Shown here: piece by piece, positions 1-64,000 of the stretch
Position numbering within the stretch: position 1 is the first letter of the stretch
How the letters are laid out: every line of letters starts with the position of its first letter
Virus record (IMG/VR): IMGVR_UViG_3300014838_000016
Location: 1-64,000 of that record
Length of the DNA stretch: 64,000 nt
From: a virus
Direction: 5' to 3' (one strand)
Notes under the pieces: generated by a model
Database searches by the model: none
What the model saw: only the letters and a program-made list of their open reading frames with translations
What the model was told of the DNA's origin: nothing
Program-made: the position numbers and the translations under genes

Positions 1-677
1 CGCCAAAAAGGTTCGCCGAGTGTGCTCAGGTAGAGTGGGTGCGGGTATTCACTAAGCACCCACTTGAACTTGGCCTTCAAAAGCATCTCAACCATTGCTT
101 TGTGATTGACGGTATCGTTGTCGTAAGCCCGAACGTCGCATTCAAGATAGGGAGGATCGAGGTAGACGAAATCGTCAGTCCCCAACGTCTGCCAATCCAT
201 TGCAGCCCAATCGAGTGAGGTTAAGCGCGGGTTTGTAGTGGTTAAAATGGTGTGGCAGTCCCGAATCTTCCGTTGGTAAGTTTCGGTGCTTTGACTTTTA
301 GCACTCCACCCCGGGCCGCCGTTACGGTAGCCCCCACCTGAAAAAGATAGATAGGGCTCAAGGATGATCCTCTGAGGGTCATCTTTCTCAGTGGCGTCCC
401 GCATCTCGTAGTACAGTTGTTTGGATCGTGGGGGGATTACAACATCCTTCCCAATGGAAAATACCGCCTGAAAGAAGGGCATCGTTGCAAAATCATTCAA
501 CCACCACTCTTGGAAAGAACAACGGTTGGCGGCTGTCCAAAAGACGTTGGCGAGTCCGACAAACGGCTCGACGTATATGCGCCCTGACTTTGGGGCTGCG
601 TCGATGATGGTTTTGGCGAGTCGCCCTTTGCCCCCGGGGTATGGTAGGCAGGGGATTTTCGATGTAATACTTCCCAT
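1..677 (-). CDS. DNA adenine methyltransferase, Dam/D12 class (runs off window edge)
   Basis: Manual translation from ATG 677: MGSITSKIPCLPYPGGKGRLA...YVEPFVG...FVYLDPPY. GGK, EPF-x-G and DPPY motifs present. Absent from the ORF track because there is no stop inside the window. Confidence 0.9.
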   Translation of the reverse strand, partial: MGSITSKIPCLPYPGGKGRLAKTIIDAAPKSGRIYVEPFVGLANVFWTAANRCSFQEWWLNDFATMPFFQAVFSIGKDVVIPPRSKQLYYEMRDATEKDDPQRIILEPYLSFSGGGYRNGGPGWSAKSQSTETYQRKIRDCHTILTTTNPRLTSLDWAAMDWQTLGTDDFVYLDPPYLECDVRAYDNDTVNHKAMVEMLLKAKFKWVLSEYPHPLYLSTLGEPFW

Positions 678-728
678 TCAAACACCTTCATACAGGCGCT
701 TGGAAGTCAAACTTTAGAATTCTTTGGT

Positions 729-1106
729 ATGGACCGCACAAATCAGACTGGTGAGATCATGGCCGACCTGCTAAAAGTAGCCGACGCCATGCCATATAGA
801 GAGGGGCATAAGGATGTTGGGGTGTGGAAAGGTAAGCCTTTTTGGATCGGTGCGTGCTCCACATTAGACGGTCAGATTGAAGAAGTTTATACCTACGCGG
901 AAGCCGAGGCCGTAGATTTCCAGCACAAAATGCTGTTCAGCCCTGAAATTTTGGATAGGGAGCCGTGGGATGACGATGATCCTTCGCCCGTGGCGGTTTT
1001 CTGGCTCGAAGCTGACGGCGATATCAAAAGCCTGCGACAAAACCTCACACCCGCAATCAAGCAACGTATCAAAGAGCAAATTACCTCCAGCAGACGCTCA
1101 AGGTAG
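729..1106 (+). CDS. hypothetical protein (start may be ATG 759)
   Basis: 125 aa ORF divergent from the MTase. Confidence 0.6.
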   Translation: MDRTNQTGEIMADLLKVADAMPYREGHKDVGVWKGKPFWIGACSTLDGQIEEVYTYAEAEAVDFQHKMLFSPEILDREPWDDDDPSPVAVFWLEADGDIKSLRQNLTPAIKQRIKEQITSSRRSR

Positions 1107-1148
1107 GTTTTTCGGCTTTTCTCCGTATTAAGTAGGGGATCAACCGAC

Positions 1149-1412
1149 TTGCTTACCACACTCGACACACAATCTTGGGCAAAAGAATTAGTAACTGGAA
1201 ATGCCCAATTTATTGAGGTTTCCGCAGGCAGTCCGCCCGCTCTGACGATCTATGTCGTCTCGAACGTCAGGGCGGACAACAGCTTCGCCATCCTGCATTC
1301 CATCCCCCCACCGCCCGCAGGCTTCGCCCCGGGCCCCGGCTCCAACTTCCTCACGGTAGCCGCATACACGTTCTCTAGGCCAAACAGCGGCTTCGATCCT
1401 GTCGTAGCCTAA
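1149..1412 (+). CDS. N-terminal segment of the large virion protein (in frame with 1428..6221)
   Basis: Same frame as the next ORF. Reads FDPVVA*DSGTGLLHIIG across TAA 1410-1412. Contains GSPP. Confidence 0.65.
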   Translation: MLTTLDTQSWAKELVTGNAQFIEVSAGSPPALTIYVVSNVRADNSFAILHSIPPPPAGFAPGPGSNFLTVAAYTFSRPNSGFDPVVA

Positions 1413-1427
1413 GATTCGGGCACTGGG

Positions 1428-4400
1428 TTGCTGCACATCATCGGGACGCAGAACAATGCGATCAACTCCCGCTACTCGGACCTGATTAAGTTCACTTTCG
1501 ACACGAACACCCAGACCCTCTCAGGACCGCACATCCTGACAACCGCTTCGGCGGTTCGCGATGGGTACGACATGGTGGTGTTGGCTAACGGACACCGTTT
1601 CATTGCTGTGTCGGTTCTAGACGCCGAAGTACCGCCCCTGTTCCAAGCTCCGATCACGTTTGTGAGTATCGCTACCACGGGAACGCCCGCAGAAACCACG
1701 CTGACGATCACAGCAAGCAACACGTTCTCGGAAGGTCAATTGGCTACCCTGACGGGGCTGACCAACGCCACGTTCCTTAACGGTGTGACGGTGCAGGTCT
1801 TGGATGCATCACCGACCCAGTTCACTGCGGCATTCACCACCAATTTCCCCGACTACTCCGCACCCGATACGGGTCTGGCAACTCCGTTCTATTCTGGCGA
1901 AAACCTGCTCGCATTCGAACTGGATACCAGCGATAACTACGTTACGGGCTCGCTCCACATCGTCGCGTCTTCGCCCGACCGCTCTGGCAATACATTCAGT
2001 GCCGTAAGTTTGGTGACCCCCGATGGGCTGGACATCGAACTTTACTACGGAGCGCACCCGAAGGTTTACAACTTCAAAGATCAGTTGTTTACGATCAACC
2101 TCATCAACCGCACTACGACACTCAGTCCTCCCGTCTCGGGTGTTTGGGATGCCGCGCCGACCAATCTCTTTACGTTCACGTCACGCTACGCCGACGATAG
2201 CCTGACCGTCATACCTGATTTATTTGGCAACCGATATCTTAGCTGGTCATTTTGGACACAGAGCAATCACCCCGAAGGGCTCATCGGTAACGTGGTACTT
2301 GGAACCTTGCAAGTGGGGAATCCATGGCTCTTTAGCCCGATTTATGGTACTTCGCTCAACGGTTCAGTCGTTCAAGCAACCCTGTCGGTCACGCAGTTCG
2401 GCTCTGTGAGCTTGGCGTATCTGCTGGAGCCATTCAATTTAGTGACTCCAATCCCCGCGATGGGGACGTTCCCCGCATACCCGCTTTACGTGGCGACCGT
2501 CACCCCGACATTGGGCATCACAAACACCGCAGGGTGGTACAACCAACAGGTCTTCACATGGCTACGGGGAACAAACGTACCTCTCGATGATGCGAGCACG
2601 TGGGCGTTTGTTGGCGAGGCATCCCGAATCATCCCGGTTACCAATGAGGTACAGACGATCCCAGCCTCGGGGGTGGTTCAGGTAGACAATTTCTCCGATA
2701 CCCCGTTTTCCAACTACTGGGAAAATGTGGGGGTTACTTATTCGCAGACTGGTGTGCCGCTGGTTGAAGTTGCGACTGCACCCGCACAGGGGCAGTATCA
2801 AGTGGAGCCCACCAACGGGCTTTATATCTTTAATTTGGCGGATGTCGGAGCAGGCGTACAGATCAGCTACAGCTACGTGGGCATGATCCTTCCCGTGTAC
2901 GTCTCGCTGTTCAATGTTCCACCGATTGTTGGGATGGAACCGCCCTCGTCGCTGTGTGGTCCGCCTCTGATTGTGTATCGTGATACGGGTTCGCCACTGG
3001 GTCAGCCAGTCACGCTCAGTGCGGCGGGAACCGTAGACCCCGATCAAGACGCCATCGAATATTGGTGGTCAGATAACGATACGTCGGGATTTGTGACACT
3101 GACTCCCAGCGGGTTTTGGACGCTTAGTGATACCTCCGTCCTCTCGGTCAGCCCATTGATTGACAGGCCAGCGGTTGCTTTCAACGTTGGAGTCGCGGCG
3201 GTAGACCTTTACCTCGATCTCACCACGCAACGTCATCCACCCCTGAACGTGTCGGCGTACCAAATACTGAACGCTAGCCCTCTGATGGTTGAGTTCACAG
3301 TGAGCAATACCCCCGTTGGCAACCCGCCTACCAACACCCCAACTTTGCCGCTGGCGATAGGCGAAGAAGTCATGACTTGGAACATTATGGCGCTCAGCCC
3401 ACCGTCGATTATTCAGTCGTTGAACGATCAATTATGGTATGTGACGGCATCAACATCCACGACTTTTACGGCAGTGCCGCTTTGTGACATGGGGGGCAGT
3501 CCTCCATCACCCCCGCCGCCATCTCCAGTCACCACGGAGCTAGGCTCAGCGGCAAACTACGCCCTACTCGCTTACAGCGGGATCACGAATGCCGACCCAT
3601 CAACCTCGATTTCTGGGGGTGTTATTGGCTCAGCCCCAATCATGAGCATCACGGGCTTTAATCCCCCTACGGCGACCGTAGACAACGCCGATGCCCCAGC
3701 CGCACGTACTGCGGGTAATGCGGCATTTCTCTACTACAGTGGGTTGACCCCAACTCAGACGGGTCTTGCAGACCTCAGCACGAATGATGGTGGGGGCGGT
3801 GTGGGCGTCTATCACGCGGGGGTTTTCTCAGGCGGTGCCTTGGACATGCCTACCAGTATCACCCTTGACGCTCAAGGCGACCCGAATGCTGTGTTTGTAT
3901 TCATCAGCGCATCCACCACAGTTCTTGAGAGTGGTGCATCGATTATCCTCGCCAATGGTGCCCAAGCTTCGAATGTGGTCTGGGTGGTTGGTAGTTCTTT
4001 CACTTCTATTTGGAATGGCATCTCGTCGAACATGGTCGGTAACATCCTCGCCTATGCCAGTATCACCCTTGGCGGCGGAATTTTGGATGGTAGAGCCCTC
4101 GCTGTAGGCGGTGGTAATGGAGCAGTCACTATCGCGGTCGCCGAGGCGGTCACTGTGCCCGCGAGCGGCCCGCCGCCGAGCCCAGTTATCGGCGTGACGG
4201 GGTATGCGATCCCACAGTTCCAGTTCTCCGTGATTACAGTAGAAGTGCCGTACAACGCACCCCCCGAGATCGTGTTCCCAAGCCCCGTATGGGAGGCTGT
4301 CGGCTCACCGCCAACAAGCTTTATCCTTCTGGAGCCTGTAACGGTTACTCGGAACACTGAAATTACCATTACGCCCGACGCGATCACCAATCCTGCTGTA

Positions 4401-6221
4401 CAGTTCCCAGTGGAGTACTTCGGCATCTATGACCCAGATGACGTTGTTACTTACTCATGGGCACAAACATCAGGCACCCCCGTTACCATCGTCGGTAGCT
4501 CGAATTTGCCGACGTTTACATTCAAAACGAATGGCATGGCGATACAGGGTGAGAGTCTCATATTTGAACTTACGCTTTGCGATGGGATTGGTTTCGCCCC
4601 TTGCACCACAGTCGAGTTCACGATTCCCGTCGCTGGGTACGATTTCTCGTGTTTTATCGACACCCTTCAGTTGTCGCGGTCGGTTTTCTCAAACAACATT
4701 TCCCAACGTAATTGTCAGGGGACGTGGGGAGATGTGGATATTTCAATTCTCTATAACGACCTCGCCGCCATCAAACGGAATTCGGTAAACGACGGCACTG
4801 ACCGCTACCTTGTGATTTCGCCCTACTCGGTACTCGTGTACGGCGGCATCTATTTGAGCAGCCAGAATCCCATGGTTCTGTTGCGGAAGTTGTTCACCCC
4901 TAACCAGACAAAGATCATAGACGCCGTTCATACCGAGGACGACTATACGCTGGTGCTCGATGAAGCAGGCAACGTGTTTCGTTACACCACAGCCGCCTTT
5001 ATTTACACGGATAATCCCGACACAGTAATCAACCTGTCAAGCATTTCCACATTCACGTTCAACCGCATCCTCTGCACATACAGCTACGCTAATCAGCGAG
5101 TTTTAATGTTCGGTGGACCCGATGGTGTCCTGCTTTTACAAGTCAGAAATGACACCTTGCAGACAACGGGAATCATGGAAATCGACGTTGCATCGAATCA
5201 GTTGTACGGAGCTAATAACGTGCAATTTATTCGTACCGTTGGCGTCGAAAGTCTACGTTCGGGGCAAATCTTGATTGGAAGCATTTTGAACGCACAGGCC
5301 AAAATCACAAGCATTGAGATCGTGAACAACACACTGACGGTGATTTGTGACAATAATTTCCAAATCGGCGATACTGTTATTTTGAATGGACTTCAGCCCT
5401 CGGGCTCCCCACCGTTCACCTCACCCCTGAACGGTCTCGGTGTTCAAGTCATCGCGGCAACAAACTTGTGGTTTCAAGCGTCAATTGTTTATCCAGACTC
5501 CACCGCTTGCACACCCGTGCCCCCAGCACCCGGCATAACCCTGAACATAACTTCGGTAGCCCCCACTGGTGGTGACTTCGCCATCTATACGGGCACAATC
5601 ACGGGTGGTGCTAATAACGCTTATTTTGGGCTCATGGCGACAATTTTGGGGTTCACGAATCCTACGAATAACGGGGTATTTCTTTGCTCAGGCTCCACCG
5701 CCACTACCATGACATTTAACAACGCGGCGGCGGTAACCGAAGGACCATCTCCCGGTACGGTTACGTTGGCCGTTACAGAGACGGGTACTGCAATCGCTAC
5801 GAACGACGGACAGACGTATGAAACCCTCATCAGCTTAGCTCAAGGGGTCATCATCGGTACGTGGAATTCTTCCAAGCTGAAGAATCAATTCGTGAACACG
5901 GGTGAAATCTTGTTTGATCCTAACAGCCAGTACACGGGCTACCCGTTACCTCCAGCCGATGTCACGGCTACCTCCAAATTCACCGCGAATGGAACCGTTG
6001 TGACCATCAGTTGGGTACAGCAGCGTTCCGACCTCGTGTCTTCGTACAACGTTCAGTATTCCACAGATGGAATCAATTTCCCCCAGCTTCAACTGGTGGG
6101 TTCTGGCAATATTCAAAGTATAAACGTACAGTTGGCACCCGGGACGTACTATTTCCGAGTTCAGGCGTTTTCATTGGACGGCACCTCGGATTTTTCAAAC
6201 GTGGCTACAATAACCATCTAA
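1428..6221 (+). CDS. large virion structural/adhesin protein with PKD/Ig-like, DUF3494 and C-terminal FN3 domains
   Basis: PKD-like DPDQDAIEYWW and DPDDVVTYSWAQTSG segments; FN3-like end (VTISW..YNVQYS..LAPGTYYFRVQA); Thr/Ser/Gly rich. Confidence 0.8.
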   Translation: MLHIIGTQNNAINSRYSDLIKFTFDTNTQTLSGPHILTTASAVRDGYDMVVLANGHRFIAVSVLDAEVPPLFQAPITFVSIATTGTPAETTLTITASNTFSEGQLATLTGLTNATFLNGVTVQVLDASPTQFTAAFTTNFPDYSAPDTGLATPFYSGENLLAFELDTSDNYVTGSLHIVASSPDRSGNTFSAVSLVTPDGLDIELYYGAHPKVYNFKDQLFTINLINRTTTLSPPVSGVWDAAPTNLFTFTSRYADDSLTVIPDLFGNRYLSWSFWTQSNHPEGLIGNVVLGTLQVGNPWLFSPIYGTSLNGSVVQATLSVTQFGSVSLAYLLEPFNLVTPIPAMGTFPAYPLYVATVTPTLGITNTAGWYNQQVFTWLRGTNVPLDDASTWAFVGEASRIIPVTNEVQTIPASGVVQVDNFSDTPFSNYWENVGVTYSQTGVPLVEVATAPAQGQYQVEPTNGLYIFNLADVGAGVQISYSYVGMILPVYVSLFNVPPIVGMEPPSSLCGPPLIVYRDTGSPLGQPVTLSAAGTVDPDQDAIEYWWSDNDTSGFVTLTPSGFWTLSDTSVLSVSPLIDRPAVAFNVGVAAVDLYLDLTTQRHPPLNVSAYQILNASPLMVEFTVSNTPVGNPPTNTPTLPLAIGEEVMTWNIMALSPPSIIQSLNDQLWYVTASTSTTFTAVPLCDMGGSPPSPPPPSPVTTELGSAANYALLAYSGITNADPSTSISGGVIGSAPIMSITGFNPPTATVDNADAPAARTAGNAAFLYYSGLTPTQTGLADLSTNDGGGGVGVYHAGVFSGGALDMPTSITLDAQGDPNAVFVFISASTTVLESGASIILANGAQASNVVWVVGSSFTSIWNGISSNMVGNILAYASITLGGGILDGRALAVGGGNGAVTIAVAEAVTVPASGPPPSPVIGVTGYAIPQFQFSVITVEVPYNAPPEIVFPSPVWEAVGSPPTSFILLEPVTVTRNTEITITPDAITNPAVQFPVEYFGIYDPDDVVTYSWAQTSGTPVTIVGSSNLPTFTFKTNGMAIQGESLIFELTLCDGIGFAPCTTVEFTIPVAGYDFSCFIDTLQLSRSVFSNNISQRNCQGTWGDVDISILYNDLAAIKRNSVNDGTDRYLVISPYSVLVYGGIYLSSQNPMVLLRKLFTPNQTKIIDAVHTEDDYTLVLDEAGNVFRYTTAAFIYTDNPDTVINLSSISTFTFNRILCTYSYANQRVLMFGGPDGVLLLQVRNDTLQTTGIMEIDVASNQLYGANNVQFIRTVGVESLRSGQILIGSILNAQAKITSIEIVNNTLTVICDNNFQIGDTVILNGLQPSGSPPFTSPLNGLGVQVIAATNLWFQASIVYPDSTACTPVPPAPGITLNITSVAPTGGDFAIYTGTITGGANNAYFGLMATILGFTNPTNNGVFLCSGSTATTMTFNNAAAVTEGPSPGTVTLAVTETGTAIATNDGQTYETLISLAQGVIIGTWNSSKLKNQFVNTGEILFDPNSQYTGYPLPPADVTATSKFTANGTVVTISWVQQRSDLVSSYNVQYSTDGINFPQLQLVGSGNIQSINVQLAPGTYYFRVQAFSLDGTSDFSNVATITI
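3540..4160 (+). other. DUF3494 (IBP-1 fold) ice-binding-like domain 1
   Basis: LGSAANYALLA...ITLDAQGDPNAVFVF...LANGAQASNVVWVVGSS...GNILAYASITL...GRALA. Confidence 0.9.
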
Positions 6222-6247
6222 CCTCGGTATTAAAGGTAGAGGGTGCC

Positions 6248-7294
6248 ATGGAATTAGCTACGCAATTGACGGAATTGGAATCCGTCCCCGTATCGTCCGA
6301 CAAGACTGACCTGCAAAAGACCCTGAAACTCCTGTCATCGTTCGACCCCATTGGGTCTCCCTATGTTGCCGTCCAATTCGTCGAAGGGAAGCCCGAGTTC
6401 TATCGCTCAAGCGCCAACGGGTTTGCTCACACCAAGAATTTTCAGGTCGAAGAGATTTTCGTGGACCTGCAACACTTCATTGAATATCTGAAGTACCTAC
6501 CAGACAACGTGGAAGTTAGTGTGGCACCGAACGGTGTCCTACGGCTGTATGCCGTCAGGGATAATTTCCCCACCAACATGTATGTCCACACTGTCCTAAA
6601 GGGGCAAGCTGGGCAAATACGGCATATACCCGTAGGGCGGTCGCTCGAACTCAAACCCAACACGTTTTCGGGTTTGGACGTGCGCCACATCACCAATCTT
6701 TCGGGGCATCCCACGGTTATGAACGGAATGGTTATGATTCCCACGAATACGGGAGCCTTAGTTTATAGCGGTGCCGCCGAGTTCCTGCCGCCAACGAGTG
6801 ACTTCAGCCCCAAGTTCTCATTCCTGAAGCTTGTCAGCGGCGGCGTGGTGGTTGATGACCTGTATGTCTCCCAGAACGGCTATTGGCGTGTGGCGGTTGA
6901 AGGTTTGACGGTCTATATGATGGGACAAGGCCCAGATGCCCGTCTATTCCGTCGAATGACGCTTCCGGGCACTGAAGTCTGCCAGTTCACCGCCAGTGCT
7001 CTGCTTTGGGGGTTATCGGCAGCCACAGGTTTGATCGGGGATACGGAATACGTGGGTATGAGTCCGAGAGATGGCATCACGATTCAGGACAAATTCGGCA
7101 ACCCCGCACAGTGGGCTTTGGATGAGGGGCTGGACTGGCCGAAGTTCCGCATAAACGGCGGGCAGGCAAAGCTGATCGTCAACACCCTCAAGCAGGCTCA
7201 GGACGACAAAATCGTGTTTTATGACGTGCCAAACGACACGTCCCCGCTGCTTCGGTTCACCCGTGGCAATTTTGCTGTCAATGTTTCGCTGTAA
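6248..7294 (+). CDS. putative DNA sliding clamp (beta-clamp-like)
   Basis: 348 aa from ATG 6248. Size and C-terminal pattern (FRIN..LIVNTL..KIVF..PLL) resemble DnaN. DnaX is in the same region. Weak similarity. Confidence 0.4.
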   Translation: MELATQLTELESVPVSSDKTDLQKTLKLLSSFDPIGSPYVAVQFVEGKPEFYRSSANGFAHTKNFQVEEIFVDLQHFIEYLKYLPDNVEVSVAPNGVLRLYAVRDNFPTNMYVHTVLKGQAGQIRHIPVGRSLELKPNTFSGLDVRHITNLSGHPTVMNGMVMIPTNTGALVYSGAAEFLPPTSDFSPKFSFLKLVSGGVVVDDLYVSQNGYWRVAVEGLTVYMMGQGPDARLFRRMTLPGTEVCQFTASALLWGLSAATGLIGDTEYVGMSPRDGITIQDKFGNPAQWALDEGLDWPKFRINGGQAKLIVNTLKQAQDDKIVFYDVPNDTSPLLRFTRGNFAVNVSL

Positions 7295-7310
7295 TCCAGT
7301 ATTAAGCATC

Positions 7311-7712
7311 ATGGAGGCTCGTATGAGCGTTGGAGATGAGCTTGACGGATACCCAGAAGGCATGGAAGACGTAGATATGGAAGACATCACCTTTGATGAC
7401 GCACCGCCGCAGGACAAGGCGGAAGTCGTCGCTAAGGCAGTAGAGGCGACGAAGACACTGATCGCCGCCAAAGCAGTAAAGGTAACAAAGGCGGCACCAT
7501 CACCTAAACCCAAAAAAACGAGGAAACCAACCGTGGCAAAAGCAGCTACCGCAACCGCAAAGAGCAAGCACCGCGTAAACACCGTTGACAGCAACAAGCT
7601 TGAAGCCTATCTGGACAATCTTGTCAATGTCGAGGGCTACACCTTGATCTCCGTGACAGGTTCATCGAGCATCATGGGCGCATTCAGCGTCGTGTCCGTC
7701 AAAGTCGGCTAA
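7311..7712 (+). CDS. hypothetical protein with acidic N-terminus and Lys/Ala-rich linker
   Basis: ATG 7311 or 7323 (GGAGG upstream), downstream of GTATTA. Confidence 0.65.
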   Translation: MEARMSVGDELDGYPEGMEDVDMEDITFDDAPPQDKAEVVAKAVEATKTLIAAKAVKVTKAAPSPKPKKTRKPTVAKAATATAKSKHRVNTVDSNKLEAYLDNLVNVEGYTLISVTGSSSIMGAFSVVSVKVG

Positions 7713-7714
7713 CC

Positions 7715-7954
7715 ATGACTCCGACACTACCAAAAGCGAATTTCACGCAAAGTGATGAATTCAGCCTGATCTCCCACAAGGAGTTGGCTACGCTTCTGCG
7801 GGAAACGGCGACCATGCTCGAACAGGGCGATCTAGCAGGCCGAGGCGGTGCTGTTATCGCTGTCGGCAAGATCGGCGAACCCGGGTCCATCAGGGTCGAT
7901 TTTGACTTCACTGTAGGTGGAGAAGTTCGCAGCATTGGCCTCGGAAGTAAGTAA
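7715..7954 (+). CDS. hypothetical protein
   Basis: Tightly packed ORF. Confidence 0.65.
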   Translation: MTPTLPKANFTQSDEFSLISHKELATLLRETATMLEQGDLAGRGGAVIAVGKIGEPGSIRVDFDFTVGGEVRSIGLGSK

Positions 7955-7965
7955 CTCGGAACAAC

Positions 7966-8655
7966 ATGGATGCAGCACTGGTTTCGCGCATTGCTTCCGT
8001 CCGCTCTACTGTTGAACGTCTCGACCAACAGTTGGAGTATGAGGAGTCGTCGATACATCGTCTTACGGAAAGAATAAAAACCCTAGAGTCGGAAAAGGTT
8101 TTGTTGGTAAAAGCTGTCGGACTCATCGACCGCTGCATCCAAGTCATCTCAGCCAACGGCATCGGCAAGATCGAAAGCATCGTGAGCGACGGCCTGCGTC
8201 GTGTCTTTGATGACCCCACCTTGACCCTCGTTGTCGATAAGAAGTCGGGGGCACGAGGCAACACTTACAGCCTTCTGGTCAGTAAGGACGGCGGCGAGCC
8301 CTACGATCCAATGAAATCCTACGGCGGGGGCGTAGCAAATGTTGTGAGTCTTTTGCTACGTTTGATTTTGATAAAACGGTTTCGTCTAGCTAAACTCCTT
8401 GTGCTAGATGAGCAATTCAATAACGTGTCCGTTGATTACCTACCCGCTGTCTCGGCCCTTCTTAAAACACTGACGGATAGGCATGACTACACTATCTTAG
8501 CAGTAACCCACCAGCCCATTCTCGCACTCGAAGCTGACCGCATCTACCAATTACACACAGTTAATGGGTTTCCGACTTTGAGGACTATGGGTAAAGAAGA
8601 AATTTACGGAGCCATGCGTGATGCCTCGAAAACGGAAGAGCCCGATTCGCTTTGA
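7966..8655 (+). CDS. Rad50/SbcC/gp46-like ABC ATPase, C-terminal half
   Basis: N-terminal coiled coil, signature-like SYGGG, Walker B LLVLDE, H-loop VTH; no Walker A. Confidence 0.8.
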   Translation: MDAALVSRIASVRSTVERLDQQLEYEESSIHRLTERIKTLESEKVLLVKAVGLIDRCIQVISANGIGKIESIVSDGLRRVFDDPTLTLVVDKKSGARGNTYSLLVSKDGGEPYDPMKSYGGGVANVVSLLLRLILIKRFRLAKLLVLDEQFNNVSVDYLPAVSALLKTLTDRHDYTILAVTHQPILALEADRIYQLHTVNGFPTLRTMGKEEIYGAMRDASKTEEPDSL

Positions 8656-8675
8656 TCCAAAGAATAGATGGGGTA

Positions 8676-8684
8676 TGGTATAAT
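8676..8684 (+). promoter_or_regulatory. extended -10 promoter TGGTATAAT, probably leaderless start at ATG 8692
   Basis: TG-n-TATAAT 7 nt before ATG. Confidence 0.6.
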
Positions 8685-8691
8685 CAAATCC

Positions 8692-8901
8692 ATGAATGAA
8701 CCTACCTATTTAGGGACGAAAGTCTACGAAAACGGGCGGAACTTCGCGCATGAAATCGGCGAGATTATTCGATCAGGTAAGGACGGATTTATTACCCGTG
8801 CGGTCGCCAAGGAACGGATCAAGGCCATCCTGATGAAGGACGCTGAGATGTTGGAGCCTGAATCTGAAGAATCCAAATTTCTCGAAAGACTGATGAAATA
8901 A
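8692..8901 (+). CDS. hypothetical protein
   Basis: ORF following the -10 element. Confidence 0.6.
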   Translation: MNEPTYLGTKVYENGRNFAHEIGEIIRSGKDGFITRAVAKERIKAILMKDAEMLEPESEESKFLERLMK

Positions 8902-8919
8902 CGTTGAAGAGCTTCCTCC

Positions 8920-9525
8920 ATGAACGATCCGCTGCTGAAGAAGATCAAGCTCAAGTCGCCTGAGGAAATTATAACTCGCGCCAGAGATATTATTAGCAGA
9001 CACCGCCGTCGCTTCCTCTCGCGGAATCTTCACCCCTGCCCCGGAAATTGCGCTATGGCGGAAATGATGGGCCGTAGGGTCACGGGTTGTTCTGGCTGTG
9101 AATCCATTGACCCAAACAAATGCCTCCGTCCCGACAAATTCAAGCCCGCGTATTCCAAGGAAGAACTTGCGGCTCAGTTTGCCGAAGAGCTTCGAGACCC
9201 GGGAACCCTTCTCAGGGACTATCGAGATGTGGTAGTATTCTTCTGGGTGCTAGGTGCGTTTGACGAGGAAAAACGAGTAGACGAAGAGATCGTTTCGAAA
9301 GTGGAGAAAAAACATGTGGAAGCTGGAAGTTCCGCTGCAAACCCAAGTCGAGATGGGTCAACTGCGATACCATCTCAGGACGTACCGACTGATAGCCATC
9401 CTCCTGATCGGCGGGATAACGACGCTGGCACTGGTGATGCGGACGCAGAACCAAACTATAACAGGGCAGAGAGCAACTATTCGTCAGTTGATGCAAGATT
9501 GTCCAGTCGCACCAAAGTGACATAA
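8920..9525 (+). CDS. Cys-rich hypothetical protein
   Basis: CPGNC..CSGC..C; stop overlaps the primase start. Confidence 0.6.
   Translation: MNDPLLKKIKLKSPEEIITRARDIISRHRRRFLSRNLHPCPGNCAMAEMMGRRVTGCSGCESIDPNKCLRPDKFKPAYSKEELAAQFAEELRDPGTLLRDYRDVVVFFWVLGAFDEEKRVDEEIVSKVEKKHVEAGSSAANPSRDGSTAIPSQDVPTDSHPPDRRDNDAGTGDADAEPNYNRAESNYSSVDARLSSRTKVT
9314..9520 (+). CDS. small membrane protein nested in the previous ORF
   Basis: GGAG RBS, TM helix LIAILLIGGITTLALVM, coiled-coil tail. Confidence 0.5.
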   Translation: MWKLEVPLQTQVEMGQLRYHLRTYRLIAILLIGGITTLALVMRTQNQTITGQRATIRQLMQDCPVAPK

Positions 9526-10250
9526 TGGAACCAGTTAACATCCCGCTGCTTATGGAGAAGGTGGACGCCCTCTACGAGGATGCGGTCAAGCGTGGGAAGC
9601 CATTCACCAAACTGAGCGCCACTCGGGACAAGATCATCGCCGAGCGTGGATGGAAGCCCGCCGCCAGTTACATCGACGCCAACTTTGATCGGGTGTTGAC
9701 CGAATTCAAGATCACCTACATTCCCAAGGTTCTATCCCCCGGCCCAATGTTCCTGTTTCCCATCACGGACACAGAGGGTGAGATCAATTACGCCCAGACC
9801 AAGCCACTTCTCGGCAGCCCGTACTACGGCAAGAAATACTACCGATTGGGTATAGAGCCCACAGGCCCACAATGGCTGGGGAACAGTATGCGTGCCATTC
9901 GCACCATCGTTGAGACGGGTGTGGCGGGACTGGTGGAGGGGCCGTTCGACTGGCTGGCGTGCAAGCTTCTCTTCCCCGACTCCCCCGTACTCTGTCCGCT
10001 GACGAAGCGCATCGGGAAAGATCACCAAGCCTATCTGCGATTGCTCGGGATTCACACCCTGTATTTCATGTACGACAATGAAGCGGATTTGAAAGGGTAC
10101 TCGGCTGCCCGCAGTCAGTCACGGGATTTTCAAGCCATCCCCATGATGAAGTGTCACAACCTGCCGTGTCCCGCACCCGACCCCAGCGAGGCTCTCAAGA
10201 ACTACGACACAGCGCAGCAGCTTAAAACGTTGCTAAAAGGCTTGCGTTAA
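9525..10250 (+). CDS. DNA primase-like TOPRIM protein
   Basis: LVEGPFD and YDNE..D motifs, DPSE near the C-terminus. Confidence 0.75.
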   Translation: MEPVNIPLLMEKVDALYEDAVKRGKPFTKLSATRDKIIAERGWKPAASYIDANFDRVLTEFKITYIPKVLSPGPMFLFPITDTEGEINYAQTKPLLGSPYYGKKYYRLGIEPTGPQWLGNSMRAIRTIVETGVAGLVEGPFDWLACKLLFPDSPVLCPLTKRIGKDHQAYLRLLGIHTLYFMYDNEADLKGYSAARSQSRDFQAIPMMKCHNLPCPAPDPSEALKNYDTAQQLKTLLKGLR

Positions 10251-10274
10251 CCCCGTGTTTGGTATTAGGATAGT

Positions 10275-10646
10275 ATGAGCGACCTAAGTAAAACAGACCT
10301 GATCGAGGTTCTTCAGGTCAATGCGGAAGTTCGAAACGATCCTAACAGGCCAACTTTCGCCCGCGAGATTCAAGCTTTCGACGAAATTGATTGTGAGATA
10401 GCCCTCTACGAAGCCGACCATCTGGTTGATGAGTACATGGAGCAATACCGCGCTCGCTTCTCGAATCCAGAGATGTTCGAGGAATTCGTCAAGGTCTACC
10501 GTGGAAAATTCCGTGAAGATATCAAGGAGTTTATTTCCACGGCACGGGAGGCTTTGAAAGCTGCTGGTCACGGTCCCAAAGACACCACGTCGTGGGGTTG
10601 GGGCGATGACGGATATCACAAAGAGGATGACGATGGCGGCGTCTAA
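10275..10646 (+). CDS. hypothetical protein
   Basis: ORF 7 nt after GTATTA. Confidence 0.7.
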   Translation: MSDLSKTDLIEVLQVNAEVRNDPNRPTFAREIQAFDEIDCEIALYEADHLVDEYMEQYRARFSNPEMFEEFVKVYRGKFREDIKEFISTAREALKAAGHGPKDTTSWGWGDDGYHKEDDDGGV

Positions 10647-10836
10647 CGAAGCACTGGCGAAAGTACACATGGCAATCATTTACATGGCGCAAGAAAGAGC
10701 GTTCGGACTGATTATCGATTTCCCTCCTGAAGTCAAGCATCTGGCGGACAAAAGGCTCGGTGATTTAACCGAGGAAGAGTGCGGACAATTGGCGAAAGCA
10801 GGCATGGAAGCCCACGCCAAAGCACTAGGGTTGTAG
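10633..10836 (+). CDS. hypothetical protein
   Basis: GAGG RBS, tight packing. Confidence 0.55.
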   Translation: MAASNEALAKVHMAIIYMAQERAFGLIIDFPPEVKHLADKRLGDLTEEECGQLAKAGMEAHAKALGL

Positions 10837-10838
10837 AT

Positions 10839-11540
10839 ATGGGGCTGGTTTATCTCATCCGCAACAAAGTCACGGGCAAAGTCTATGTAGGCAAGACCAC
10901 TCGCACCGTGCTTCGACGTTGGACAACCCATATTTTCGCCGCCAAACGTGGAGAGCGTTCGAGATTCTATAACGCAATCCGTAAATACGGCAAAGATGCA
11001 TTTGAAGTAGAGATTTTAGGTAGCGCGTTGGATGGAGCCGCGTTGAATCGTTTGGAGATGGACTATATAGTGCTTTATGGTTCACGCAATCCTCAATGGG
11101 GGTACAACATAACGGTCGGCGGGGATGGGGCAGGTTCGGGACCTGACAACCCGAATTACGGAAAACCCGGTTCTAATCTGGGACGGAAATTTCCACCTGA
11201 GTTCGGTATAAACGTGAGTTTAGGAAAGAAGGGAATCAAGGTTTCCGAAGAGGCACGTCAGAACATTATCAACGGTTTGATGGGTCGCAGCCCAACGGAG
11301 ACTACGCGCCAGAAATTGGCTCAAGGGAAACTAGGTGCCCTCAATCCTAATTGGAAAAAACCTCATTCTACAGCATGGAAAGAGCGGAACAGCAAAACGT
11401 TTAAGGATCGAATTTGGATAAGTTATTTGGGCACGCCACTTGAAGTCAAACGAGTAAAATCTTCAGAGCTACAGCAGTATCTTGAGAAAGGTTGGGTACA
11501 AGGACGATGGAACCGAAGAGTACGCACATTGTCGAAATAG
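10839..11540 (+). CDS. GIY-YIG homing endonuclease with NUMOD3-like repeats
   Basis: GLVYLIRN..KVYVGKT..R..H, GYN, SEEARQNI and TETTRQKL repeats. Confidence 0.9.
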   Translation: MGLVYLIRNKVTGKVYVGKTTRTVLRRWTTHIFAAKRGERSRFYNAIRKYGKDAFEVEILGSALDGAALNRLEMDYIVLYGSRNPQWGYNITVGGDGAGSGPDNPNYGKPGSNLGRKFPPEFGINVSLGKKGIKVSEEARQNIINGLMGRSPTETTRQKLAQGKLGALNPNWKKPHSTAWKERNSKTFKDRIWISYLGTPLEVKRVKSSELQQYLEKGWVQGRWNRRVRTLSK

Positions 11541-12754
11541 TTCCTGTTACGCTAGAACCACATCCCGATCCAGAAACCACATCCCTTAGCATTGTTAAGG
11601 TGTATCAGTACGCGGTGGTCGTTAGGACAGAAGACTGGATTGGTGCCAATAAAGCCGCGTATGTGCCCCCAGACAACATTTTGCCCGACAAGCCCGAGTT
11701 CCGCTACCTGAAAATCACTGGCAACACCCAAAAGGAGTTGAAGGAGATTGACGGCCTTGAACAAAACCTTAGGGATGGCGTGTCTTTCTGCCGTGCAATC
11801 CACGGTCGCGATAATGATGACGATGGCGTCTGCCGCTGCAATGAACGGTATGCGGACGAACTCATCTTACGTCGTGCGGCTCTTGAAGCCAAGATCGACG
11901 CCAACACCAAGTACCTGCGTGTCGCCGTGAAGAAGCTGCGCGGCGTAATATCCATGGGAATGCTACTTCCCTGCCCAGAAGGTGCGGAGATCGGCGACGA
12001 CGTGGCTGAGCTTCTCGGCATCACGCACTACGAGCCCCCGACAATGGATGAGATCGAGGGCGGGCGTAAGCACGCGGGCGACGACGTGGCTTCCCCGCCA
12101 GCGGGCGTGTACGCCCCAATATACGACGTGGAGAGCGTGTACAAGTACGCCGACCTGTTTGAGCCGGGCGAATTGGTCTACGTTTCTGAGAAGCTTGACG
12201 GACAGAACGCCCGATTCGTGGCATCGTCGGGTAACAACGAGAGCTACGTCGAGCGTAGCGAGAGCGGACGTGTGCAAACGTGCACCAACGTGGATATGCA
12301 CGCTGGGTCCCGCAAGGAATGGAAGAAAAAAGGCGGCTCCAACTGGTGGAGGGTGCAAGATCAGAACCCTTGGATTCCAAAATGGTGCCACGAAAATCAG
12401 GAGCAAGTCCTGTACGGGGAGAACTTCGGCTGGGTGAGCGAACTCAAGTACGGGGCAAAGCAAGGTCAACTGTGGTTCCGTTCCTTCGACATCTTGATCG
12501 GTAGCGAGTGGATGGACGCCGAGCCGTTCAGGGCAGCTTTCTACCCTGACCAACGTGTGCCCGATTTCGGGATCATGCCGTTTGACTTCGAGAAGCTTCA
12601 GAAGCTCGCCGATGGACCGTCTCTCATTCTGGGAGCGAACCACATGCGTGAGGGGATTGTAATCAAGCCCCTCAAGGAACGCCGTCACTACAAACTGGGG
12701 CGTGTCATGGTCAAAATGGTGAGTAATAGTTACTTGGAGAAGAAGGCAAGGTAA
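11507..12754 (+). CDS. RNA ligase, DRB0094/Rnl2-like family
   Basis: N-terminal OB-like HPD..KLRGVISMG; motif I EKLDG; YGE; FDI; REGIVIK; KMVSNSYL. Confidence 0.9.
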   Translation: MEPKSTHIVEIVPVTLEPHPDPETTSLSIVKVYQYAVVVRTEDWIGANKAAYVPPDNILPDKPEFRYLKITGNTQKELKEIDGLEQNLRDGVSFCRAIHGRDNDDDGVCRCNERYADELILRRAALEAKIDANTKYLRVAVKKLRGVISMGMLLPCPEGAEIGDDVAELLGITHYEPPTMDEIEGGRKHAGDDVASPPAGVYAPIYDVESVYKYADLFEPGELVYVSEKLDGQNARFVASSGNNESYVERSESGRVQTCTNVDMHAGSRKEWKKKGGSNWWRVQDQNPWIPKWCHENQEQVLYGENFGWVSELKYGAKQGQLWFRSFDILIGSEWMDAEPFRAAFYPDQRVPDFGIMPFDFEKLQKLADGPSLILGANHMREGIVIKPLKERRHYKLGRVMVKMVSNSYLEKKAR

Positions 12755-13017
12755 TGAGCATCCCCATTCTCCGGCAAGTCTACGCTTACGGCGGGCTACT
12801 TGTTGTCATCGCTGGCGGCGTAGGCTTTTGCGAGCTTATTAGCTGGCTCTTTCCGCCCCGAAAGGACGGCGGGTCGTGGGGCTTCGGTCATGGGTTTGAC
12901 TGGATACCACGAGGGCCTGACGGGAAGCCCGACTGGAAGAAATTCCACGATGAACTCGACGAAATCGGCAAAACCGTAAAAATCGAAGAGGAAGAGATGA
13001 CAGCTTCCGCAAAATAG
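12754..13017 (+). CDS. membrane protein
   Basis: N-terminal TM helix. Confidence 0.65.
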   Translation: MSIPILRQVYAYGGLLVVIAGGVGFCELISWLFPPRKDGGSWGFGHGFDWIPRGPDGKPDWKKFHDELDEIGKTVKIEEEEMTASAK

Positions 13018-13030
13018 GGTATTAGGCATT

Positions 13031-13279
13031 ATGAGCCGAGGATGTCCAATCGACGACGAAACGCAGTACAGCCGCCACAGCAATTACCCCCCAGCTTTGA
13101 AGGTGGAGATGTCACACGGGCAGTTGCGGGAGTTAGGCAAGTCTGTCCGCAAGGAAGAGTTCACCACCGCTCAAGTGCAGGCATTTCTCGCCCTGTATCA
13201 ACGCGAACTGGACGAGTTGTTAGGTCAGACAGTTCGCGAATTCATCATCAAGAAGATAGGAAAACAGTATGGCAACTGA
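13031..13279 (+). CDS. hypothetical protein
   Basis: ORF 6 nt after GTATTA. Confidence 0.65.
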   Translation: MSRGCPIDDETQYSRHSNYPPALKVEMSHGQLRELGKSVRKEEFTTAQVQAFLALYQRELDELLGQTVREFIIKKIGKQYGN

Positions 13280-13592
13280 ACCACGCGACGTAGAGACCTG
13301 CGTAACAACCCGCGTTGAAGTCTATAAAGCTATCGACTCGGAGCGCGATTTCCAAGATAATTTCGTTATGCCAGAGCGTCGTTACTATCGCACTCACACG
13401 CTGGGTGAATTTGTCCTGATGCTCAATCAGTACGCGGCCCAAGCGCAGGACAAGTGGACGCACCACACCGACGCGGCCAGTCCTGACGAGTTCCCCATTT
13501 CACTGCACGAGGTCCGTAAGATTGCGGCGTTAGCCGTTCGCTGTATGGAACAGCATGGAGCACCGCACAGAGTTGTAGCCGCTGGCAAGTAG
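13269..13592 (+). CDS. MazG-like all-alpha nucleotide pyrophosphatase-type protein
   Basis: AIDSERDFQD..GEF..HEVRKIAALAVRCME pattern seen in phage MazG-like proteins. Confidence 0.45.
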   Translation: MATEPRDVETCVTTRVEVYKAIDSERDFQDNFVMPERRYYRTHTLGEFVLMLNQYAAQAQDKWTHHTDAASPDEFPISLHEVRKIAALAVRCMEQHGAPHRVVAAGK

Positions 13593-13609
13593 TGGTAGAA
13601 TGAGGTATT

Positions 13610-13912
13610 ATGCGAATTGAAGGTTCTCCAAAATCCAAAGCCATGAAGCGCGGCACCGATAAACAGGTCGCCGCCGCGCTTGGTGTTGATCTCTGCCTAA
13701 CTAAGATGGTCGGTAAGCTGGAACTCAATGCCACACAATCAACGGATTTCGCTCTCCTCAGAGAACTCTTCTGGGTGTTTATGGGCGGTGGTGCTGGTGG
13801 TGGGGGAAGCATCGACATCACCAATGCCAAGGGTGAGAAATTCACCTACACGAGTCCGAACAAAGAAGAACTCAAGAAACTCAAATCCAAGAAATCAGTA
13901 GGGGTGAACTAA
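13610..13912 (+). CDS. hypothetical protein
   Basis: Packed ORF. Confidence 0.65.
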   Translation: MRIEGSPKSKAMKRGTDKQVAAALGVDLCLTKMVGKLELNATQSTDFALLRELFWVFMGGGAGGGGSIDITNAKGEKFTYTSPNKEELKKLKSKKSVGVN

Positions 13913-14235
13913 TGGGACTCCAGCAGATCGCCAATCAATACGACAATAAAGCCAACCATCTCGCTCTCCGATACGGGGGCGAGTTGAATAGAGTGGTTGG
14001 TCACACGCGGAAAGACGGGAAACCTGTCTCAGTGACTCTGGCCGATGTTATTCAGAACTACCGCACCAATGCGGACAGGGTGCGGGCTTTGATCCTCCCC
14101 GAGGATGAAGTTACCGCCGAGACGCAGTGGCAGCTTGAGGGCGAAGAAGCGATGGCTCTCGCATCGGGCAAAAAGGTAACCGCAAAAGACAAAGTTGCCA
14201 ACCCCAAGGAACTAATCGAGAAGGCGAATAAATGA
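13912..14235 (+). CDS. hypothetical protein
   Basis: TAATG coupling. Confidence 0.7.
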   Translation: MGLQQIANQYDNKANHLALRYGGELNRVVGHTRKDGKPVSVTLADVIQNYRTNADRVRALILPEDEVTAETQWQLEGEEAMALASGKKVTAKDKVANPKELIEKANK

Positions 14236-14239
14236 GAGA

Positions 14240-14966
14240 ATGGGAATTAGTCACTTGGCGATAGTTTATCTCATTGAGAACTCGCTTAATGGCAAGGTTT
14301 ATGTTGGAAAGACGGAGCGAGGACTGCTAGCTAGGTGGAAACAGCACATTAAGGCCGCAGAAAAGGGCAGTTCACTGTTGTTACACCGAGCTATTTGTAA
14401 GCATGGTGTGGAGAATTTTACCGTTAATGCCCTGTGTGAAGTCCCAGTTGTAGGGTTGAATGAAGCCGAACGGATGTATATCACCCAGTACAAATCCTAC
14501 CCACCCAACCGAGGTTTTGGGTATAATATGAGCCCGGGAGGGGATGGTGGGGTAGAGATAGGGAAAATTTCTGGAAGCCGCCCTCGGTCTGATCGTCAGA
14601 AAGAACAGACCCGTAAGTTGAATGAGTTGCAGCGACAGCCGATTTCCGATGAGACACGTCGTTTATTGAGTGAGTGGCAGCGAGGGGATAAGAATCCACG
14701 TTTCGGTAAGAATTATGTTATGCCAAAATCGACAAAACAAAAGATCGCTGAAGCCCAATTACAGGTCTACCGTGACCCACAAATGCGTCTTAAACAATCC
14801 ACAGCACAGAAAAAACGAGTATTGAGTAATGAAGCGTTGCTAAGAATATGCAGGTATTACCAAACCTAAAAGTACAAAAACACGTCAACGAATGAGCGCC
14901 TCAGCGAAATTGAGGGCATTGAGAAATGTTCGCAATTCAAAAGGGCAATTCGTGGGAGTAAAATGA
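14240..14966 (+). CDS. GIY-YIG homing endonuclease with a frameshifted C-terminal tail
   Basis: IVYLIEN..KVYVGKT and NUMOD3-like repeats. ORF stops at 14869; the +1 frame continues KPKSTKTRQRMSASAK..RNSKGQF to TGA 14966. Confidence 0.85.
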
Positions 14967-14967
14967 G

Positions 14968-16170
14968 ATGTTTTCACGTTCCAATTGGGCAGTATTCGGC
15001 ATCAAGCAGTCCACAGAACAAGCTGTCATCGACGGTCTTGGTGACTTCCCTAGTCAGGAAACAGCCGTTGAGAAAGCCAAGGCGGACAAAATTCCGACCT
15101 TCGGTATCAACCCATTTGCACAGCCCCGTTTGGACGAGAACGGCTCTCTTGGAATCATCACCAGCAAGGACTTCCAACTAAGCGACCACGCTTACGGATT
15201 CTGGCTCTGCCTCAATAACCAGAAAGATGTAACCGACGCCGCCTCGAAGAAAGAACAGATTGCTTACGACGAGATGGGCAAGCCATTCAAGTTTCTAAAC
15301 AAGGAGGAGAAGGCGGCTGTCGAACTGGCGGTCACCGCATCCGCCGTTGTGGAGCGCAAGCAGTTTCCAGTGCTCGTGGACTTCGCGAACGAACGGGTCT
15401 ACGCCGCCGCTACAGCCGAGGAAGACGTTGAAACGGTTCGGGCCGTCTTACAGGAACTCGGAGCCGAAACCTTTGCCGTCGCGTGGCAATTCGGCGGTTA
15501 CGATTGGGTGACTAGATTCCTCAACATCGTCAACGAGAAGACGAAATTCGTTGATGAAATGGCGAGTCGAGCCGAAGAACTCCAGCGTTTCCGCAAGGAT
15601 GAGATCGAGAAGATGGACGACAAAGCGATGGAAAGCATCGTCAGCAACTTCTACGCCCTGAGCGAATTGGAAACAAGTCAATGGTGCGGTCTCACCACAC
15701 CTGCCCGCATTCGTATGTATAAGCCCGCCGACCCCATAGGAACAGCAGGGCCTAGTCTGACGTTCAGCCTTCTGCGACTCAGCGATGATTCGGAAGTGGC
15801 GGCATCCGCCGTGGTCTTCCAGTCCCTCACTTCCAAATTCATCAAGAAAACGGATGAAGAGAAGCAGGTCCGCAAGGATTTATTCACCCTCGATCTGAAC
15901 GACAACATCAATCTATTGGAAGCGGGTGCGGGATTGCTTCGTGGCTTTGATTTGCCGGGATTCAAGAAAGAGATCAAGACGGCAATTAAGGCGCAAACCT
16001 CTCCGCTGGAGATTTCTGATTACTGGAAGCTCTGGCTTACAGACATGCGGGAAGCTGTCGCCATGTTTGTGGACAACGTGACCGAGACCCTCGGCCTTGA
16101 CAAAAAGAAGTTTGGCTTGCTTCCCTTTACGGAAGAGAGCTTACCGAAAGAGACCGTGGAGGTCGCATGA
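14968..16170 (+). CDS. RdgC-like recombination-associated protein
   Basis: 400 aa; KEEK..V...SAV....VLVD....VY pattern resembles the RdgC coiled arm; weak. Confidence 0.4.
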   Translation: MFSRSNWAVFGIKQSTEQAVIDGLGDFPSQETAVEKAKADKIPTFGINPFAQPRLDENGSLGIITSKDFQLSDHAYGFWLCLNNQKDVTDAASKKEQIAYDEMGKPFKFLNKEEKAAVELAVTASAVVERKQFPVLVDFANERVYAAATAEEDVETVRAVLQELGAETFAVAWQFGGYDWVTRFLNIVNEKTKFVDEMASRAEELQRFRKDEIEKMDDKAMESIVSNFYALSELETSQWCGLTTPARIRMYKPADPIGTAGPSLTFSLLRLSDDSEVAASAVVFQSLTSKFIKKTDEEKQVRKDLFTLDLNDNINLLEAGAGLLRGFDLPGFKKEIKTAIKAQTSPLEISDYWKLWLTDMREAVAMFVDNVTETLGLDKKKFGLLPFTEESLPKETVEVA

Positions 16171-16436
16171 AACCACAGGAAATAGATCAGGAGAAGTTTC
16201 TCAACTGGATTAAGGCGTACCTTGAGCGGTCGGCGAAGGACCTTGAAGCGATGCGTGATGCGTTCTACGACTTTGTTAACGCCGGACTAGACGAGCAGGC
16301 AGAGCAACAGCTAAAGGACATGATCGTTAAGCAGGGTGTTCATGCGATGCTTCTTGATGAAGTTATGGAAGCCGAAGAGTACGCTGGGCTGCTGGAAGTT
16401 GTGCAGAAGATGTCCGAAGGCGCACCCAAGGCATAA
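16167..16436 (+). CDS. hypothetical helical protein
   Basis: GGAGG RBS, ATGA overlap. Confidence 0.7.
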   Translation: MKPQEIDQEKFLNWIKAYLERSAKDLEAMRDAFYDFVNAGLDEQAEQQLKDMIVKQGVHAMLLDEVMEAEEYAGLLEVVQKMSEGAPKA

Positions 16437-16441
16437 CGATT

Positions 16442-16609
16442 ATGAAAACTCAAGTCGTCCCGTCGTACCATGACCCAAAGCTGTTCGCCGTAGAGATTAG
16501 TCAGGGAGTTCAATCCTTTCGGCTGGATTACACGGCGACAAAAGAAGAGTGCCTGTGGATGGCGAAGATGTTCCGAAAGGCACTGAAGGCTCACGACGAG
16601 GCGAAATGA
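16442..16609 (+). CDS. hypothetical protein, 55 aa
   Basis: Manual translation MKTQVVPSYHDPKLF...; fills the gap. Confidence 0.6.
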   Translation: MKTQVVPSYHDPKLFAVEISQGVQSFRLDYTATKEECLWMAKMFRKALKAHDEAK

Positions 16610-16622
16610 AAGGAAGAACAAC

Positions 16623-17111
16623 ATGTCTGAAAATTTACCCCGTGTCGGAGTGGCGACCATCGTAGTGAACGTGGGACATAATGTCCTGCTGGGCCGCTCC
16701 ACCAAAGAACAAACCAAGGGCCAGTGGATCATACCGGGCGGTAAGATCGAGCCGTTTGAGACCATTCAAGAAGCCTCTACCCGCGAGACTCTTGAGGAGA
16801 CGGGCATTCAGGTCGATAGTCAGGAGATGCTCTTTGTTTCCGAAAGAGTTAACCCGCCCATTGAGCACCGCATTGTGGTCTACGTGAGCGGACAGGCAGT
16901 CGGCGGCGTGTTGCGCTCGACCTTTACCGAGGAAGATGAACTAAGCGAAGTCCGTTGGGTAGACCCCCGCGATCTCGGCTTTTACCAACATGAGATGAGT
17001 GAGATGACCATCGAAGCTTTTTTGAAGTACAGCTACGTGCTGAGGGCGAAAGCTGCCCAACAAGTGCAACAGATGGCACAGAATCCACCGAACCAAGGAG
17101 CGCCTAATTGA
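16623..17111 (+). CDS. NUDIX hydrolase
   Basis: Nudix box GGKIEPFETIQEASTRETLEETGI. Confidence 0.92.
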   Translation: MSENLPRVGVATIVVNVGHNVLLGRSTKEQTKGQWIIPGGKIEPFETIQEASTRETLEETGIQVDSQEMLFVSERVNPPIEHRIVVYVSGQAVGGVLRSTFTEEDELSEVRWVDPRDLGFYQHEMSEMTIEAFLKYSYVLRAKAAQQVQQMAQNPPNQGAPN

Positions 17112-17264
17112 CTCTTGAAGACCAACTCGTAGATCGAACGAGCAAGCTGGTGAAGATCGCCTGCCCGAATCTCAGCCGTTCAAAAGCACGACGAGACGGT
17201 TGCTAACATTGTGAAGATGGCCTTTGAGAAAATCGGTCAATTCCAATTTCAGGGGAACGCATGA
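17108..17264 (+). pseudogene. small gene with an apparent +1 frameshift
   Basis: AAGGAG RBS and TTG start. Removing one A from 17182-17185 gives a 51 aa ORF whose stop overlaps the next ATG. Confidence 0.45.
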
Positions 17265-17464
17265 AAACGCCGATTACCGACCTTATCACAAGAGAAATCA
17301 AATGGTGCGAAGCTCATCGACACGACCCTGCTTTTGAGTTTCAAGAGGGGTTTATCGCGGGATTGGAACAGGCTCGCGCCCTTGCTAGGCAAGCTGAAAG
17401 ATTGAGTGCGAAAGCTGAAAAACAGCGTGACGCGGTTTCCGTGCATCATGAGGAGTGCGACTGA
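17261..17464 (+). CDS. hypothetical protein
   Basis: Packed ORF. Confidence 0.6.
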   Translation: MKTPITDLITREIKWCEAHRHDPAFEFQEGFIAGLEQARALARQAERLSAKAEKQRDAVSVHHEECD

Positions 17465-17655
17465 TGTTGACCTACAAGCATGTTGACGACGGTTGGTTCT
17501 GCAAGGGGTACTGGATATTCGATGGGGACGACGTGCGTTTTGCTGAAGCCGACACAGAAGATGCAGCCATAGAAATTGTGGATGCGATTAACACCGCACG
17601 TTACGGAGAACCCGTTAACCCCGCTCGGGCGGCGGAATTGAGGAAACGTGCCTGA
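17464..17655 (+). CDS. hypothetical protein
   Basis: GAGGAG RBS, TGATG coupling. Confidence 0.65.
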   Translation: MLTYKHVDDGWFCKGYWIFDGDDVRFAEADTEDAAIEIVDAINTARYGEPVNPARAAELRKRA

Positions 17656-17670
17656 GTCAATTTTCTGTCG

Positions 17671-18354
17671 ATGGAGGGTCAAGACATTGGTTCAGTTGGG
17701 GATCGCATGAAAGATCAAGAACTGTTTCAGGCGTGTACCACTCAGTGCGTTTGGTGCAAGGAACAATGGCCGATCAAGGCGACAGGCGGGCACATGCTTC
17801 ACGTCGGTCCCTTCACTCAGGACAAACTCCTTTTCTCAACCGTCTGCAAGGCGGAAACGATCCGACAAGCATTTGAGTACGTCGGCTACAAGGGCGGCAA
17901 GCAGGTCAAGTTCAAGGCTCGAAGCCCCGAGGTCCTCAAAAGGATCATCGATGACTACTACGAGGTGAACCGTAAGGGTAAGGGGCTGGGTATGCACATT
18001 GACAGCCCGAAGAATCGTAGCTTCTGGCGAACGGGCATCCGATGCACGCTGGATGTAGCGGAATGGCCGAAGTGGATGCGTTCCACCAGCTACAACGGTG
18101 AGCAAAAGGAGGACACGTACACCCCTGAGCGACTGAAGAACTGTCGCAATGAATTGCGGTTCTTTGACGAATGCGATTTCATCACCCGCCTAGAGTGTAC
18201 GGAAGGTCAGCAGTATCGCCCCGTTGAACCCGGCCCGCACAATGGGAAGTCGAACATGAACGAGCCCACCTGCAACGGCGGCTTCGGCTGCACCACCTGC
18301 TGGGAACGGTACGAGAAGGCTTACGACAAGATGTCGGAAGCATGGTGTGACTAA
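17671..18354 (+). CDS. Cys-rich hypothetical protein
   Basis: CVWC and C..GFGCTTC. Confidence 0.65.
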   Translation: MEGQDIGSVGDRMKDQELFQACTTQCVWCKEQWPIKATGGHMLHVGPFTQDKLLFSTVCKAETIRQAFEYVGYKGGKQVKFKARSPEVLKRIIDDYYEVNRKGKGLGMHIDSPKNRSFWRTGIRCTLDVAEWPKWMRSTSYNGEQKEDTYTPERLKNCRNELRFFDECDFITRLECTEGQQYRPVEPGPHNGKSNMNEPTCNGGFGCTTCWERYEKAYDKMSEAWCD

Positions 18355-18764
18355 TGAACCCGTTCGAAATTTGCCCACAGTGCCCCCATCCGACAGTTGA
18401 GGAATTCTGTACCGTTCACCACTTGGTTCAACCCAAAGAAGAGCCGTGGTTTAACCAAGACACTCTGGGGAAGCTAATGAAGCTGCCAAAGACGGGGATC
18501 GGGGTATTCTTCATGATGTTCAGCGTGGAGCTATCCGCATTTTTTGTTTGTGTCGTATCTGGGCGGGCAGTAGCGCAGGCGAACTACCTTTGGGCTGCTA
18601 TTGGCACCACCCTACTCATTACGCAAAACTTCGCAATCATTAAGATCATGGCGGATGACCCTCGGGGTAGGTCGTGGACTGCGGGCTTCGGCTGTGTGGC
18701 TGGGGCCGTGCTCGGCACAACCCTAAGCATCTACATCACTAAACACTATTTGCTCGGCAGCTAG
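18354..18764 (+). CDS. three-TM membrane protein
   Basis: Three hydrophobic helices. Confidence 0.7.
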   Translation: MNPFEICPQCPHPTVEEFCTVHHLVQPKEEPWFNQDTLGKLMKLPKTGIGVFFMMFSVELSAFFVCVVSGRAVAQANYLWAAIGTTLLITQNFAIIKIMADDPRGRSWTAGFGCVAGAVLGTTLSIYITKHYLLGS

Positions 18765-18775
18765 TATCATAGAGT

Positions 18776-20167
18776 ATGAACCTCATCGCCCAACGGCCTA
18801 ATTTTTGGAATGAAGTGGTAGGACAGCCACGTTCGATCCGGGTTCTCCAAGCCATCCTGAACAACAAGCACTTGATGCTCCGAGGATTCCTCTTCCATGG
18901 TTTCATTGGCGTTGGTAAGACTACAACATCCTACCTGTTGGCTCGTGCCCTCATGTGCAATGGCGATGATCCCCTCGGTTGTGGTAAGTGTGACTCCTGT
19001 CTCAGGATAGCGGAAACTGGAATTGATAGTCACTCCGACTTTAAGGAAATCGACGCCGCCCTGTATTCGGGAGTGGACAAAGCTCGCGAAATTATGGAAC
19101 TTTGGGGCACCCAAACTCCAAATTTCAGTAAACGTCGGGTCATAGTGATTGATGAGGCCCACCGCCTTAGCTCCGAGGCTTGGGATGTATTCCTCAAGCC
19201 ATTGGAACAAGGAAACTTTCGCACGAGCATCATCTTTGTGAGCAACAAGGTGGATACCATCGCGGGCACCATCAGGAGCCGCTGTACCCAGATTCCTTTC
19301 GAATTAGTTCACCACGATACCATCGTTGGTTTGCTGGCAAATGTCGCCAACCGTAACAACATCACCTACGAATTGGACGCCTTGCGGTTGATTGCCCGTC
19401 AATCCAAAGGTATCATCAGGGATGCGATCAACGTTCTCGGCTCCGCAGCCGCTCTCGGGTTGGTGAGTATTGAACATGTCAAGCTCATCCTCGATACGAG
19501 CCTCGAAGACGTATGCATCAAGCTCATGCTGGCTATCGCGGCGAAAAACCAAGCGACGGCGATTCAACTGGCGGATGAGGTCGGTAGGAAGGCCCGTCCA
19601 GCCAAAGTGATTGAGATGATGTTCAGTATCTACGGCAGGGCGGTATTCGCCGAATCCGACCCCGGCATCCTGCCAATCTACGTGGGACTGCCTGAAACGG
19701 GGGATGTCACCGCCCTGTTCATCAAATGGGCTACAACGCCCAACCTACCATCCAATATCATGCCTCTGGTAGCGTTTGAGCTTCTGAAGCTCCACGGCTC
19801 CCCAGCCGAGAGGAAAGCCCGCCAGCGGGCTCAGAAAGCGCAGGGCGGGGCATTGGGAAGCACGGCGGGCACAATCAAGGAGCTTTTGCGTGTCGCACCG
19901 CCTGAGGGCGTGGCAGCGGAAGACATCCCTCCGACTAAGCCGTCAGAGATGCCCGATGCCATCACGCCTCAAGTGGCAGCGCCCGAAGAGATCGCGGCGT
20001 TCCTGAGCGACGAACCTGAGGATGTGATGCTGGACGGTCCCGTGAAAGACATGGTGGAAGTGGCTGCCAAGGGCATCATTGTCGAAGAGAATGAACCCGT
20101 AGCCGCCGAGCGGCATGTCTTCGTGCCATCTGGCGATGCTGAGGGGTATGAAGATGAGCCAATGTGA
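18776..20167 (+). CDS. dnaX: DNA polymerase III clamp loader subunit gamma/tau
   Basis: RP..EVVGQ; Walker A GFIGVGKTT; Zn module C..CGKCDSC; EIDAA; IDEAH; SRC; RDA. Confidence 0.92.
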   Translation: MNLIAQRPNFWNEVVGQPRSIRVLQAILNNKHLMLRGFLFHGFIGVGKTTTSYLLARALMCNGDDPLGCGKCDSCLRIAETGIDSHSDFKEIDAALYSGVDKAREIMELWGTQTPNFSKRRVIVIDEAHRLSSEAWDVFLKPLEQGNFRTSIIFVSNKVDTIAGTIRSRCTQIPFELVHHDTIVGLLANVANRNNITYELDALRLIARQSKGIIRDAINVLGSAAALGLVSIEHVKLILDTSLEDVCIKLMLAIAAKNQATAIQLADEVGRKARPAKVIEMMFSIYGRAVFAESDPGILPIYVGLPETGDVTALFIKWATTPNLPSNIMPLVAFELLKLHGSPAERKARQRAQKAQGGALGSTAGTIKELLRVAPPEGVAAEDIPPTKPSEMPDAITPQVAAPEEIAAFLSDEPEDVMLDGPVKDMVEVAAKGIIVEENEPVAAERHVFVPSGDAEGYEDEPM

Positions 20168-20372
20168 CGATGACGAGGTAATGGCGCTTTCGTGCGAGAT
20201 CATCGACTCCCTGAATGGGTTTGTTGGGGACAAAATCACGCCTCAGTTGATAGAGACGGTCAGAGACATCTGCCTTTCCCGCCTGCGAGAACATGGCATC
20301 TTTGAATCCGAGGCACTCGACTCGGCTTTAGAGAAACTGGCGCAAAAGATGCGGCCTAAGTTTCCTCAATAA
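20154..20372 (+). CDS. hypothetical protein
   Basis: Packed ORF. Confidence 0.55.
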   Translation: MSQCDDDEVMALSCEIIDSLNGFVGDKITPQLIETVRDICLSRLREHGIFESEALDSALEKLAQKMRPKFPQ

Positions 20373-20424
20373 CCCAGTATTAGACATCAGGTCACCAAAA
20401 GTAAGACGGGACCTCAGGAGCAAC

Positions 20425-21414
20425 ATGTACACCCACATTCAAGGCACCAAACCCCTCCTTTCGGAGGAGGTTCTCTTCTCTCTTTGCGACAACTCTGATT
20501 TCGGCCAGTATGCCGTCACCCACCAAGCAATCCACGAATGGTTTTTAGCTACCCGCGAAGCGGGAGTTTTACGGCGACTCGTGGAGCACACTCAGCTAAA
20601 CGACCGTTACCCCATATTTGGACGAGTCGGGGATGTCTTTACCAAAAATACCATTGGGTTCAACTGGAACAAGGGAGACACCAAGAAGAAAAGGGTGACT
20701 ATCCCCGCTTTCGACATCGGCTGCCATCCAATCGTCCCGGCAAAATGGTTTCGCCAACGCAGGGTAGACGAGCTTCAAAAAGTTTTCCAAGAATCTGTGG
20801 ATGCCATGAACCTCGCGGAGTTGGAATACTTCTACTCGCTTCTCAAGACAGCCTCAGCTTACAGCGAATACTACCCCAAGATGGTTCTGGAGGGGGAGTT
20901 GACTTGCGACTATTTGAAGAGAGCGACCGCAGCTATGCCAATGATGGGCATCGAGCCCGCAGCGATTTTTATGCATAGCACGGACGTAGAGGCGACTCGC
21001 GTGGCCGTGGAACAAACGGGGATGCAATTGATTTCGCACTCGGGATCGGACTGGGATCGTTCTTTCTACATCTTCGGTAAGTCGGAAGACCTCGACTACT
21101 CTACGGCCCACATCATAGACAACACCTCTCAATTCCGAGTCAAAAATGCCCCCTACCCGCCCAACGAATGGAACGAGCCCGTGGGTCTGAAATTTGTAGA
21201 AAACGTGGGATTTTTGGTAGCTCGTGCGGGCGTTTTGAAGATCACTCGGAACCTAAAACCCGTAAAACCGCCCAAGCCGTCTCGTGTTCAAGCTTTTGTG
21301 GTCGGGGAAGCAGGCGAGATCGATACCGCCGTCCTCATAGAGGATGTTTTCTATCCTGTGGGTTGGGATGAGAAGACCAAACAGCACGCAGGTATGACCG
21401 TGAACAACGGTTAA
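20425..21414 (+). CDS. divergent major-capsid-like (HK97-fold) protein
   Basis: RVTIPAFDIGCHP....RQRR.D......AE..F..L and IFMH..D patterns recall large-phage MCPs; AGGAG RBS. Confidence 0.5.
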   Translation: MYTHIQGTKPLLSEEVLFSLCDNSDFGQYAVTHQAIHEWFLATREAGVLRRLVEHTQLNDRYPIFGRVGDVFTKNTIGFNWNKGDTKKKRVTIPAFDIGCHPIVPAKWFRQRRVDELQKVFQESVDAMNLAELEYFYSLLKTASAYSEYYPKMVLEGELTCDYLKRATAAMPMMGIEPAAIFMHSTDVEATRVAVEQTGMQLISHSGSDWDRSFYIFGKSEDLDYSTAHIIDNTSQFRVKNAPYPPNEWNEPVGLKFVENVGFLVARAGVLKITRNLKPVKPPKPSRVQAFVVGEAGEIDTAVLIEDVFYPVGWDEKTKQHAGMTVNNG

Positions 21415-21423
21415 TACAGCCCG

Positions 21424-21615
21424 CTACGACCTAATCGGCTCCAAGATTATCCGTATCCTAAACCCAGACAGTTCGATTACCCCCTCCGCAGCTTGGAGGG
21501 GGGTTTTCTTGCATTCAGGGCATTTCTTGGCAGGCCCGCCCAAGAAAGCGTGACCGACAGGACATGTGCGGGGCTTGACGCCGCTATTCTCTTTGCCCCA
21601 CTCTTTTCGATCCAT
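21424..21615 (-). CDS. small Zn-ribbon protein
   Basis: CPVGH...CPEC; TATATT 6 nt before ATG. Confidence 0.5.
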   Translation of the reverse strand: MDRKEWGKENSGVKPRTCPVGHAFLGGPAKKCPECKKTPLQAAEGVIELSGFRIRIILEPIRS

Positions 21616-21674
21616 CAACTCAATATATCTCAATTTTTATCGAAAATCAACTCAAAACCTCAGTATTACCTGTC

Positions 21675-22991
21675 ATGGTACTTGAATACGGCGATACCAA
21701 CAAATTAAAGGGTGTGCGGTGGTACATGGCTGAGTTGCGAAGCGACAAGACCGTGGAGCCGACCATGAAGCGACTGGGAAGAGAAGTCGGGGGCATATTC
21801 CGTGAGGAGCCCCTCGAAGTCTTCATCCCCGTCCAAAGACGTGACCTCGATGTCTTCGAACTCGGCACAGTGCAGTACGTGTTCGTTCGCAGCACCAGCT
21901 TCCCCGCCCTGTTACGTCTCAAACAGATCACGGGCATTTGCGGTCTGGTGACCGAGGGCGATTGCAACCGTCCATCCAAAGCCATCTTTGTAGACGACTC
22001 CTACGTTCAAAGCCTCATCTCCCTAGCCGAAGAAGAGCATCGGCAGCGAGCGATAGGGATCGAGGTCGGTAGCTTTGTCCGCATCCTGAATGGCGAGTGC
22101 CGCGATTTCTGTGGCGTTGTGGAGGTCATCGGCGATGGTTCAGCGATGGTCCGTATCACCCTCCGCACCAAGTACATTCTGCAAGAAACCCCGATCCGCA
22201 ACCTCTTGAATCAGCCTAACGTCCCCGAGAACCGCAAGGTCTATTACTATGGCCCGATGGTGGATGCCCTTTTCGATGAACTGGGTGAGGAGATCGCGTC
22301 GGCGTTGATCGCAGAGGATTTGCATCTGGACGAGACCATGCCCACGGTCGAGGTATTGGAAGAGCAGGCTAAAGAGCCGAAGCGTCACTCGCGCCAACGC
22401 ACGGTGACCGCCCTCGTCAAAAAGCTCGTGCTGATCGAGGGTAAGCACAATCCGCTGGAGATCGCCAAGGTTGTGATGCAGAACCTCAAATCAGGGGAGA
22501 TCAAGGCCCCGAAGAACCTGTTCATCATCTACTGCATCATCAAAGATCGGTTGATGAAGGACTACTTCAAGAAGCAGGACCCCGAGCTTAACACCTATCG
22601 CGACGTGATCCACAAGCACGGCAAGGAATTCAAGTTTTCTGCCAATCAAATCGCTAAATTGGATACTGAGTGCAAAATCCCAGTATTAACCCAAGAAGTC
22701 TGCAAAGACGGGCGTTCAAAAGAGGCCCGCAAAGGCAAGGACATTAAAGAGGTCGCCGCGACTGAGGTCAAGGTCGTCGAAAAGAAAACCCGAGGCCCGA
22801 AGAAGCGTAAGAAGTTGGGCACCGATACGTGCAACACCTGCTACCACACACGATCAGAGCATAAGGTCACCTCGAAGGGTAGCTGGGGTCGGTGCGGTGG
22901 GACCAGCAACCACAAGATTCATTCATGGGTTGCCAAGAACTACTCAGGCCCATGCACCTGCGTTCGGTTTAAGGAGCGGGCAACGAAGTAA
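21675..22991 (+). CDS. NusG/RfaH-family transcription factor with a long C-terminal extension
   Basis: NGN domain WY....EVFIP..YVFV..GICGLV; KOW motif EVGSFVRILNGECRDFCGVV; ~270 extra aa ending in a Cys/His cluster. Confidence 0.85.
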   Translation: MVLEYGDTNKLKGVRWYMAELRSDKTVEPTMKRLGREVGGIFREEPLEVFIPVQRRDLDVFELGTVQYVFVRSTSFPALLRLKQITGICGLVTEGDCNRPSKAIFVDDSYVQSLISLAEEEHRQRAIGIEVGSFVRILNGECRDFCGVVEVIGDGSAMVRITLRTKYILQETPIRNLLNQPNVPENRKVYYYGPMVDALFDELGEEIASALIAEDLHLDETMPTVEVLEEQAKEPKRHSRQRTVTALVKKLVLIEGKHNPLEIAKVVMQNLKSGEIKAPKNLFIIYCIIKDRLMKDYFKKQDPELNTYRDVIHKHGKEFKFSANQIAKLDTECKIPVLTQEVCKDGRSKEARKGKDIKEVAATEVKVVEKKTRGPKKRKKLGTDTCNTCYHTRSEHKVTSKGSWGRCGGTSNHKIHSWVAKNYSGPCTCVRFKERATK

Positions 22992-23028
22992 AACTGCTTT
23001 GAAAAACTAGTATTGAGAGGTAAAACCC

Positions 23029-23814
23029 ATGGCAACAGCAATATCACCAACCACAGGCGGGGAAATCGGAAAGATTCGCACGTTTTTGCTTGACCACGAG
23101 AAGCTTCTCATCGTCTTGATCGCCGCCGTTGTCCTATGGTGGGGCTACGGGAAGTACGCACAGATTCGCCTCGACCACGATAACGCCGCCCTACAGCAAC
23201 AGAAGCTCGTTGTCGCCGCGCAGGTACAGCAGAACGCGGCTCTGGCGGTACAGGCCCAGAAGGATGCGGTTCAAGCCGCTCAAGACAAAGCGGCACTTCA
23301 GGCGCTTTCCGACAAGATAGCCGCACAGAACCAGCAGCTTGTGGCGGCGAACACTGCTTTGGCTACCGCCCTGACGAAGCAACAGCACACGGATGCTTCG
23401 CTTCCTGTTCCTGATCTCGTCAACCGTTGGGCGCAACTAGCTCCCGGCACAAACTTCACTGGTGCTATCGGGTCTGGCAACAACGTCGCCGTCACGCCGT
23501 CAAACGCTCTCGCCACGGTTCAACAGTTGGAGAAAGTTCCAGTTCTAACACAGCAGCTTGCCAACGAGACGACTTTAAAGACGAATGACGATCAGTTGAT
23601 CGTTTCCCAGAACAAGAGCATCTTCGACCTCAACACGGAAGTGGGTGGATTGAATGCTTCGCTTGTGGGAGCGTTCAAACTAGACACAGATCATCAGGCT
23701 CAGTGCGTGGATCAAATCAAGGTCGTGAAGGATGAAGCTCGCAAATCGAAGCGTCGTTGGTTCACGGCGGGCTTCATACTCGGGTTCATCGCGGAACACG
23801 CCTTGAAACTGTAA
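23029..23814 (+). CDS. membrane-anchored coiled-coil protein (possibly spanin-like)
   Basis: N-terminal TM, Gln/Ala coiled coils, C-terminal KRRWFTAGFILGFIA. Confidence 0.55.
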   Translation: MATAISPTTGGEIGKIRTFLLDHEKLLIVLIAAVVLWWGYGKYAQIRLDHDNAALQQQKLVVAAQVQQNAALAVQAQKDAVQAAQDKAALQALSDKIAAQNQQLVAANTALATALTKQQHTDASLPVPDLVNRWAQLAPGTNFTGAIGSGNNVAVTPSNALATVQQLEKVPVLTQQLANETTLKTNDDQLIVSQNKSIFDLNTEVGGLNASLVGAFKLDTDHQAQCVDQIKVVKDEARKSKRRWFTAGFILGFIAEHALKL

Positions 23815-23871
23815 AAATAATCCCTAGTTTTTCGTAAAATCTGGTATTAGGTAATGAGGAGAGCAACAACC

Positions 23872-24246
23872 ATGAAAATCGTATTTCTATTCGACCAAAC
23901 CGACGCCGATGGGAAAGTTGTAGCAACTGAAACCATTCCCTTCGTCACAACGCCCGACAAGCTTAACCTGCGGCAGCTTCAGCCCGGGGTATCGTCTCTT
24001 GGGGTGCTTTTCGAGCAGAAGGATGAGAAGGGCGAGAACCAGCAATATTTCCGCCAGATCATCAATTTCCCCATCGATTTGAAGAAGCCCGAACCCCCCG
24101 TGGTAGCTGCGGTCGGCACCGATGCCCAAGCTCCAGCGGCAACACCTGCGGCAGAGGCTCCAGCAACGCCGACCAACGGCGCGGCCACGGAAGTGACCAA
24201 GCCAGTGGTCAAGAAGGCGAAGAAGAGCGCGAAAGTCACACAGTAA
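23872..24246 (+). CDS. hypothetical protein with Ala/Pro/Lys tail
   Basis: GAGGAG RBS. Confidence 0.7.
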   Translation: MKIVFLFDQTDADGKVVATETIPFVTTPDKLNLRQLQPGVSSLGVLFEQKDEKGENQQYFRQIINFPIDLKKPEPPVVAAVGTDAQAPAATPAAEAPATPTNGAATEVTKPVVKKAKKSAKVTQ

Positions 24247-24458
24247 TGAAGCTGGAATTCTGTCCAACCATCGGGGAACGGCTCTACTACCTTGGCGATG
24301 CCGAGGACGAGAACGCCCCGATGTTGGAGCTTCGGTTTCAAAACGAATTTGCGACGGCTTTGACTGGCGATAGAAAGCGTGAAATTGCCAGAAAAACACT
24401 GAATTTCGCACTCACTCTGATGGATCAATCCTCGGTGGACATCGCTACGGAACTGTAA
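24246..24458 (+). CDS. hypothetical protein
   Basis: TAATG coupling. Confidence 0.65.
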   Translation: MKLEFCPTIGERLYYLGDAEDENAPMLELRFQNEFATALTGDRKREIARKTLNFALTLMDQSSVDIATEL

Positions 24459-24472
24459 GAGTAGGGACACTT

Positions 24473-25126
24473 ATGAAGGTCGAAAAAACAAACGTACATC
24501 GGCTAAGCGTGGAGCGTGAATGCGGCTGTCGAGCAGTAAGAGAGTTTTCTGACCCGCAATACAAAGACGCCATCGCCGAAGCCGTCTACTCGCCTTGCAA
24601 GAAACACAAGGCGAACAAAGACCTCGCCGACATGATGACGATGATTATGGTTGAGGACGTGAACCGTGAAGCCGAGACACAATCGGCTGTGCCCGTTCAT
24701 TTGCACCCCATCCCCGTCGCCACTACGACGACCCTTGACGGCTCGTCTGGTGAAACCGTCACCAGTATACCCATCAGCCGTCCGCGACCTCGTGTACAAA
24801 TCGCTGCCGCAGGGGGCAATGGTGGTGGAGCCCAAGCTCCGCAGAACGGTCCACGTCGTGACCCAACGCAAGTTCGCACCATCAACCGTGACCATAATGT
24901 CGGTCGCCGTGCGGCTGTAACGGGCAGGACGCCTGTCACGGGGGTTACTGTTACGAATCCCGCAGGTCCACGTCGGCCTAACACAGTTCAAGTAGGTGAA
25001 ATCGAACTCGAAACTCCGGGTATGGACATCCTCGATATGGACGGTGTTGCAGAAGACCCACGTGTAACACGTCTCACAGAAGATGCCCTTCTGCCAGACC
25101 TCGAAGACGATCCAAGTCAGGCATAA
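24473..25126 (+). CDS. hypothetical protein with CGC/CKKH N-domain and disordered tail
   Basis: ORF with RBS. Confidence 0.7.
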   Translation: MKVEKTNVHRLSVERECGCRAVREFSDPQYKDAIAEAVYSPCKKHKANKDLADMMTMIMVEDVNREAETQSAVPVHLHPIPVATTTTLDGSSGETVTSIPISRPRPRVQIAAAGGNGGGAQAPQNGPRRDPTQVRTINRDHNVGRRAAVTGRTPVTGVTVTNPAGPRRPNTVQVGEIELETPGMDILDMDGVAEDPRVTRLTEDALLPDLEDDPSQA

Positions 25127-25133
25127 GGACACC

Positions 25134-25520
25134 ATGCAAACCAACAAGAAATCAATCCGCAAAGACAAGGACGTAAAGCATTCTTCGAACTACGTCAACC
25201 TCATCTTCGTTATCGCCCCCGACATCCCAACCTCGGAAGTCACGGCCTTGGAATGTCATTACGCGGAAGCACTCAACGATTCGAGATATACCGTCGTCAC
25301 GAACTACGATGTCGCTACGGTGAATATGTGTTGGGATCGAAAAATTGAGTTCCTTTCAATCAACGCCCCCGGCATCCCAACTTCGGAAGTGAAGATGTTG
25401 AAAAAGAAAGTCAAGCGTGCAATCGCACTCGCACACAAGACAAAGAGACCAGCCTTCGTCGTCACGAATTACAATCTCGCACTTGAGACTCGCCCATCCA
25501 ACGGCGTAGTCGTTAATTAA
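25134..25520 (+). CDS. protein with two internal ~45 aa repeats
   Basis: APDIPTSEV..VVTNY and APGIPTSEV..VVTNY; AAGGA RBS. Confidence 0.7.
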   Translation: MQTNKKSIRKDKDVKHSSNYVNLIFVIAPDIPTSEVTALECHYAEALNDSRYTVVTNYDVATVNMCWDRKIEFLSINAPGIPTSEVKMLKKKVKRAIALAHKTKRPAFVVTNYNLALETRPSNGVVVN

Positions 25521-25528
25521 GGAGCACC

Positions 25529-26056
25529 ATGGCAACATCAATCGTTCCACAGGCAGTCCCCGCAGTTGTCGTGAAGAACCCTGACGGCACATACTCCGTC
25601 CGCGTCCAGCACACGCTGGAAGGCAACGTCACTGAAGTTCAGTTCCACAATCATGTTTTCGGCGAGGCATTGGCTAAGGCTTATGCCGCTTTTCTGAATG
25701 GCGAAGCGAAGGTTGAAGCTGAGATCGAAAAGGTTCTTCCGAAGGCAAAGACCGACGTAGCCGATGCTAAGGCCGAAGCCAAAAAGATCATCGCTGACGC
25801 CGAAGCTGAGGCTCAGAAGATCGTTGACGATACCAAAGCGCAGGTCAAGAAGCTCGTCGCCGACGCGAAGACGGAAGCTCAGGTTTGGATTGACGCCACC
25901 ATCGCCGACGCCGCAGTTGTGGCCGATGGGATCAAAGCCGATGCGAAAGCCGAAGCCGCGAAGCTTGTCGCCGATGCCAAGGCAGTCGTGCCCGCTATCG
26001 AAGCCGACGCAAAGGAAGTTGTTGCTGACGTAAAGGCTGAAGTCGAGAAGCTGTAA
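25529..26056 (+). CDS. Ala/Lys/Asp-rich 11-mer-repeat helical protein
   Basis: ADAKAEAKKII-type repeats; AAGGAG RBS. Confidence 0.8.
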   Translation: MATSIVPQAVPAVVVKNPDGTYSVRVQHTLEGNVTEVQFHNHVFGEALAKAYAAFLNGEAKVEAEIEKVLPKAKTDVADAKAEAKKIIADAEAEAQKIVDDTKAQVKKLVADAKTEAQVWIDATIADAAVVADGIKADAKAEAAKLVADAKAVVPAIEADAKEVVADVKAEVEKL

Positions 26057-26262
26057 TGGCGGACGATCTTCCAGAGAGCACTTGTCATTTCAACGAAGAG
26101 TACCCCGTCGATCTCTACGACAAACCCATCGACCTGCGTCCTGTCCCGAAGGACGCCACACCCGAACAAATCCGTGAAGCTGCCATCCATGAATGCATTG
26201 ATTTTCTTCGGCAGAACTGTGATTATTTCGGTGTCACCCTCCTGAACGACCATCTTGGCTAA
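26056..26262 (+). CDS. hypothetical protein, paralog of the C-terminal half of 52705..53010
   Basis: DLYDKPIDLRPVPKD..QNCDYFGV. Confidence 0.75.
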   Translation: MADDLPESTCHFNEEYPVDLYDKPIDLRPVPKDATPEQIREAAIHECIDFLRQNCDYFGVTLLNDHLG

Positions 26263-26298
26263 ACTTGGGGTTTTCTGGTATCTTTAGGTAGGGACCCC

Positions 26299-26697
26299 AT
26301 GAAGAAGACCAAGAAAATCCTCGAAGCCCACGCTAAAGCAGCCGCCGAAGAGCGGTACAGCATTGTGCTGAACAAAGAAGCTCGCCGCGAGATCGTTCAG
26401 AAAATCCAGACAGGGGAAGCCGACTTCGTATCCCGCACATCCAATAACCGCACACTCTGGAAGGTAGATCACCACGAAACGAGCCTGAACGTTGTTTACG
26501 ACAAGGCACGTCACGCGCTCGCCACAGTGCTGCCGCAGAATGCTTGGGAGTTCCAAACACCGCAGGCGGAAGTCAGTTGCAGTGTCACACCATCCACCAC
26601 TACACCAACCACGCAGCCGACATCAAGTGGCTGCATTGAATGCCCCGATAACCCATGCTCTTGCCCGGGTAATTGGAGCGACTGGAGCGACAAATAA
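26299..26697 (+). CDS. hypothetical protein (HAK..EERY motif, Cys-rich tail)
   Basis: ORF with RBS. Confidence 0.7.
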   Translation: MKKTKKILEAHAKAAAEERYSIVLNKEARREIVQKIQTGEADFVSRTSNNRTLWKVDHHETSLNVVYDKARHALATVLPQNAWEFQTPQAEVSCSVTPSTTTPTTQPTSSGCIECPDNPCSCPGNWSDWSDK

Positions 26698-26891
26698 TGT
26701 GGGTCGATAGATTAGGACAACGCCGACACGAAGACGAAGACTACGACTCCGTAGAAGCGGACATCAAGAGAAGGTACGCACCTGAGCCATCCGTGTACTG
26801 CACCAAATGCCATCTGCCGATAGCCGCCAAGTGGGGTATCACGCAACACAAAGTGTGCCCCGAAACAACGTCGAATCAGGACGGGCGATGA
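26697..26891 (+). CDS. small Cys/His protein
   Basis: CTKC..H..CP; coupled start. Confidence 0.6.
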   Translation: MWVDRLGQRRHEDEDYDSVEADIKRRYAPEPSVYCTKCHLPIAAKWGITQHKVCPETTSNQDGR

Positions 26892-27157
26892 AAAAGTTGA
26901 AGCTGCTGATTCGTAAGAACCTCAAGATGAGTGCGAACAAAATAGGTGGGCAGTGCGCCCATGCCGCCATCGGTCTGTACAAGAAAGACCCGCAAGAGCA
27001 CCACAAGTGCATCGTACTGGACGCCAGCGACAAGAAGTTCGATGAGGCTAAGGCCGCTCGCAATCCCTCGAAATACTACATCGTGGTGGACGCCGGTTAC
27101 ACCGAGGTTCCCGCAGGCAGCGAGACCGTCATGGCTTGGTGGGAAGACGATATTTAG
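26888..27157 (+). CDS. peptidyl-tRNA hydrolase, PTH2 family (minimal)
   Basis: IRKNLKMS.KIGGQCAHAA; KCIVL; VDAGYTEVPAGSETV. Confidence 0.88.
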   Translation: MKKLKLLIRKNLKMSANKIGGQCAHAAIGLYKKDPQEHHKCIVLDASDKKFDEAKAARNPSKYYIVVDAGYTEVPAGSETVMAWWEDDI

Positions 27158-27426
27158 TAGGGGATGCTCCAGTCGATCATACAGGGAGCAGGTGTGTCGG
27201 CTCCATCCAGTTTCCGCAGGAGCCCGATATGCCACTGCAAGAAGGCGTTGAGTTCTTCGAGGCTCGTGAACCATGGCGTCATGACGAAGCTGACTTCATC
27301 GGTGCGGGAACCGAGGGCGACCGTGGGTCTGTAGCGAACGTCCCAATTGATCCTGTCGGCAATGGGCTCGATGTCGCACAGGATTTCTACGTCGAATAGG
27401 TTGCAAACTTCATCGATGAATCGCAT
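27154..27426 (-). CDS. hypothetical protein
   Basis: Part of a minus-strand mini-operon. Confidence 0.55.
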   Translation of the reverse strand: MRFIDEVCNLFDVEILCDIEPIADRINWDVRYRPTVALGSRTDEVSFVMTPWFTSLEELNAFLQWHIGLLRKLDGADTPAPCMIDWSIPY

Positions 27427-27427
27427 C

Positions 27428-27577
27428 TCACCACGCCCTTTCGTAGGCCACTATCGCCATCACTAGCCACATTCCCTGCGTGCCCGCCTGTAGGTTAATC
27501 AGGCGAGATACGAGACACGCCGCCATCGCCAACGTTCCGACCCACCACATCAGATCGTTCTTAACAGGAGGAATCAT
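27428..27577 (-). CDS. small membrane protein, 49 aa
   Basis: Manual translation MIPPVKNDLMWWVGTLAMAACLV.. Confidence 0.5.
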   Translation of the reverse strand: MIPPVKNDLMWWVGTLAMAACLVSRLINLQAGTQGMWLVMAIVAYERAW

Positions 27578-27589
27578 GGTTCTTTCCAG

Positions 27590-27916
27590 TTACTTCGCGT
27601 ACTGTGACATCCCGAGGTCTTGCACGGCCCTGCGCGGAATCTGCAACTCGGGGTGGTCGAGATAACGAGTTCCAGCAATCACCAGCATCGCCGTGAAGCG
27701 GTCGCTAACCTTGCGTTTGCCGCCCATCTTCGCCTCAGCTTCCATCATCAACTCGCTCATTTCCACGCCCTTGAAGTAGGGCAGGTTGTTCAACGCCATC
27801 TTTACCCTGTCGGAGATATGCGGTGCGAGTTGAAGCGTCCCGCCCGCCGCAAACGGCATCCTGTCTTCGGGGGTAACACTACCACTGCTAGCGAATTCCA
27901 TTCCATTGTATGTCAT
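27590..27916 (-). CDS. hypothetical protein
   Basis: AGGAG RBS. Confidence 0.7.
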   Translation of the reverse strand: MTYNGMEFASSGSVTPEDRMPFAAGGTLQLAPHISDRVKMALNNLPYFKGVEMSELMMEAEAKMGGKRKVSDRFTAMLVIAGTRYLDHPELQIPRRAVQDLGMSQYAK

Positions 27917-27947
27917 AGTAATCTCCTGTACTGAATTTTGTGATCGA

Positions 27948-28778
27948 TTAACGAGCTTCCATCTCCGCGAGTTCGGCGGGAGTTAGTGGTTGCTTTTTGT
28001 AGCGGCGAAACCAAAACTTGCGAGCCTGCGACTCTTCCATTTCGCCGTCCATCGAGAAGTTCTCGGGGGCGAAGTTGCGGAGAGCGTTGATCATACGATT
28101 TACATCGGTATCGCTCGGCTCGTTGCTACCAACCTCATGTGCTCCACCGTGCATGGAGATCGGACAACGAACTGCACGACCAGACGCCTGTACCATGTTA
28201 TCCATCGCGGTGTAGTTGCTTAGGTCAGCGGGAATCGGTTGCTGTGAGCCGACGATAGGGGCCTGTCCTGCCGCCGCACCGACCTTGGTGATGCACTCGG
28301 GGCCGAAGCCGTTGTGCACCGAGGTCGGAACTGTCAGCTTGCGACCGCACCGAGCGCAGTGTGACGAGGGCCAGAATTCGAGTTTGTCAGGTACGATGTT
28401 GCCGACGAAGTTCGAAAACGCCCATGAGAACGCCTTCACTGAGGGGCTGTCCACGCGGTACCCCGCCTTGGGGCTGAACTTGAAGGTCTTGCGCTCGAAG
28501 ATGGTGCCGACGAAACTGAAATTGTCGCTGTTGTCGGGTCCAGTGAGGACCGAGACGAAGAAGACTGGAGGACGGTTGTCGCCCGCCCGCTTTGCGGATT
28601 CCGAAATCTTGTAGGTGAAACGCTCACCCGATGCCACACTTTGAAGAGTGAACGTGCTCTTGCCGCCGAAGATGTATTGCAGGATGACTTGGGCGTCGGT
28701 GAAAGCCTTTGGCGCATACCGCTCTTGAGCGTCAGCGATTCGGGTTTCAATGTTCTCGGCGTTAAGGTTGTCTTCCAT
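27948..28778 (-). CDS. DUF6011 domain protein
   Basis: CARCGRKLT.P.S..GFGPEC; TATAAT 6 nt before ATG. Confidence 0.8.
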   Translation of the reverse strand: MEDNLNAENIETRIADAQERYAPKAFTDAQVILQYIFGGKSTFTLQSVASGERFTYKISESAKRAGDNRPPVFFVSVLTGPDNSDNFSFVGTIFERKTFKFSPKAGYRVDSPSVKAFSWAFSNFVGNIVPDKLEFWPSSHCARCGRKLTVPTSVHNGFGPECITKVGAAAGQAPIVGSQQPIPADLSNYTAMDNMVQASGRAVRCPISMHGGAHEVGSNEPSDTDVNRMINALRNFAPENFSMDGEMEESQARKFWFRRYKKQPLTPAELAEMEAR

Positions 28779-28912
28779 GTGCCTATTATACCCAAAAGGG
28801 AGGCGGAAACGATAGGAATTTTTTACCTATATTTGTTTTGTTTTCAACACATTATAGATACACGTATGTTTGAGTTTGTCGGGAACTGATTGTCTGGTAT
28901 ATAATAGGGTTC
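28779..28912. promoter_or_regulatory. divergent sigma70-like promoters, both apparently leaderless
   Basis: TATAAT on - (28785-28790) and + (28900-28905), 6-7 nt from the ATGs. Confidence 0.6.
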
Positions 28913-29638
28913 ATGAGACGCGGCCTGATGCTGTTCGCAGTACTGTCGCTGGTGCCATTCGCTGGTGCCGTGCGGGTCGTCGTCCGCCGCCCACCCGTCC
29001 AAGTTGGCTGGCGGCACAAGCGTAAACCAAAACTCCTTCTTTATCGAGCGTTCCCACCCACCCATGAATCCTTAGTGCTTCAGAACGCCGAGGCGAACCG
29101 TCTGGGACTCGAACGATACGCCGACAACAAGGCGATGGATGCGGCCATCGAGCGAGAAGAGTTGGTGCCCCTGCCCCTGAGCGTCAGCTTGGCGGTTGAC
29201 AGGCGGCTGGACCCGAAGCGGCGGTATTGCCGCCCGTGGGTCGCCGCGTTTCTGACCGACCTGAGTGACGCTTTCTACCGAGAATACCACCAGCCCCTTC
29301 TTATAGACTCGGCTGTCCGCACGGTGAAAGTCCAGCGGAGCCTATTGCGGTGGAACAAGAACGCTGCCCCCGCGCATGGAGAACTCGAATCGGTTCACAT
29401 TGCGGGGATTGCCGTGGACATCGCTCGCCGTCCGTTGACCGGCAGCCAGATTCGTTGGTTGGAATGGCGGCTACTTTACTACCATGCATTGGGACTGGTG
29501 ATCGCCGAAGAGGAACTCAAGCAGCCGTGCTTCCACATCGTTGTCAGCGGGGATTACCCAAATGGTTCAATTGGTGTACAATTGATTGAGTCGCCCGTGA
29601 CGGTCGATACGATACCTGAGGAGGAACTGCCGCAGTGA
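28913..29638 (+). CDS. DUF5715-family M15-like Zn peptidase with signal peptide
   Basis: SAVRT..Q; S-V-H-x-x-G-x-A-V-D; QPCFHIVV; N-terminal hydrophobic signal. Confidence 0.8.
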   Translation: MRRGLMLFAVLSLVPFAGAVRVVVRRPPVQVGWRHKRKPKLLLYRAFPPTHESLVLQNAEANRLGLERYADNKAMDAAIEREELVPLPLSVSLAVDRRLDPKRRYCRPWVAAFLTDLSDAFYREYHQPLLIDSAVRTVKVQRSLLRWNKNAAPAHGELESVHIAGIAVDIARRPLTGSQIRWLEWRLLYYHALGLVIAEEELKQPCFHIVVSGDYPNGSIGVQLIESPVTVDTIPEEELPQ

Positions 29639-29762
29639 AATGGTATTCGATTCTTGTGTTCGCATTAGCAGGTTGTTTGTTGTATGCTTTGTGGACAGCC
29701 AAGTCGGGGCGCGATTGCAGGCCCGACTATAGGCAGCGAGATTCAATGGCGGTAAATTGCAA

Positions 29763-29957
29763 ATGAAAGAGTTATCCGAAGCTGGCAAGGAAGAACTCGC
29801 GTTGGCGCTTCTCCTGTTGAAGGATTTCAAGAGTCAGGGCAAGATGGATTGGGAAGTGAGCATGATGGTGATCGGGCTCGCAGATCATTTGGGCGTGCGG
29901 GCACAGTTCGATAAGTTGATGCCTATCGTTCCGCCAATGAGAATCGAGCCAAGATAA
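29763..29957 (+). CDS. hypothetical protein
   Basis: Packed ORF. Confidence 0.6.
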   Translation: MKELSEAGKEELALALLLLKDFKSQGKMDWEVSMMVIGLADHLGVRAQFDKLMPIVPPMRIEPR

Positions 29958-30139
29958 TGCCTATTTGCCCACCAAGACCGAAGGAAGAGCGCAAGAAAGA
30001 CCGATGGGAGAACGTCGTCGGCAAGGCCCTTAAGAATTGGGTCACGGCAGTGATGGAGAAACGCGGCGTCACCCGCGAAGTGGCACGCAAGATTGTGCTG
30101 GACGATATCAAGATCATTGCGCTACAGGATGGGGTATGA
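29957..30139 (+). CDS. hypothetical protein
   Basis: TAATG coupling. Confidence 0.6.
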   Translation: MPICPPRPKEERKKDRWENVVGKALKNWVTAVMEKRGVTREVARKIVLDDIKIIALQDGV

Positions 30140-30447
30140 ACTACAAAGACGGAGACGGAACCTACCGCTTGGGCGACGACCGACGTGTCAAGGCGTCCGA
30201 ATTAAAGGCGGGAGAAAGCATTGTCGTCGTTAACGGCAACAGTTCGTTGTACACCGTCTACCGTCCGCCGCGTCGGAAGAACGAGAGCCCAATCCAGTAT
30301 TACAAGCGCACGGGCTGCGTTGACAACCGCTACTATTTCAGGCACCAAGGGCGTTACTACTGCAATCCTGCCCACTGCCGTGTGACGTGGAAGGACAAGA
30401 AGAAGCGCGATGAACATCTTGGCATGGCCTATGCAATCCTCAGATAA
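30136..30447 (+). CDS. basic hypothetical protein
   Basis: ATGA overlap. Confidence 0.6.
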   Translation: MNYKDGDGTYRLGDDRRVKASELKAGESIVVVNGNSSLYTVYRPPRRKNESPIQYYKRTGCVDNRYYFRHQGRYYCNPAHCRVTWKDKKKRDEHLGMAYAILR

Positions 30448-30622
30448 TTTTTGGAAAGAATACGCTGGTGGAGCCTACCTTTCGCCTGAGGGCGTGATTC
30501 TCCCAGCGTGGATATACATTCGCCCAGAAGATATTAAGCCGCCAAAAAAGCACGCAACGCCTCTGCAAGGAGGATTCCAATGCCTCTCGGCGGGGGTTAA
30601 CAGTCGCCATGGAATCATGTAA
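30410..30622 (+). CDS. hypothetical protein
   Basis: Fills the gap. Confidence 0.45.
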   Translation: MNILAWPMQSSDNFWKEYAGGAYLSPEGVILPAWIYIRPEDIKPPKKHATPLQGGFQCLSAGVNSRHGIM

Positions 30623-30639
30623 GCTCAAGGAAGGACCTC

Positions 30640-30975
30640 ATGAACTACGACTCACCAGAAAACAGCATCAGTTTCAACATCAGCCTCGGTCTGCTCCCAA
30701 CAGTGATCTTTGCCGTTGCTGTCGTAGCCAGTGCTCTTATGTTGGCCGCTCGTAAGCCCCAGCAGATCACGATACTGCCCGCCCCCGTGGTTTTACAGCC
30801 CATCGAAGTCCAAGTCCACAACCAGACGACTGTCCGCCCGCGTATCACTATCAAGAGGGTGGTTGTTCCCAAGGGAGCCCTGACACCCGATCCTGTGTTC
30901 CTGCACCGCACACCGATTATTCCAGATTCGTTGAAGAAAACGTCGGTCGTCATTGGGTTCGTCAATGCAGGCTGA
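30640..30975 (+). CDS. membrane protein
   Basis: AAGGA RBS; TM helix. Confidence 0.7.
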   Translation: MNYDSPENSISFNISLGLLPTVIFAVAVVASALMLAARKPQQITILPAPVVLQPIEVQVHNQTTVRPRITIKRVVVPKGALTPDPVFLHRTPIIPDSLKKTSVVIGFVNAG

Positions 30976-31041
30976 GCCTAGCTGTTCTTAACCGTACTCA
31001 TTTTGGGTACAGTTGTACCCACTTTGGGTACAGAGGGATTC

Positions 31042-31227
31042 ATGGGAACTAAAAAGCAAGCACGAGCCAAACTCAAAGCGATGAACATGAGGATCAAGAC
31101 GGCACTACATGTCTGGATTAAGAAGGGCGAAGACCTCGAAATCTTGATAGACAAGCGGGATCGTTTTCTCAAGAAATACAAGAAATTCATCGGGTCAGTC
31201 CCGAAACGTGGTATTAAAAAGGTATGA
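31042..31227 (+). CDS. basic hypothetical protein
   Basis: GAGGG RBS. Confidence 0.6.
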   Translation: MGTKKQARAKLKAMNMRIKTALHVWIKKGEDLEILIDKRDRFLKKYKKFIGSVPKRGIKKV

Positions 31228-31604
31228 GGAAAGTTCCGTGCTTTAACCCCGACTGCTGGTCCCGCCGCATACACCATGAACGGCCCGACGAGCCCCGGGG
31301 TCAACGGTTCGTCGAAGTCCCCGATGATTGGGACGGCTCGCACGCATTTTGCTCCATGACGTGTGCAGTTGAATCGGGATTCATGTCACTGGTGCCTGCC
31401 GCTTACGGTCCCTGCAAGAAGTGTTTTGTGGCGGTCAAGGGTGAGGATGTCATTTACCATCATGGGACTTGGAAGTGCGTAAGGCCCGAGGTCACCGAGG
31501 AAGAGTTCCAGCGGCTTTGGATCGAGCGCGAAGAGCGGATGCAGAGATTTCGCGAGAAGTATCCGACTCCGACAGCGGAAGAGAGTCATGGACACGGGGT
31601 TTAA
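31224..31604 (+). CDS. Cys-rich hypothetical protein
   Basis: CFNPDC, FCSMTC, CKKC; GTATTA upstream. Confidence 0.7.
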   Translation: MRKVPCFNPDCWSRRIHHERPDEPRGQRFVEVPDDWDGSHAFCSMTCAVESGFMSLVPAAYGPCKKCFVAVKGEDVIYHHGTWKCVRPEVTEEEFQRLWIEREERMQRFREKYPTPTAEESHGHGV

Positions 31605-31606
31605 CT

Positions 31607-31810
31607 ATGAGAGAATGGGGGGCTAGCATGAGTGTTATTTGCGGATCGCCGCACCCAAAGACGGGTGCTCTTTGCATAAAAGAAGAAGGTCACATCAATG
31701 ACCAAGACGCTCGGGTACAGCAGCATTTAGCGGCAGGCAACCTGAAGTGGCCTACGCTGCACGAACTCGACCCGAATGAAGGCTTTAACGACTACGTAAC
31801 CCGTCTGTAA
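31607..31810 (+). CDS. hypothetical protein
   Basis: C..C..GH..H motif. Confidence 0.55.
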   Translation: MREWGASMSVICGSPHPKTGALCIKEEGHINDQDARVQQHLAAGNLKWPTLHELDPNEGFNDYVTRL

Positions 31811-31840
31811 CCCTTTCTCGTCTTCCCGTCCCTCTAGTAG

Positions 31841-32086
31841 GTGTGGGTCGGGAGGACGATCTTGTCTCAGAGGCTTGTACTGGAAATCCACCAAAAGTGC
31901 GAAGTCATCATTGAAGCCGTTGGGCGAGATCATGTCCGAATCCGTATCACAGAAACCAACCCTGAATTACTCTCTCCGACCGATTTTGAAATAGAGGGTG
32001 ACCCGTGCCACATTTGGGAGGTCTTCACTTCTGCCGCGCTTGTCCTTGCCAATCTCGAAGAAATTTCACGGAGTAACCCCAGCTAA
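31841..32086 (+). CDS. hypothetical protein
   Basis: GTG start; fills the gap. Confidence 0.5.
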   Translation: MWVGRTILSQRLVLEIHQKCEVIIEAVGRDHVRIRITETNPELLSPTDFEIEGDPCHIWEVFTSAALVLANLEEISRSNPS

Positions 32087-32090
32087 GTTT

Positions 32091-32351
32091 ATGCTCAGGA
32101 CCTTCTGCTGCTTTTACTGCGGTCGCGAGTTAAGTAGGAAGAAGAAGACCCGTGACCATAAACAGCCCAAGAGCCGCAACGGTTCGGGTGGTAACGGTAA
32201 CATCGTTGACGCCTGCCGTCCTTGCAATCAATTGAAGGGTTGTCTTTCTCTTGAAGAATTCCGTTTGGTGATCGCGTATCAACGCGGACTCGTCAAACCT
32301 TCGACGATGCTCTTTCCCGGCGAAGAAAAACGTAAAGCCGCGAACGCTTAA
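32091..32351 (+). CDS. small HNH endonuclease
   Basis: CFYCG..TRDHKQPKS..NIVDACRPCNQLKG. Confidence 0.85.
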   Translation: MLRTFCCFYCGRELSRKKKTRDHKQPKSRNGSGGNGNIVDACRPCNQLKGCLSLEEFRLVIAYQRGLVKPSTMLFPGEEKRKAANA

Positions 32352-32356
32352 GTGTT

Positions 32357-33052
32357 TTACCCCTGCATGAATGGCGGCATTTGCCACCAGCCAGAACCAG
32401 CGTTGCCTGCTGTTGGGGCGTAAAACGCCATTCCCATGCAGTGCCAAGAGGACTGGTTTTGGGTAAAGTCGGCACTGACTGCACCGTTGACGTTCAACTG
32501 ATATTCGCTCATGTCGCCGTTTTGGATGCCGCCCGGAGCGCCCGTCCAACCTCCCAATGTGCCGCCTGCGGTTGGAGCGGTGATGGTTCCGCCTGAACCT
32601 GCCGCCATATAGACAAGGGAATTGGCGAAGTTGGGCGTGATGGTTGGCCCGTTAACGGTTGTGCTGCCCGGGCTGGCAAGCTGCTGTGCGGCGTCTTGGT
32701 CAAATTGCCACGCACCATCGGCGTGAAACTCATCAACGTACATGACCAAGTTCGAACCCGTCGTCCAAGACGCCGTTACGGTCGAACCCGACGTTGAGGC
32801 TGCATTGAGGTTGTAGAGCAAATAGGTACTCGCCGTGAAGCCCGTGAGAACCGTGGGGGAATGGGGTGTGAGGACGTAACTGAAGCTGCTACCGTCTGTT
32901 ACGGTCAATGCAGTCACAGCTAACGCCATCTGAATCGCGACGAGGACAAGGTTGCCAGCGGTGATGGCACTGCCCAGCGTGACGGACATGGTTGTGACCG
33001 TCGCAGGAGCTACGTTGAAGTTGCCCCCGCCCTGTACGTGATTCATCGCCAT
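32357..33052 (-). CDS. virion structural beta-sandwich protein
   Basis: AGNLVLVAI..VTD pattern; end of the fibre operon. Confidence 0.7.
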   Translation of the reverse strand: MAMNHVQGGGNFNVAPATVTTMSVTLGSAITAGNLVLVAIQMALAVTALTVTDGSSFSYVLTPHSPTVLTGFTASTYLLYNLNAASTSGSTVTASWTTGSNLVMYVDEFHADGAWQFDQDAAQQLASPGSTTVNGPTITPNFANSLVYMAAGSGGTITAPTAGGTLGGWTGAPGGIQNGDMSEYQLNVNGAVSADFTQNQSSWHCMGMAFYAPTAGNAGSGWWQMPPFMQG

Positions 33053-36000
33053 TAGCTGTTATCCTCTTCCCACTCGTAACTTACGGTAACAGTCTGGGTT
33101 GCGATGACGGCTCCAAGGTTGATGCAAAGCTGCTGAGCTACACCACGCAGGACGATGCAAGCAGCCCCACCGCGAGTACCGAAGTCCCAAAGCCATGTGT
33201 TGGCACCCGTCGTCGCGTTGGAATCGTCGAAGAACTGGATACCGCGAATTGTGCCAACGGCGGTGCCCAAGGTCGGAGCAGCCGTGTAACGGAGCGGGGC
33301 GGCTGAGGCGGCGGCATAGGCGCTGTCGTGAGGTACTGCGGTCATCGCTGCGGAAGTTCCACCCGTGTCCGCCGCTGAACGCTTGACCAACGTAACCGCT
33401 TCCACGCCAGCCGTGCCACTGGTGCTCATGGAGACTTCCACGCGGGTGATACGGATGGTCTTCGAGGCTGAACCCGGAAGCACGGCGATGTCGCCAGCGA
33501 CAGGGGTGAAAGTGGCGAAGCAAGAATAGGTTTGCTTACGACCTTCGATGTTGACATAGAGTGCGCCCGTGGTGTCAGACTGTAACGCCCCGGCCTGCCC
33601 TGCTGTAAGAACAAGTGGCGTGGTGTTGTACTCTGCGGATGTGAGGAGAGCATTCGTTGGAGCAGTTGCACCACCAGCGGCGGAATCCACCGAAGCTCCA
33701 GTGCCGCCTGAGATGCCGACCTTCTGGACGCCAGCGGATGCGGCGACCGCAGCTACCGTGCCGATGAACAGGGAAGAGTTGACGCTTCCAGCGATCACTG
33801 CTCCCGGAGTTGTACCGAAGTTTGCGGGTGCGCCGAGGGCAGTGCCAGCCCATGCTTGCACGTCACTATTCAAAGCACCATGCAAATCTGTAACAGGCAG
33901 AACTTGGTCACCAGTTGTGTAGGTGATGGTGCTGTACGCGGTTTCAGCGACGGCGGGTAATACGCCTACGTTGAAAGCGTTTGGAGCGGCGTTGTTATTT
34001 GTGAGGTTGCCTTGGAACGACCACGGAGCCCCACCTTGCTGTACGGTCCACGTACCAGACTGAGTGACGGCTACAGTTCCAGTGATGGTTGTAGAGGCGA
34101 GCGAGACTACCCATGGAGACGTGGATTGGGTGACAGCGACCGTGCCGCTGACTGTGACCGCAGGGGAGTTAGTGATGAAAGCGTTGACAGCGGGGACAGG
34201 TACCGCCGCAGGCGAGCCGCCGTAATTGACAACAGCGGTTGCGCCCAATGCCGTACCAGCCACAGCTTGTAAATCTTGGTTAAGAGCACCATGCAAATCG
34301 GTGACAGGCAATACCATGTCGCCAGTTGCATAGGTGACGGTGCTGTATGCAGTCTCAGCAATCGCAGGGAGGACGCCAAGGAGTGTCGCCGTGGGAGCCG
34401 CATTGTTGTTGGTAAGCGCACCGTCCACGGCAACCGTACCCGTGATCGTGGTAGACGCTAGCGAAACAACCCATGGGCTCGTGCTCTGGGTGACGGCCAC
34501 TGTTCCAGTGATGGCTGTAGATGCAAGTGAAACGACCCAAGGAGATGTGCCTTGGAAACAGTAGGCATTGACACCAATGACTTCTTCACCCGTTGGAGCG
34601 GTTGCCCAAATTGTCGGACCACCAAGAGCCGTACCAGCAAGAGCTTGCAAATCAGTGTTGACAGCGCCGTGCAGGTCAGTGACAGCCAAAACTTGGTTGC
34701 CCGTGGTGTAGGTGTTGGTCGTGTATGCAGTCGCGGCGAGGTAGCCGAGGCTGCCTTGGTTGTTGGCGGCAGGCGCAGCGGTGTTGTTCGATAGGTTTCC
34801 GCCGGGGAATCCAGTGACGTTGACGTTCAACGCACCACCCGTATTCGTCAAGGCGGTCGTACCAGAGAACAAGGAAGCATTGACTGCTGGAACGTTGACG
34901 GCAGCGGGTGCCGTGCCGAAAGCAGTTACAGCCGTTGCACCAAGCTGAACTCCAGCAACAGCTTGTAAGTCTTGGTTCAAAGCGCCGTGCAAGTCTGTAA
35001 CGGGCAATACCATGTCGCCCGTGGTGTAGGTGACAGTGTTGTACGCAGTCTCGGCAATTGCGGGGAGGACACCCAACAGTGTTGCAGTTGGAGCCGCGTT
35101 GTTATTGCTCAATGCGCCGTCAACGGCCACTGTGCCCGTGATAGTTGTAGACGCGAGAGACACAACCCAAGGGGACGTACTCTGGGTGACAGCGACCGTG
35201 CCTGTGATGCCAAAAGTCGTCGGGAAGTTCGTTACGTCAACGTAAATTGGGTTGCCTAAAGCATTCGCCGCAGTGGTAGCGGAGATCGGCACAGGTGCCG
35301 TACCCGATACAGCGTTCTGACCAACGAAGAGTTCCGCGTTGACCGCAGGAACCAGAACGGACGTTGCAGGAGCGGTACCCCAATCAGTAGGTGCTGCGAT
35401 GGTTGCGGTTACAGTACCGCTCACTACCCAAGGAGAAGTCGATTGCGTTACGGCTACAGTGCCAGTGATTGTTGTTGAAGCCATCGTCACAGGCACAGTG
35501 TTAGTGATGAAAGCGTTGACCGCAGGCACATTTACGGCGGCAGGCGTGGAACCATAACCTACGACGGCTGTGGCACCTAATGCGACTCCAGCAACAGCCG
35601 CCAAATCGCTGAACAGAGCACCGTGAAGGTCGGTTGCGGGTAGAACTTGGTCGCCAGTCGTATAGGTAAGGTTTGTGTACGCGGACTCAGCGATGGCTGG
35701 TAGGACGCCGACGTTTGTGGTGTTGGGAGCGGCATTGTTGTTGGTGAGTGTTCCAACGAATGACCATGGTGCCCCACCCTGCTGTACGGTCCACGTACCA
35801 CTTTGAGCAGCTTGTACGGCGAAGGTTCCCGCGTTGGTGACAGCGATAGTTTGACCAGCCGAAATCCCGACTGTCCAAGCGCCCGACTGCGTGACGGCGA
35901 CCGTCCCAGATACGGCTACGGTCCCGCTTACGACCCATGGCGAAGTTCCTTGGAAGCAGTAGGCGTTGACGCCTTGAACTTCCTCACCAGTTGGGGCAGT

Positions 36001-36939
36001 CGCCCAAATCGTAGGACCACCGAGTGCCGCACCAGCTAGTGCTTGCCAATCGACGTTCATGGCACCATGAAGATCGGTGACGGGGAGGACTTGATCGCCC
36101 GTCGTGTAGGTGACGGTTGCATACGCAGTCTCAGCGATTGCTGGCAATACGCCGAGGTTGAAGGCGTTCGGTGCTGCGTTGTTATTGGTGAGGTTTCCAG
36201 CGACCGTGCTGCTCGTTGGATTGACCACGTTGACGTAGATTGGATTGCCAGCGTTGTTTGCCGCAGTTGTAGCCGAGACAGGAACAGGCGATGCCCCAGA
36301 CACGGCGTTCTGACCCACAAACATTTCGGCATTGACGGCTGGAACCAACACATTTGTGGCCGGTGCAGTACCCCAATCTGTGGGTGTGGGAATAGTTACG
36401 GACCACGGAGCCCCACCTTGCTGTACGGTCCATGTTCCAGATTGAGTTGCGGCTACAGTCCAAGCGCCTGATTGAGTGACAGCAACAGTTCCCGTTACCC
36501 CTACTGACCAAGCCCCACTTTGGATGGCGTTTACAGTCCAAGTTCCGCCCTGATCGGCGACAATCGTGCCGCTTACGACCCATGGCGATGTGCATTGAGT
36601 GACACATATCGAGGCGTTGCTGATGGCGACGGTGCCGCTTACAACCCATGGCGAGGTAGCTTGCGTGACGGGAAGCGAGGACTCAGTGAAGGTGACGGTC
36701 AGCGGATTGACCACGTTGACGTTTAATGCCTCAACTGGCGGGCTTCCAGCCAGTGTTGCGGTGAGGGCTGTGCACGATCCAACGAAGAGCGAGGCATTGA
36801 CGGGGATTGCGGCTGTAACGCTGGAGCAGCAACCTACGTCGGGGCAGGTGCCAAACGCGCTCGGAGGGCTGAGTGGGGTGTTATCCCACTGCGTTATGTT
36901 GCCCGAAAACGATAGACCAAATGGGTTTTGAACTGGAAT
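33052..36939 (-). CDS. long repetitive fibre protein; true start probably ATT at 36939
   Basis: Repeats GTVAVTQSTSPWVVS and LTNNNAAP..VTDLHGA. The frame stays open and repeat-like for 75 codons upstream of GTG 36714. GGGAG RBS before ATT. Confidence 0.8.
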   Translation of the reverse strand: MPVQNPFGLSFSGNITQWDNTPLSPPSAFGTCPDVGCCSSVTAAIPVNASLFVGSCTALTATLAGSPPVEALNVNVVNPLTVTFTESSLPVTQATSPWVVSGTVAISNASICVTQCTSPWVVSGTIVADQGGTWTVNAIQSGAWSVGVTGTVAVTQSGAWTVAATQSGTWTVQQGGAPWSVTIPTPTDWGTAPATNVLVPAVNAEMFVGQNAVSGASPVPVSATTAANNAGNPIYVNVVNPTSSTVAGNLTNNNAAPNAFNLGVLPAIAETAYATVTYTTGDQVLPVTDLHGAMNVDWQALAGAALGGPTIWATAPTGEEVQGVNAYCFQGTSPWVVSGTVAVSGTVAVTQSGAWTVGISAGQTIAVTNAGTFAVQAAQSGTWTVQQGGAPWSFVGTLTNNNAAPNTTNVGVLPAIAESAYTNLTYTTGDQVLPATDLHGALFSDLAAVAGVALGATAVVGYGSTPAAVNVPAVNAFITNTVPVTMASTTITGTVAVTQSTSPWVVSGTVTATIAAPTDWGTAPATSVLVPAVNAELFVGQNAVSGTAPVPISATTAANALGNPIYVDVTNFPTTFGITGTVAVTQSTSPWVVSLASTTITGTVAVDGALSNNNAAPTATLLGVLPAIAETAYNTVTYTTGDMVLPVTDLHGALNQDLQAVAGVQLGATAVTAFGTAPAAVNVPAVNASLFSGTTALTNTGGALNVNVTGFPGGNLSNNTAAPAANNQGSLGYLAATAYTTNTYTTGNQVLAVTDLHGAVNTDLQALAGTALGGPTIWATAPTGEEVIGVNAYCFQGTSPWVVSLASTAITGTVAVTQSTSPWVVSLASTTITGTVAVDGALTNNNAAPTATLLGVLPAIAETAYSTVTYATGDMVLPVTDLHGALNQDLQAVAGTALGATAVVNYGGSPAAVPVPAVNAFITNSPAVTVSGTVAVTQSTSPWVVSLASTTITGTVAVTQSGTWTVQQGGAPWSFQGNLTNNNAAPNAFNVGVLPAVAETAYSTITYTTGDQVLPVTDLHGALNSDVQAWAGTALGAPANFGTTPGAVIAGSVNSSLFIGTVAAVAASAGVQKVGISGGTGASVDSAAGGATAPTNALLTSAEYNTTPLVLTAGQAGALQSDTTGALYVNIEGRKQTYSCFATFTPVAGDIAVLPGSASKTIRITRVEVSMSTSGTAGVEAVTLVKRSAADTGGTSAAMTAVPHDSAYAAASAAPLRYTAAPTLGTAVGTIRGIQFFDDSNATTGANTWLWDFGTRGGAACIVLRGVAQQLCINLGAVIATQTVTVSYEWEEDNS

Positions 36940-37016
36940 TAGAGTCTCTCCCTTTGAGCCGCTCGTCTTGCTTCAGACCACGGCTTTCCTTTTGCCCTGA
37001 GTAAGTAAATTATCAT
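36939..37016 (-). pseudogene. 25 aa mini-ORF, probable internally deleted GIY-YIG endonuclease
   Basis: MIIYLLRAKGKPWSEARRAAQRERL; N-terminal and C-terminal HEG-like motifs fused; TAA overlaps the ATT. Confidence 0.5.
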
Positions 37017-37079
37017 GTTCAGTTTGTTCCCATGGTGTGGGACATCAAAACGCTCTCTTATTAGGGATTACATAGTCTT

Positions 37080-37862
37080 TTACTGGAATTCCTGAATGCT
37101 CAACAGCGCACAAAAAGTGGGCGGACTACCGCAACAATTATCGGTGTACGAAAGCCCACTATCGGCTATGGCGTTCACCGCAGCGGTCGTGAAATCACTA
37201 CTATCCATCCAAAACGTGCCTCCGGGTGCCAGCGTGATCCCAGCAAAGAGGATGGCTGGATTGCTACCAAAAGCAATGCTCATCGTGACGTAAGACATAT
37301 TCGTCAAATTCAGCCCCTTTCTTGAGGGGTTCGACGCCAATATAACCGTCGATGATGTGTTCACGCATATAGATTCAGGTGCATTGGCGACAGTGGCGGT
37401 CTGCGGGCAACAGGGGGGTGCGGTGGTGACGAACGAATCCGCCGAGTAACCGAAGACCACCGAACCGCAGACGGGCGGGCTTCCACAGGCTGTTCCCGTG
37501 ATCGGACTGAGGAGGATGACCTGAAAATACGGTATGGCGGTGAGGTTGAATTCAGCCGCTAGAAAGGTATTAGCTTGGAGATCGTAAACTGGGCCGACCG
37601 CCCCGCCGATTCCCGGCACATAACCCGTGAGGGGGAACCAGTTCACGCCATCGGTGCTGCCTTGGAACTGAACCGCTCCACCAGTGATGCAGCCTTGATC
37701 TAGGGTGACGATTAGGGTGTTGTACGAGTAGTCGTTGTTTACTATTGTGGCCGTCGTACTGACTGGCGTGGCGCATTCCCATGGCGGAAATGTCGCACCA
37801 CATTGAGTGTTTTCGCCGACACTCAGAACTGCGGAAATACTGTATTGTGACTCGACGTGCAT
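37080..37862 (-). CDS. Cys-rich virion structural protein
   Basis: FQGSTDGVNWF and NPSRKGL..N modules typical of phage structural proteins; 11 Cys. Confidence 0.7.
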   Translation of the reverse strand: MHVESQYSISAVLSVGENTQCGATFPPWECATPVSTTATIVNNDYSYNTLIVTLDQGCITGGAVQFQGSTDGVNWFPLTGYVPGIGGAVGPVYDLQANTFLAAEFNLTAIPYFQVILLSPITGTACGSPPVCGSVVFGYSADSFVTTAPPCCPQTATVANAPESICVNTSSTVILASNPSRKGLNLTNMSYVTMSIAFGSNPAILFAGITLAPGGTFWMDSSDFTTAAVNAIADSGLSYTDNCCGSPPTFCALLSIQEFQ

Positions 37863-37942
37863 TCTAATCCCCTATAAATGGGCGGCAAAGCTTAAAAACG
37901 TGCGAACCGTCAAAATCCTAATTTTATTGAGAAAATGAGAGC

Positions 37943-38092
37943 TTACCTCATGCAGTTGCACAATTTTTCCTTGCGCTTGGTGGTCGCTTTACGGGCATCC
38001 GCACACGTGTTACAGTGATAGGTCACACTGCCATCTTGGTTGTAGACACGCCATTGAGCTTGTTGACCGCACGAACATATTACTTTTGCCAT
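37943..38092 (-). CDS. small Cys-rich peptide
   Basis: CSCG..HCNTC..CNC; overlaps the GT2 stop. Confidence 0.55.
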   Translation of the reverse strand: MAKVICSCGQQAQWRVYNQDGSVTYHCNTCADARKATTKRKEKLCNCMR

Positions 38093-38733
38093 AGCTTTTG
38101 AATTGTCTCCCATGATTCGGGTTTGTAGTCCTTGCTCAGGTGCTTCCTGCAAGCATTGGCCGTATGGATCGCCGCTACGACCAAGGCAGGATCGTTCAGA
38201 TCGTACCTCGCTGCAACAGGCGTCTTCTTTTGAAAATTGTAGTCGGCTCCCGAGTTGATGTTGTCGAACTTGTTTTTCTCCCAAGCGGATTTGCGTATCG
38301 CGATAGATGCCATCCATCCGATCCCTTTTGGACTCGTGTATCGGTACGCCAACGCGCTGCCGTGCTGGTAGTAGTAGAGGGTGCTCGTCCCCGAGACGTG
38401 CAGTGCGGGGTTCTCAATGAGCGGTGTGATCTGGCGGGTGATTCGATTCGCTGGGTACCAGTCATCGTCATCCCAAATAATTCCGAATTCCCCGCTCGAT
38501 AGCTCAAAGCACCTATTTATTTTCGCCCCATGATGTTTTTTCGGGCTTTCATGGAAATATTTGACCCTCGGGTCGGCGGGCAGGAGGTCTTGAATTGGTT
38601 CCGCACCGTCATCCAATATGATTAGTTCGAGGTTGGGGTAGTCCTGAGAAAGAAAACACTCTATGGCCCGAGGAAAGAATGCCCTACGGTTGAAGGTTGG
38701 CGTCAGTGCGCTTACGAGGGGAAAATCAGACAT
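38080..38733 (-). CDS. glycosyltransferase family 2
   Basis: VSALTPTFNR..QDYPNLELIILDDG; WDDDDW (DxD). Confidence 0.92.
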   Translation of the reverse strand: MSDFPLVSALTPTFNRRAFFPRAIECFLSQDYPNLELIILDDGAEPIQDLLPADPRVKYFHESPKKHHGAKINRCFELSSGEFGIIWDDDDWYPANRITRQITPLIENPALHVSGTSTLYYYQHGSALAYRYTSPKGIGWMASIAIRKSAWEKNKFDNINSGADYNFQKKTPVAARYDLNDPALVVAAIHTANACRKHLSKDYKPESWETIQKLWQK

Positions 38734-39565
38734 GGCATAACCTACAATTTGGGTTGATTATCCCACGCCTGACATGCCAACGAATATGACTAGCGGCTCG
38801 TCCGCCTAAGACCGTAATACGAGCTAAGTGTCCATTTTCAATGTTCTTTCGTCCTTGAGCACGTCCTAAAGATTGTATATGCCCATTTTCGACATTCTTA
38901 CAGCCTTGAATACGCCCAAGCTCTTGTATGTGCCCGCTTTCAACATTCTTGCGTCCCTGAATAGGGCCACTAATTCGTCCGCCAATACTGCCGCCGACAT
39001 GACCGAACTTGGACCGTTGTTCTGGTGTAAGCGAAAGGGCGGCTAGTCGGCGTATCCTATCCAAGTGTCCACTTTCCACATTCTTGCGATGTAGAGCTTG
39101 CATGTGCCCGCTTTCAACATTCTTGCGTCCTTGGATGCGCCCGTTTTCAGCGTTCTTGCGCCCTAAGGCTTGTATTTGCCCGCTCTCAGCGTTTTTGCGC
39201 CCTAACGCTCTAGTTTTCTCAACTAATTTCACCCTGCCCCTTTCATAGATTTCGGCGTAGCGAGGCAACTCATCCACGGCTACCTGATAAACACTTTTCC
39301 TGTTCGCCATGAGATAGAACACCTTCTCAAATTCTGAAGCACACATCGCCAACCAGTAGTGAGCCCTGAAATGGTCCGCAGGCGATACCCGCATGATGTT
39401 GCTTGTATCCCTAGTTAATTCAGGGAATTCTTTCCTCGGGAGGATGTGGTGCTTGTGCCCTACGCTTGCTTTCGACAAAGACTCGATGAATGTAAAGTAT
39501 AATGTGAAGTCCACGTCGGGGAAACGGACGGACAAAATTTCACGAAGATGTATGGGAACGGTCAC
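38726..39565 (-). CDS. HNH-type homing endonuclease with tandem GRKNVESGH repeats
   Basis: HKHHILPR..N..DHFRAH; ~7 repeats; C-terminal HxxWH..CRLC. Confidence 0.75.
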   Translation of the reverse strand: MTVPIHLREILSVRFPDVDFTLYFTFIESLSKASVGHKHHILPRKEFPELTRDTSNIMRVSPADHFRAHYWLAMCASEFEKVFYLMANRKSVYQVAVDELPRYAEIYERGRVKLVEKTRALGRKNAESGQIQALGRKNAENGRIQGRKNVESGHMQALHRKNVESGHLDRIRRLAALSLTPEQRSKFGHVGGSIGGRISGPIQGRKNVESGHIQELGRIQGCKNVENGHIQSLGRAQGRKNIENGHLARITVLGGRAASHIRWHVRRGIINPNCRLCHV

Positions 39566-39566
39566 G

Positions 39567-39860
39567 TTAGTCCTCTATGCACTTCTTCATTATAGCCGCC
39601 ACGACTTGAGAAAGCATAACGACCACAAACACTCGTACAATGTAGTCGGCAACGCTGTGGCACAAGGATTTGCGGTATATTAACACCAAAATCATTGCTA
39701 CCCAGTGCGAAACGCACCATGTACATGACAATAATTCGTCTAAAAATGGGAATTTTGATGCCAGCCAGTCGTGGGGTTTGGCAAAAATCTTCCCCTTGGC
39801 TACGACCAAACTGAGCGCCCCGCACGCAACGCCGAGTTCCAGCAAGACAGCAAGAATCAT
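39567..39860 (-). CDS. DUF1360-like membrane protein with CxxC
   Basis: LLSCTWCVSHW; three hydrophobic segments; GTATTA 6 nt before ATG. Confidence 0.7.
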   Translation of the reverse strand: MILAVLLELGVACGALSLVVAKGKIFAKPHDWLASKFPFLDELLSCTWCVSHWVAMILVLIYRKSLCHSVADYIVRVFVVVMLSQVVAAIMKKCIED

Positions 39861-39874
39861 ATTGGATAATACTC

Positions 39875-39913
39875 AAAAAGAAAGGGATGCTGGGCAGCAT
39901 CCCCTTTTGTTTT
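39875..39913. terminator. bidirectional intrinsic terminator
   Basis: GGGATGCT-GGGC-AGCATCCC stem-loop with U-tracts on both strands. Confidence 0.75.
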
Positions 39914-39925
39914 CAACCGTTAAAA

Positions 39926-42460
39926 TTAGCCGCAGATCGAAGTCTGTTCGCTCCATCTACATTGTGCAACGGCCTTGGCGCATCCCCTGAAGCTCTTGCC
40001 GGCAATCGTGTAAGTCTTGCCGTTCAAGCAGTCCATGAGACCGTCGTAGTTGCGTGGGAAAGCTGCCGCGTAGCCAGCCCAGACGATGGTGCCGCCCGTG
40101 ACGCCAGTTGATGCGGTATCCACATTGACGTTGCCCGGACCAGCCGCGAATGCGGAACCAGTGAGCGTCCCGCCTTCGATAAGCTGGAACAGAACCGTGG
40201 AGCCGTCCGTGAAGACCTGAATTTCGCGGAGTAGCTGTACAAGAGCCGCCGTGCCATTGCCTTGAATCGACCACAGCGGGACGAACGCAGTCGTCATGAC
40301 CTGAGTGTCGAACGCCGCACCGCTGTCGTAGGAGTAGTACTGGATCGAGCAAGCAAACTGCTCGTCCGCAGGGATGGTGACGAGTGCGCCCGATGGTGAG
40401 AGCGACAAGTCCTGATTCGAGCCGAGCGGGAAGGTGTTCGGCCCGCAAATGACCGTTGCCAGTTCGAGCACTGGGGTTGGCATACCACCCGTGATAAAGA
40501 CGTTGAGAGATGTCTCAGCGGGGCTGCCCATGGTCGTGTAGGTGTTGCCGCATACGTTGAGACAGGTGTTGGTAATATCAACGAAGAGCGGGGTGTCAAT
40601 GGTGTTGGTGACAGTGACGGTGCCCGTGACGGTGACCGTACCAGTGACGCTTACGGTGCCGCCTGTGATATCGACATAGATCGGAGTGTCGAAGGTGTTT
40701 GCAACGTTGACGTTAAGGAAAGACTCTGCTGGGCTGCCGAGCGTTGTGAAAGTCGCCCCGCATACGTTGAGGCAAGCGTTGGTAACGTCAACGTAGATCG
40801 GAGTGTCGGGTGTGTTTGAGTTGAGGGTGACATCACCGCCAGTAACGAAAACGTTGAGTGAAGACTCCGCTGGGCTACCTGAAGCTGTGAACGTCGCACC
40901 AGTGAGGCCGACCGTCCAAGTACCCGCCTGATTTACGAACCAATCGCCGCACTGTGTAGCGCATACCGTGCCGCCAACGCTGAAGACGTTGAGTCCTGTT
41001 TCCGCAGGGCTTCCAACAGTCGTCGTGCCGACGCCCGTGATGTTGATCGTGCCGCCCGTAACATCGACATAAATCGGGGTATCGATGGTGTTCGAGACGG
41101 TAATGTCGCCGCCCGTAACAAAGGTGTTGAGGGAGGATACCGCAGGACTACCAACCTCCGAGAAGGTTGCTCCGCACACATTGATGCAAGCGTTGGTGAT
41201 GTTTACATCGACCGTGTTGCCGATGTCAACGGTGCCAGTGACGGTGATGGCTCCACCCGGCCCCGTACCAGTGACGGTTACGACGCCAGTGATGGTATCA
41301 ATCGTGCCGCCCTCAACGAAGACGTTGAGTGAGGATACCGCTGGGCTACCAGCGACCGTGAAGGTTTGTCCGCATACGTCGATGCAGGCATTGGTTATGT
41401 CAACGTAGATCGGGGTTTCTGGCGTGTTCGAGTTGAGGGTAACATCGCCGCCGAGGACGAAAACGTTAAGACCTGCTTCGGCTGGGCTGCCTACGAGAGT
41501 CGTTCCAATAGGAACGCCGCCAATTTCAGTGATGTTGGTGACCCACGGGGATGTGCACTGGGTGACGCAAATCTCGCCGCCAGTTACAAATGTGTTGAGG
41601 CCGCATACCTGAACAGTAGCGCAATCGGGAGTGGTGACGATTTCCGCAGCCGAGATTGTGACCGCACCATTGTTGGCGAGTGCACGACCAGTAAGTGTAC
41701 CGCCGCCGAGAGTGATGCTTGCAACGGCGAGGATGGTGCCTTCAGTGATTGCACCCGGCCCGATGGATGTCCAAGAACTTCCAGCGACCCAAACGATGTT
41801 GCACGCCTGTGCTCCGTTAGCCAAGAGGATCGTGCCAGCAATCTGCTGAGTGATGCCACTGCCAGCGAGGAACACGAACACTGCATCAGGGTTGCCCTGT
41901 GCATCAAGAGTAATCGGTGTGTTGATGGCGAGGGTTGAGCCGCTCGAATAAACGCCCGGGTAGTAAGTCCCAACGGGGGCACCGATGGAGTTCTGCGTGC
42001 CCATGTCCGCCGTGGTGAGTACCGTTCCCGGCCCCAGACCTTGGTAATAAGCGATGGCGTTTGCTACAGCCGTCTGATCTCCAGCCGTGGCGGTGACAAT
42101 CGCCGCAGGAGCGACAACTACGCCCGGTGGGAATCCGATAATTGAATTTGTTGGGTACGAACCGACATTATCGCCCGAGATGACCGAGGAGCCCGAGTTC
42201 GTTACGCCGCTGGAGCCGAGGAGGGCGTAGTTTGCTGCTGAGCCGAGGTGAGAAAGTGTAGGGGAGATTCCACCCGTGCAAGTTGTTCCCACCCCTTGGA
42301 TGGTGACTTCTGGGATGTTGATGACGCCGACATTGATCGAGGCGACAGCGGGGCTGCCCGAGACTGTAATGAGGGGACAACCCGTAGTATCGTCGTAGAT
42401 ACCAAAGACGGAGATTCCCGTGTACAGCCCGCCCGCACAAGATGAACAATTTTCTGGCAT
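39926..42460 (-). CDS. repetitive Cys-rich fibre protein with a DUF3494 domain
   Basis: GSPA..LNVFV.GG repeats; AAGGA RBS. Confidence 0.85.
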   Translation of the reverse strand: MPENCSSCAGGLYTGISVFGIYDDTTGCPLITVSGSPAVASINVGVINIPEVTIQGVGTTCTGGISPTLSHLGSAANYALLGSSGVTNSGSSVISGDNVGSYPTNSIIGFPPGVVVAPAAIVTATAGDQTAVANAIAYYQGLGPGTVLTTADMGTQNSIGAPVGTYYPGVYSSGSTLAINTPITLDAQGNPDAVFVFLAGSGITQQIAGTILLANGAQACNIVWVAGSSWTSIGPGAITEGTILAVASITLGGGTLTGRALANNGAVTISAAEIVTTPDCATVQVCGLNTFVTGGEICVTQCTSPWVTNITEIGGVPIGTTLVGSPAEAGLNVFVLGGDVTLNSNTPETPIYVDITNACIDVCGQTFTVAGSPAVSSLNVFVEGGTIDTITGVVTVTGTGPGGAITVTGTVDIGNTVDVNITNACINVCGATFSEVGSPAVSSLNTFVTGGDITVSNTIDTPIYVDVTGGTINITGVGTTTVGSPAETGLNVFSVGGTVCATQCGDWFVNQAGTWTVGLTGATFTASGSPAESSLNVFVTGGDVTLNSNTPDTPIYVDVTNACLNVCGATFTTLGSPAESFLNVNVANTFDTPIYVDITGGTVSVTGTVTVTGTVTVTNTIDTPLFVDITNTCLNVCGNTYTTMGSPAETSLNVFITGGMPTPVLELATVICGPNTFPLGSNQDLSLSPSGALVTIPADEQFACSIQYYSYDSGAAFDTQVMTTAFVPLWSIQGNGTAALVQLLREIQVFTDGSTVLFQLIEGGTLTGSAFAAGPGNVNVDTASTGVTGGTIVWAGYAAAFPRNYDGLMDCLNGKTYTIAGKSFRGCAKAVAQCRWSEQTSICG
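41628..42247 (-). other. DUF3494 ice-binding-like domain 2
   Basis: LGSAANYALLGSSGVTNSG..PGVY..ITLDAQGNPDAVFVF..LANGAQACNIVW..GRALANNGAVTI. Confidence 0.92.
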
Positions 42461-42564
42461 GATGATTTCCTTATGAATCTAGTTTTGTATTTGGCGGGCG
42501 TACCCACCCCAGAAAACTTTCCTTACTTTAGAAAACGGAAGTTTGAAAATATCCAAACCCCCAA

Positions 42565-43365
42565 CTAAAACGGTTCCGTCCATTGTATTGAAGCACTTAC
42601 ACAATTTGCCAGCGATCCCATCTGAGTGACCACTAGAGTGTATCGGCTGCCGACTAGAACCGGGGGACTTCCTACCTCCACAAAAGCGTATGGAAAATAT
42701 AATCCTGACTGTAGCGTCACCTCATTAAGTTGCATATAGCCGCTGTTCACAACACGGCCTCCAGAGATTGCCGAGGCTGATGTGTCGTAAACCATAACGG
42801 ACTCCGAGTCAACGCTCTTGAAAGTCGCGCCGATCAATGTTCCGTCTAGCACTATTTGCCAAAGCACCCTTGACCCGTTTCCAGCTAGGTTGAAACCGCC
42901 GAGCAGGGGGAAGTTTAGGGTAATCAATGCAGTGTCGGGCTGGAGAGAGATCAAGGGGACTGGGGTAAGACTGGGTATGATGGTCGGGGTTGTCCCCGTG
43001 TTCACCGAAAATGGATTTCCAGTCAAACCTGCCTGAATAACGGTCGTCGCTAATATGGGGCTGTTGCTGGTCGCGGCTGCGCTGACGTAAACCAACTGTA
43101 TGTCGAACGCTTGGATGACTCCAGCAGCTATAGGCGTGAACAGTGTGAGCGTAAAATTGCTGTTGGCATCTACTGTGGCGGTTCCAGCAGGCGACCCCAT
43201 TGATGAGATATTTATCGCAGTTGGCGGGACGTAACCCTGATTTGATAGGAGGGTGACCGATCCTGTTCCGACTTGCAAAATATCGGAAAGCGGGAAGGTG
43301 AATACGGTTGAAACACCGTCGCCCTGCAACAAGAGTGTGATCGGGACTATTTGTTGTAGTGGCAT
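42565..43365 (-). CDS. virion structural protein
   Basis: GDGVSTVFT N-motif; C-domain paralogous to that of 39926..42460. Confidence 0.75.
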   Translation of the reverse strand: MPLQQIVPITLLLQGDGVSTVFTFPLSDILQVGTGSVTLLSNQGYVPPTAINISSMGSPAGTATVDANSNFTLTLFTPIAAGVIQAFDIQLVYVSAAATSNSPILATTVIQAGLTGNPFSVNTGTTPTIIPSLTPVPLISLQPDTALITLNFPLLGGFNLAGNGSRVLWQIVLDGTLIGATFKSVDSESVMVYDTSASAISGGRVVNSGYMQLNEVTLQSGLYFPYAFVEVGSPPVLVGSRYTLVVTQMGSLANCVSASIQWTEPF

Positions 43366-43366
43366 C

Positions 43367-44605
43367 TTATTCCTCTGTCCATGTAATTCTGACGGTCATT
43401 AGCGAACCCGCTATCGCAAGATTAGAAACGCTGATACCTACAAAGTCGTTTACGCCCCTGAGCGTAATCGCTTGAACACTGTTCACACCGAAATTAAGTT
43501 CAATAGGGGTAGGTCCCACCAACGTGCTCGTGTTGGTGATCCATTGCATAGCCTCGGCTCCTATAACGCCCGCGTTGTAAGTCGTTGTCGTCGGTAGCGT
43601 CGTCCACTGACTCACTATTGCTGTGACTGTTGGGTTCACTGGATCGTCAGGTACAGAAACCACGGTGGTGAATGTTCCTCCAGTGATGGCTGTGAAGCGG
43701 TTTATGACTATCACGCTAGGTCCAGAATTGCCTGTGCTGCAAGCCCAAGAAATTTTCATGTGGCGAATCCTGATTACCTTTGTTGCGGAACCCTGAATCG
43801 TGAAAAACGGCTTGATGGGATCAGCTACGGGTACGAAGTTAATTTGACACGCACGATACGTTGCTTTACGTCCCGTGTCATCCACATACAACGCACCCGT
43901 TGAATCTAAAGTCAATGGCAAAACCGTTCCCGCAGCATAATCGGGTACGGAAATGGACTCCACGACGCCGCCGACTTCCACAGTCAGTGGATTGACAACA
44001 TTTACATCAAGCGCGAACGTTGCTGGGCTACCAGAGTAGCTTCCTTGCAGCCATTGAAGATCGCCATTCGGGTCCTGTATGCCGATACCGATGGGTTGCT
44101 GGCATGTTGGCGGGGCGTAAGCTGGTGCGGGACAAATGGGACTTCCCGCTGGATACAGACCTTGCACTTGTGGATCAGCCCAAACCGCGCTAGTATTTCC
44201 GGGTTGGGAGATGAGAAGCTGACCAGCATGTGTTGGATGGCTGAGGTCTACTTCTACTTTTGTTCCAACTTCGTCAGTGCAGAGATACGCCGCACTCCCG
44301 CACGCCACAATGCCTGTGGCGTCGAAGATGTAGCCACAGTCTGGACTGTAGGTGATGTTGATGCCAGTACCGGGGATGAAGTTGAGGATGTCTTGACACG
44401 GCGACGGAACGCCGTTGATTTCTATTACGACCCCCGTTGATAACGGCAAAAGGCATGGGTCAATTTTGCAGTCAGGTCCAAGCAGAACGATAGCGCCGGG
44501 TTCCGCAGGGCAGCAGCCGCTTACCATAGGTATGCGGTACTCCGTCCAGAACTGCTGGTTCGCTTTGTCCTTACGATCTGCGATTACACTATATATCGTG
44601 GACAT
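43367..44605 (-). CDS. virion fibre/decoration protein
   Basis: C-domain paralogous to that of 33052..36939 (GRK.TY..GSA.K.IRI..W.EE). Confidence 0.75.
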   Translation of the reverse strand: MSTIYSVIADRKDKANQQFWTEYRIPMVSGCCPAEPGAIVLLGPDCKIDPCLLPLSTGVVIEINGVPSPCQDILNFIPGTGINITYSPDCGYIFDATGIVACGSAAYLCTDEVGTKVEVDLSHPTHAGQLLISQPGNTSAVWADPQVQGLYPAGSPICPAPAYAPPTCQQPIGIGIQDPNGDLQWLQGSYSGSPATFALDVNVVNPLTVEVGGVVESISVPDYAAGTVLPLTLDSTGALYVDDTGRKATYRACQINFVPVADPIKPFFTIQGSATKVIRIRHMKISWACSTGNSGPSVIVINRFTAITGGTFTTVVSVPDDPVNPTVTAIVSQWTTLPTTTTYNAGVIGAEAMQWITNTSTLVGPTPIELNFGVNSVQAITLRGVNDFVGISVSNLAIAGSLMTVRITWTEE

Positions 44606-44613
44606 TATTCCTC

Positions 44614-47600
44614 TTAGTTCGGGTTTCCCGTGACCATACAGTTAAATGTTTGTGCCCCGCTCGTGGCGTAGGTGATGGTAAAGCCGCTGTTGCTTGACGC
44701 CGATATATAGAAAGCGCCCGCGTTCGTTGTCGGCGTCACTACGACGATAGGCGTACTGGTGTAGTTCACCGCGTACGTCTTGCTCACGGTCGTGCCCGAC
44801 CCCGAGGTTATGACGCCTGCGGTGTCCCCGTTTGCCGCCGACACGTTGCCGTGACCCGCCTGCATGACGTTGCCCTTGTTGTCAACACTGAACACTTCGG
44901 TCGTCCCCGCCGCACCTGCAAAACAGTCGATCAATTTGTTCGCAGTGCCGAGCAACGCAGTCTCAGTGACGGCGACCTTTAGAGCCGTGTAAGAGCCCGA
45001 TGCCGTAAGGGTCTGGTTGATGGTGGGGGCGATTTGCATGGCAGTGAAGGTGCCAGCACCAGCCGTGGGTGCCCAGTTCAGATGCACGGAGTTGTTCCCG
45101 CCGAGGCTAACCTCTGCGCCGACGTTGATGCCTATGTATGGACCTGCCCCAGTTGTTGCCCATGTTGATCCACCATGCCCCAAGCTAACAAGAGGTTTTC
45201 CACCCGTGTAAGTAGCTGATGGAGACTGGGCGCTGCCAATCTCGGCGGTCCCCAACGCCAATTGATTGTACAAACCAAAGCTAACGCTTGTGCTTTGCGA
45301 CGTTATGCTGCCTTGATTAGTACCTCCTTGATAGCCACGCATTATGTCCACACTGCCAGCAATCGTAGCCACTAAGAGTGGGAAACTAGCATTGCCCCCA
45401 ATGCTAATTCCGCAAGTAGCTCCCGCTGGACCGATGATCTGTGGATCGGTAACGCCGTAGCTTAGCGGCGTCGGTAACTGAATCTGCGCTGCACCTGTCG
45501 TTCCTGTGTGTGCGATGGTCAAGGTGCTGATGGCGTTCGTGCCCGCTGTCATCACCGAGCCTATCGTCCATTGATCGTTGGCTGACGCGCCGTTCCAGTA
45601 CTGTGCAGAAAATCCATGCAGCGGCGATGCGTTGGTCGTGATCGCCGATGCAGTGGTTGTATTCTCCCAATCCCAAAGCACGGCTGAAGTCTGGTTAAAT
45701 GTCGTCGTGAAGCCAGCGTTGGCAAGCGTGAGGTTCCCCGTGGCGTTGGTCAGCGCAGACCATGCGTTGGTGATGGTTGGAGTGCCGCTCAACGCGGCGT
45801 ATGCGATGGAGCCCGCAGCAAAGGAAGTCGTGCCACTGACGGTGATGTTGGCAAAAGCTGCGGTGCCAGTGAATGTGGGAGAAGCTAATGGAGCAGCGCC
45901 TGTGACTTGAGCCACAGTGTAATCGCCTGATGTTGCTACGACTGCACCAGTACGACCGAAGACGCTGGTTACAGGAGCGGTCAAAGCTGTGATATAGCCT
46001 TGAGCTTGCACGTATGCTGTTGTTGCAATTTTTGTGCTGTTATCCGCCGTTGCAGGAGTGGTTGATGTTGGCACTCCAGTGAAAGCAACGTTGCCTGTGA
46101 GGGTAGGAGCACCGGCCCACGATCCGCTTATGGTGCCGCCGCTGGAAGTTAATGTGCCAGAGACAGTTTCCGTGCCAGACATCGTGTAGGCACCGCTCAT
46201 GGTTCCTGTAAACGCCCATGTGCCTGTAGTTGCGAAGGCTGTTACAACTAAGGAGCCAGCCGCAAAAGCTGCCGTGCCTGATACTGCGATGTTATTTGCG
46301 AACGTCACTGTACCACTGAAAGTCGGAGATGCAAGAGGTGCAAGCAAAGCTTCGGCGGCTATAGCACGTCCTCTTTCAACTGAAACTGCGGAGTCCGCGT
46401 AAGCTGTAGTTGCAATCTGAGTGTTGGCTGTTAGCGGTGATGCAGTTGGTGCGGTTGGAATTCCAGTGAACGCGGGGGATACCAACGGTGCCGCGCCAGT
46501 AACTTGAGCTACAGTGTAGTCACCACTTACCGCTATGACCGCACCAGTGCGACCAAAGACCGAAGTGACGAGGCTGCTGGCTGCCGTCAAATACCCCTGT
46601 GCTTGCACGTAGGCTGTCGTCGCAATCCTCGTGCTGTTGTCGCTGGTCAAGGGCGTGGTAGACAACGGTGTTCCAGTGAACGTTGGGGATACTAGGGACG
46701 CTGCACCCGTAACCATGGCGACGGTGTAGTCGCCGCTTACGGCGATAACTACGCCAGTTCTCCCGAAGACCGATTGCACTGGTGCTCCGGCCGAAGTAAT
46801 ATAGCCCTGCGCCTGCACGTAAGCAGTTGTCGCTATTTTTGTGGAGTTGTCCACTGTTGCTGGCGTAGAGGATGTCGGTGCTCCTGTGAAGTTCACGTTG
46901 CCATTTAACGTGGTGATTGTCGCCGTAGTGATAGCAGCGGTCGGAATTGTCACCGTCCCAATGAAAGTCGGAGACGCCAGATATGCGAGCGACGTGTAAT
47001 CACTCAGGTCGGTTGATGCGGGCTGAGTCGCCGTGAACAGCCCTGTGATCGCGGAGTAGGAGTTCAGCCACTCATGCGTGATGGCACCAAAAGTCGAGGG
47101 TAACACAGTGGTGTTTGATAGAGCGTCGGTGATGCCGTACCCAGCAAGCGTAGTCGGATGAGACGACAAGTCCGTGAATGCCAAATCCACCACGCCAATA
47201 AATCCGTTGACGCTTGTGACGGCGGCTGGGGGAAACAGGAGTTCCACCCAATTGCTGAGCACAGAAGCAGGTGTAGCAGCAAGAATGAACGTTTCGTTGA
47301 CATCCGTCCGTACAGCAACTTCCCCCTGAGTATCGGGCAAGGCAAGCATTGCGGCTTGGCTCGCAACTACGTAAGTATTGGTGAGCGGGATAACAGGAAG
47401 CTGCGACGTGGGAACCAATCCGCCAGCGTCCAATGACGCATAGCCGTTCGGTTGCCCCTTCTGTGACAAAGGTTGGAGTAACGTTTCGGCGGCTTCCGCT
47501 CGTGAAGTTTCAACCCCTACCGCTGAATCAACATAGGCTGTCGTCGCGATCTGGTTGTTGTCTGTTAGAGGAGCGGCTGTCGGTGCAACAGGAATTCCTG

Positions 47601-49122
47601 TAAATACAGGGGAAGCCAAGGGTGCTGCGCCCGTAACTTGAGCTACGGTATAGTCACCTGTTGCGGCAACGACCGCGCCTACTCTTCCGAAGACCGAGGC
47701 GACGGGGACAGATGATACAGTGATGAAACCTTGCGACAGGACAAAGGCTGTCGTGGCTATTTGACCCGTGCTGGTTCCGGGCGCGGCGGTTGGTGCCGTG
47801 GGGATACCCGTGAACGCGGGCGAGGCGAGTATTGCCACACTTGCTAGTGAGACGTTGGAGTCCTGCACATTGCCGAACCCGTCCGACGAGATGATGTCGC
47901 CCGCTGGCGCGGTGGACACGTTTGGTAGAGTAGTTGCCGCGACAAAAGTGTTGCCCGATCCAAGCACGGTGATCGAACCTGTGGATGTTACCGTGCCCGT
48001 GGCGATGCCCGCGCCTGATATGGAGATCACCCCAGTAGGAGGCGGTGCCGCCCAGATCGTGATACCCGTTCCGTCCGTTTGCAATACCTGCCCTAACGAT
48101 CCAGCGTTCGTGGGCAGGGTGAGGGTCCACGTGCCTGCGTTCGCTTGTTCGCTGATCGTGACGCCGCCGCTTACCGACCCCTTGAGAATCAATTGCCCTG
48201 ATACCGGACCACCAAGCGTTATGGTACCGTTAGAGTAGTAAGCTTCGGGGGTGCCACTTACCATTGTTCCTGTCGTAGCATAATAAGCAAGCTGTCCCGC
48301 TAGGCCGTTGCTTACAAATCCACTGGACCCAGCCCCACTCTGTGAGGCACCCATTCCCGCCCAGAGAGCCTCCATGTCGTTGAGGAACGCCTGCGCGGGA
48401 GCGCCTTTGAGGATGTAAGCTCGCTCGGAAGTGCTGACATTGGTTTCGGCGTAGTAAAGCCAAACTGTTCGGCTGGATGTATCGGACGCTGCTCCTGAAT
48501 CTGCTGTGCTGTAACCATCCGTGTTGAGTACGGCTACGCCGCTGTCGTTCCCATCACCACAGCCAGCCGTACCGTAGTCGGCGTGGTTGAAATCTGCCGT
48601 AAAACTGGCAAAACCTGAGGGGCTGGCAAAATCGGTGGAGACACTTGTGATGGTCACGGTCTGACCATTAAGGAATGTGGCGTTTACCAAATTCGGGAAG
48701 GTTACGGTCATGCCGACCGTAAAGGTGTTGTTCGCGGTCACCGTCAACACGTTCCCAAGGATTTGAATTCGTGATATTTCGGCGGAAATCGGCGGCATGG
48801 TCGCCGTGAACTGTGCGGGGGTTGCGGTTCGCACATGGACGATCAAGCCATTGAGGAACGTGGCGTTTCCCAACCCGCTGAGAGCCGCGTTCATGCCAGA
48901 TTTGAAGGAGTTGTTGCCAGTTACGGTGAGGGTGCCGCCCGAAATCGCTATGCCAGTGATGCCGGGCATCAGGTTGGCAGGTTGATTGGATTCAAGGTAT
49001 TGGAGGTCGTTTAGATTGACCATGACCTCTTTGGCGATTGGGTCAAAGAGTGGGTCTGGTTTCCAAATCCAGAAAGCAGCGTGAATTGTAGTGTTGCTTT
49101 GGAACCCAAAACGATTAGCCAT
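44614..49122 (-). CDS. tail fibre protein
   Basis: Repeats VTSVFGRTGAV..GDYT and APLASPTFTG.PTAPT..IATTAYV; GGAG RBS before ATG 49122. Confidence 0.85.
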   Translation of the reverse strand: MANRFGFQSNTTIHAAFWIWKPDPLFDPIAKEVMVNLNDLQYLESNQPANLMPGITGIAISGGTLTVTGNNSFKSGMNAALSGLGNATFLNGLIVHVRTATPAQFTATMPPISAEISRIQILGNVLTVTANNTFTVGMTVTFPNLVNATFLNGQTVTITSVSTDFASPSGFASFTADFNHADYGTAGCGDGNDSGVAVLNTDGYSTADSGAASDTSSRTVWLYYAETNVSTSERAYILKGAPAQAFLNDMEALWAGMGASQSGAGSSGFVSNGLAGQLAYYATTGTMVSGTPEAYYSNGTITLGGPVSGQLILKGSVSGGVTISEQANAGTWTLTLPTNAGSLGQVLQTDGTGITIWAAPPPTGVISISGAGIATGTVTSTGSITVLGSGNTFVAATTLPNVSTAPAGDIISSDGFGNVQDSNVSLASVAILASPAFTGIPTAPTAAPGTSTGQIATTAFVLSQGFITVSSVPVASVFGRVGAVVAATGDYTVAQVTGAAPLASPVFTGIPVAPTAAPLTDNNQIATTAYVDSAVGVETSRAEAAETLLQPLSQKGQPNGYASLDAGGLVPTSQLPVIPLTNTYVVASQAAMLALPDTQGEVAVRTDVNETFILAATPASVLSNWVELLFPPAAVTSVNGFIGVVDLAFTDLSSHPTTLAGYGITDALSNTTVLPSTFGAITHEWLNSYSAITGLFTATQPASTDLSDYTSLAYLASPTFIGTVTIPTAAITTATITTLNGNVNFTGAPTSSTPATVDNSTKIATTAYVQAQGYITSAGAPVQSVFGRTGVVIAVSGDYTVAMVTGAASLVSPTFTGTPLSTTPLTSDNSTRIATTAYVQAQGYLTAASSLVTSVFGRTGAVIAVSGDYTVAQVTGAAPLVSPAFTGIPTAPTASPLTANTQIATTAYADSAVSVERGRAIAAEALLAPLASPTFSGTVTFANNIAVSGTAAFAAGSLVVTAFATTGTWAFTGTMSGAYTMSGTETVSGTLTSSGGTISGSWAGAPTLTGNVAFTGVPTSTTPATADNSTKIATTAYVQAQGYITALTAPVTSVFGRTGAVVATSGDYTVAQVTGAAPLASPTFTGTAAFANITVSGTTSFAAGSIAYAALSGTPTITNAWSALTNATGNLTLANAGFTTTFNQTSAVLWDWENTTTASAITTNASPLHGFSAQYWNGASANDQWTIGSVMTAGTNAISTLTIAHTGTTGAAQIQLPTPLSYGVTDPQIIGPAGATCGISIGGNASFPLLVATIAGSVDIMRGYQGGTNQGSITSQSTSVSFGLYNQLALGTAEIGSAQSPSATYTGGKPLVSLGHGGSTWATTGAGPYIGINVGAEVSLGGNNSVHLNWAPTAGAGTFTAMQIAPTINQTLTASGSYTALKVAVTETALLGTANKLIDCFAGAAGTTEVFSVDNKGNVMQAGHGNVSAANGDTAGVITSGSGTTVSKTYAVNYTSTPIVVVTPTTNAGAFYISASSNSGFTITYATSGAQTFNCMVTGNPN

Positions 49123-49356
49123 TTTGCTCCGAGTTAGCTGAATGCAGACGGACGCCGACGTAAGCGCACTACGACCGCTGTTCATGCTTAGAAACGGCCT
49201 TGTGGTTGGGGTTCCGCCTCTATCTATGTGTCTGAAAAACTGGTTTTCGTTTCGCGGACAAAATTGGGAAAATCGTTGTCTGGTTCGAAGTCCATATACT
49301 GTAACCCGTTGAAAATAAGCCGTAAAAACTCACCAAAAACCTATCGGTTTTGCCAT

Positions 49357-49372
49357 TTTTCTTGGTATAATA
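49357..49372 (+). promoter_or_regulatory. early-type promoter TTTTCTTGGTATAATA
   Basis: Near-identical copies at ~56400 and ~62899. Confidence 0.65.
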
Positions 49373-49377
49373 GCCAC

Positions 49378-49737
49378 ATGATGGATAACGTCATCCTAGA
49401 TGTCATTCGAGCGATTCCTCAGCAGGCTCAGCGGCAGTATGGCACCGACGAACAGCTTCGCCTAGCAATGGCGGCTGCCAACAAGCTTGGCCTTTACGAC
49501 GCCGCCGACGTGATCCGCCGTCTGGCGGGGGACGACGAACTGGCGAACGCGGCGGAACGGCACGCGGGGCATGTGTGCACTTCCCCTTGTGAGCCGTGTT
49601 GCGAGAAAGACCCCGAATACGACATGGAGTTGCACGCGACTCAGCCGAAGAAGGATTGGCCGACCGTGAAGGCAGAAGCCAAGTTACGCGAAGACTGGCG
49701 TGACCGCAGGGCAGCACGAGATTTTCAGAGAGACTAA
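49378..49737 (+). CDS. hypothetical protein
   Basis: ATG 6 nt after TATAAT. Confidence 0.7.
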   Translation: MMDNVILDVIRAIPQQAQRQYGTDEQLRLAMAAANKLGLYDAADVIRRLAGDDELANAAERHAGHVCTSPCEPCCEKDPEYDMELHATQPKKDWPTVKAEAKLREDWRDRRAARDFQRD

Positions 49738-49754
49738 TTCAAGGGGGTATCACT

Positions 49755-50108
49755 ATGGCACGAATTTGCTCAATTCCAGCAGAAGTTGGTCCTCAACCCA
49801 AGTTCCATGATTGCGACGGTGACTTCAAAAAGTACACCACCGCGACCGACAAGTGGATCAAGACGGTCGTCGAGTACGCCAAGAAGAACGGTTCTGGCGA
49901 ACTTGCTGGCGAGATCGTTCGCTTCCACGTGGCTGACGGCCACGCTCAGTACGTGGTGTTTTCGTCCAAGCCGCTGCAACTGATTCACCTGCCCGTCTAC
50001 GATGCGTGGCACTTCCAGTACGCCAACCGTCTGACGGTCAAGGACATCAAGGAAGAAGTTCGGCGTAACAAATCACTCAAGGCGATGTTCGCCTCGAAGG
50101 GGCAATAA
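49755..50108 (+). CDS. hypothetical protein
   Basis: RBS; FHVADGHAQY. Confidence 0.75.
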   Translation: MARICSIPAEVGPQPKFHDCDGDFKKYTTATDKWIKTVVEYAKKNGSGELAGEIVRFHVADGHAQYVVFSSKPLQLIHLPVYDAWHFQYANRLTVKDIKEEVRRNKSLKAMFASKGQ

Positions 50109-50205
50109 TGGCAACCGATTACCTAGAATGCAAAGGCGGCAACGGGCGAAGCTGCTCTCAAGAGGCACTTGTAAGCGAAATCTCGGGGAAAAGGATAACT
50201 AAATC

Positions 50206-50574
50206 ATGAACTTAGATAGCGTTCGCATTCAATTCCAATCGCAGAACCCACACAACACCCTGTTCCTGAAAGTGTGGGCCGACGTTAACAACGAGCCGAC
50301 CGAAATGTACGCGGCTTTGAACAAGGTCGGCTTTGCCGATGACGGTTGCCCGATGCCGCCGATTCCCGCCGAACATTGCTACGCGGCTGGCTACGCCAAG
50401 GGCGATCAGACGCAGATCGTCGAGCGAAGCTTTGTGAAGGGCGGTTCGGGCCTGTTCAACGGCTGGACGCCCGAAGAGAAGAAAGCGAACGTGCCTGCGG
50501 TTCGTAATGCGCTCCGCAAATTCGGCTTCGTCCGCATCGACCACCGCAAACTCAGACTTGAGGACATGCTGTGA
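50206..50574 (+). CDS. hypothetical protein
   Basis: AAGGA RBS. Confidence 0.7.
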   Translation: MNLDSVRIQFQSQNPHNTLFLKVWADVNNEPTEMYAALNKVGFADDGCPMPPIPAEHCYAAGYAKGDQTQIVERSFVKGGSGLFNGWTPEEKKANVPAVRNALRKFGFVRIDHRKLRLEDML

Positions 50575-50758
50575 TTGCAAAGTGCCAAGACTGTAAGCGA
50601 CAAAGCATTAGCTCTCAGGTCACCTGCCCTGTATGCGGGGGAGCTATGGAGCAGCTTTGCGAGAACTGCAACGAACGTGTACGGTTGCCTCACAGCCTCC
50701 TGTGCGGCGATTGCGAAGAGACTAAAATCGTGGTATGATGTTTGAGGAGCAAACATAT

Positions 50759-51676
50759 ATGCGTAGAGGCAGCAATCCCGTATTTATCCACGTCGCCGAA
50801 GATGGGCTGATTCTCGCCCCAGACAAGCGCAATCGCGAGCAGAGTGCGGTTGTGGGGCTCGATCCGAGCACTCGCACCCTTGCCGTCAATCTCGGTGCCG
50901 ACTACTGTGCGGAGCATGAGTGGGGCATCAAAAAACTGTACGAGGCTTTCGGCGTCAAGTACGAGACCGGCACCTACGGCCTCAAGAAACGCAAGATCAG
51001 CAAGGTGCCCAAATCCCTCGTTTGGGTGAAGATGCCCGAGAAAGATGGGCGGCAGGGCTTCGCGTACCGAGATTTCTGGTTCAGGTCAGTGGAAGACTAT
51101 TTCATTGACGACAGCGATCTCAAGTCGTATGAGATATACGACCGCGAGAAGCGCAAGATGAAGGCCAACCCCGTTCAGTTGTGCTGTGCGTGGAGCGATG
51201 ACGATTTCGCCTGCCTGTCCAAAGACCCCACCGACATCAAGTATCTCCGCGAGATTTTCGACCAGTTCCAAAAGAAAAACATTATCTTCACGTTCTCGAA
51301 CGCCCTCCCCGCTTTTGAAAACCCGGGTCTCATCATCGCCATCGCGAATAGGATGCCGAAGGAAGCCGTCGAGATGCTCACGAAGGCGGACAAGGAAAAC
51401 CACGAGATCGAGAAATTCGTGGTCAAGAGCAAGGTTCGTGAACTGCTCAAGGAAAAGGGCAAAGGGTATTACGCTCTGTCTCCGAAGCGTTGGGAGGACG
51501 GCTCGATCAAGTTCTGGCTGAACCCTTACGACCAGCACAAGGTCAACTACGGTTGGTTCACGCTGGAGCAAGTCCGCCAATGGGCGGATGACAAGGGTCC
51601 GATTCCGATGTCACCTGCTCAGGTGATCGATTACCATGAGGCGCGTTCGGGCAAGAAAGTGAAGGCTATCCAGTGA
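50759..51676 (+). CDS. hypothetical phage protein
   Basis: GAGGAG RBS; DYCAEHEWGI and FWLNP motifs. Confidence 0.75.
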   Translation: MRRGSNPVFIHVAEDGLILAPDKRNREQSAVVGLDPSTRTLAVNLGADYCAEHEWGIKKLYEAFGVKYETGTYGLKKRKISKVPKSLVWVKMPEKDGRQGFAYRDFWFRSVEDYFIDDSDLKSYEIYDREKRKMKANPVQLCCAWSDDDFACLSKDPTDIKYLREIFDQFQKKNIIFTFSNALPAFENPGLIIAIANRMPKEAVEMLTKADKENHEIEKFVVKSKVRELLKEKGKGYYALSPKRWEDGSIKFWLNPYDQHKVNYGWFTLEQVRQWADDKGPIPMSPAQVIDYHEARSGKKVKAIQ

Positions 51677-52158
51677 TAATCACCATCTTGGCGTACAAGT
51701 CGGACGGCGTGGATGTCTGCCATGGCTGTGTTATGGCACACTATTCCTCGGACTTTCAATGGAAATCCTCTATGGATCGAGGAGAGATCGCCGAGTTCCT
51801 CGCGGGTCTCATGTTCGACAACAAGCATCTCGACACGAACGAGGGCGGGTACGAATTCACGTTCCTCTTCAACGGCGAAGAGTATAATGGTGAATGGGAT
51901 ATGGCCGTCCTCAGAAGTGAGATAGAGGAGAAAGCCACGGCGCTTTACAATCTCAAGGAGATCGACTTCCAACGGAAGGACGCCGAATCCAAGAAGCGAT
52001 CCGCCGACAAACAGCGGAAGGACATCGAGGAGCGCGAGCGCCAGCAGTTGGCTCAGCTTCAAGTCAAGTATGGAACCACGACCACCGTCGAGAACGGGGT
52101 TCGGAAGACCGTAGAGGTCACACCAGCAGGCACCCTGACAACGACCAAGCTGATTTAA
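51673..52158 (+). CDS. hypothetical protein
   Basis: GTGA overlap. Confidence 0.7.
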   Translation: MIITILAYKSDGVDVCHGCVMAHYSSDFQWKSSMDRGEIAEFLAGLMFDNKHLDTNEGGYEFTFLFNGEEYNGEWDMAVLRSEIEEKATALYNLKEIDFQRKDAESKKRSADKQRKDIEERERQQLAQLQVKYGTTTTVENGVRKTVEVTPAGTLTTTKLI

Positions 52159-52166
52159 GGAGCACT

Positions 52167-52457
52167 ATGCCAGCCAAGCAAATCCCGCTGACCGCTGAGC
52201 TTCTCGCACTCGCGGAGAAGTCTTACGATGAGTACAACACCGTCCTAACCGAGATCGTGACTCGCCTGCCGCTTGATGTGCAGGTGCGGACTTTCCAGCG
52301 GGTTCTAGGGGAGGAACTGTCTCTGACGACCGCCCGCCGAGCCTACCGTACCGCTATTCGGGTAGCCATGGGGGAGGAAAATGTTCCCCGCGAGTACAGC
52401 CCGAAGCCCGTAAAGCCGAGGAAGAAGCCCGCTAAAAGAATACCGTCGATACGATAG
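52167..52457 (+). CDS. hypothetical protein
   Basis: AAGGAG RBS. Confidence 0.7.
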   Translation: MPAKQIPLTAELLALAEKSYDEYNTVLTEIVTRLPLDVQVRTFQRVLGEELSLTTARRAYRTAIRVAMGEENVPREYSPKPVKPRKKPAKRIPSIR

Positions 52458-52558
52458 GGATACGGGAAGTCAAACGAGAGAGCCAGAAAAAGTGGTTGCT
52501 AAAATTTCCTGAATACGAGTATTGTATTTAGAGAAGCTTTACGAAAACAAAAATTTTA

Positions 52559-52696
52559 CAAGCTTAAGGTCGGGCTCCCCCGTGAGCACGCACCCGATGT
52601 ACGGAGCCGAAGCAGCGTGGAACGGGGAGATAACGCTCCGATTAAGTTTGCAAGAAGGACCTCGCGGATGAGTTGTAGCGTTTAGCTGCTACGACT
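52559..52696 (+). ncRNA. candidate structured RNA or leader
   Basis: Nested helices CAAGCTTA/TAAGTTTG, TCGG/CCGA, CTCCCC-GT/ACGGGGAG, CACGC/GCGTG, plus hairpin AGTTGTAGC/GCTACGACT. Confidence 0.4.
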
Positions 52697-52704
52697 GGAG
52701 AGCT

Positions 52705-53010
52705 ATGAGCACTGCGCCCGCCCATTGGGACCTACATCGCTGTAACTGGAAAACCGGTGCTGCTGGCGTTCAATGGTTTTGTCGAGGGAATCACCATAGG
52801 TCCGCCGATTGCGAGTGGGAACTCGCCACTGGAAATTTGGAAACGATGAAATCCATCGACCTTTACGATATGCCGATTGACCTGCAACCTGTTCCCAAAG
52901 ATTTAACTCCCGAGCAGGTTCGCAGGGAAGTCATCCAAGACTGCATCAAAACCCTCCAACAAAACTGCGATTATTTCGGTGTCTCGCTCCTCCGCGATCT
53001 ACTTGGCTAA
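52705..53010 (+). CDS. hypothetical protein; C-half paralogous to 26056..26262
   Basis: DLYDMPIDLQPVPKD..QNCDYFGV. Confidence 0.65.
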   Translation: MSTAPAHWDLHRCNWKTGAAGVQWFCRGNHHRSADCEWELATGNLETMKSIDLYDMPIDLQPVPKDLTPEQVRREVIQDCIKTLQQNCDYFGVSLLRDLLG

Positions 53011-53073
53011 ATTGAGGGTTTCTGGTTGCATTTTCCCGTTGCATTTTCCCGTAGATGTGGTATTATCTTTTAT

Positions 53074-53265
53074 ATGCCTAAGCTTATAAAACGGAAGATT
53101 AAGAAAAACGGAAAAGCCGTCACGATCAAGATTTGGAAAGACGGAGCGGACGGCACGGGTGTAACGCTGCCGTACACATGCGGTTTCTGTAGCGGGCCTA
53201 ACAACGAGGTTCACTTCCGATCCCGCCGTCAGCGTAACGACCATACGCAACATTGTCCTAAATAG
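53074..53265 (+). CDS. small basic Zn-finger protein
   Basis: CGFC..H..HC; GTATTA upstream. Confidence 0.6.
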   Translation: MPKLIKRKIKKNGKAVTIKIWKDGADGTGVTLPYTCGFCSGPNNEVHFRSRRQRNDHTQHCPK

Positions 53266-53438
53266 CGTGGCTAGACTATAAACCCTGACTATGTGTCCAT
53301 GCTGAGTCTAAGGTTGGGGGCCACAATAAATTAGTGCGGGTGGTGATAGGGTCATCGGATACTTCTTTCATTGCAGAGAGTGCCCGAAAGGGCTACCCCG
53401 ATCCCGCTTGTTCCCCCGCCGTAATTTCTGGAGCTTCG

Positions 53439-53666
53439 ATGAAGCCATTGAGTATTGACGCCGCCATCGATCAGATCGAAACAGCCCTATTCGACCAAGG
53501 CGAGCCCGGGTGTGTGGATACGGAGTGGGGCGAATTGGTCATCAACTCCATTGGTCGCATTCGCCTGAAAGCGATCCTCAAACGCCTCCGTGTGGGGTAC
53601 ATCAAGCATACCCCCATCGAAGACATGGACCCCAGAGCCGTCGCCCTCCGACGTAAAAAGCGATGA
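53439..53666 (+). CDS. hypothetical protein
   Basis: GGAG RBS before ATG 53439. Confidence 0.6.
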   Translation: MKPLSIDAAIDQIETALFDQGEPGCVDTEWGELVINSIGRIRLKAILKRLRVGYIKHTPIEDMDPRAVALRRKKR

Positions 53667-54097
53667 GAACGCTAAAGCTAGGATTCACTGGCACTAGCAG
53701 AGGAATGACCTCTGGGCAAAAGGTCAGAGTTAAAGAACTCCTGTCACAAATCAAACTAGATCATCCTTCTGCAATCCTCGAATTTCATTTTGGACTTTGT
53801 ATAGGGGCTGATGAGCAGGCCGCTAAAATTGCAAAGGGTCTGGGGTTTTATATCATAGCCCATCCGGGTTACAGTCCTCGTAACCGCGAAGGTAGGATGT
53901 TTCGATCTGAATTTGATGGAAATGACGAAGTTCGTGAAGAAAAGCCGTTCTTAAAACGTGATGAAGATATCGTGAACGAGGTCGATGAGATGATTGCTAC
54001 ACCAGTGTCCAAAGAAGAGGAGATCAGATCAGGAACTTGGACGACGATAAGATTTGCTAGGCGTAGAAACAGGCCCATAGAAATCGTGTACCCATAG
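53663..54097 (+). CDS. SLOG-superfamily (YspA-like) nucleotide-binding protein
   Basis: GFTGT; G.C.GAD; RDEDIV; SGTWTTIRFA. Confidence 0.7.
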   Translation: MRTLKLGFTGTSRGMTSGQKVRVKELLSQIKLDHPSAILEFHFGLCIGADEQAAKIAKGLGFYIIAHPGYSPRNREGRMFRSEFDGNDEVREEKPFLKRDEDIVNEVDEMIATPVSKEEEIRSGTWTTIRFARRRNRPIEIVYP

Positions 54098-54156
54098 TTA
54101 GTTGATTTTACGATGTACCCAAAACCGTTTAGTCATATCAAAGTCGATTCCATCTA

Positions 54157-54753
54157 ATGGAGCTTAAGTACAATCCGAAAGAGCCCACCAGCAAGAAGGG
54201 GACGCCCCGCGAGATGTTCATGAATTGGGCCGGCTGGTTCCCGCACCCTGAGCTTGATCGGGACATTCAACTTCATCCACGGGCTTTGACTGAAACCGAG
54301 CAAAAAACCGTCCAATCCCTACCTCCGATACCCCCTGCCGATAAGTATTTCATTCCAAACGGCATTTCCCTAGCCGAATTCCACCGCCATCGGGTAGAAT
54401 GTAGTGGGGGATCAATACTGGAAGCTCTCATAGGACACGTGACCCGCGATCAACTTATTCAGGTCGGAGCTACCGACAACGGCAAGGCATTAGCCCGCAG
54501 GAAGCCACTGGACGGCATCATCGCCTTCATCTGGCGGTACGCTCAGTATCACAGCGGGCAGGCCGCAGGCATCCCTGTGACGGCATTTTGGGATTTGGAC
54601 GACGGTATCAGCCGCTTGACGGGTGGTCTGGGCGGGGTAAGTGAGGAAGTGGTTGAGTTTCTGGAACAGAAGGCTCATGAGCTTGTGGAGATTACAGGCG
54701 GCGAGAAGAACGTCGCCGCACTTCGCTGGGCTCGTACCATGGGGAGGGTTTAG
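54157..54753 (+). CDS. hypothetical protein
   Basis: 198 aa ORF. Confidence 0.7.
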   Translation: MELKYNPKEPTSKKGTPREMFMNWAGWFPHPELDRDIQLHPRALTETEQKTVQSLPPIPPADKYFIPNGISLAEFHRHRVECSGGSILEALIGHVTRDQLIQVGATDNGKALARRKPLDGIIAFIWRYAQYHSGQAAGIPVTAFWDLDDGISRLTGGLGGVSEEVVEFLEQKAHELVEITGGEKNVAALRWARTMGRV

Positions 54754-55001
54754 TGATCGTTAAAGTCTATCCGACGCATGATAATCGATGGGGGCTCTTC
54801 CTCATTGACGAAGACAAAATGTTTTTGGTGGGCGTGTCGAAGCACAGCTTCGATGTCGATCTAGCGGCTGAGCGGTTGGGGAAAGTCCTGCGAGGAATGA
54901 GCGAGGACCCGAGTCAAATCGTAGTTGACCACGCCGCCGCAGATCGTGCGGAGATTATGGCGTACCATGAAGCCGCCAAGAAAGAAGGGAAAAAGAAATG
55001 A
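54753..55001 (+). CDS. hypothetical protein
   Basis: GGAGG RBS, coupled GTG. Confidence 0.65.
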   Translation: MIVKVYPTHDNRWGLFLIDEDKMFLVGVSKHSFDVDLAAERLGKVLRGMSEDPSQIVVDHAAADRAEIMAYHEAAKKEGKKK

Positions 55002-55468
55002 GATACGCAACGAACTTCGTTGATGACGCACAGAAAATACAACGTGAATACTATCTCGGAAATATTCAACACGACACGGCCATTGTGATGATGAGCGAAC
55101 TCATGCGACATCACGGGGTCATCGCCGAAAATGAAGTTTTGGTGGAGATTCCCGAGTGCTTCCGCTCCGCACCGCAGACGGGGTTCGTCGGAGAGTTTAC
55201 GGTTCGCCAGAAAGATTCCCCCTACACGTGGAAGCGTAGTTTCGCTCGCAACATGCCGATACCGCAACATATTCGTATTAAAGAAATTTCTTCTACGGAT
55301 GTTGAATTGATTCGTCGTTCGTATACTTCCCCCGCACTTCGGAAATTTGCAGCCTCGCCCCCGTTATCGGAAGAACAACGGAAGTTTTTCTGTGCTTACG
55401 AAAAACAACTATCGGTACCATCTGTAGACGAAGGGGAGTCTACAGATGAGGAATTCAAAACAAAATAA
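54998..55468 (+). CDS. hypothetical protein
   Basis: ATGA overlap. Confidence 0.6.
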   Translation: MRYATNFVDDAQKIQREYYLGNIQHDTAIVMMSELMRHHGVIAENEVLVEIPECFRSAPQTGFVGEFTVRQKDSPYTWKRSFARNMPIPQHIRIKEISSTDVELIRRSYTSPALRKFAASPPLSEEQRKFFCAYEKQLSVPSVDEGESTDEEFKTK

Positions 55469-55997
55469 CTCGAAATATTACGCCGTCCATCGTGAGGAAA
55501 TACTTGCTAAAGGGCGGGCGCGGTACCACGCTAATCATGAAAAATCTCTTGCGAGGAATAAGAAAAATCGCGAGGAGAACAGAGAGTATTTTCGTGAGTA
55601 CGGTCGAACGTCGAGGGTCAAGCTTAGAAAGCAGTGTATTGAGCATTACGGTGGTAAATGTGTTTGCTGCGGCGAAACGACCTACGAGTTTTTAGCATTC
55701 GATCATAAGAACAACGACGGCAATAAACAACGAGAAGAGACTAAGGTTTTGGGTTCTGGGTTTGTACGTTGGTTAATAGACAACAATTTCCCCGATGATA
55801 TTCAAATTTTGTGTCATAATTGCAATTGTGCGAGGGGATGGTACGGAACGTGCCCCCATCAACGAGTGAGGTCAAATGAAAACAATCATGATGATTCGCT
55901 GCTACAAGCAGAACGGGCACAAAGCATGGATCGCACTTCGCAACGTGGGCGATCATTACGACATCCTGATGGGAGTGATCCAGATCAACGAGGCTGA
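55446..55997 (+). CDS. HNH endonuclease
   Basis: YGGKCVCCG..DHKNNDG..QILCHNCN. Confidence 0.8.
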   Translation: MRNSKQNNSKYYAVHREEILAKGRARYHANHEKSLARNKKNREENREYFREYGRTSRVKLRKQCIEHYGGKCVCCGETTYEFLAFDHKNNDGNKQREETKVLGSGFVRWLIDNNFPDDIQILCHNCNCARGWYGTCPHQRVRSNENNHDDSLLQAERAQSMDRTSQRGRSLRHPDGSDPDQRG

Positions 55998-56148
55998 TCC
56001 TCAGGTCAGCATCAAACCTAACGGCAAAACCATCACGACGCTGGTGGAAGCCCTCGTGGACTTCAAGGCTCGCTGCAATTTCTACGTCGAGAGTGGCTGG
56101 CAGGCCGACTCCATATTCCAGAAACTCATGGACGGGTTAATCTCATGA
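55876..56148 (+). CDS. hypothetical protein
   Basis: GAGG RBS; overlaps the HNH tail. Confidence 0.6.
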   Translation: MKTIMMIRCYKQNGHKAWIALRNVGDHYDILMGVIQINEADPQVSIKPNGKTITTLVEALVDFKARCNFYVESGWQADSIFQKLMDGLIS

Positions 56149-56378
56149 AGTTCATTGTTGACAATGGTCCGTGGGTAATCGCTGCTGTCGTTTGGCTTTT
56201 CATGCTGGGCATCATCGAGGCTCCGACCCCTAAGCTCCTCAGGATAAAACGCATCGTCGGCTACACCGTTATCACCCTGTGGATATGGGGAGCGATGATT
56301 TCGGGGCTATACGTCAACCAGCAACCCCCCGTTATTCAACAACATATCGACCCTCCCGCTCGCTGGTGGAAGGGCTGA
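56145..56378 (+). CDS. two-TM membrane protein
   Basis: Two hydrophobic helices. Confidence 0.65.
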   Translation: MKFIVDNGPWVIAAVVWLFMLGIIEAPTPKLLRIKRIVGYTVITLWIWGAMISGLYVNQQPPVIQQHIDPPARWWKG

Positions 56379-56430
56379 AATTCCTAGCGATTTTCCCAGT
56401 TTTCTTGGTATAATAGGGCTGGAGGGACCT

Positions 56431-56775
56431 ATGTACACAGGGAAAATTATCAACGATGGCGTCATTAAGGACGTTGACCGCGTGGTCACCAACGGCAAGG
56501 GTAAAAGGCTTGATCTATACGCGAGCCTCAAAATGGTGAACCACTCCCCCACTGGGTTTTGTTGGGGCTACGGCGGCAGCGGTCCCGCTCAGCTTGCTCT
56601 CGCGATCCTGCTCGATCACTTTGACGGTGACAAGGAACGCGCTTTGTCCCTATATCAGGATTTCAAGTCCAAGGTCATCGCCGATCTGCCGATGGACAGC
56701 GATTTCGTTCTGACGGATGAACAGATCGAGAGTGCCATCAGTGAGATCGACGTGGAACGGATGAAAATCGCGTAA
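56431..56775 (+). CDS. DUF6166 domain protein
   Basis: NHSPTGFCWGYGGSGPAQLALAIL. Confidence 0.8.
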   Translation: MYTGKIINDGVIKDVDRVVTNGKGKRLDLYASLKMVNHSPTGFCWGYGGSGPAQLALAILLDHFDGDKERALSLYQDFKSKVIADLPMDSDFVLTDEQIESAISEIDVERMKIA

Positions 56776-57176
56776 TGCCCGTCAAATTGCCATTGGCGAA
56801 AGTAGTGGCGTTGCGGAATCCGTACTCCGACTGTCCATGGGGACATTCCCCGATTCGCCCGTGGGAGATACGGAAGGCGATAGCGGAAAAGAGGCTCCGA
56901 GCCAAGCTAACGGATGGCTGGAGTGGTAACTTTTCGAGGAAAGAAAACATCGAGCGGATCGCTTACTTCGCAGTGCGAGGTTGGCGTACCGCAGTCGCGA
57001 TTGATGTGGGGGTGCCCGGATTGAGTTTCTTCGAGCCGGGCCTAACTGACGGATACCATCGATTGTCGGCGGCGATGTTTCGGAAGGATTCTCATATTCG
57101 AGCAATCGTGGATGGCGACTTAAACTTCGCCTTCGAATTGTTCGGGGTTAACTGCGAGGAAAAGCATGGCCGATAA
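56775..57176 (+). CDS. ParB/Srx-like nuclease-domain protein
   Basis: DGYHRLSAA. Confidence 0.6.
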   Translation: MPVKLPLAKVVALRNPYSDCPWGHSPIRPWEIRKAIAEKRLRAKLTDGWSGNFSRKENIERIAYFAVRGWRTAVAIDVGVPGLSFFEPGLTDGYHRLSAAMFRKDSHIRAIVDGDLNFAFELFGVNCEEKHGR

Positions 57177-57756
57177 ATTGATCGTGCGGTATTGGGATGA
57201 TCCAGTCCTGTCCACCCTTTGCGATGCGGTGGACGATAGCGAGTTCGGCCCGCAGTTGGGCGAGTTCGCAGTCTCGTTGCTGACAGCAATGGGCGATAGA
57301 AATGGTGTTGGTCTGGCGGCTCCGCAGGTGGGCATCACTAAGCGTATTTTTGCCATGTGTTTCCCTGACGACGAAGAAGTCAATCGTCGGTGGTCCGTCG
57401 CCGGACTACCAGCTAAAGTGAGGAAGGCAATCGTCGTGTGCAATCCGACGCTGGTATTTGAGGGCAAAACGGTGTATGCTCGTGAAGGTTGCCTATCGTT
57501 ACCCGGGATTCATGAACAGGTCTCCCGAGCCCAGACCGTAACGATGCAGTATCAGCAGACGGATGGCGTAGCGAAAGAAATCGTACTGACGGACATCAAT
57601 GCCCGAGTCGCACAGCATGAGTTCGATCACTTGAACGGCATCATGTTCTTCAACTACACGGACAAGCGTCCGCAGTACGGGACACGGATGTCAAAGCAGG
57701 TGAGCAAGCAAGTCCTGCGGGATTGGGAAAAGGAAAGATCGAAACGGGGTATCTAA
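57166..57756 (+). CDS. def: peptide deformylase
   Basis: GVGLAAPQVG, EGCLS, HEFDH. Confidence 0.95.
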   Translation: MADKLIVRYWDDPVLSTLCDAVDDSEFGPQLGEFAVSLLTAMGDRNGVGLAAPQVGITKRIFAMCFPDDEEVNRRWSVAGLPAKVRKAIVVCNPTLVFEGKTVYAREGCLSLPGIHEQVSRAQTVTMQYQQTDGVAKEIVLTDINARVAQHEFDHLNGIMFFNYTDKRPQYGTRMSKQVSKQVLRDWEKERSKRGI

Positions 57757-57757
57757 C

Positions 57758-57982
57758 ATGGGTAGGTACGACTACTGGGGACAGGAAAACAGTCTGGATT
57801 TCGATCACCCGCATCTGACGCTGTTCGTAGGTGATGGCGTGGCGGTGATCGTGGGTAGCAAGACGTATCGCGGTACGCTGATGTTTGACGTAGATCGTTG
57901 GTATGTCAAGATCGCTGGCGTTGAGCCGGGAGAACCCGATGAGGTTGTGATCGTCGGCGGCAGAGGAATTGCAAAGCTCTAA
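57758..57982 (+). CDS. hypothetical protein
   Basis: Packed ORF. Confidence 0.6.
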   Translation: MGRYDYWGQENSLDFDHPHLTLFVGDGVAVIVGSKTYRGTLMFDVDRWYVKIAGVEPGEPDEVVIVGGRGIAKL

Positions 57983-57991
57983 AGGGATAAT

Positions 57992-58204
57992 ATGATACTG
58001 CCTTGTGGATGCCCGCCGCCAGCCCCAGAGACATTCTGGACGCTGTTTCATGATTTAGCTCATTGGGAGTTCGAAATATTCCTGATGCTGATATTCGACG
58101 GCATCATCGGTGCGGGCGTTATCGGCTTCTGTTGGCCGCGTGTCAAGAAGCACTGGAAGCATCATCTCGAAAGAGATAAAGAAGAGGGAAAGAATGGGCA
58201 CTAA
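57992..58204 (+). CDS. membrane protein
   Basis: TM helix. Confidence 0.6.
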   Translation: MILPCGCPPPAPETFWTLFHDLAHWEFEIFLMLIFDGIIGAGVIGFCWPRVKKHWKHHLERDKEEGKNGH

Positions 58205-58889
58205 GATTGAAATGCGGGTGAGAGATGCAGAGATAACGATCCTCCACGCTGAGGGGTTTGCATCTCGGCATATCGCCGATAAACTGGGGCTTGCCCTGCA
58301 TATTATTCAGCAGCGATTAAAAGTTTTGGGATTAAATTCTAACCCGTACCACCATCAAATTATCATCAAGGATGATGGTTCGGTGGATTGCTCAAAGTGT
58401 GGTAAAAATTTACGTCTCGTAGACTTACCTATGCAGGTCCGCAAGAAGCATAGCTATAGATTGTCATACTGCCGAGATTGTCGCACCAATCAGACCAAGG
58501 CGGTTTTGGCGGGTGGTTTTGATTCGTGGGCGGCACAAAAATTCAGTAACGTTAAAAGTAGTGCTAAGCGGAGAGGAATTCCGTTCACGATTACCAAGGA
58601 AGAGATTTATCGTTTGTTTGAAAAGCAATCTGGAAAGTGCTTTTACACTGGCGTAGAGATGACGCTGCACGTCCAACGCGGGTGGAGCCCAGCCGCACTC
58701 TCATGGGATCGCGTGCGTTCAGTAGAAGGGTATGTAAGCGGAAACGTGGTGCTCTGCACAGCGCGAGCTAATGCCATTAAGCGTGATATGACGTTAGAAG
58801 AAATGCGGGAATGGATGCCCCATTGGTACGCTAGGGTCGTACAGTTCATGGAGGAAGGCGATGGGCGATTTTACAGAGCAACGGTTTGA
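58194..58889 (+). CDS. HNH-like homing endonuclease (HTH + Zn ribbon + nuclease)
   Basis: KCFYTG..SWDR....GY..GNVVLC..N..K; paralog of 62248..62865. Confidence 0.8.
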   Translation: MGTKIEMRVRDAEITILHAEGFASRHIADKLGLALHIIQQRLKVLGLNSNPYHHQIIIKDDGSVDCSKCGKNLRLVDLPMQVRKKHSYRLSYCRDCRTNQTKAVLAGGFDSWAAQKFSNVKSSAKRRGIPFTITKEEIYRLFEKQSGKCFYTGVEMTLHVQRGWSPAALSWDRVRSVEGYVSGNVVLCTARANAIKRDMTLEEMREWMPHWYARVVQFMEEGDGRFYRATV

Positions 58890-59949
58890 TTATTCCGCTG
58901 GGCGTAAAGATGCCCCCGAGTTAGTCATCATGGTTGGCATTAGTGGATCAGGTAAATCCACGATTGCCAATAGCCGAGTGAATAGGGGGCGGGGTAATGT
59001 TGTGCGCCTGAACAGGGATAGTTTACGTGCTATGCTTTACGCCGATGTTCCATGGAGTTCCAAGCTCGAAACCTTGACTCGTACTTTAGAGCGGGAAGCC
59101 GCTAGGCTGGCTTTGCAAATGGGAAAGGATTGTGTAATTGATGACACCAATTGTCATCGAAATGTTCGCCAGAAATGGGAAGAGTTTGCGGTCGAGCAGA
59201 AGGTCAAGTTGTGTTTCTTGGTGATGGATGTTCCGTTGAAGGAGTGTGTTGAGCGGGACATTGCACGTGGAGTTCCTTGCCCAACCTGCGGGACACCGAA
59301 GGGTGTTATGGTTGGTGAAGTAATCATCCGCCGCCAGTACAAGGATTTGACGAGTTTCAATATGAGCAATCGAGACAACACGCCGCCGACCGCACCAACC
59401 CGAGCTTGGATGGAGCGGCAGGCCCTATTGAAGGGTGGGTTCGTACCCCGTCTCGTGGGGCGTCCATGGGTGCTCGTGGATGTTGATGGGACACTTGCCG
59501 ACCATACGGGGGTGAGAGGGCCATTTGAAGAACATAAAGTCCTGCTCGATAATCCTTACTCCGTAGTCGTTGAGTGGGTCAGGGCTTTATACCCATCCCA
59601 TAATGTTTGCGTGGTTTCTGGGAGGCATGACTTTTGCGGGGATGATACGGTGGAATGGCTGGAGGGACACGCCGTTCCTTTTGACCATATACTCATGCGA
59701 CACAATGGCGATAATCGTTCTGACGTAATTGTCAAACAGGAGATTCTTGATGAGCTTGCAGCAGTGATCGGCAAAGAAAATATTGCCTTCGCCATTGACG
59801 ATAGACCCCGTGTCGTGACTATGTGGAGGAACAACGGGGTCAAAGTATATCCCGTGCGCGGCACCACGGAACATTCGTCAAGCTGTACCCCCGACTACGA
59901 CTCGAAGCTACGGGTCTGTGTAAACTGTGGGGCTTTAGCGGATTTTTAG
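58861..59949 (+). CDS. polynucleotide 5'-kinase/3'-phosphatase (T4 PseT-like)
   Basis: GISGSGKST, NRD, DDTN; HAD motifs DVDGT, SGR, DDR. Confidence 0.92.
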   Translation: MGDFTEQRFDYSAGRKDAPELVIMVGISGSGKSTIANSRVNRGRGNVVRLNRDSLRAMLYADVPWSSKLETLTRTLEREAARLALQMGKDCVIDDTNCHRNVRQKWEEFAVEQKVKLCFLVMDVPLKECVERDIARGVPCPTCGTPKGVMVGEVIIRRQYKDLTSFNMSNRDNTPPTAPTRAWMERQALLKGGFVPRLVGRPWVLVDVDGTLADHTGVRGPFEEHKVLLDNPYSVVVEWVRALYPSHNVCVVSGRHDFCGDDTVEWLEGHAVPFDHILMRHNGDNRSDVIVKQEILDELAAVIGKENIAFAIDDRPRVVTMWRNNGVKVYPVRGTTEHSSSCTPDYDSKLRVCVNCGALADF

Positions 59950-59961
59950 ACGGAGGACACA

Positions 59962-60198
59962 ATGAAACACATGGCTGCTAATCTTATGGTGGATATGTCG
60001 CATCGCAACCGTTCGGAGAACACAATGAAACCTGCAATAGCTGAACTCGTGGCTGATCTCAGAAAAGAGTTCGATGAGTTGGTCGAAGTGCTCGAAGGCG
60101 ACGGCTTCTGCACGAAGCGGGAGTGCATGTGCGATCATGCGAAGCCCGTGGTGAAGATGAACGATCTCATCACGAAGCTGGAGCAGGAGGCAAACTGA
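59962..60198 (+). CDS. hypothetical protein
   Basis: GGAGG RBS. Confidence 0.6.
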   Translation: MKHMAANLMVDMSHRNRSENTMKPAIAELVADLRKEFDELVEVLEGDGFCTKRECMCDHAKPVVKMNDLITKLEQEAN

Positions 60199-60590
60199 TG
60201 GGGTACATGATCCTCAAGCTGAATGACGGTAAGCGGGATTTCTACATCGAATGGTCAACGCACACTGATGCCCCGCGAACCTTCGGCATGACGCTGAATG
60301 AGTTCACCGCGTTCTACCGTGACGAGTACGGTCGCAGTAGCATGTTGGAGTTTCAGGAGCGGATGGAACGGGTCGAAGCGAAAGGGACTTCCGACTACTG
60401 CGAGGAGTCTGTGGATGAGACTATCGCCCGCAATCATGCAGGCAAGGATGGCACCTGCCTGACGAAGGAACAGATCATCAAGGTTTACTGCCACGAACGT
60501 CAGAAGCCCGTAACGGAAGAGGGTGTTGACCCGTGGGCTGAGGAAAAGGCCGCAGAAGCGGCAATGGAAGCACGCAGAGGAGTAATCTGA
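60198..60590 (+). CDS. hypothetical protein
   Basis: AGGAGG RBS, TGATG coupling. Confidence 0.7.
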   Translation: MGYMILKLNDGKRDFYIEWSTHTDAPRTFGMTLNEFTAFYRDEYGRSSMLEFQERMERVEAKGTSDYCEESVDETIARNHAGKDGTCLTKEQIIKVYCHERQKPVTEEGVDPWAEEKAAEAAMEARRGVI

Positions 60591-60889
60591 TGTTGTGTTG
60601 GGGTGGTAATTCCAAGGAAACGTCGATCACTGTCGCGATGCAGCCGAACCTGTTTCAGCGAGGCGATAAGATTCGGGTCAGCGGGTTTGTGAACAGTAAT
60701 AACGGTTTGTTCGTAGTCAGGCGTGCGATGGGCACGAGCTACATCGTGCAGCCTGCCGATTGGTGGGATTATCTCACGCATTACGCCTCGAAGTTCTGGA
60801 ACGAAGTGCAGTGGAAGTTTTGGGGCGTGGTCAACAATCTGGAGGATGTATGGAACCGACTGCTGGAAAAACTAAAGCGATTACGCTGA
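60590..60889 (+). CDS. hypothetical protein
   Basis: GAGGAG RBS. Confidence 0.65.
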   Translation: MLCWGGNSKETSITVAMQPNLFQRGDKIRVSGFVNSNNGLFVVRRAMGTSYIVQPADWWDYLTHYASKFWNEVQWKFWGVVNNLEDVWNRLLEKLKRLR

Positions 60890-61104
60890 TCGTTCTCGCA
60901 TTTTCGATGCTGCTCATGACGGGGTGCCAGATGAACTCTGCACCAAGGGGGTTGAAGGGCGGCGACATCACATATTTTCGTGACAGCCGAACGGACTTGT
61001 GTTTCGCGGCAATCAACAGCAATGCTTCGGGGTACAACGTCACCAGCATCACGAACGTGCCCTGCACTGATTTGGTCAACAAGGCAATAGCTGGAGGATC
61101 GTAA
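60850..61104 (+). CDS. putative lipoprotein
   Basis: GGAGG RBS; signal peptide ending LMTG-C. Confidence 0.65.
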   Translation: MEPTAGKTKAITLIVLAFSMLLMTGCQMNSAPRGLKGGDITYFRDSRTDLCFAAINSNASGYNVTSITNVPCTDLVNKAIAGGS

Positions 61105-62258
61105 TGCCTGTTTACTTGAAGGACGTTTTGCCTGTCGATCTGCTGCTCAAGCACATCGAGGACGGCGTAATCCGTAAGCAGGTCCATCCCGACTATCCCG
61201 ATCAGCTTTACATCCTGAATTACTCCGAGCAGGCTCAGTTCGGTCGCATCTGGGATGCGGCGACCAATGTGTGCCGTGGGTTGATCTGTGCCGTTCAGCC
61301 CGAGGGCGATATTGTGATCGCTCGCGGCTTCAACAAGTTCCACAACTACAACACGGAGTTCGTGCCCGAGACGTTGGACGCGAACCTGCCGAGCATCACG
61401 CCGCTGGCGACCCAGAAGTTGGATGGGTCGATGGGACTGCCGTATCGCTGGGATGGTAAGTGGTGGGTTGCAACTCGTGGCTCGTTTGCTTCGGATCAGG
61501 CGAAGTGGGCGACGGAGTGGCTCCGTCGCAGCTACCCGTCCTTCCATACGGGCACGCTTTCAACGCCCGTGTGCGAAGTAATCTACAAGGAAAACCGCAT
61601 TGTCGTTGACTACGACTTTGAGGGACTCGTATTGCTCGGCTTCGTGGACAAAGCGACGGGCTACGAACTCAGTCGGCTGTTCTGTGAGGACTGGGCATTC
61701 TCGCAATCTTTCCCTATCGTCAAGAAGTTCAACAAGACGTTGACGGAATGTGCTGCCGAGAACAACCTGAATGAAGAGGGCTACGTCTTGACTTACACGA
61801 CCCTTGCTGATGTACCGCCCCTGAAGATCAAGGTGAAGTTCGCGGACTATGTGCGCCTGCACCGCATCTTGACTGGCTTGAATCCCAAGGCGATCTGGGA
61901 AATGCTGGAGGCCGGGCAGAACGAGGCAATCGACACCATCATCGCCGACCCGACGATGCCCGCTCAATTCATCGAGTGGTTCGCTGGGTGGGTGGGGCAG
62001 TTGCGTGCTCGGTACGCTGAACTTGAGCGTAAAGCACTGGACGTGTTTAGCCTGCGGCCTTTCAAGGGTCCGTGGGCCTCGGAACCATCGAAGGAAGCCG
62101 TAGCGATGGTTCGTAAGGCGACGGCGTTGTACTTCCAGAAGACGCCCGAATTGTGCTCGATCCTGTTCGCGATGCTGGATAAAAAAGACTACGGAAGCAT
62201 TATATGGGGTAAGATCAAACCACGTGCCGATGCAACTTTCAAAAAAGATGGAGAGTGA
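61104..62258 (+). CDS. RNA ligase 1 (T4 Rnl1/RnlA-like)
   Basis: CRGL, FNKFHN, motif I KLDGS, ATRGSF, EGYV, KIKVKFADYVRLH. Confidence 0.92.
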   Translation: MPVYLKDVLPVDLLLKHIEDGVIRKQVHPDYPDQLYILNYSEQAQFGRIWDAATNVCRGLICAVQPEGDIVIARGFNKFHNYNTEFVPETLDANLPSITPLATQKLDGSMGLPYRWDGKWWVATRGSFASDQAKWATEWLRRSYPSFHTGTLSTPVCEVIYKENRIVVDYDFEGLVLLGFVDKATGYELSRLFCEDWAFSQSFPIVKKFNKTLTECAAENNLNEEGYVLTYTTLADVPPLKIKVKFADYVRLHRILTGLNPKAIWEMLEAGQNEAIDTIIADPTMPAQFIEWFAGWVGQLRARYAELERKALDVFSLRPFKGPWASEPSKEAVAMVRKATALYFQKTPELCSILFAMLDKKDYGSIIWGKIKPRADATFKKDGE

Positions 62259-62865
62259 GGTTCTAGAATTTCACGCAGGGGGTCTTTGGTCTCATGAGAT
62301 TGCCCGTCGTACAGGTGTGTCTTACGGGGGAGTACAATACATACTGTCTCGTGCTGGGCTACAGCCTAATCCTAAAAATTACAAAGTTGAACGTAAAGGA
62401 AGCCTGATTGTATGCGGGACATGCCATAAACCGAAACTGGCGAAAGCATTCTATGCAAGATCAGGTTATAAACGATGCCGAAAATGCCTCAAACAGCATA
62501 GGATTGATCGGCTCAACTCCGACCCCGTATGGTTTTTTCGAGAACGATGCGTTGCAATTCGTAAGCGGGCGAGGACGAAGGTTGGTATCACCCCTGAGTT
62601 TTTGATGGGACTGTTCACAAAACAAGGGGGTAAATGTTTTTATACCGATGTCGATATGGTTTGTTTAGCGGGCCGAGGAAAAAATCAAGCAGCTACGTCG
62701 GTAGATCGGATTAGATCGAACAAAGGCTACACCAAAAATAATGTGGTGCTCTGCACCCTTAAAGCCAATACCGTTAAGAGTAATCTGACTCTCGCGGAGT
62801 TGCAAAGCTGGCTCCCCGACTGGTTTCAGCGGTTAGTAGATGCGGGGTTAGTTTCAAATACTTGA
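62248..62865 (+). CDS. HNH-like homing endonuclease
   Basis: KCFYTD..SVDR....GY..NNVVLC..N..K. Confidence 0.8.
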   Translation: MESEVLEFHAGGLWSHEIARRTGVSYGGVQYILSRAGLQPNPKNYKVERKGSLIVCGTCHKPKLAKAFYARSGYKRCRKCLKQHRIDRLNSDPVWFFRERCVAIRKRARTKVGITPEFLMGLFTKQGGKCFYTDVDMVCLAGRGKNQAATSVDRIRSNKGYTKNNVVLCTLKANTVKSNLTLAELQSWLPDWFQRLVDAGLVSNT

Positions 62866-62919
62866 AACCAAAGGGGTTATTCCTGAAGTTTTCACCGGTT
62901 TCCTTGGTATAATATGGGT

Positions 62920-63186
62920 ATGACACTCATCAAATCGCTGTTATCAATTTTGGGTCGTTGCACCCACAGACGGCATTCATGGCCCCAGACGATCAAGATA
63001 GGCGACGATAAAAAGACCACGGTCGCTTGTTTGGATTGTGGCAAAAGGGTGCCGTACGATTGGGCGGGATTAGGTAAGGAAGGGAAGATCAATCCGCCCC
63101 GACTTACAGCCCCGCGCCGAACGATTTTGGACAAGCCGGGGAAATACGATCTCAGCAGTACCGCCGCAGCAGGAGCCGAAAAATGA
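62920..63186 (+). CDS. small Zn-binding protein (C.H..P....CLDCGK..YDW)
   Basis: Motif; ATG 6 nt after TATAAT. Confidence 0.65.
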   Translation: MTLIKSLLSILGRCTHRRHSWPQTIKIGDDKKTTVACLDCGKRVPYDWAGLGKEGKINPPRLTAPRRTILDKPGKYDLSSTAAAGAEK

Positions 63187-64000
63187 ACAGAGACGCGGCA
63201 CTGACAGCCATCCGAAAGCTACAGGCGAACGGCTTCGAAGCGTTCCTCGTCGGCGGCTGTGTGCGCGACATGATTCTCGGCAACGAGCCGAAAGATTTCG
63301 ACGTGACCACCAACGCTCTTCCACAGGACGTACAGGACATCTTCGAGAAGACCCTGCCCGTGGGTGCCAGCTTCGGCGTTGTCATCGTGGTTCTCGACGG
63401 ACACCAGATTGAGGTTGCTACTTACCGCACAGACGGTCTGTACTCGGACGGTCGCCGCCCTGACACAGTTGAGTTCGGTAAGACCGCAAAGGAAGACGTG
63501 GAACGTCGCGATTTCACCATGAACGGCTTGCTCCTGACAACGCCGATGGATTTCCCTGTCAAGGGCGTTACTGTCGAGGACCACGACATGTTCGACGGCT
63601 ACGGCATCGTTGACTTCGTAGGCGGGCGGGAGGACATCAAGGCCCGACTTATCCGCTGCATCGGCGATCCCAACAAGCGGTTCACGGAGGACGCCCTGCG
63701 TATGATGCGGGCGATGCGCTTCGCCGCGAAGCTTGGCTTCGACATCGAACCTGAGACATTGAAGGCGATCACCGTCAATGCATCGAAGATGATGAACATC
63801 AGCCGCGAGCGAGTGGCGATGGAACTGTTCAAGCTGCTGACGGCCCCGTTCCCTCTCAAGGGGCTCGTACCCCTGTTCGCCTCGGGGTTGGCGGCACACG
63901 TGTTCCCGAAGGAATTCATGGACAACGTTCTGCTAGGCCGCACGTTACGGCGGTTTACGGAATTCCCTACGCCGAATCCAACGCTGGCGATGGCGATGTT
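63183..64000 (+). CDS. cca: CCA-adding tRNA nucleotidyltransferase, class II (runs off window edge)
   Basis: Manual translation: LVGGCVRD..KDFD..EVATYR..DGRRP..EDVERRDFTMN..EDALRMMRAMRF..SRER. Confidence 0.9.
   Translation, partial: MNRDAALTAIRKLQANGFEAFLVGGCVRDMILGNEPKDFDVTTNALPQDVQDIFEKTLPVGASFGVVIVVLDGHQIEVATYRTDGLYSDGRRPDTVEFGKTAKEDVERRDFTMNGLLLTTPMDFPVKGVTVEDHDMFDGYGIVDFVGGREDIKARLIRCIGDPNKRFTEDALRMMRAMRFAAKLGFDIEPETLKAITVNASKMMNISRERVAMELFKLLTAPFPLKGLVPLFASGLAAHVFPKEFMDNVLLGRTLRRFTEFPTPNPTLAMAM

Follow-up and report, generated by a model that had tools for sequence, protein, structure and literature searches.

Why should a four-residue motif, GSP[P/A], recur across the tail and fibre proteins of a phage that carries a GT2 glycosyltransferase gene among them, and does the enzyme read the motif? 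The question is raised by the window analysed here, a stretch of 64,000 nucleotides from the 87.7 kb IMG/VR record IMGVR_UViG_3300014838_000016. The initial annotation had counted 19 copies in seven structural ORFs and taken the motif for a serine modification site, or another tag, that coats the virion. All 19 sites were present, although two of the seven ORFs (1149 and 1428) proved to be a single gene. The genes and motif sites are as follows.

1149..6221, plus strand: gene for a large tail-type virion protein, spanning ORFs 1149-1412 and 1428-6221
33052..36939, minus strand: repetitive fibre protein, 1295 aa, with a GSPP-x3-LNVNV unit at 36736 and GSPA at 34207
37080..37862, minus strand: Cys-rich protein, 260 aa, with two Cys-flanked GSPP loops
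38080..38733, minus strand: soluble GT2, 217 aa (PF00535, E=2e-20)
39926..42460, minus strand: fibre protein P0001, 844 aa, with eight GSPA units and an ice-binding-like domain
42565..43365, minus strand: virion structural protein, 266 aa (phrog_1645), with GSPA at 43186 and GSPP at 42661
43367..44605, minus strand: tail protein, 412 aa, with one GSPA-x3-LDVNVVNP unit (44021)
44614..49185, minus strand: tail fibre protein, 1523 aa, matching several tail-fibre PHROGs and heading the same minus-strand block
Motif starts, plus strand: 1227, 3495, 4302, 5403
Motif starts, minus strand: 34207, 36736, 37119, 37473, 40517, 40727, 40868, 41003, 41141, 41339, 41480, 42347, 42661, 43186, 44021

An in-frame TAA (1410-1412) splits the plus-strand gene, whose ortholog is an uninterrupted ORF in two relatives (1712 aa in G001; in G002, 1025 aa from stop to stop or 1024 aa from start to stop). 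Its four copies are GSPP loops, it also encodes an ice-binding-like domain (3567-4133) together with PKD-like and fn3 domains, and among the three orthologs some motif sites were common and others had been gained or lost. The fibre ORF 33052..36939 probably starts at the ATT at 36939, behind AAGGGAGAG; its ortholog in G001 (63% identity) retained the N-terminal GSPP unit, and at the position of the 34207 GSPA the paralogous repeats of the same protein read STPA or TAPA. The loops of the Cys-rich protein were TAC-GSPP-VCGS (37473) and NCC-GSPP-TFCA (37119). In P0001, an N-terminal GSPA unit (42347) and the ice-binding-like domain (41639-42220) are followed by seven GSPA-x3-LNV units, 45-70 residues apart (40457-41539). 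The 42661 site of the 266-aa protein has a strand-GSPP-strand form close to the C-terminus and is GSPA in the G001 and G002 counterparts (34-36% identical); a protein search with this ORF returned only the self-match. In the 412-aa tail protein GSPA was invariant across three orthologs, with two additional units in G001, and DYSA substituted for GSPA in one unit of G002. The largest fibre, of 1523 aa, had no copies, no head genes were identifiable in the record, and no phage GenBank record was hit when the fibre block was searched by megablast.

The carriers were tail, fibre, baseplate-wedge and sheath-extension proteins, and the replication genes were without the motif, the sole further in-frame copy within the window being the one already annotated in DnaX (19796). 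The proposal that the motif coats the virion is therefore too broad, as only tail, fibre and baseplate-type carriers were observed.

The 19 copies in the named tail and fibre ORFs compare with 0.58 expected from composition and with 2.17 under a first-order Markov model, which is conservative. The genome total of 21, which takes in one extra copy from beyond the window, in a questionable ORF on the minus strand (80553-81353 of the record), was reached by none of 5000 per-protein shuffles (maximum 6). An origin in composition, internal repeats or chance might be suspected, given that eight copies lie within one protein and ten of the 19 are members of a single homologous repeat module; but since those ten are one repeat family, the independent events number about 10, still far above the 0.58 expected (P~7e-10), so that the enrichment outlasts correction for both composition and repeats. 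The remaining nine copies occupy unrelated strand-loop-strand contexts, gained and lost between orthologs, and unrelated control loci stood at 1-2x expectation. A cause at the DNA level was ruled out because codons differ between sites, Ser being encoded by both AGY and TCN, in line with the protein-level signal first described.

The motif recurred in three further records. Pooled over four related records (G000, G001, G002 and G011), GSP[PA] was found 83 times versus 7.4 expected (11.2x), and in an unbiased scan of all tetrapeptides in these records GSPP and GSPA ranked first and second when ordered by the number of proteins holding them (28 versus 3.0 and 22 versus 4.1, respectively). The motif was over-represented while its one-residue variants stayed at 0.5-1.8x, as an acceptor motif should be: GTP[PA] 1.7x, ASP[PA] 1.8x, GSA[PA] 1.4x, GSP[VLIT] 1.2x, GAP[PA] 0.7x, GSPS 1.2x and GSPG 0.5x. 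The variant profile, the shuffles and the tetrapeptide scan effectively refute an artefact, which we consider extremely improbable. A literature search for GSPP or GSPA motifs found no relevant report.

Ten of the copies belong to a new fibre repeat of ~45 residues (…FT-x-Y-GSPA-x3-LNV-Y-V…). Within this family G, S and P were invariant in 177 of 177 units, Thr never standing in place of Ser, and there was more variation at the L, N and V of the strand after the loop; the alternative state was the absence of the whole loop. The loop had been described as an inserted tip, and the comparison of TALTNTGG-ALNVNV with TALTATLAGSPPVEALNVNV in ORF 33052-36939 bears this out. In P0001 the ice-binding-like domain, an insert of ~200 residues, occupies the exact position of one unit's GSPA loop (GVGTT-C[domain]VQVC-GLNTFVTGGEICVTQC versus GVGTT-TVGSPAET-GLNVFSVGGTVCATQC). 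From this replacement of the loop by a domain in one unit, the loop is predicted to face outward and be exposed. Full-length matches to DUF3494 (PF11999) were obtained in two virion proteins (E=3.5e-33 and 1.9e-24; 115.4 and 86.9 bits versus a cut-off of 28.7), and PDB 6eio was also matched; the domain is thus shared with that known family, but here it is an insert at a phage-fibre loop position, a neighbour of the motif and not the motif itself.

The fibre repeat is rare: 64 representative proteins out of 1.84 billion matched it, it was absent from 185,579 species genomes, and a pattern scan of IMG/VR recovered the YGSPA-type unit only in G001, G002 and G011 and in two short contigs, which stop before the GT2 site. 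A metagenome scan with ice-binding-domain patterns mostly returned the G001-type phage again. A PDB sequence search with the repeat proteins gave no match outside the ice-binding domain. An AlphaFold monomer of the repeat region built on 11 sequences reached pLDDT 33, and a three-unit monomer built on 49 sequences reached pLDDT 69 as an extended chain in which hardly any strands were assigned; no solved structure matched the repeat fold model (Foldseek, VIA-align). Triple beta-spiral and beta-helix fibres (the adenovirus and reovirus shafts, T4 fibres) are alike in their short repeats, strictly conserved inter-strand Gly/Pro turn and trimeric fibre, but the present repeat is longer (~45-70 residues), no match to them was found by sequence or with the monomer models, and its GSP[P/A] recurs outside the repeat in unrelated proteins.

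These observations bear on a purely structural explanation, in which GSP[P/A] would be a favoured tight turn, a Ser-capped and Pro-stiffened hairpin tip in beta-rich trimeric fibres, spread by duplication, domain shuffling and convergence, with the GT2 serving an unrelated role (a host-surface block to superinfection, or DNA modification). Strand-like segments do flank every site, and with ten of the 19 copies in one repeat family the turn would belong to the fold; at some orthologous sites, moreover, T, P, L or N took the place of Ser with G..P-P/A unchanged. A generic turn, on the other hand, should accept Thr for Ser and another small residue at position 4, and such variants were at background; likewise, Ser came from both codon families. 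Small indels or substitutions also made sites appear and disappear at differing positions from one ortholog to the next, while their density was kept at 35-77% protein identity, a pattern typical of short recognition motifs. Finally, homologous LNV units function without the loop in GT2-free phages. Six records with homologous fibre proteins and no GT2 showed 1.0-3.5x expectation; three of the six are 91-100% complete, and for two of these the count took in the entire record, for the third a single locus. The six are not classed as enriched. G006 and L060 had a mild GSPP excess and no GT2 in the DNA covered, which speaks against the GT2 as reader. On balance the structural turn is a serious alternative, somewhat short of an even chance, which ranks close behind Ser O-glycosylation.

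As first annotated, a GT2 gene lies amid the structural genes; it is intact and falls inside the minus-strand fibre block 32357-49185. Its PF00535 match (73.6 bits versus a cut-off of 23.3) covers residues 8-121, and the acidic site, D41 plus the DxD block WDDDDW, was invariant in the sequences from the window, L003, L005 and L006. G001 has an ortholog of 85% identity, G002 one of 57% and G011 one of 53-54%, and each sat among fibre genes; these are all the relatives whose context was read. The nearest solved structures by PDB profile were chondroitin synthase, heparosan synthase and SpsA, with matches confined to residues 5-133; the likeness to generic GT-A enzymes, which build polysaccharides, is confined to the half that binds the nucleotide-sugar donor. 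A strong terminator-like hairpin (39906-39881) separates the main repeat gene from the GT2.

The GT2 was present in all four enriched records. The Cys-rich protein was likewise found in 4/4 of them and in no others, a distribution matched only by the GT2, the NusG-like and the Nudix genes. Since NusG-like, Nudix and helicase genes are also shared, the four records form one clade, and because they do, the association of GT2 and motif amounts to about one evolutionary event. The co-occurrence expected of a motif and its enzyme thus stood in all four related records but not as independent evidence, given the shared ancestry and G013, a 26%-complete fragment with a 53% identical GT2 and yet a single GSP[PA] versus 0.63 expected. 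G013 has an LNV-type fibre without the loop and several other transferases. No motif enrichment was detected around distant GT2 homologs (phage, 32-39% identity; bacterial, 30-32%), and multi-transferase cassettes occur around the more distant ones. That enrichment follows one clade and that G013 combines a GT2 with no motif enrichment both favour the structural explanation. So does the literature: transferases in phage fibre regions have alternative roles in host O-antigen or DNA modification (PMC7029224), and published readings of those in myophage fibre regions favour such functions (PMC7029224; bioRxiv 10.1101/2023.12.21.572611). The GT2-motif link is accordingly circumstantial. In L003-L005 a solitary GT2 is followed directly downstream by a tail-tube-like protein with GSPA at residue 18, which is suggestive but amounts to one event, in proteins that are 55-59% identical and also end in TTTP.

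The motif might also be a tag with a reader other than the GT2, serving either as a docking site for another protein of the virion or of its assembly, or as the substrate of a host enzyme (such as a host protein-glycosylation or prolyl-modifying system). The evidence on specificity, exposure and turnover would suit such a reader equally well, one could hide among the roughly half of the ORFs that have no recognisable family, and the 260-aa Cys-rich protein adjoins the GT2 and is just as clade-restricted. Against this, neither a candidate enzyme nor a binding protein came to light, and the Cys-rich protein resembles a fibre part, because it bears the motif and is fused to repeats in relatives (its N-terminal domain is joined to GSPA repeats in P0007). 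Searches of ~70 ORFs with Pfam, PHROGs and NCBIfam, which took in the clade-shared ORFs without the motif, revealed no prolyl hydroxylase, kinase, other transferase or sugar-activating gene, and no second GT2-like gene was present among the ORFs scanned in the record; the GT2 is the sole recognisable protein-modifying candidate within the fibre gene block. We consider a different reader unlikely.

The leading reading, tentatively held and drawn from sequence comparisons, is Ser O-glycosylation of the GSP[P/A] loops by the GT2. In a clade of large uncultured phages, the motif would sit at the tip of short loops that join beta-strands and face outward on tail-fibre and baseplate-type proteins, and selection would maintain it as a recognition element and not for the fold alone. 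The likeliest reader would be the 217-aa GT2 from the fibre gene block, which may take a host nucleotide-sugar in the cytoplasm and place the sugar on the Ser hydroxyl of the exposed loops before or during fibre assembly, giving a tail with a pattern of O-linked sugars. The enzyme would act on protein, with Ser as its putative acceptor, and the coat, whatever the sugar, may serve in shielding, stability or host-surface contact. What had been claimed of GSP[PA] as a modification site stands insofar as it is a protein-level, virion-specific, loop-tip signal that travels with the GT2; the step from the motif to this particular enzyme is conjectural, given the shared ancestry, G013, the Ser replacements, a GT2 that resembles generic enzymes in its donor half only, and the published alternative roles of such transferases. 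The fuller proposition, that the lineage writes a portable acceptor loop, G-S-P-[P/A], into tail hairpin tips and that one small GT2 reads it, is possible, although we would not bet on it at even stakes.

Similar arrangements are known in bacteria. The Aah and TibC heptosyltransferases are cytoplasmic and decorate Ser in inter-strand loops of the beta-rich repeats of AIDA-I and TibA. They resemble the present proposal in the cytoplasmic enzyme, the Ser acceptor, the short loops and the repetitive beta-rich surface protein, but belong to an enzyme family other than GT2, transfer heptose and act on bacterial adhesins, with no relation detected at the sequence level. Flagellin O-glycosyltransferases of the GT2 type, Listeria GmaR for instance, act directly in the cytoplasm on Ser/Thr exposed on the filament; they are not known to have a defined GSP[P/A] site, and they have extra domains that the 217-aa GT2 lacks, the similarity extending to the fold family only. 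The Bacteroidota O-glycosylation sequon D-(S/T)-(A/I/L/V/M/T) was considered and rejected, as the sites here have Gly before Ser and Pro after it. Among phages, virion glycosylation is described for mycobacteriophage clusters F and O (Freeman et al. 2023, Cell Host Microbe, via PMC11600133 and PMC12582341); PMC11600133 cites that study for transferases that modify proteins of the capsid and tail tube. As these citing papers present it, that system shares with ours phage-encoded transferases in or near structural genes that are held to modify virion proteins, but it comprises several tandem transferases and an O-methyltransferase acting on capsid and tail-tube subunits, whereas here a single GT2 is present and would act on proteins of the fibre, baseplate and sheath type. 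The ORFs scanned in the record included no cassette that combines several transferases with an O-methyltransferase. The predicted site here would be, in addition, a defined four-residue loop.

Should the glycosylation reading be true, an indel of 7-8 residues could add a sugar site to any fibre or remove one, and tailed phages would have in GSP[P/A] their first defined sequon for virion glycosylation. A few mycobacteriophages are known to bear sugar coats on their particles, which there blunt recognition by antibodies, and to our knowledge the choice of target sites in them has not been defined. A four-residue tag and a small enzyme would then supply a testable rule (peptide, enzyme and nucleotide-sugar), glycosylated phage parts would become predictable from sequence, and the pair could serve as a small tool for glycosylating proteins at chosen sites. 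A purely structural motif would still leave standing a new and rare fibre repeat with an invariant G-S-P turn, at which whole domains can be grafted.

All 19 Gly-Ser-Pro-(Pro/Ala) motifs, GSP[PA], counted in the initial annotation were present in the tail and fibre-type ORFs to which it had assigned them. The expectation from amino-acid composition was 0.58 for these ORFs and 1.1 for the whole record (G000), a conservative first-order Markov model gave 2.17, and none of 5000 per-protein shuffles reached the observed genome total of 21 (maximum 6). About 50 unrelated viral loci counted in the same way showed 1-2 times expectation, indicating that the null model is fair; that the enrichment is an artefact appears very improbable. 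Ser was encoded by both AGY and TCN and the other codons varied too, so the signal lies in the protein, as had been claimed.

G000 is a single contig of 87,698 bp (GC 53%), with the window as its first 64 kb. Its fibre genes form one minus-strand block, from 49185 to 32357, and a second large virion-type gene lies on the plus strand:

Minus strand, 1523-aa tail-fibre protein
43367-44605, minus strand, 412-aa protein
Minus strand, 266-aa virion structural protein (phrog_1645)
39926-42460, minus strand, 844-aa fibre protein (P0001)
39562-39900, minus strand, 112-aa ORF
38726-39565, minus strand, homing endonuclease (phrog_655 / HNH)
38080-38733, minus strand, family-2 glycosyltransferase (GT2)
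Minus strand, 260-aa Cys-rich protein
33052-36939, minus strand, 1295-aa repeat protein
Minus strand, 231-aa ORF
1149-6221, plus strand, second large virion-type gene

Genes for capsid, portal, terminase, sheath and tube were not recognised anywhere in the 87,698 bp of G000; since its relatives are fragments of 51, 142 (42% complete) and 265 kb (78% complete), of which the two larger carry myovirus tail genes (tail sheath and baseplate wedge in the 265-kb one), G000 may represent only part of a far larger myovirus genome. An in-frame TAA (1410-1412) separates ORFs 1149-1412 and 1428-6221, where the related records G001 and G002 encode Tyr in an uninterrupted ORF; no tRNA gene, hence no suppressor, was found in G000, and the TAA could be a sequencing error, be read through, or be a nonsense mutation after which translation restarts at TTG. 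In ORF 33052-36939 the first ATG, GTG or TTG occurs only at 36714, downstream of a conserved N-terminal GSPP unit, and the start is therefore likely the ATT at 36937-36939, six bases after AAGGGAGAG. Its C-terminal domain (…ALYV-x-x-x-GR-x-x-TY…GSA[ST]K[VT]IRI…) recurs in the protein of 43367-44605 and also in G001. Besides the homing endonuclease of the fibre block, G000 is rich in genes of the GIY-YIG, HNH or endonuclease VII types (10779, 14240, 58110 and 62224; beyond the window, 73260, 77546 and 83667).

Ten of the 19 sites (eight in P0001, and one each in ORFs 33052-36939 and 43367-44605) had an extended consensus in common, …[TS]-F-T-x-[YA]-G-S-P-A-x-x-[AS]-L-[ND]-V-[YFN]-V-x-[NG]-[PG]…, within a repeat unit that falls outside Pfam and PHROGs coverage and is kept in homologs down to 30% identity, including Cys-free forms. 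A search of 1.84 billion proteins with a profile of 32 units yielded just 64 representative proteins. Among 188 aligned units from representative proteins, G, S and P were present in 177/177 units with the loop, a constancy subject to some ascertainment bias because the profile was made from GSP-bearing units; the fourth residue was A (143), P (30), S (3), L (1) or T (1), and the whole loop was absent in 11 units. In the strand after the loop, L, N and V varied more than G-S-P, and replacement of Ser by Thr was never seen in these units. The other nine sites, mostly GSPP, lay between strand-like segments in unrelated contexts (QFIEVSA-GSPP-ALTIYVV, VWEAV-GSPP-TSFILLEP, YAFVEV-GSPP-VLVGSRY).

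When the 1149-6221 protein was aligned with its orthologs from G001 (77% identical) and G002 (35-50% identical), some sites were shared and others were missing from one or two of these proteins through a deletion of 4-8 residues; still others read GTPA, GTPP, GPPP, GLPP or GNPP. For the 412-aa protein, G001 had two additional units and one G002 unit read DYSA where others had GSPA. Motif density was kept while positions shifted, which is the usual behaviour of short recognition motifs. A purely structural turn, with which the substitutions retaining G..PP are compatible, is a real possibility, ranked next after Ser glycosylation by the GT2.

A normal P0001 unit reads GVGTT-TVGSPAET-GLNVFSVGGTVCATQC, and one unit reads GVGTT-C[about 220 residues]VQVC-GLNTFVTGGEICVTQC, with a Cys-bracketed ice-binding-like (DUF3494) domain (41639-42220, minus strand) at the GSPA-loop position; in a close homolog devoid of the domain, the unit that bears it is missing too. 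Since a folded domain occupies the exact position of the loop, this position, judging from the sequence, must face outward; monomer structure models were uninformative on loop exposure. A second such domain (3567-4133, plus strand) follows GSPP and a Pro-rich linker in the 1149-6221 protein.

Relatives were gathered with a GT2 profile (52 viral loci) and a fibre-protein profile (20 more), and records with homologous fibre proteins and no GT2-like gene by profile search formed the GT2-free set.

GSP[PA] copies in records with GT2 (whole record) and observed/expected ratios in GT2-free records
G000, GT2 100%: 20 observed, 1.08 expected
G001, GT2 ortholog 85%: 19 observed, 0.83 expected
G002, GT2 ortholog 57%: 21 observed, 3.35 expected
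G011, GT2 ortholog 53-54%: 23 observed, 2.15 expected
G003, no GT2: 1.0
G008, no GT2, complete (terminal repeats): 1.2
G009, no GT2, 91% complete: 2.1
G007, no GT2: 2.3
G012, no GT2: 2.2
G006, no GT2: 3.5

The enrichment in structural proteins survived correction for composition and repeats, remaining at ~5-11 times expectation in G000, G001, G002 and G011 once repeat-module copies were removed; carriers in G002 included a baseplate-wedge-like protein and an N-terminal extension of the tail sheath. Pooled over these four records, GSP[PA] occurred 83 times versus 7.4 expected, one-residue variants all lay at 0.5-1.8 times expectation, and GSPP and GSPA ranked first (28 versus 3.0) and second (22 versus 4.1) among all tetrapeptides by number of holding proteins. 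LNV-type units (homologous to the ~45-residue fibre repeat) in GT2-free records were without the loop (e.g. TTALTNTGGA-LNVNV), and the complete 456-kb G004, with no GT2-like gene, had 0 copies versus 0.27 expected in its fibre locus, the only part counted.

The proposed co-occurrence of motif and GT2 held in part: all four enriched records carry the gene and GT2-free ones stay at 1.0-3.5 times expectation, but NusG-like, Nudix, helicase and other genes are likewise common to the four, which therefore form one clade, making the association roughly a single evolutionary observation, which weakens the case for glycosylation by the GT2. Against it also stand G013, a 26%-complete fragment in which a GT2 of 53% identity sits within a cluster of several transferases, with a loop-free LNV-type fibre and 1 copy versus 0.63 expected, and the mild GSPP excess in G006 and the metagenome locus L060, with no GT2 within their available DNA. 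Recognition of the motif by a reader other than the GT2 is rather unlikely.

The GT2 (217 aa) is predicted to be soluble and of the GT-A type, and its acidic donor site is intact; it resembles known enzymes (chondroitin and heparosan synthases, SpsA, WcaA) only over its first ~130 residues and not over the acceptor half. Its orthologs in G001, G002 and G011 also lie among fibre genes; the homing-endonuclease gene inserted immediately upstream, which has 8 nt in common with the start of the GT2 gene, is missing in the syntenic G001. Distant homologs (32-39% identical) occur mostly in multi-transferase/methyltransferase cassettes of high-GC siphovirus-like contigs, likened to the mycobacteriophage arrangement. 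In three such contigs (L003:4676-5101, L004:5842-6267, L005:8414-8839), a 141-aa tail-tube-like protein lies directly downstream of a solitary GT2 homolog (34-39% identical); the tail-tube-like protein ends in a Thr-rich stretch (…TTTP) and carries GSPA at residues 18-21. The closest bacterial homologs (30-32% identical) were in other MAGs and in those of Acidobacteriota (L149-L151, Holophagae and Bryobacteraceae / Ca. Sulfopaludibacter), the latter a weak hint of the host group.

Strong terminator-like hairpins with T-runs separate successive fibre genes (39906-39881 and 42563-42536, minus strand), the former overlapping the start of the 112-aa ORF. That hairpin stands between P0001 and the downstream genes, including the GT2, and published readings of transferases in myophage fibre regions favour host O-antigen or DNA modification (PMC7029224; bioRxiv 10.1101/2023.12.21.572611); both points count against glycosylation of the motif by the GT2. 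The GSP[PA] motif is real, highly specific, exposed and limited to tail-type proteins, and selection has maintained it throughout a deep clade; Ser O-glycosylation by the adjoining GT2 would, tentatively, be the single most likely mechanism.
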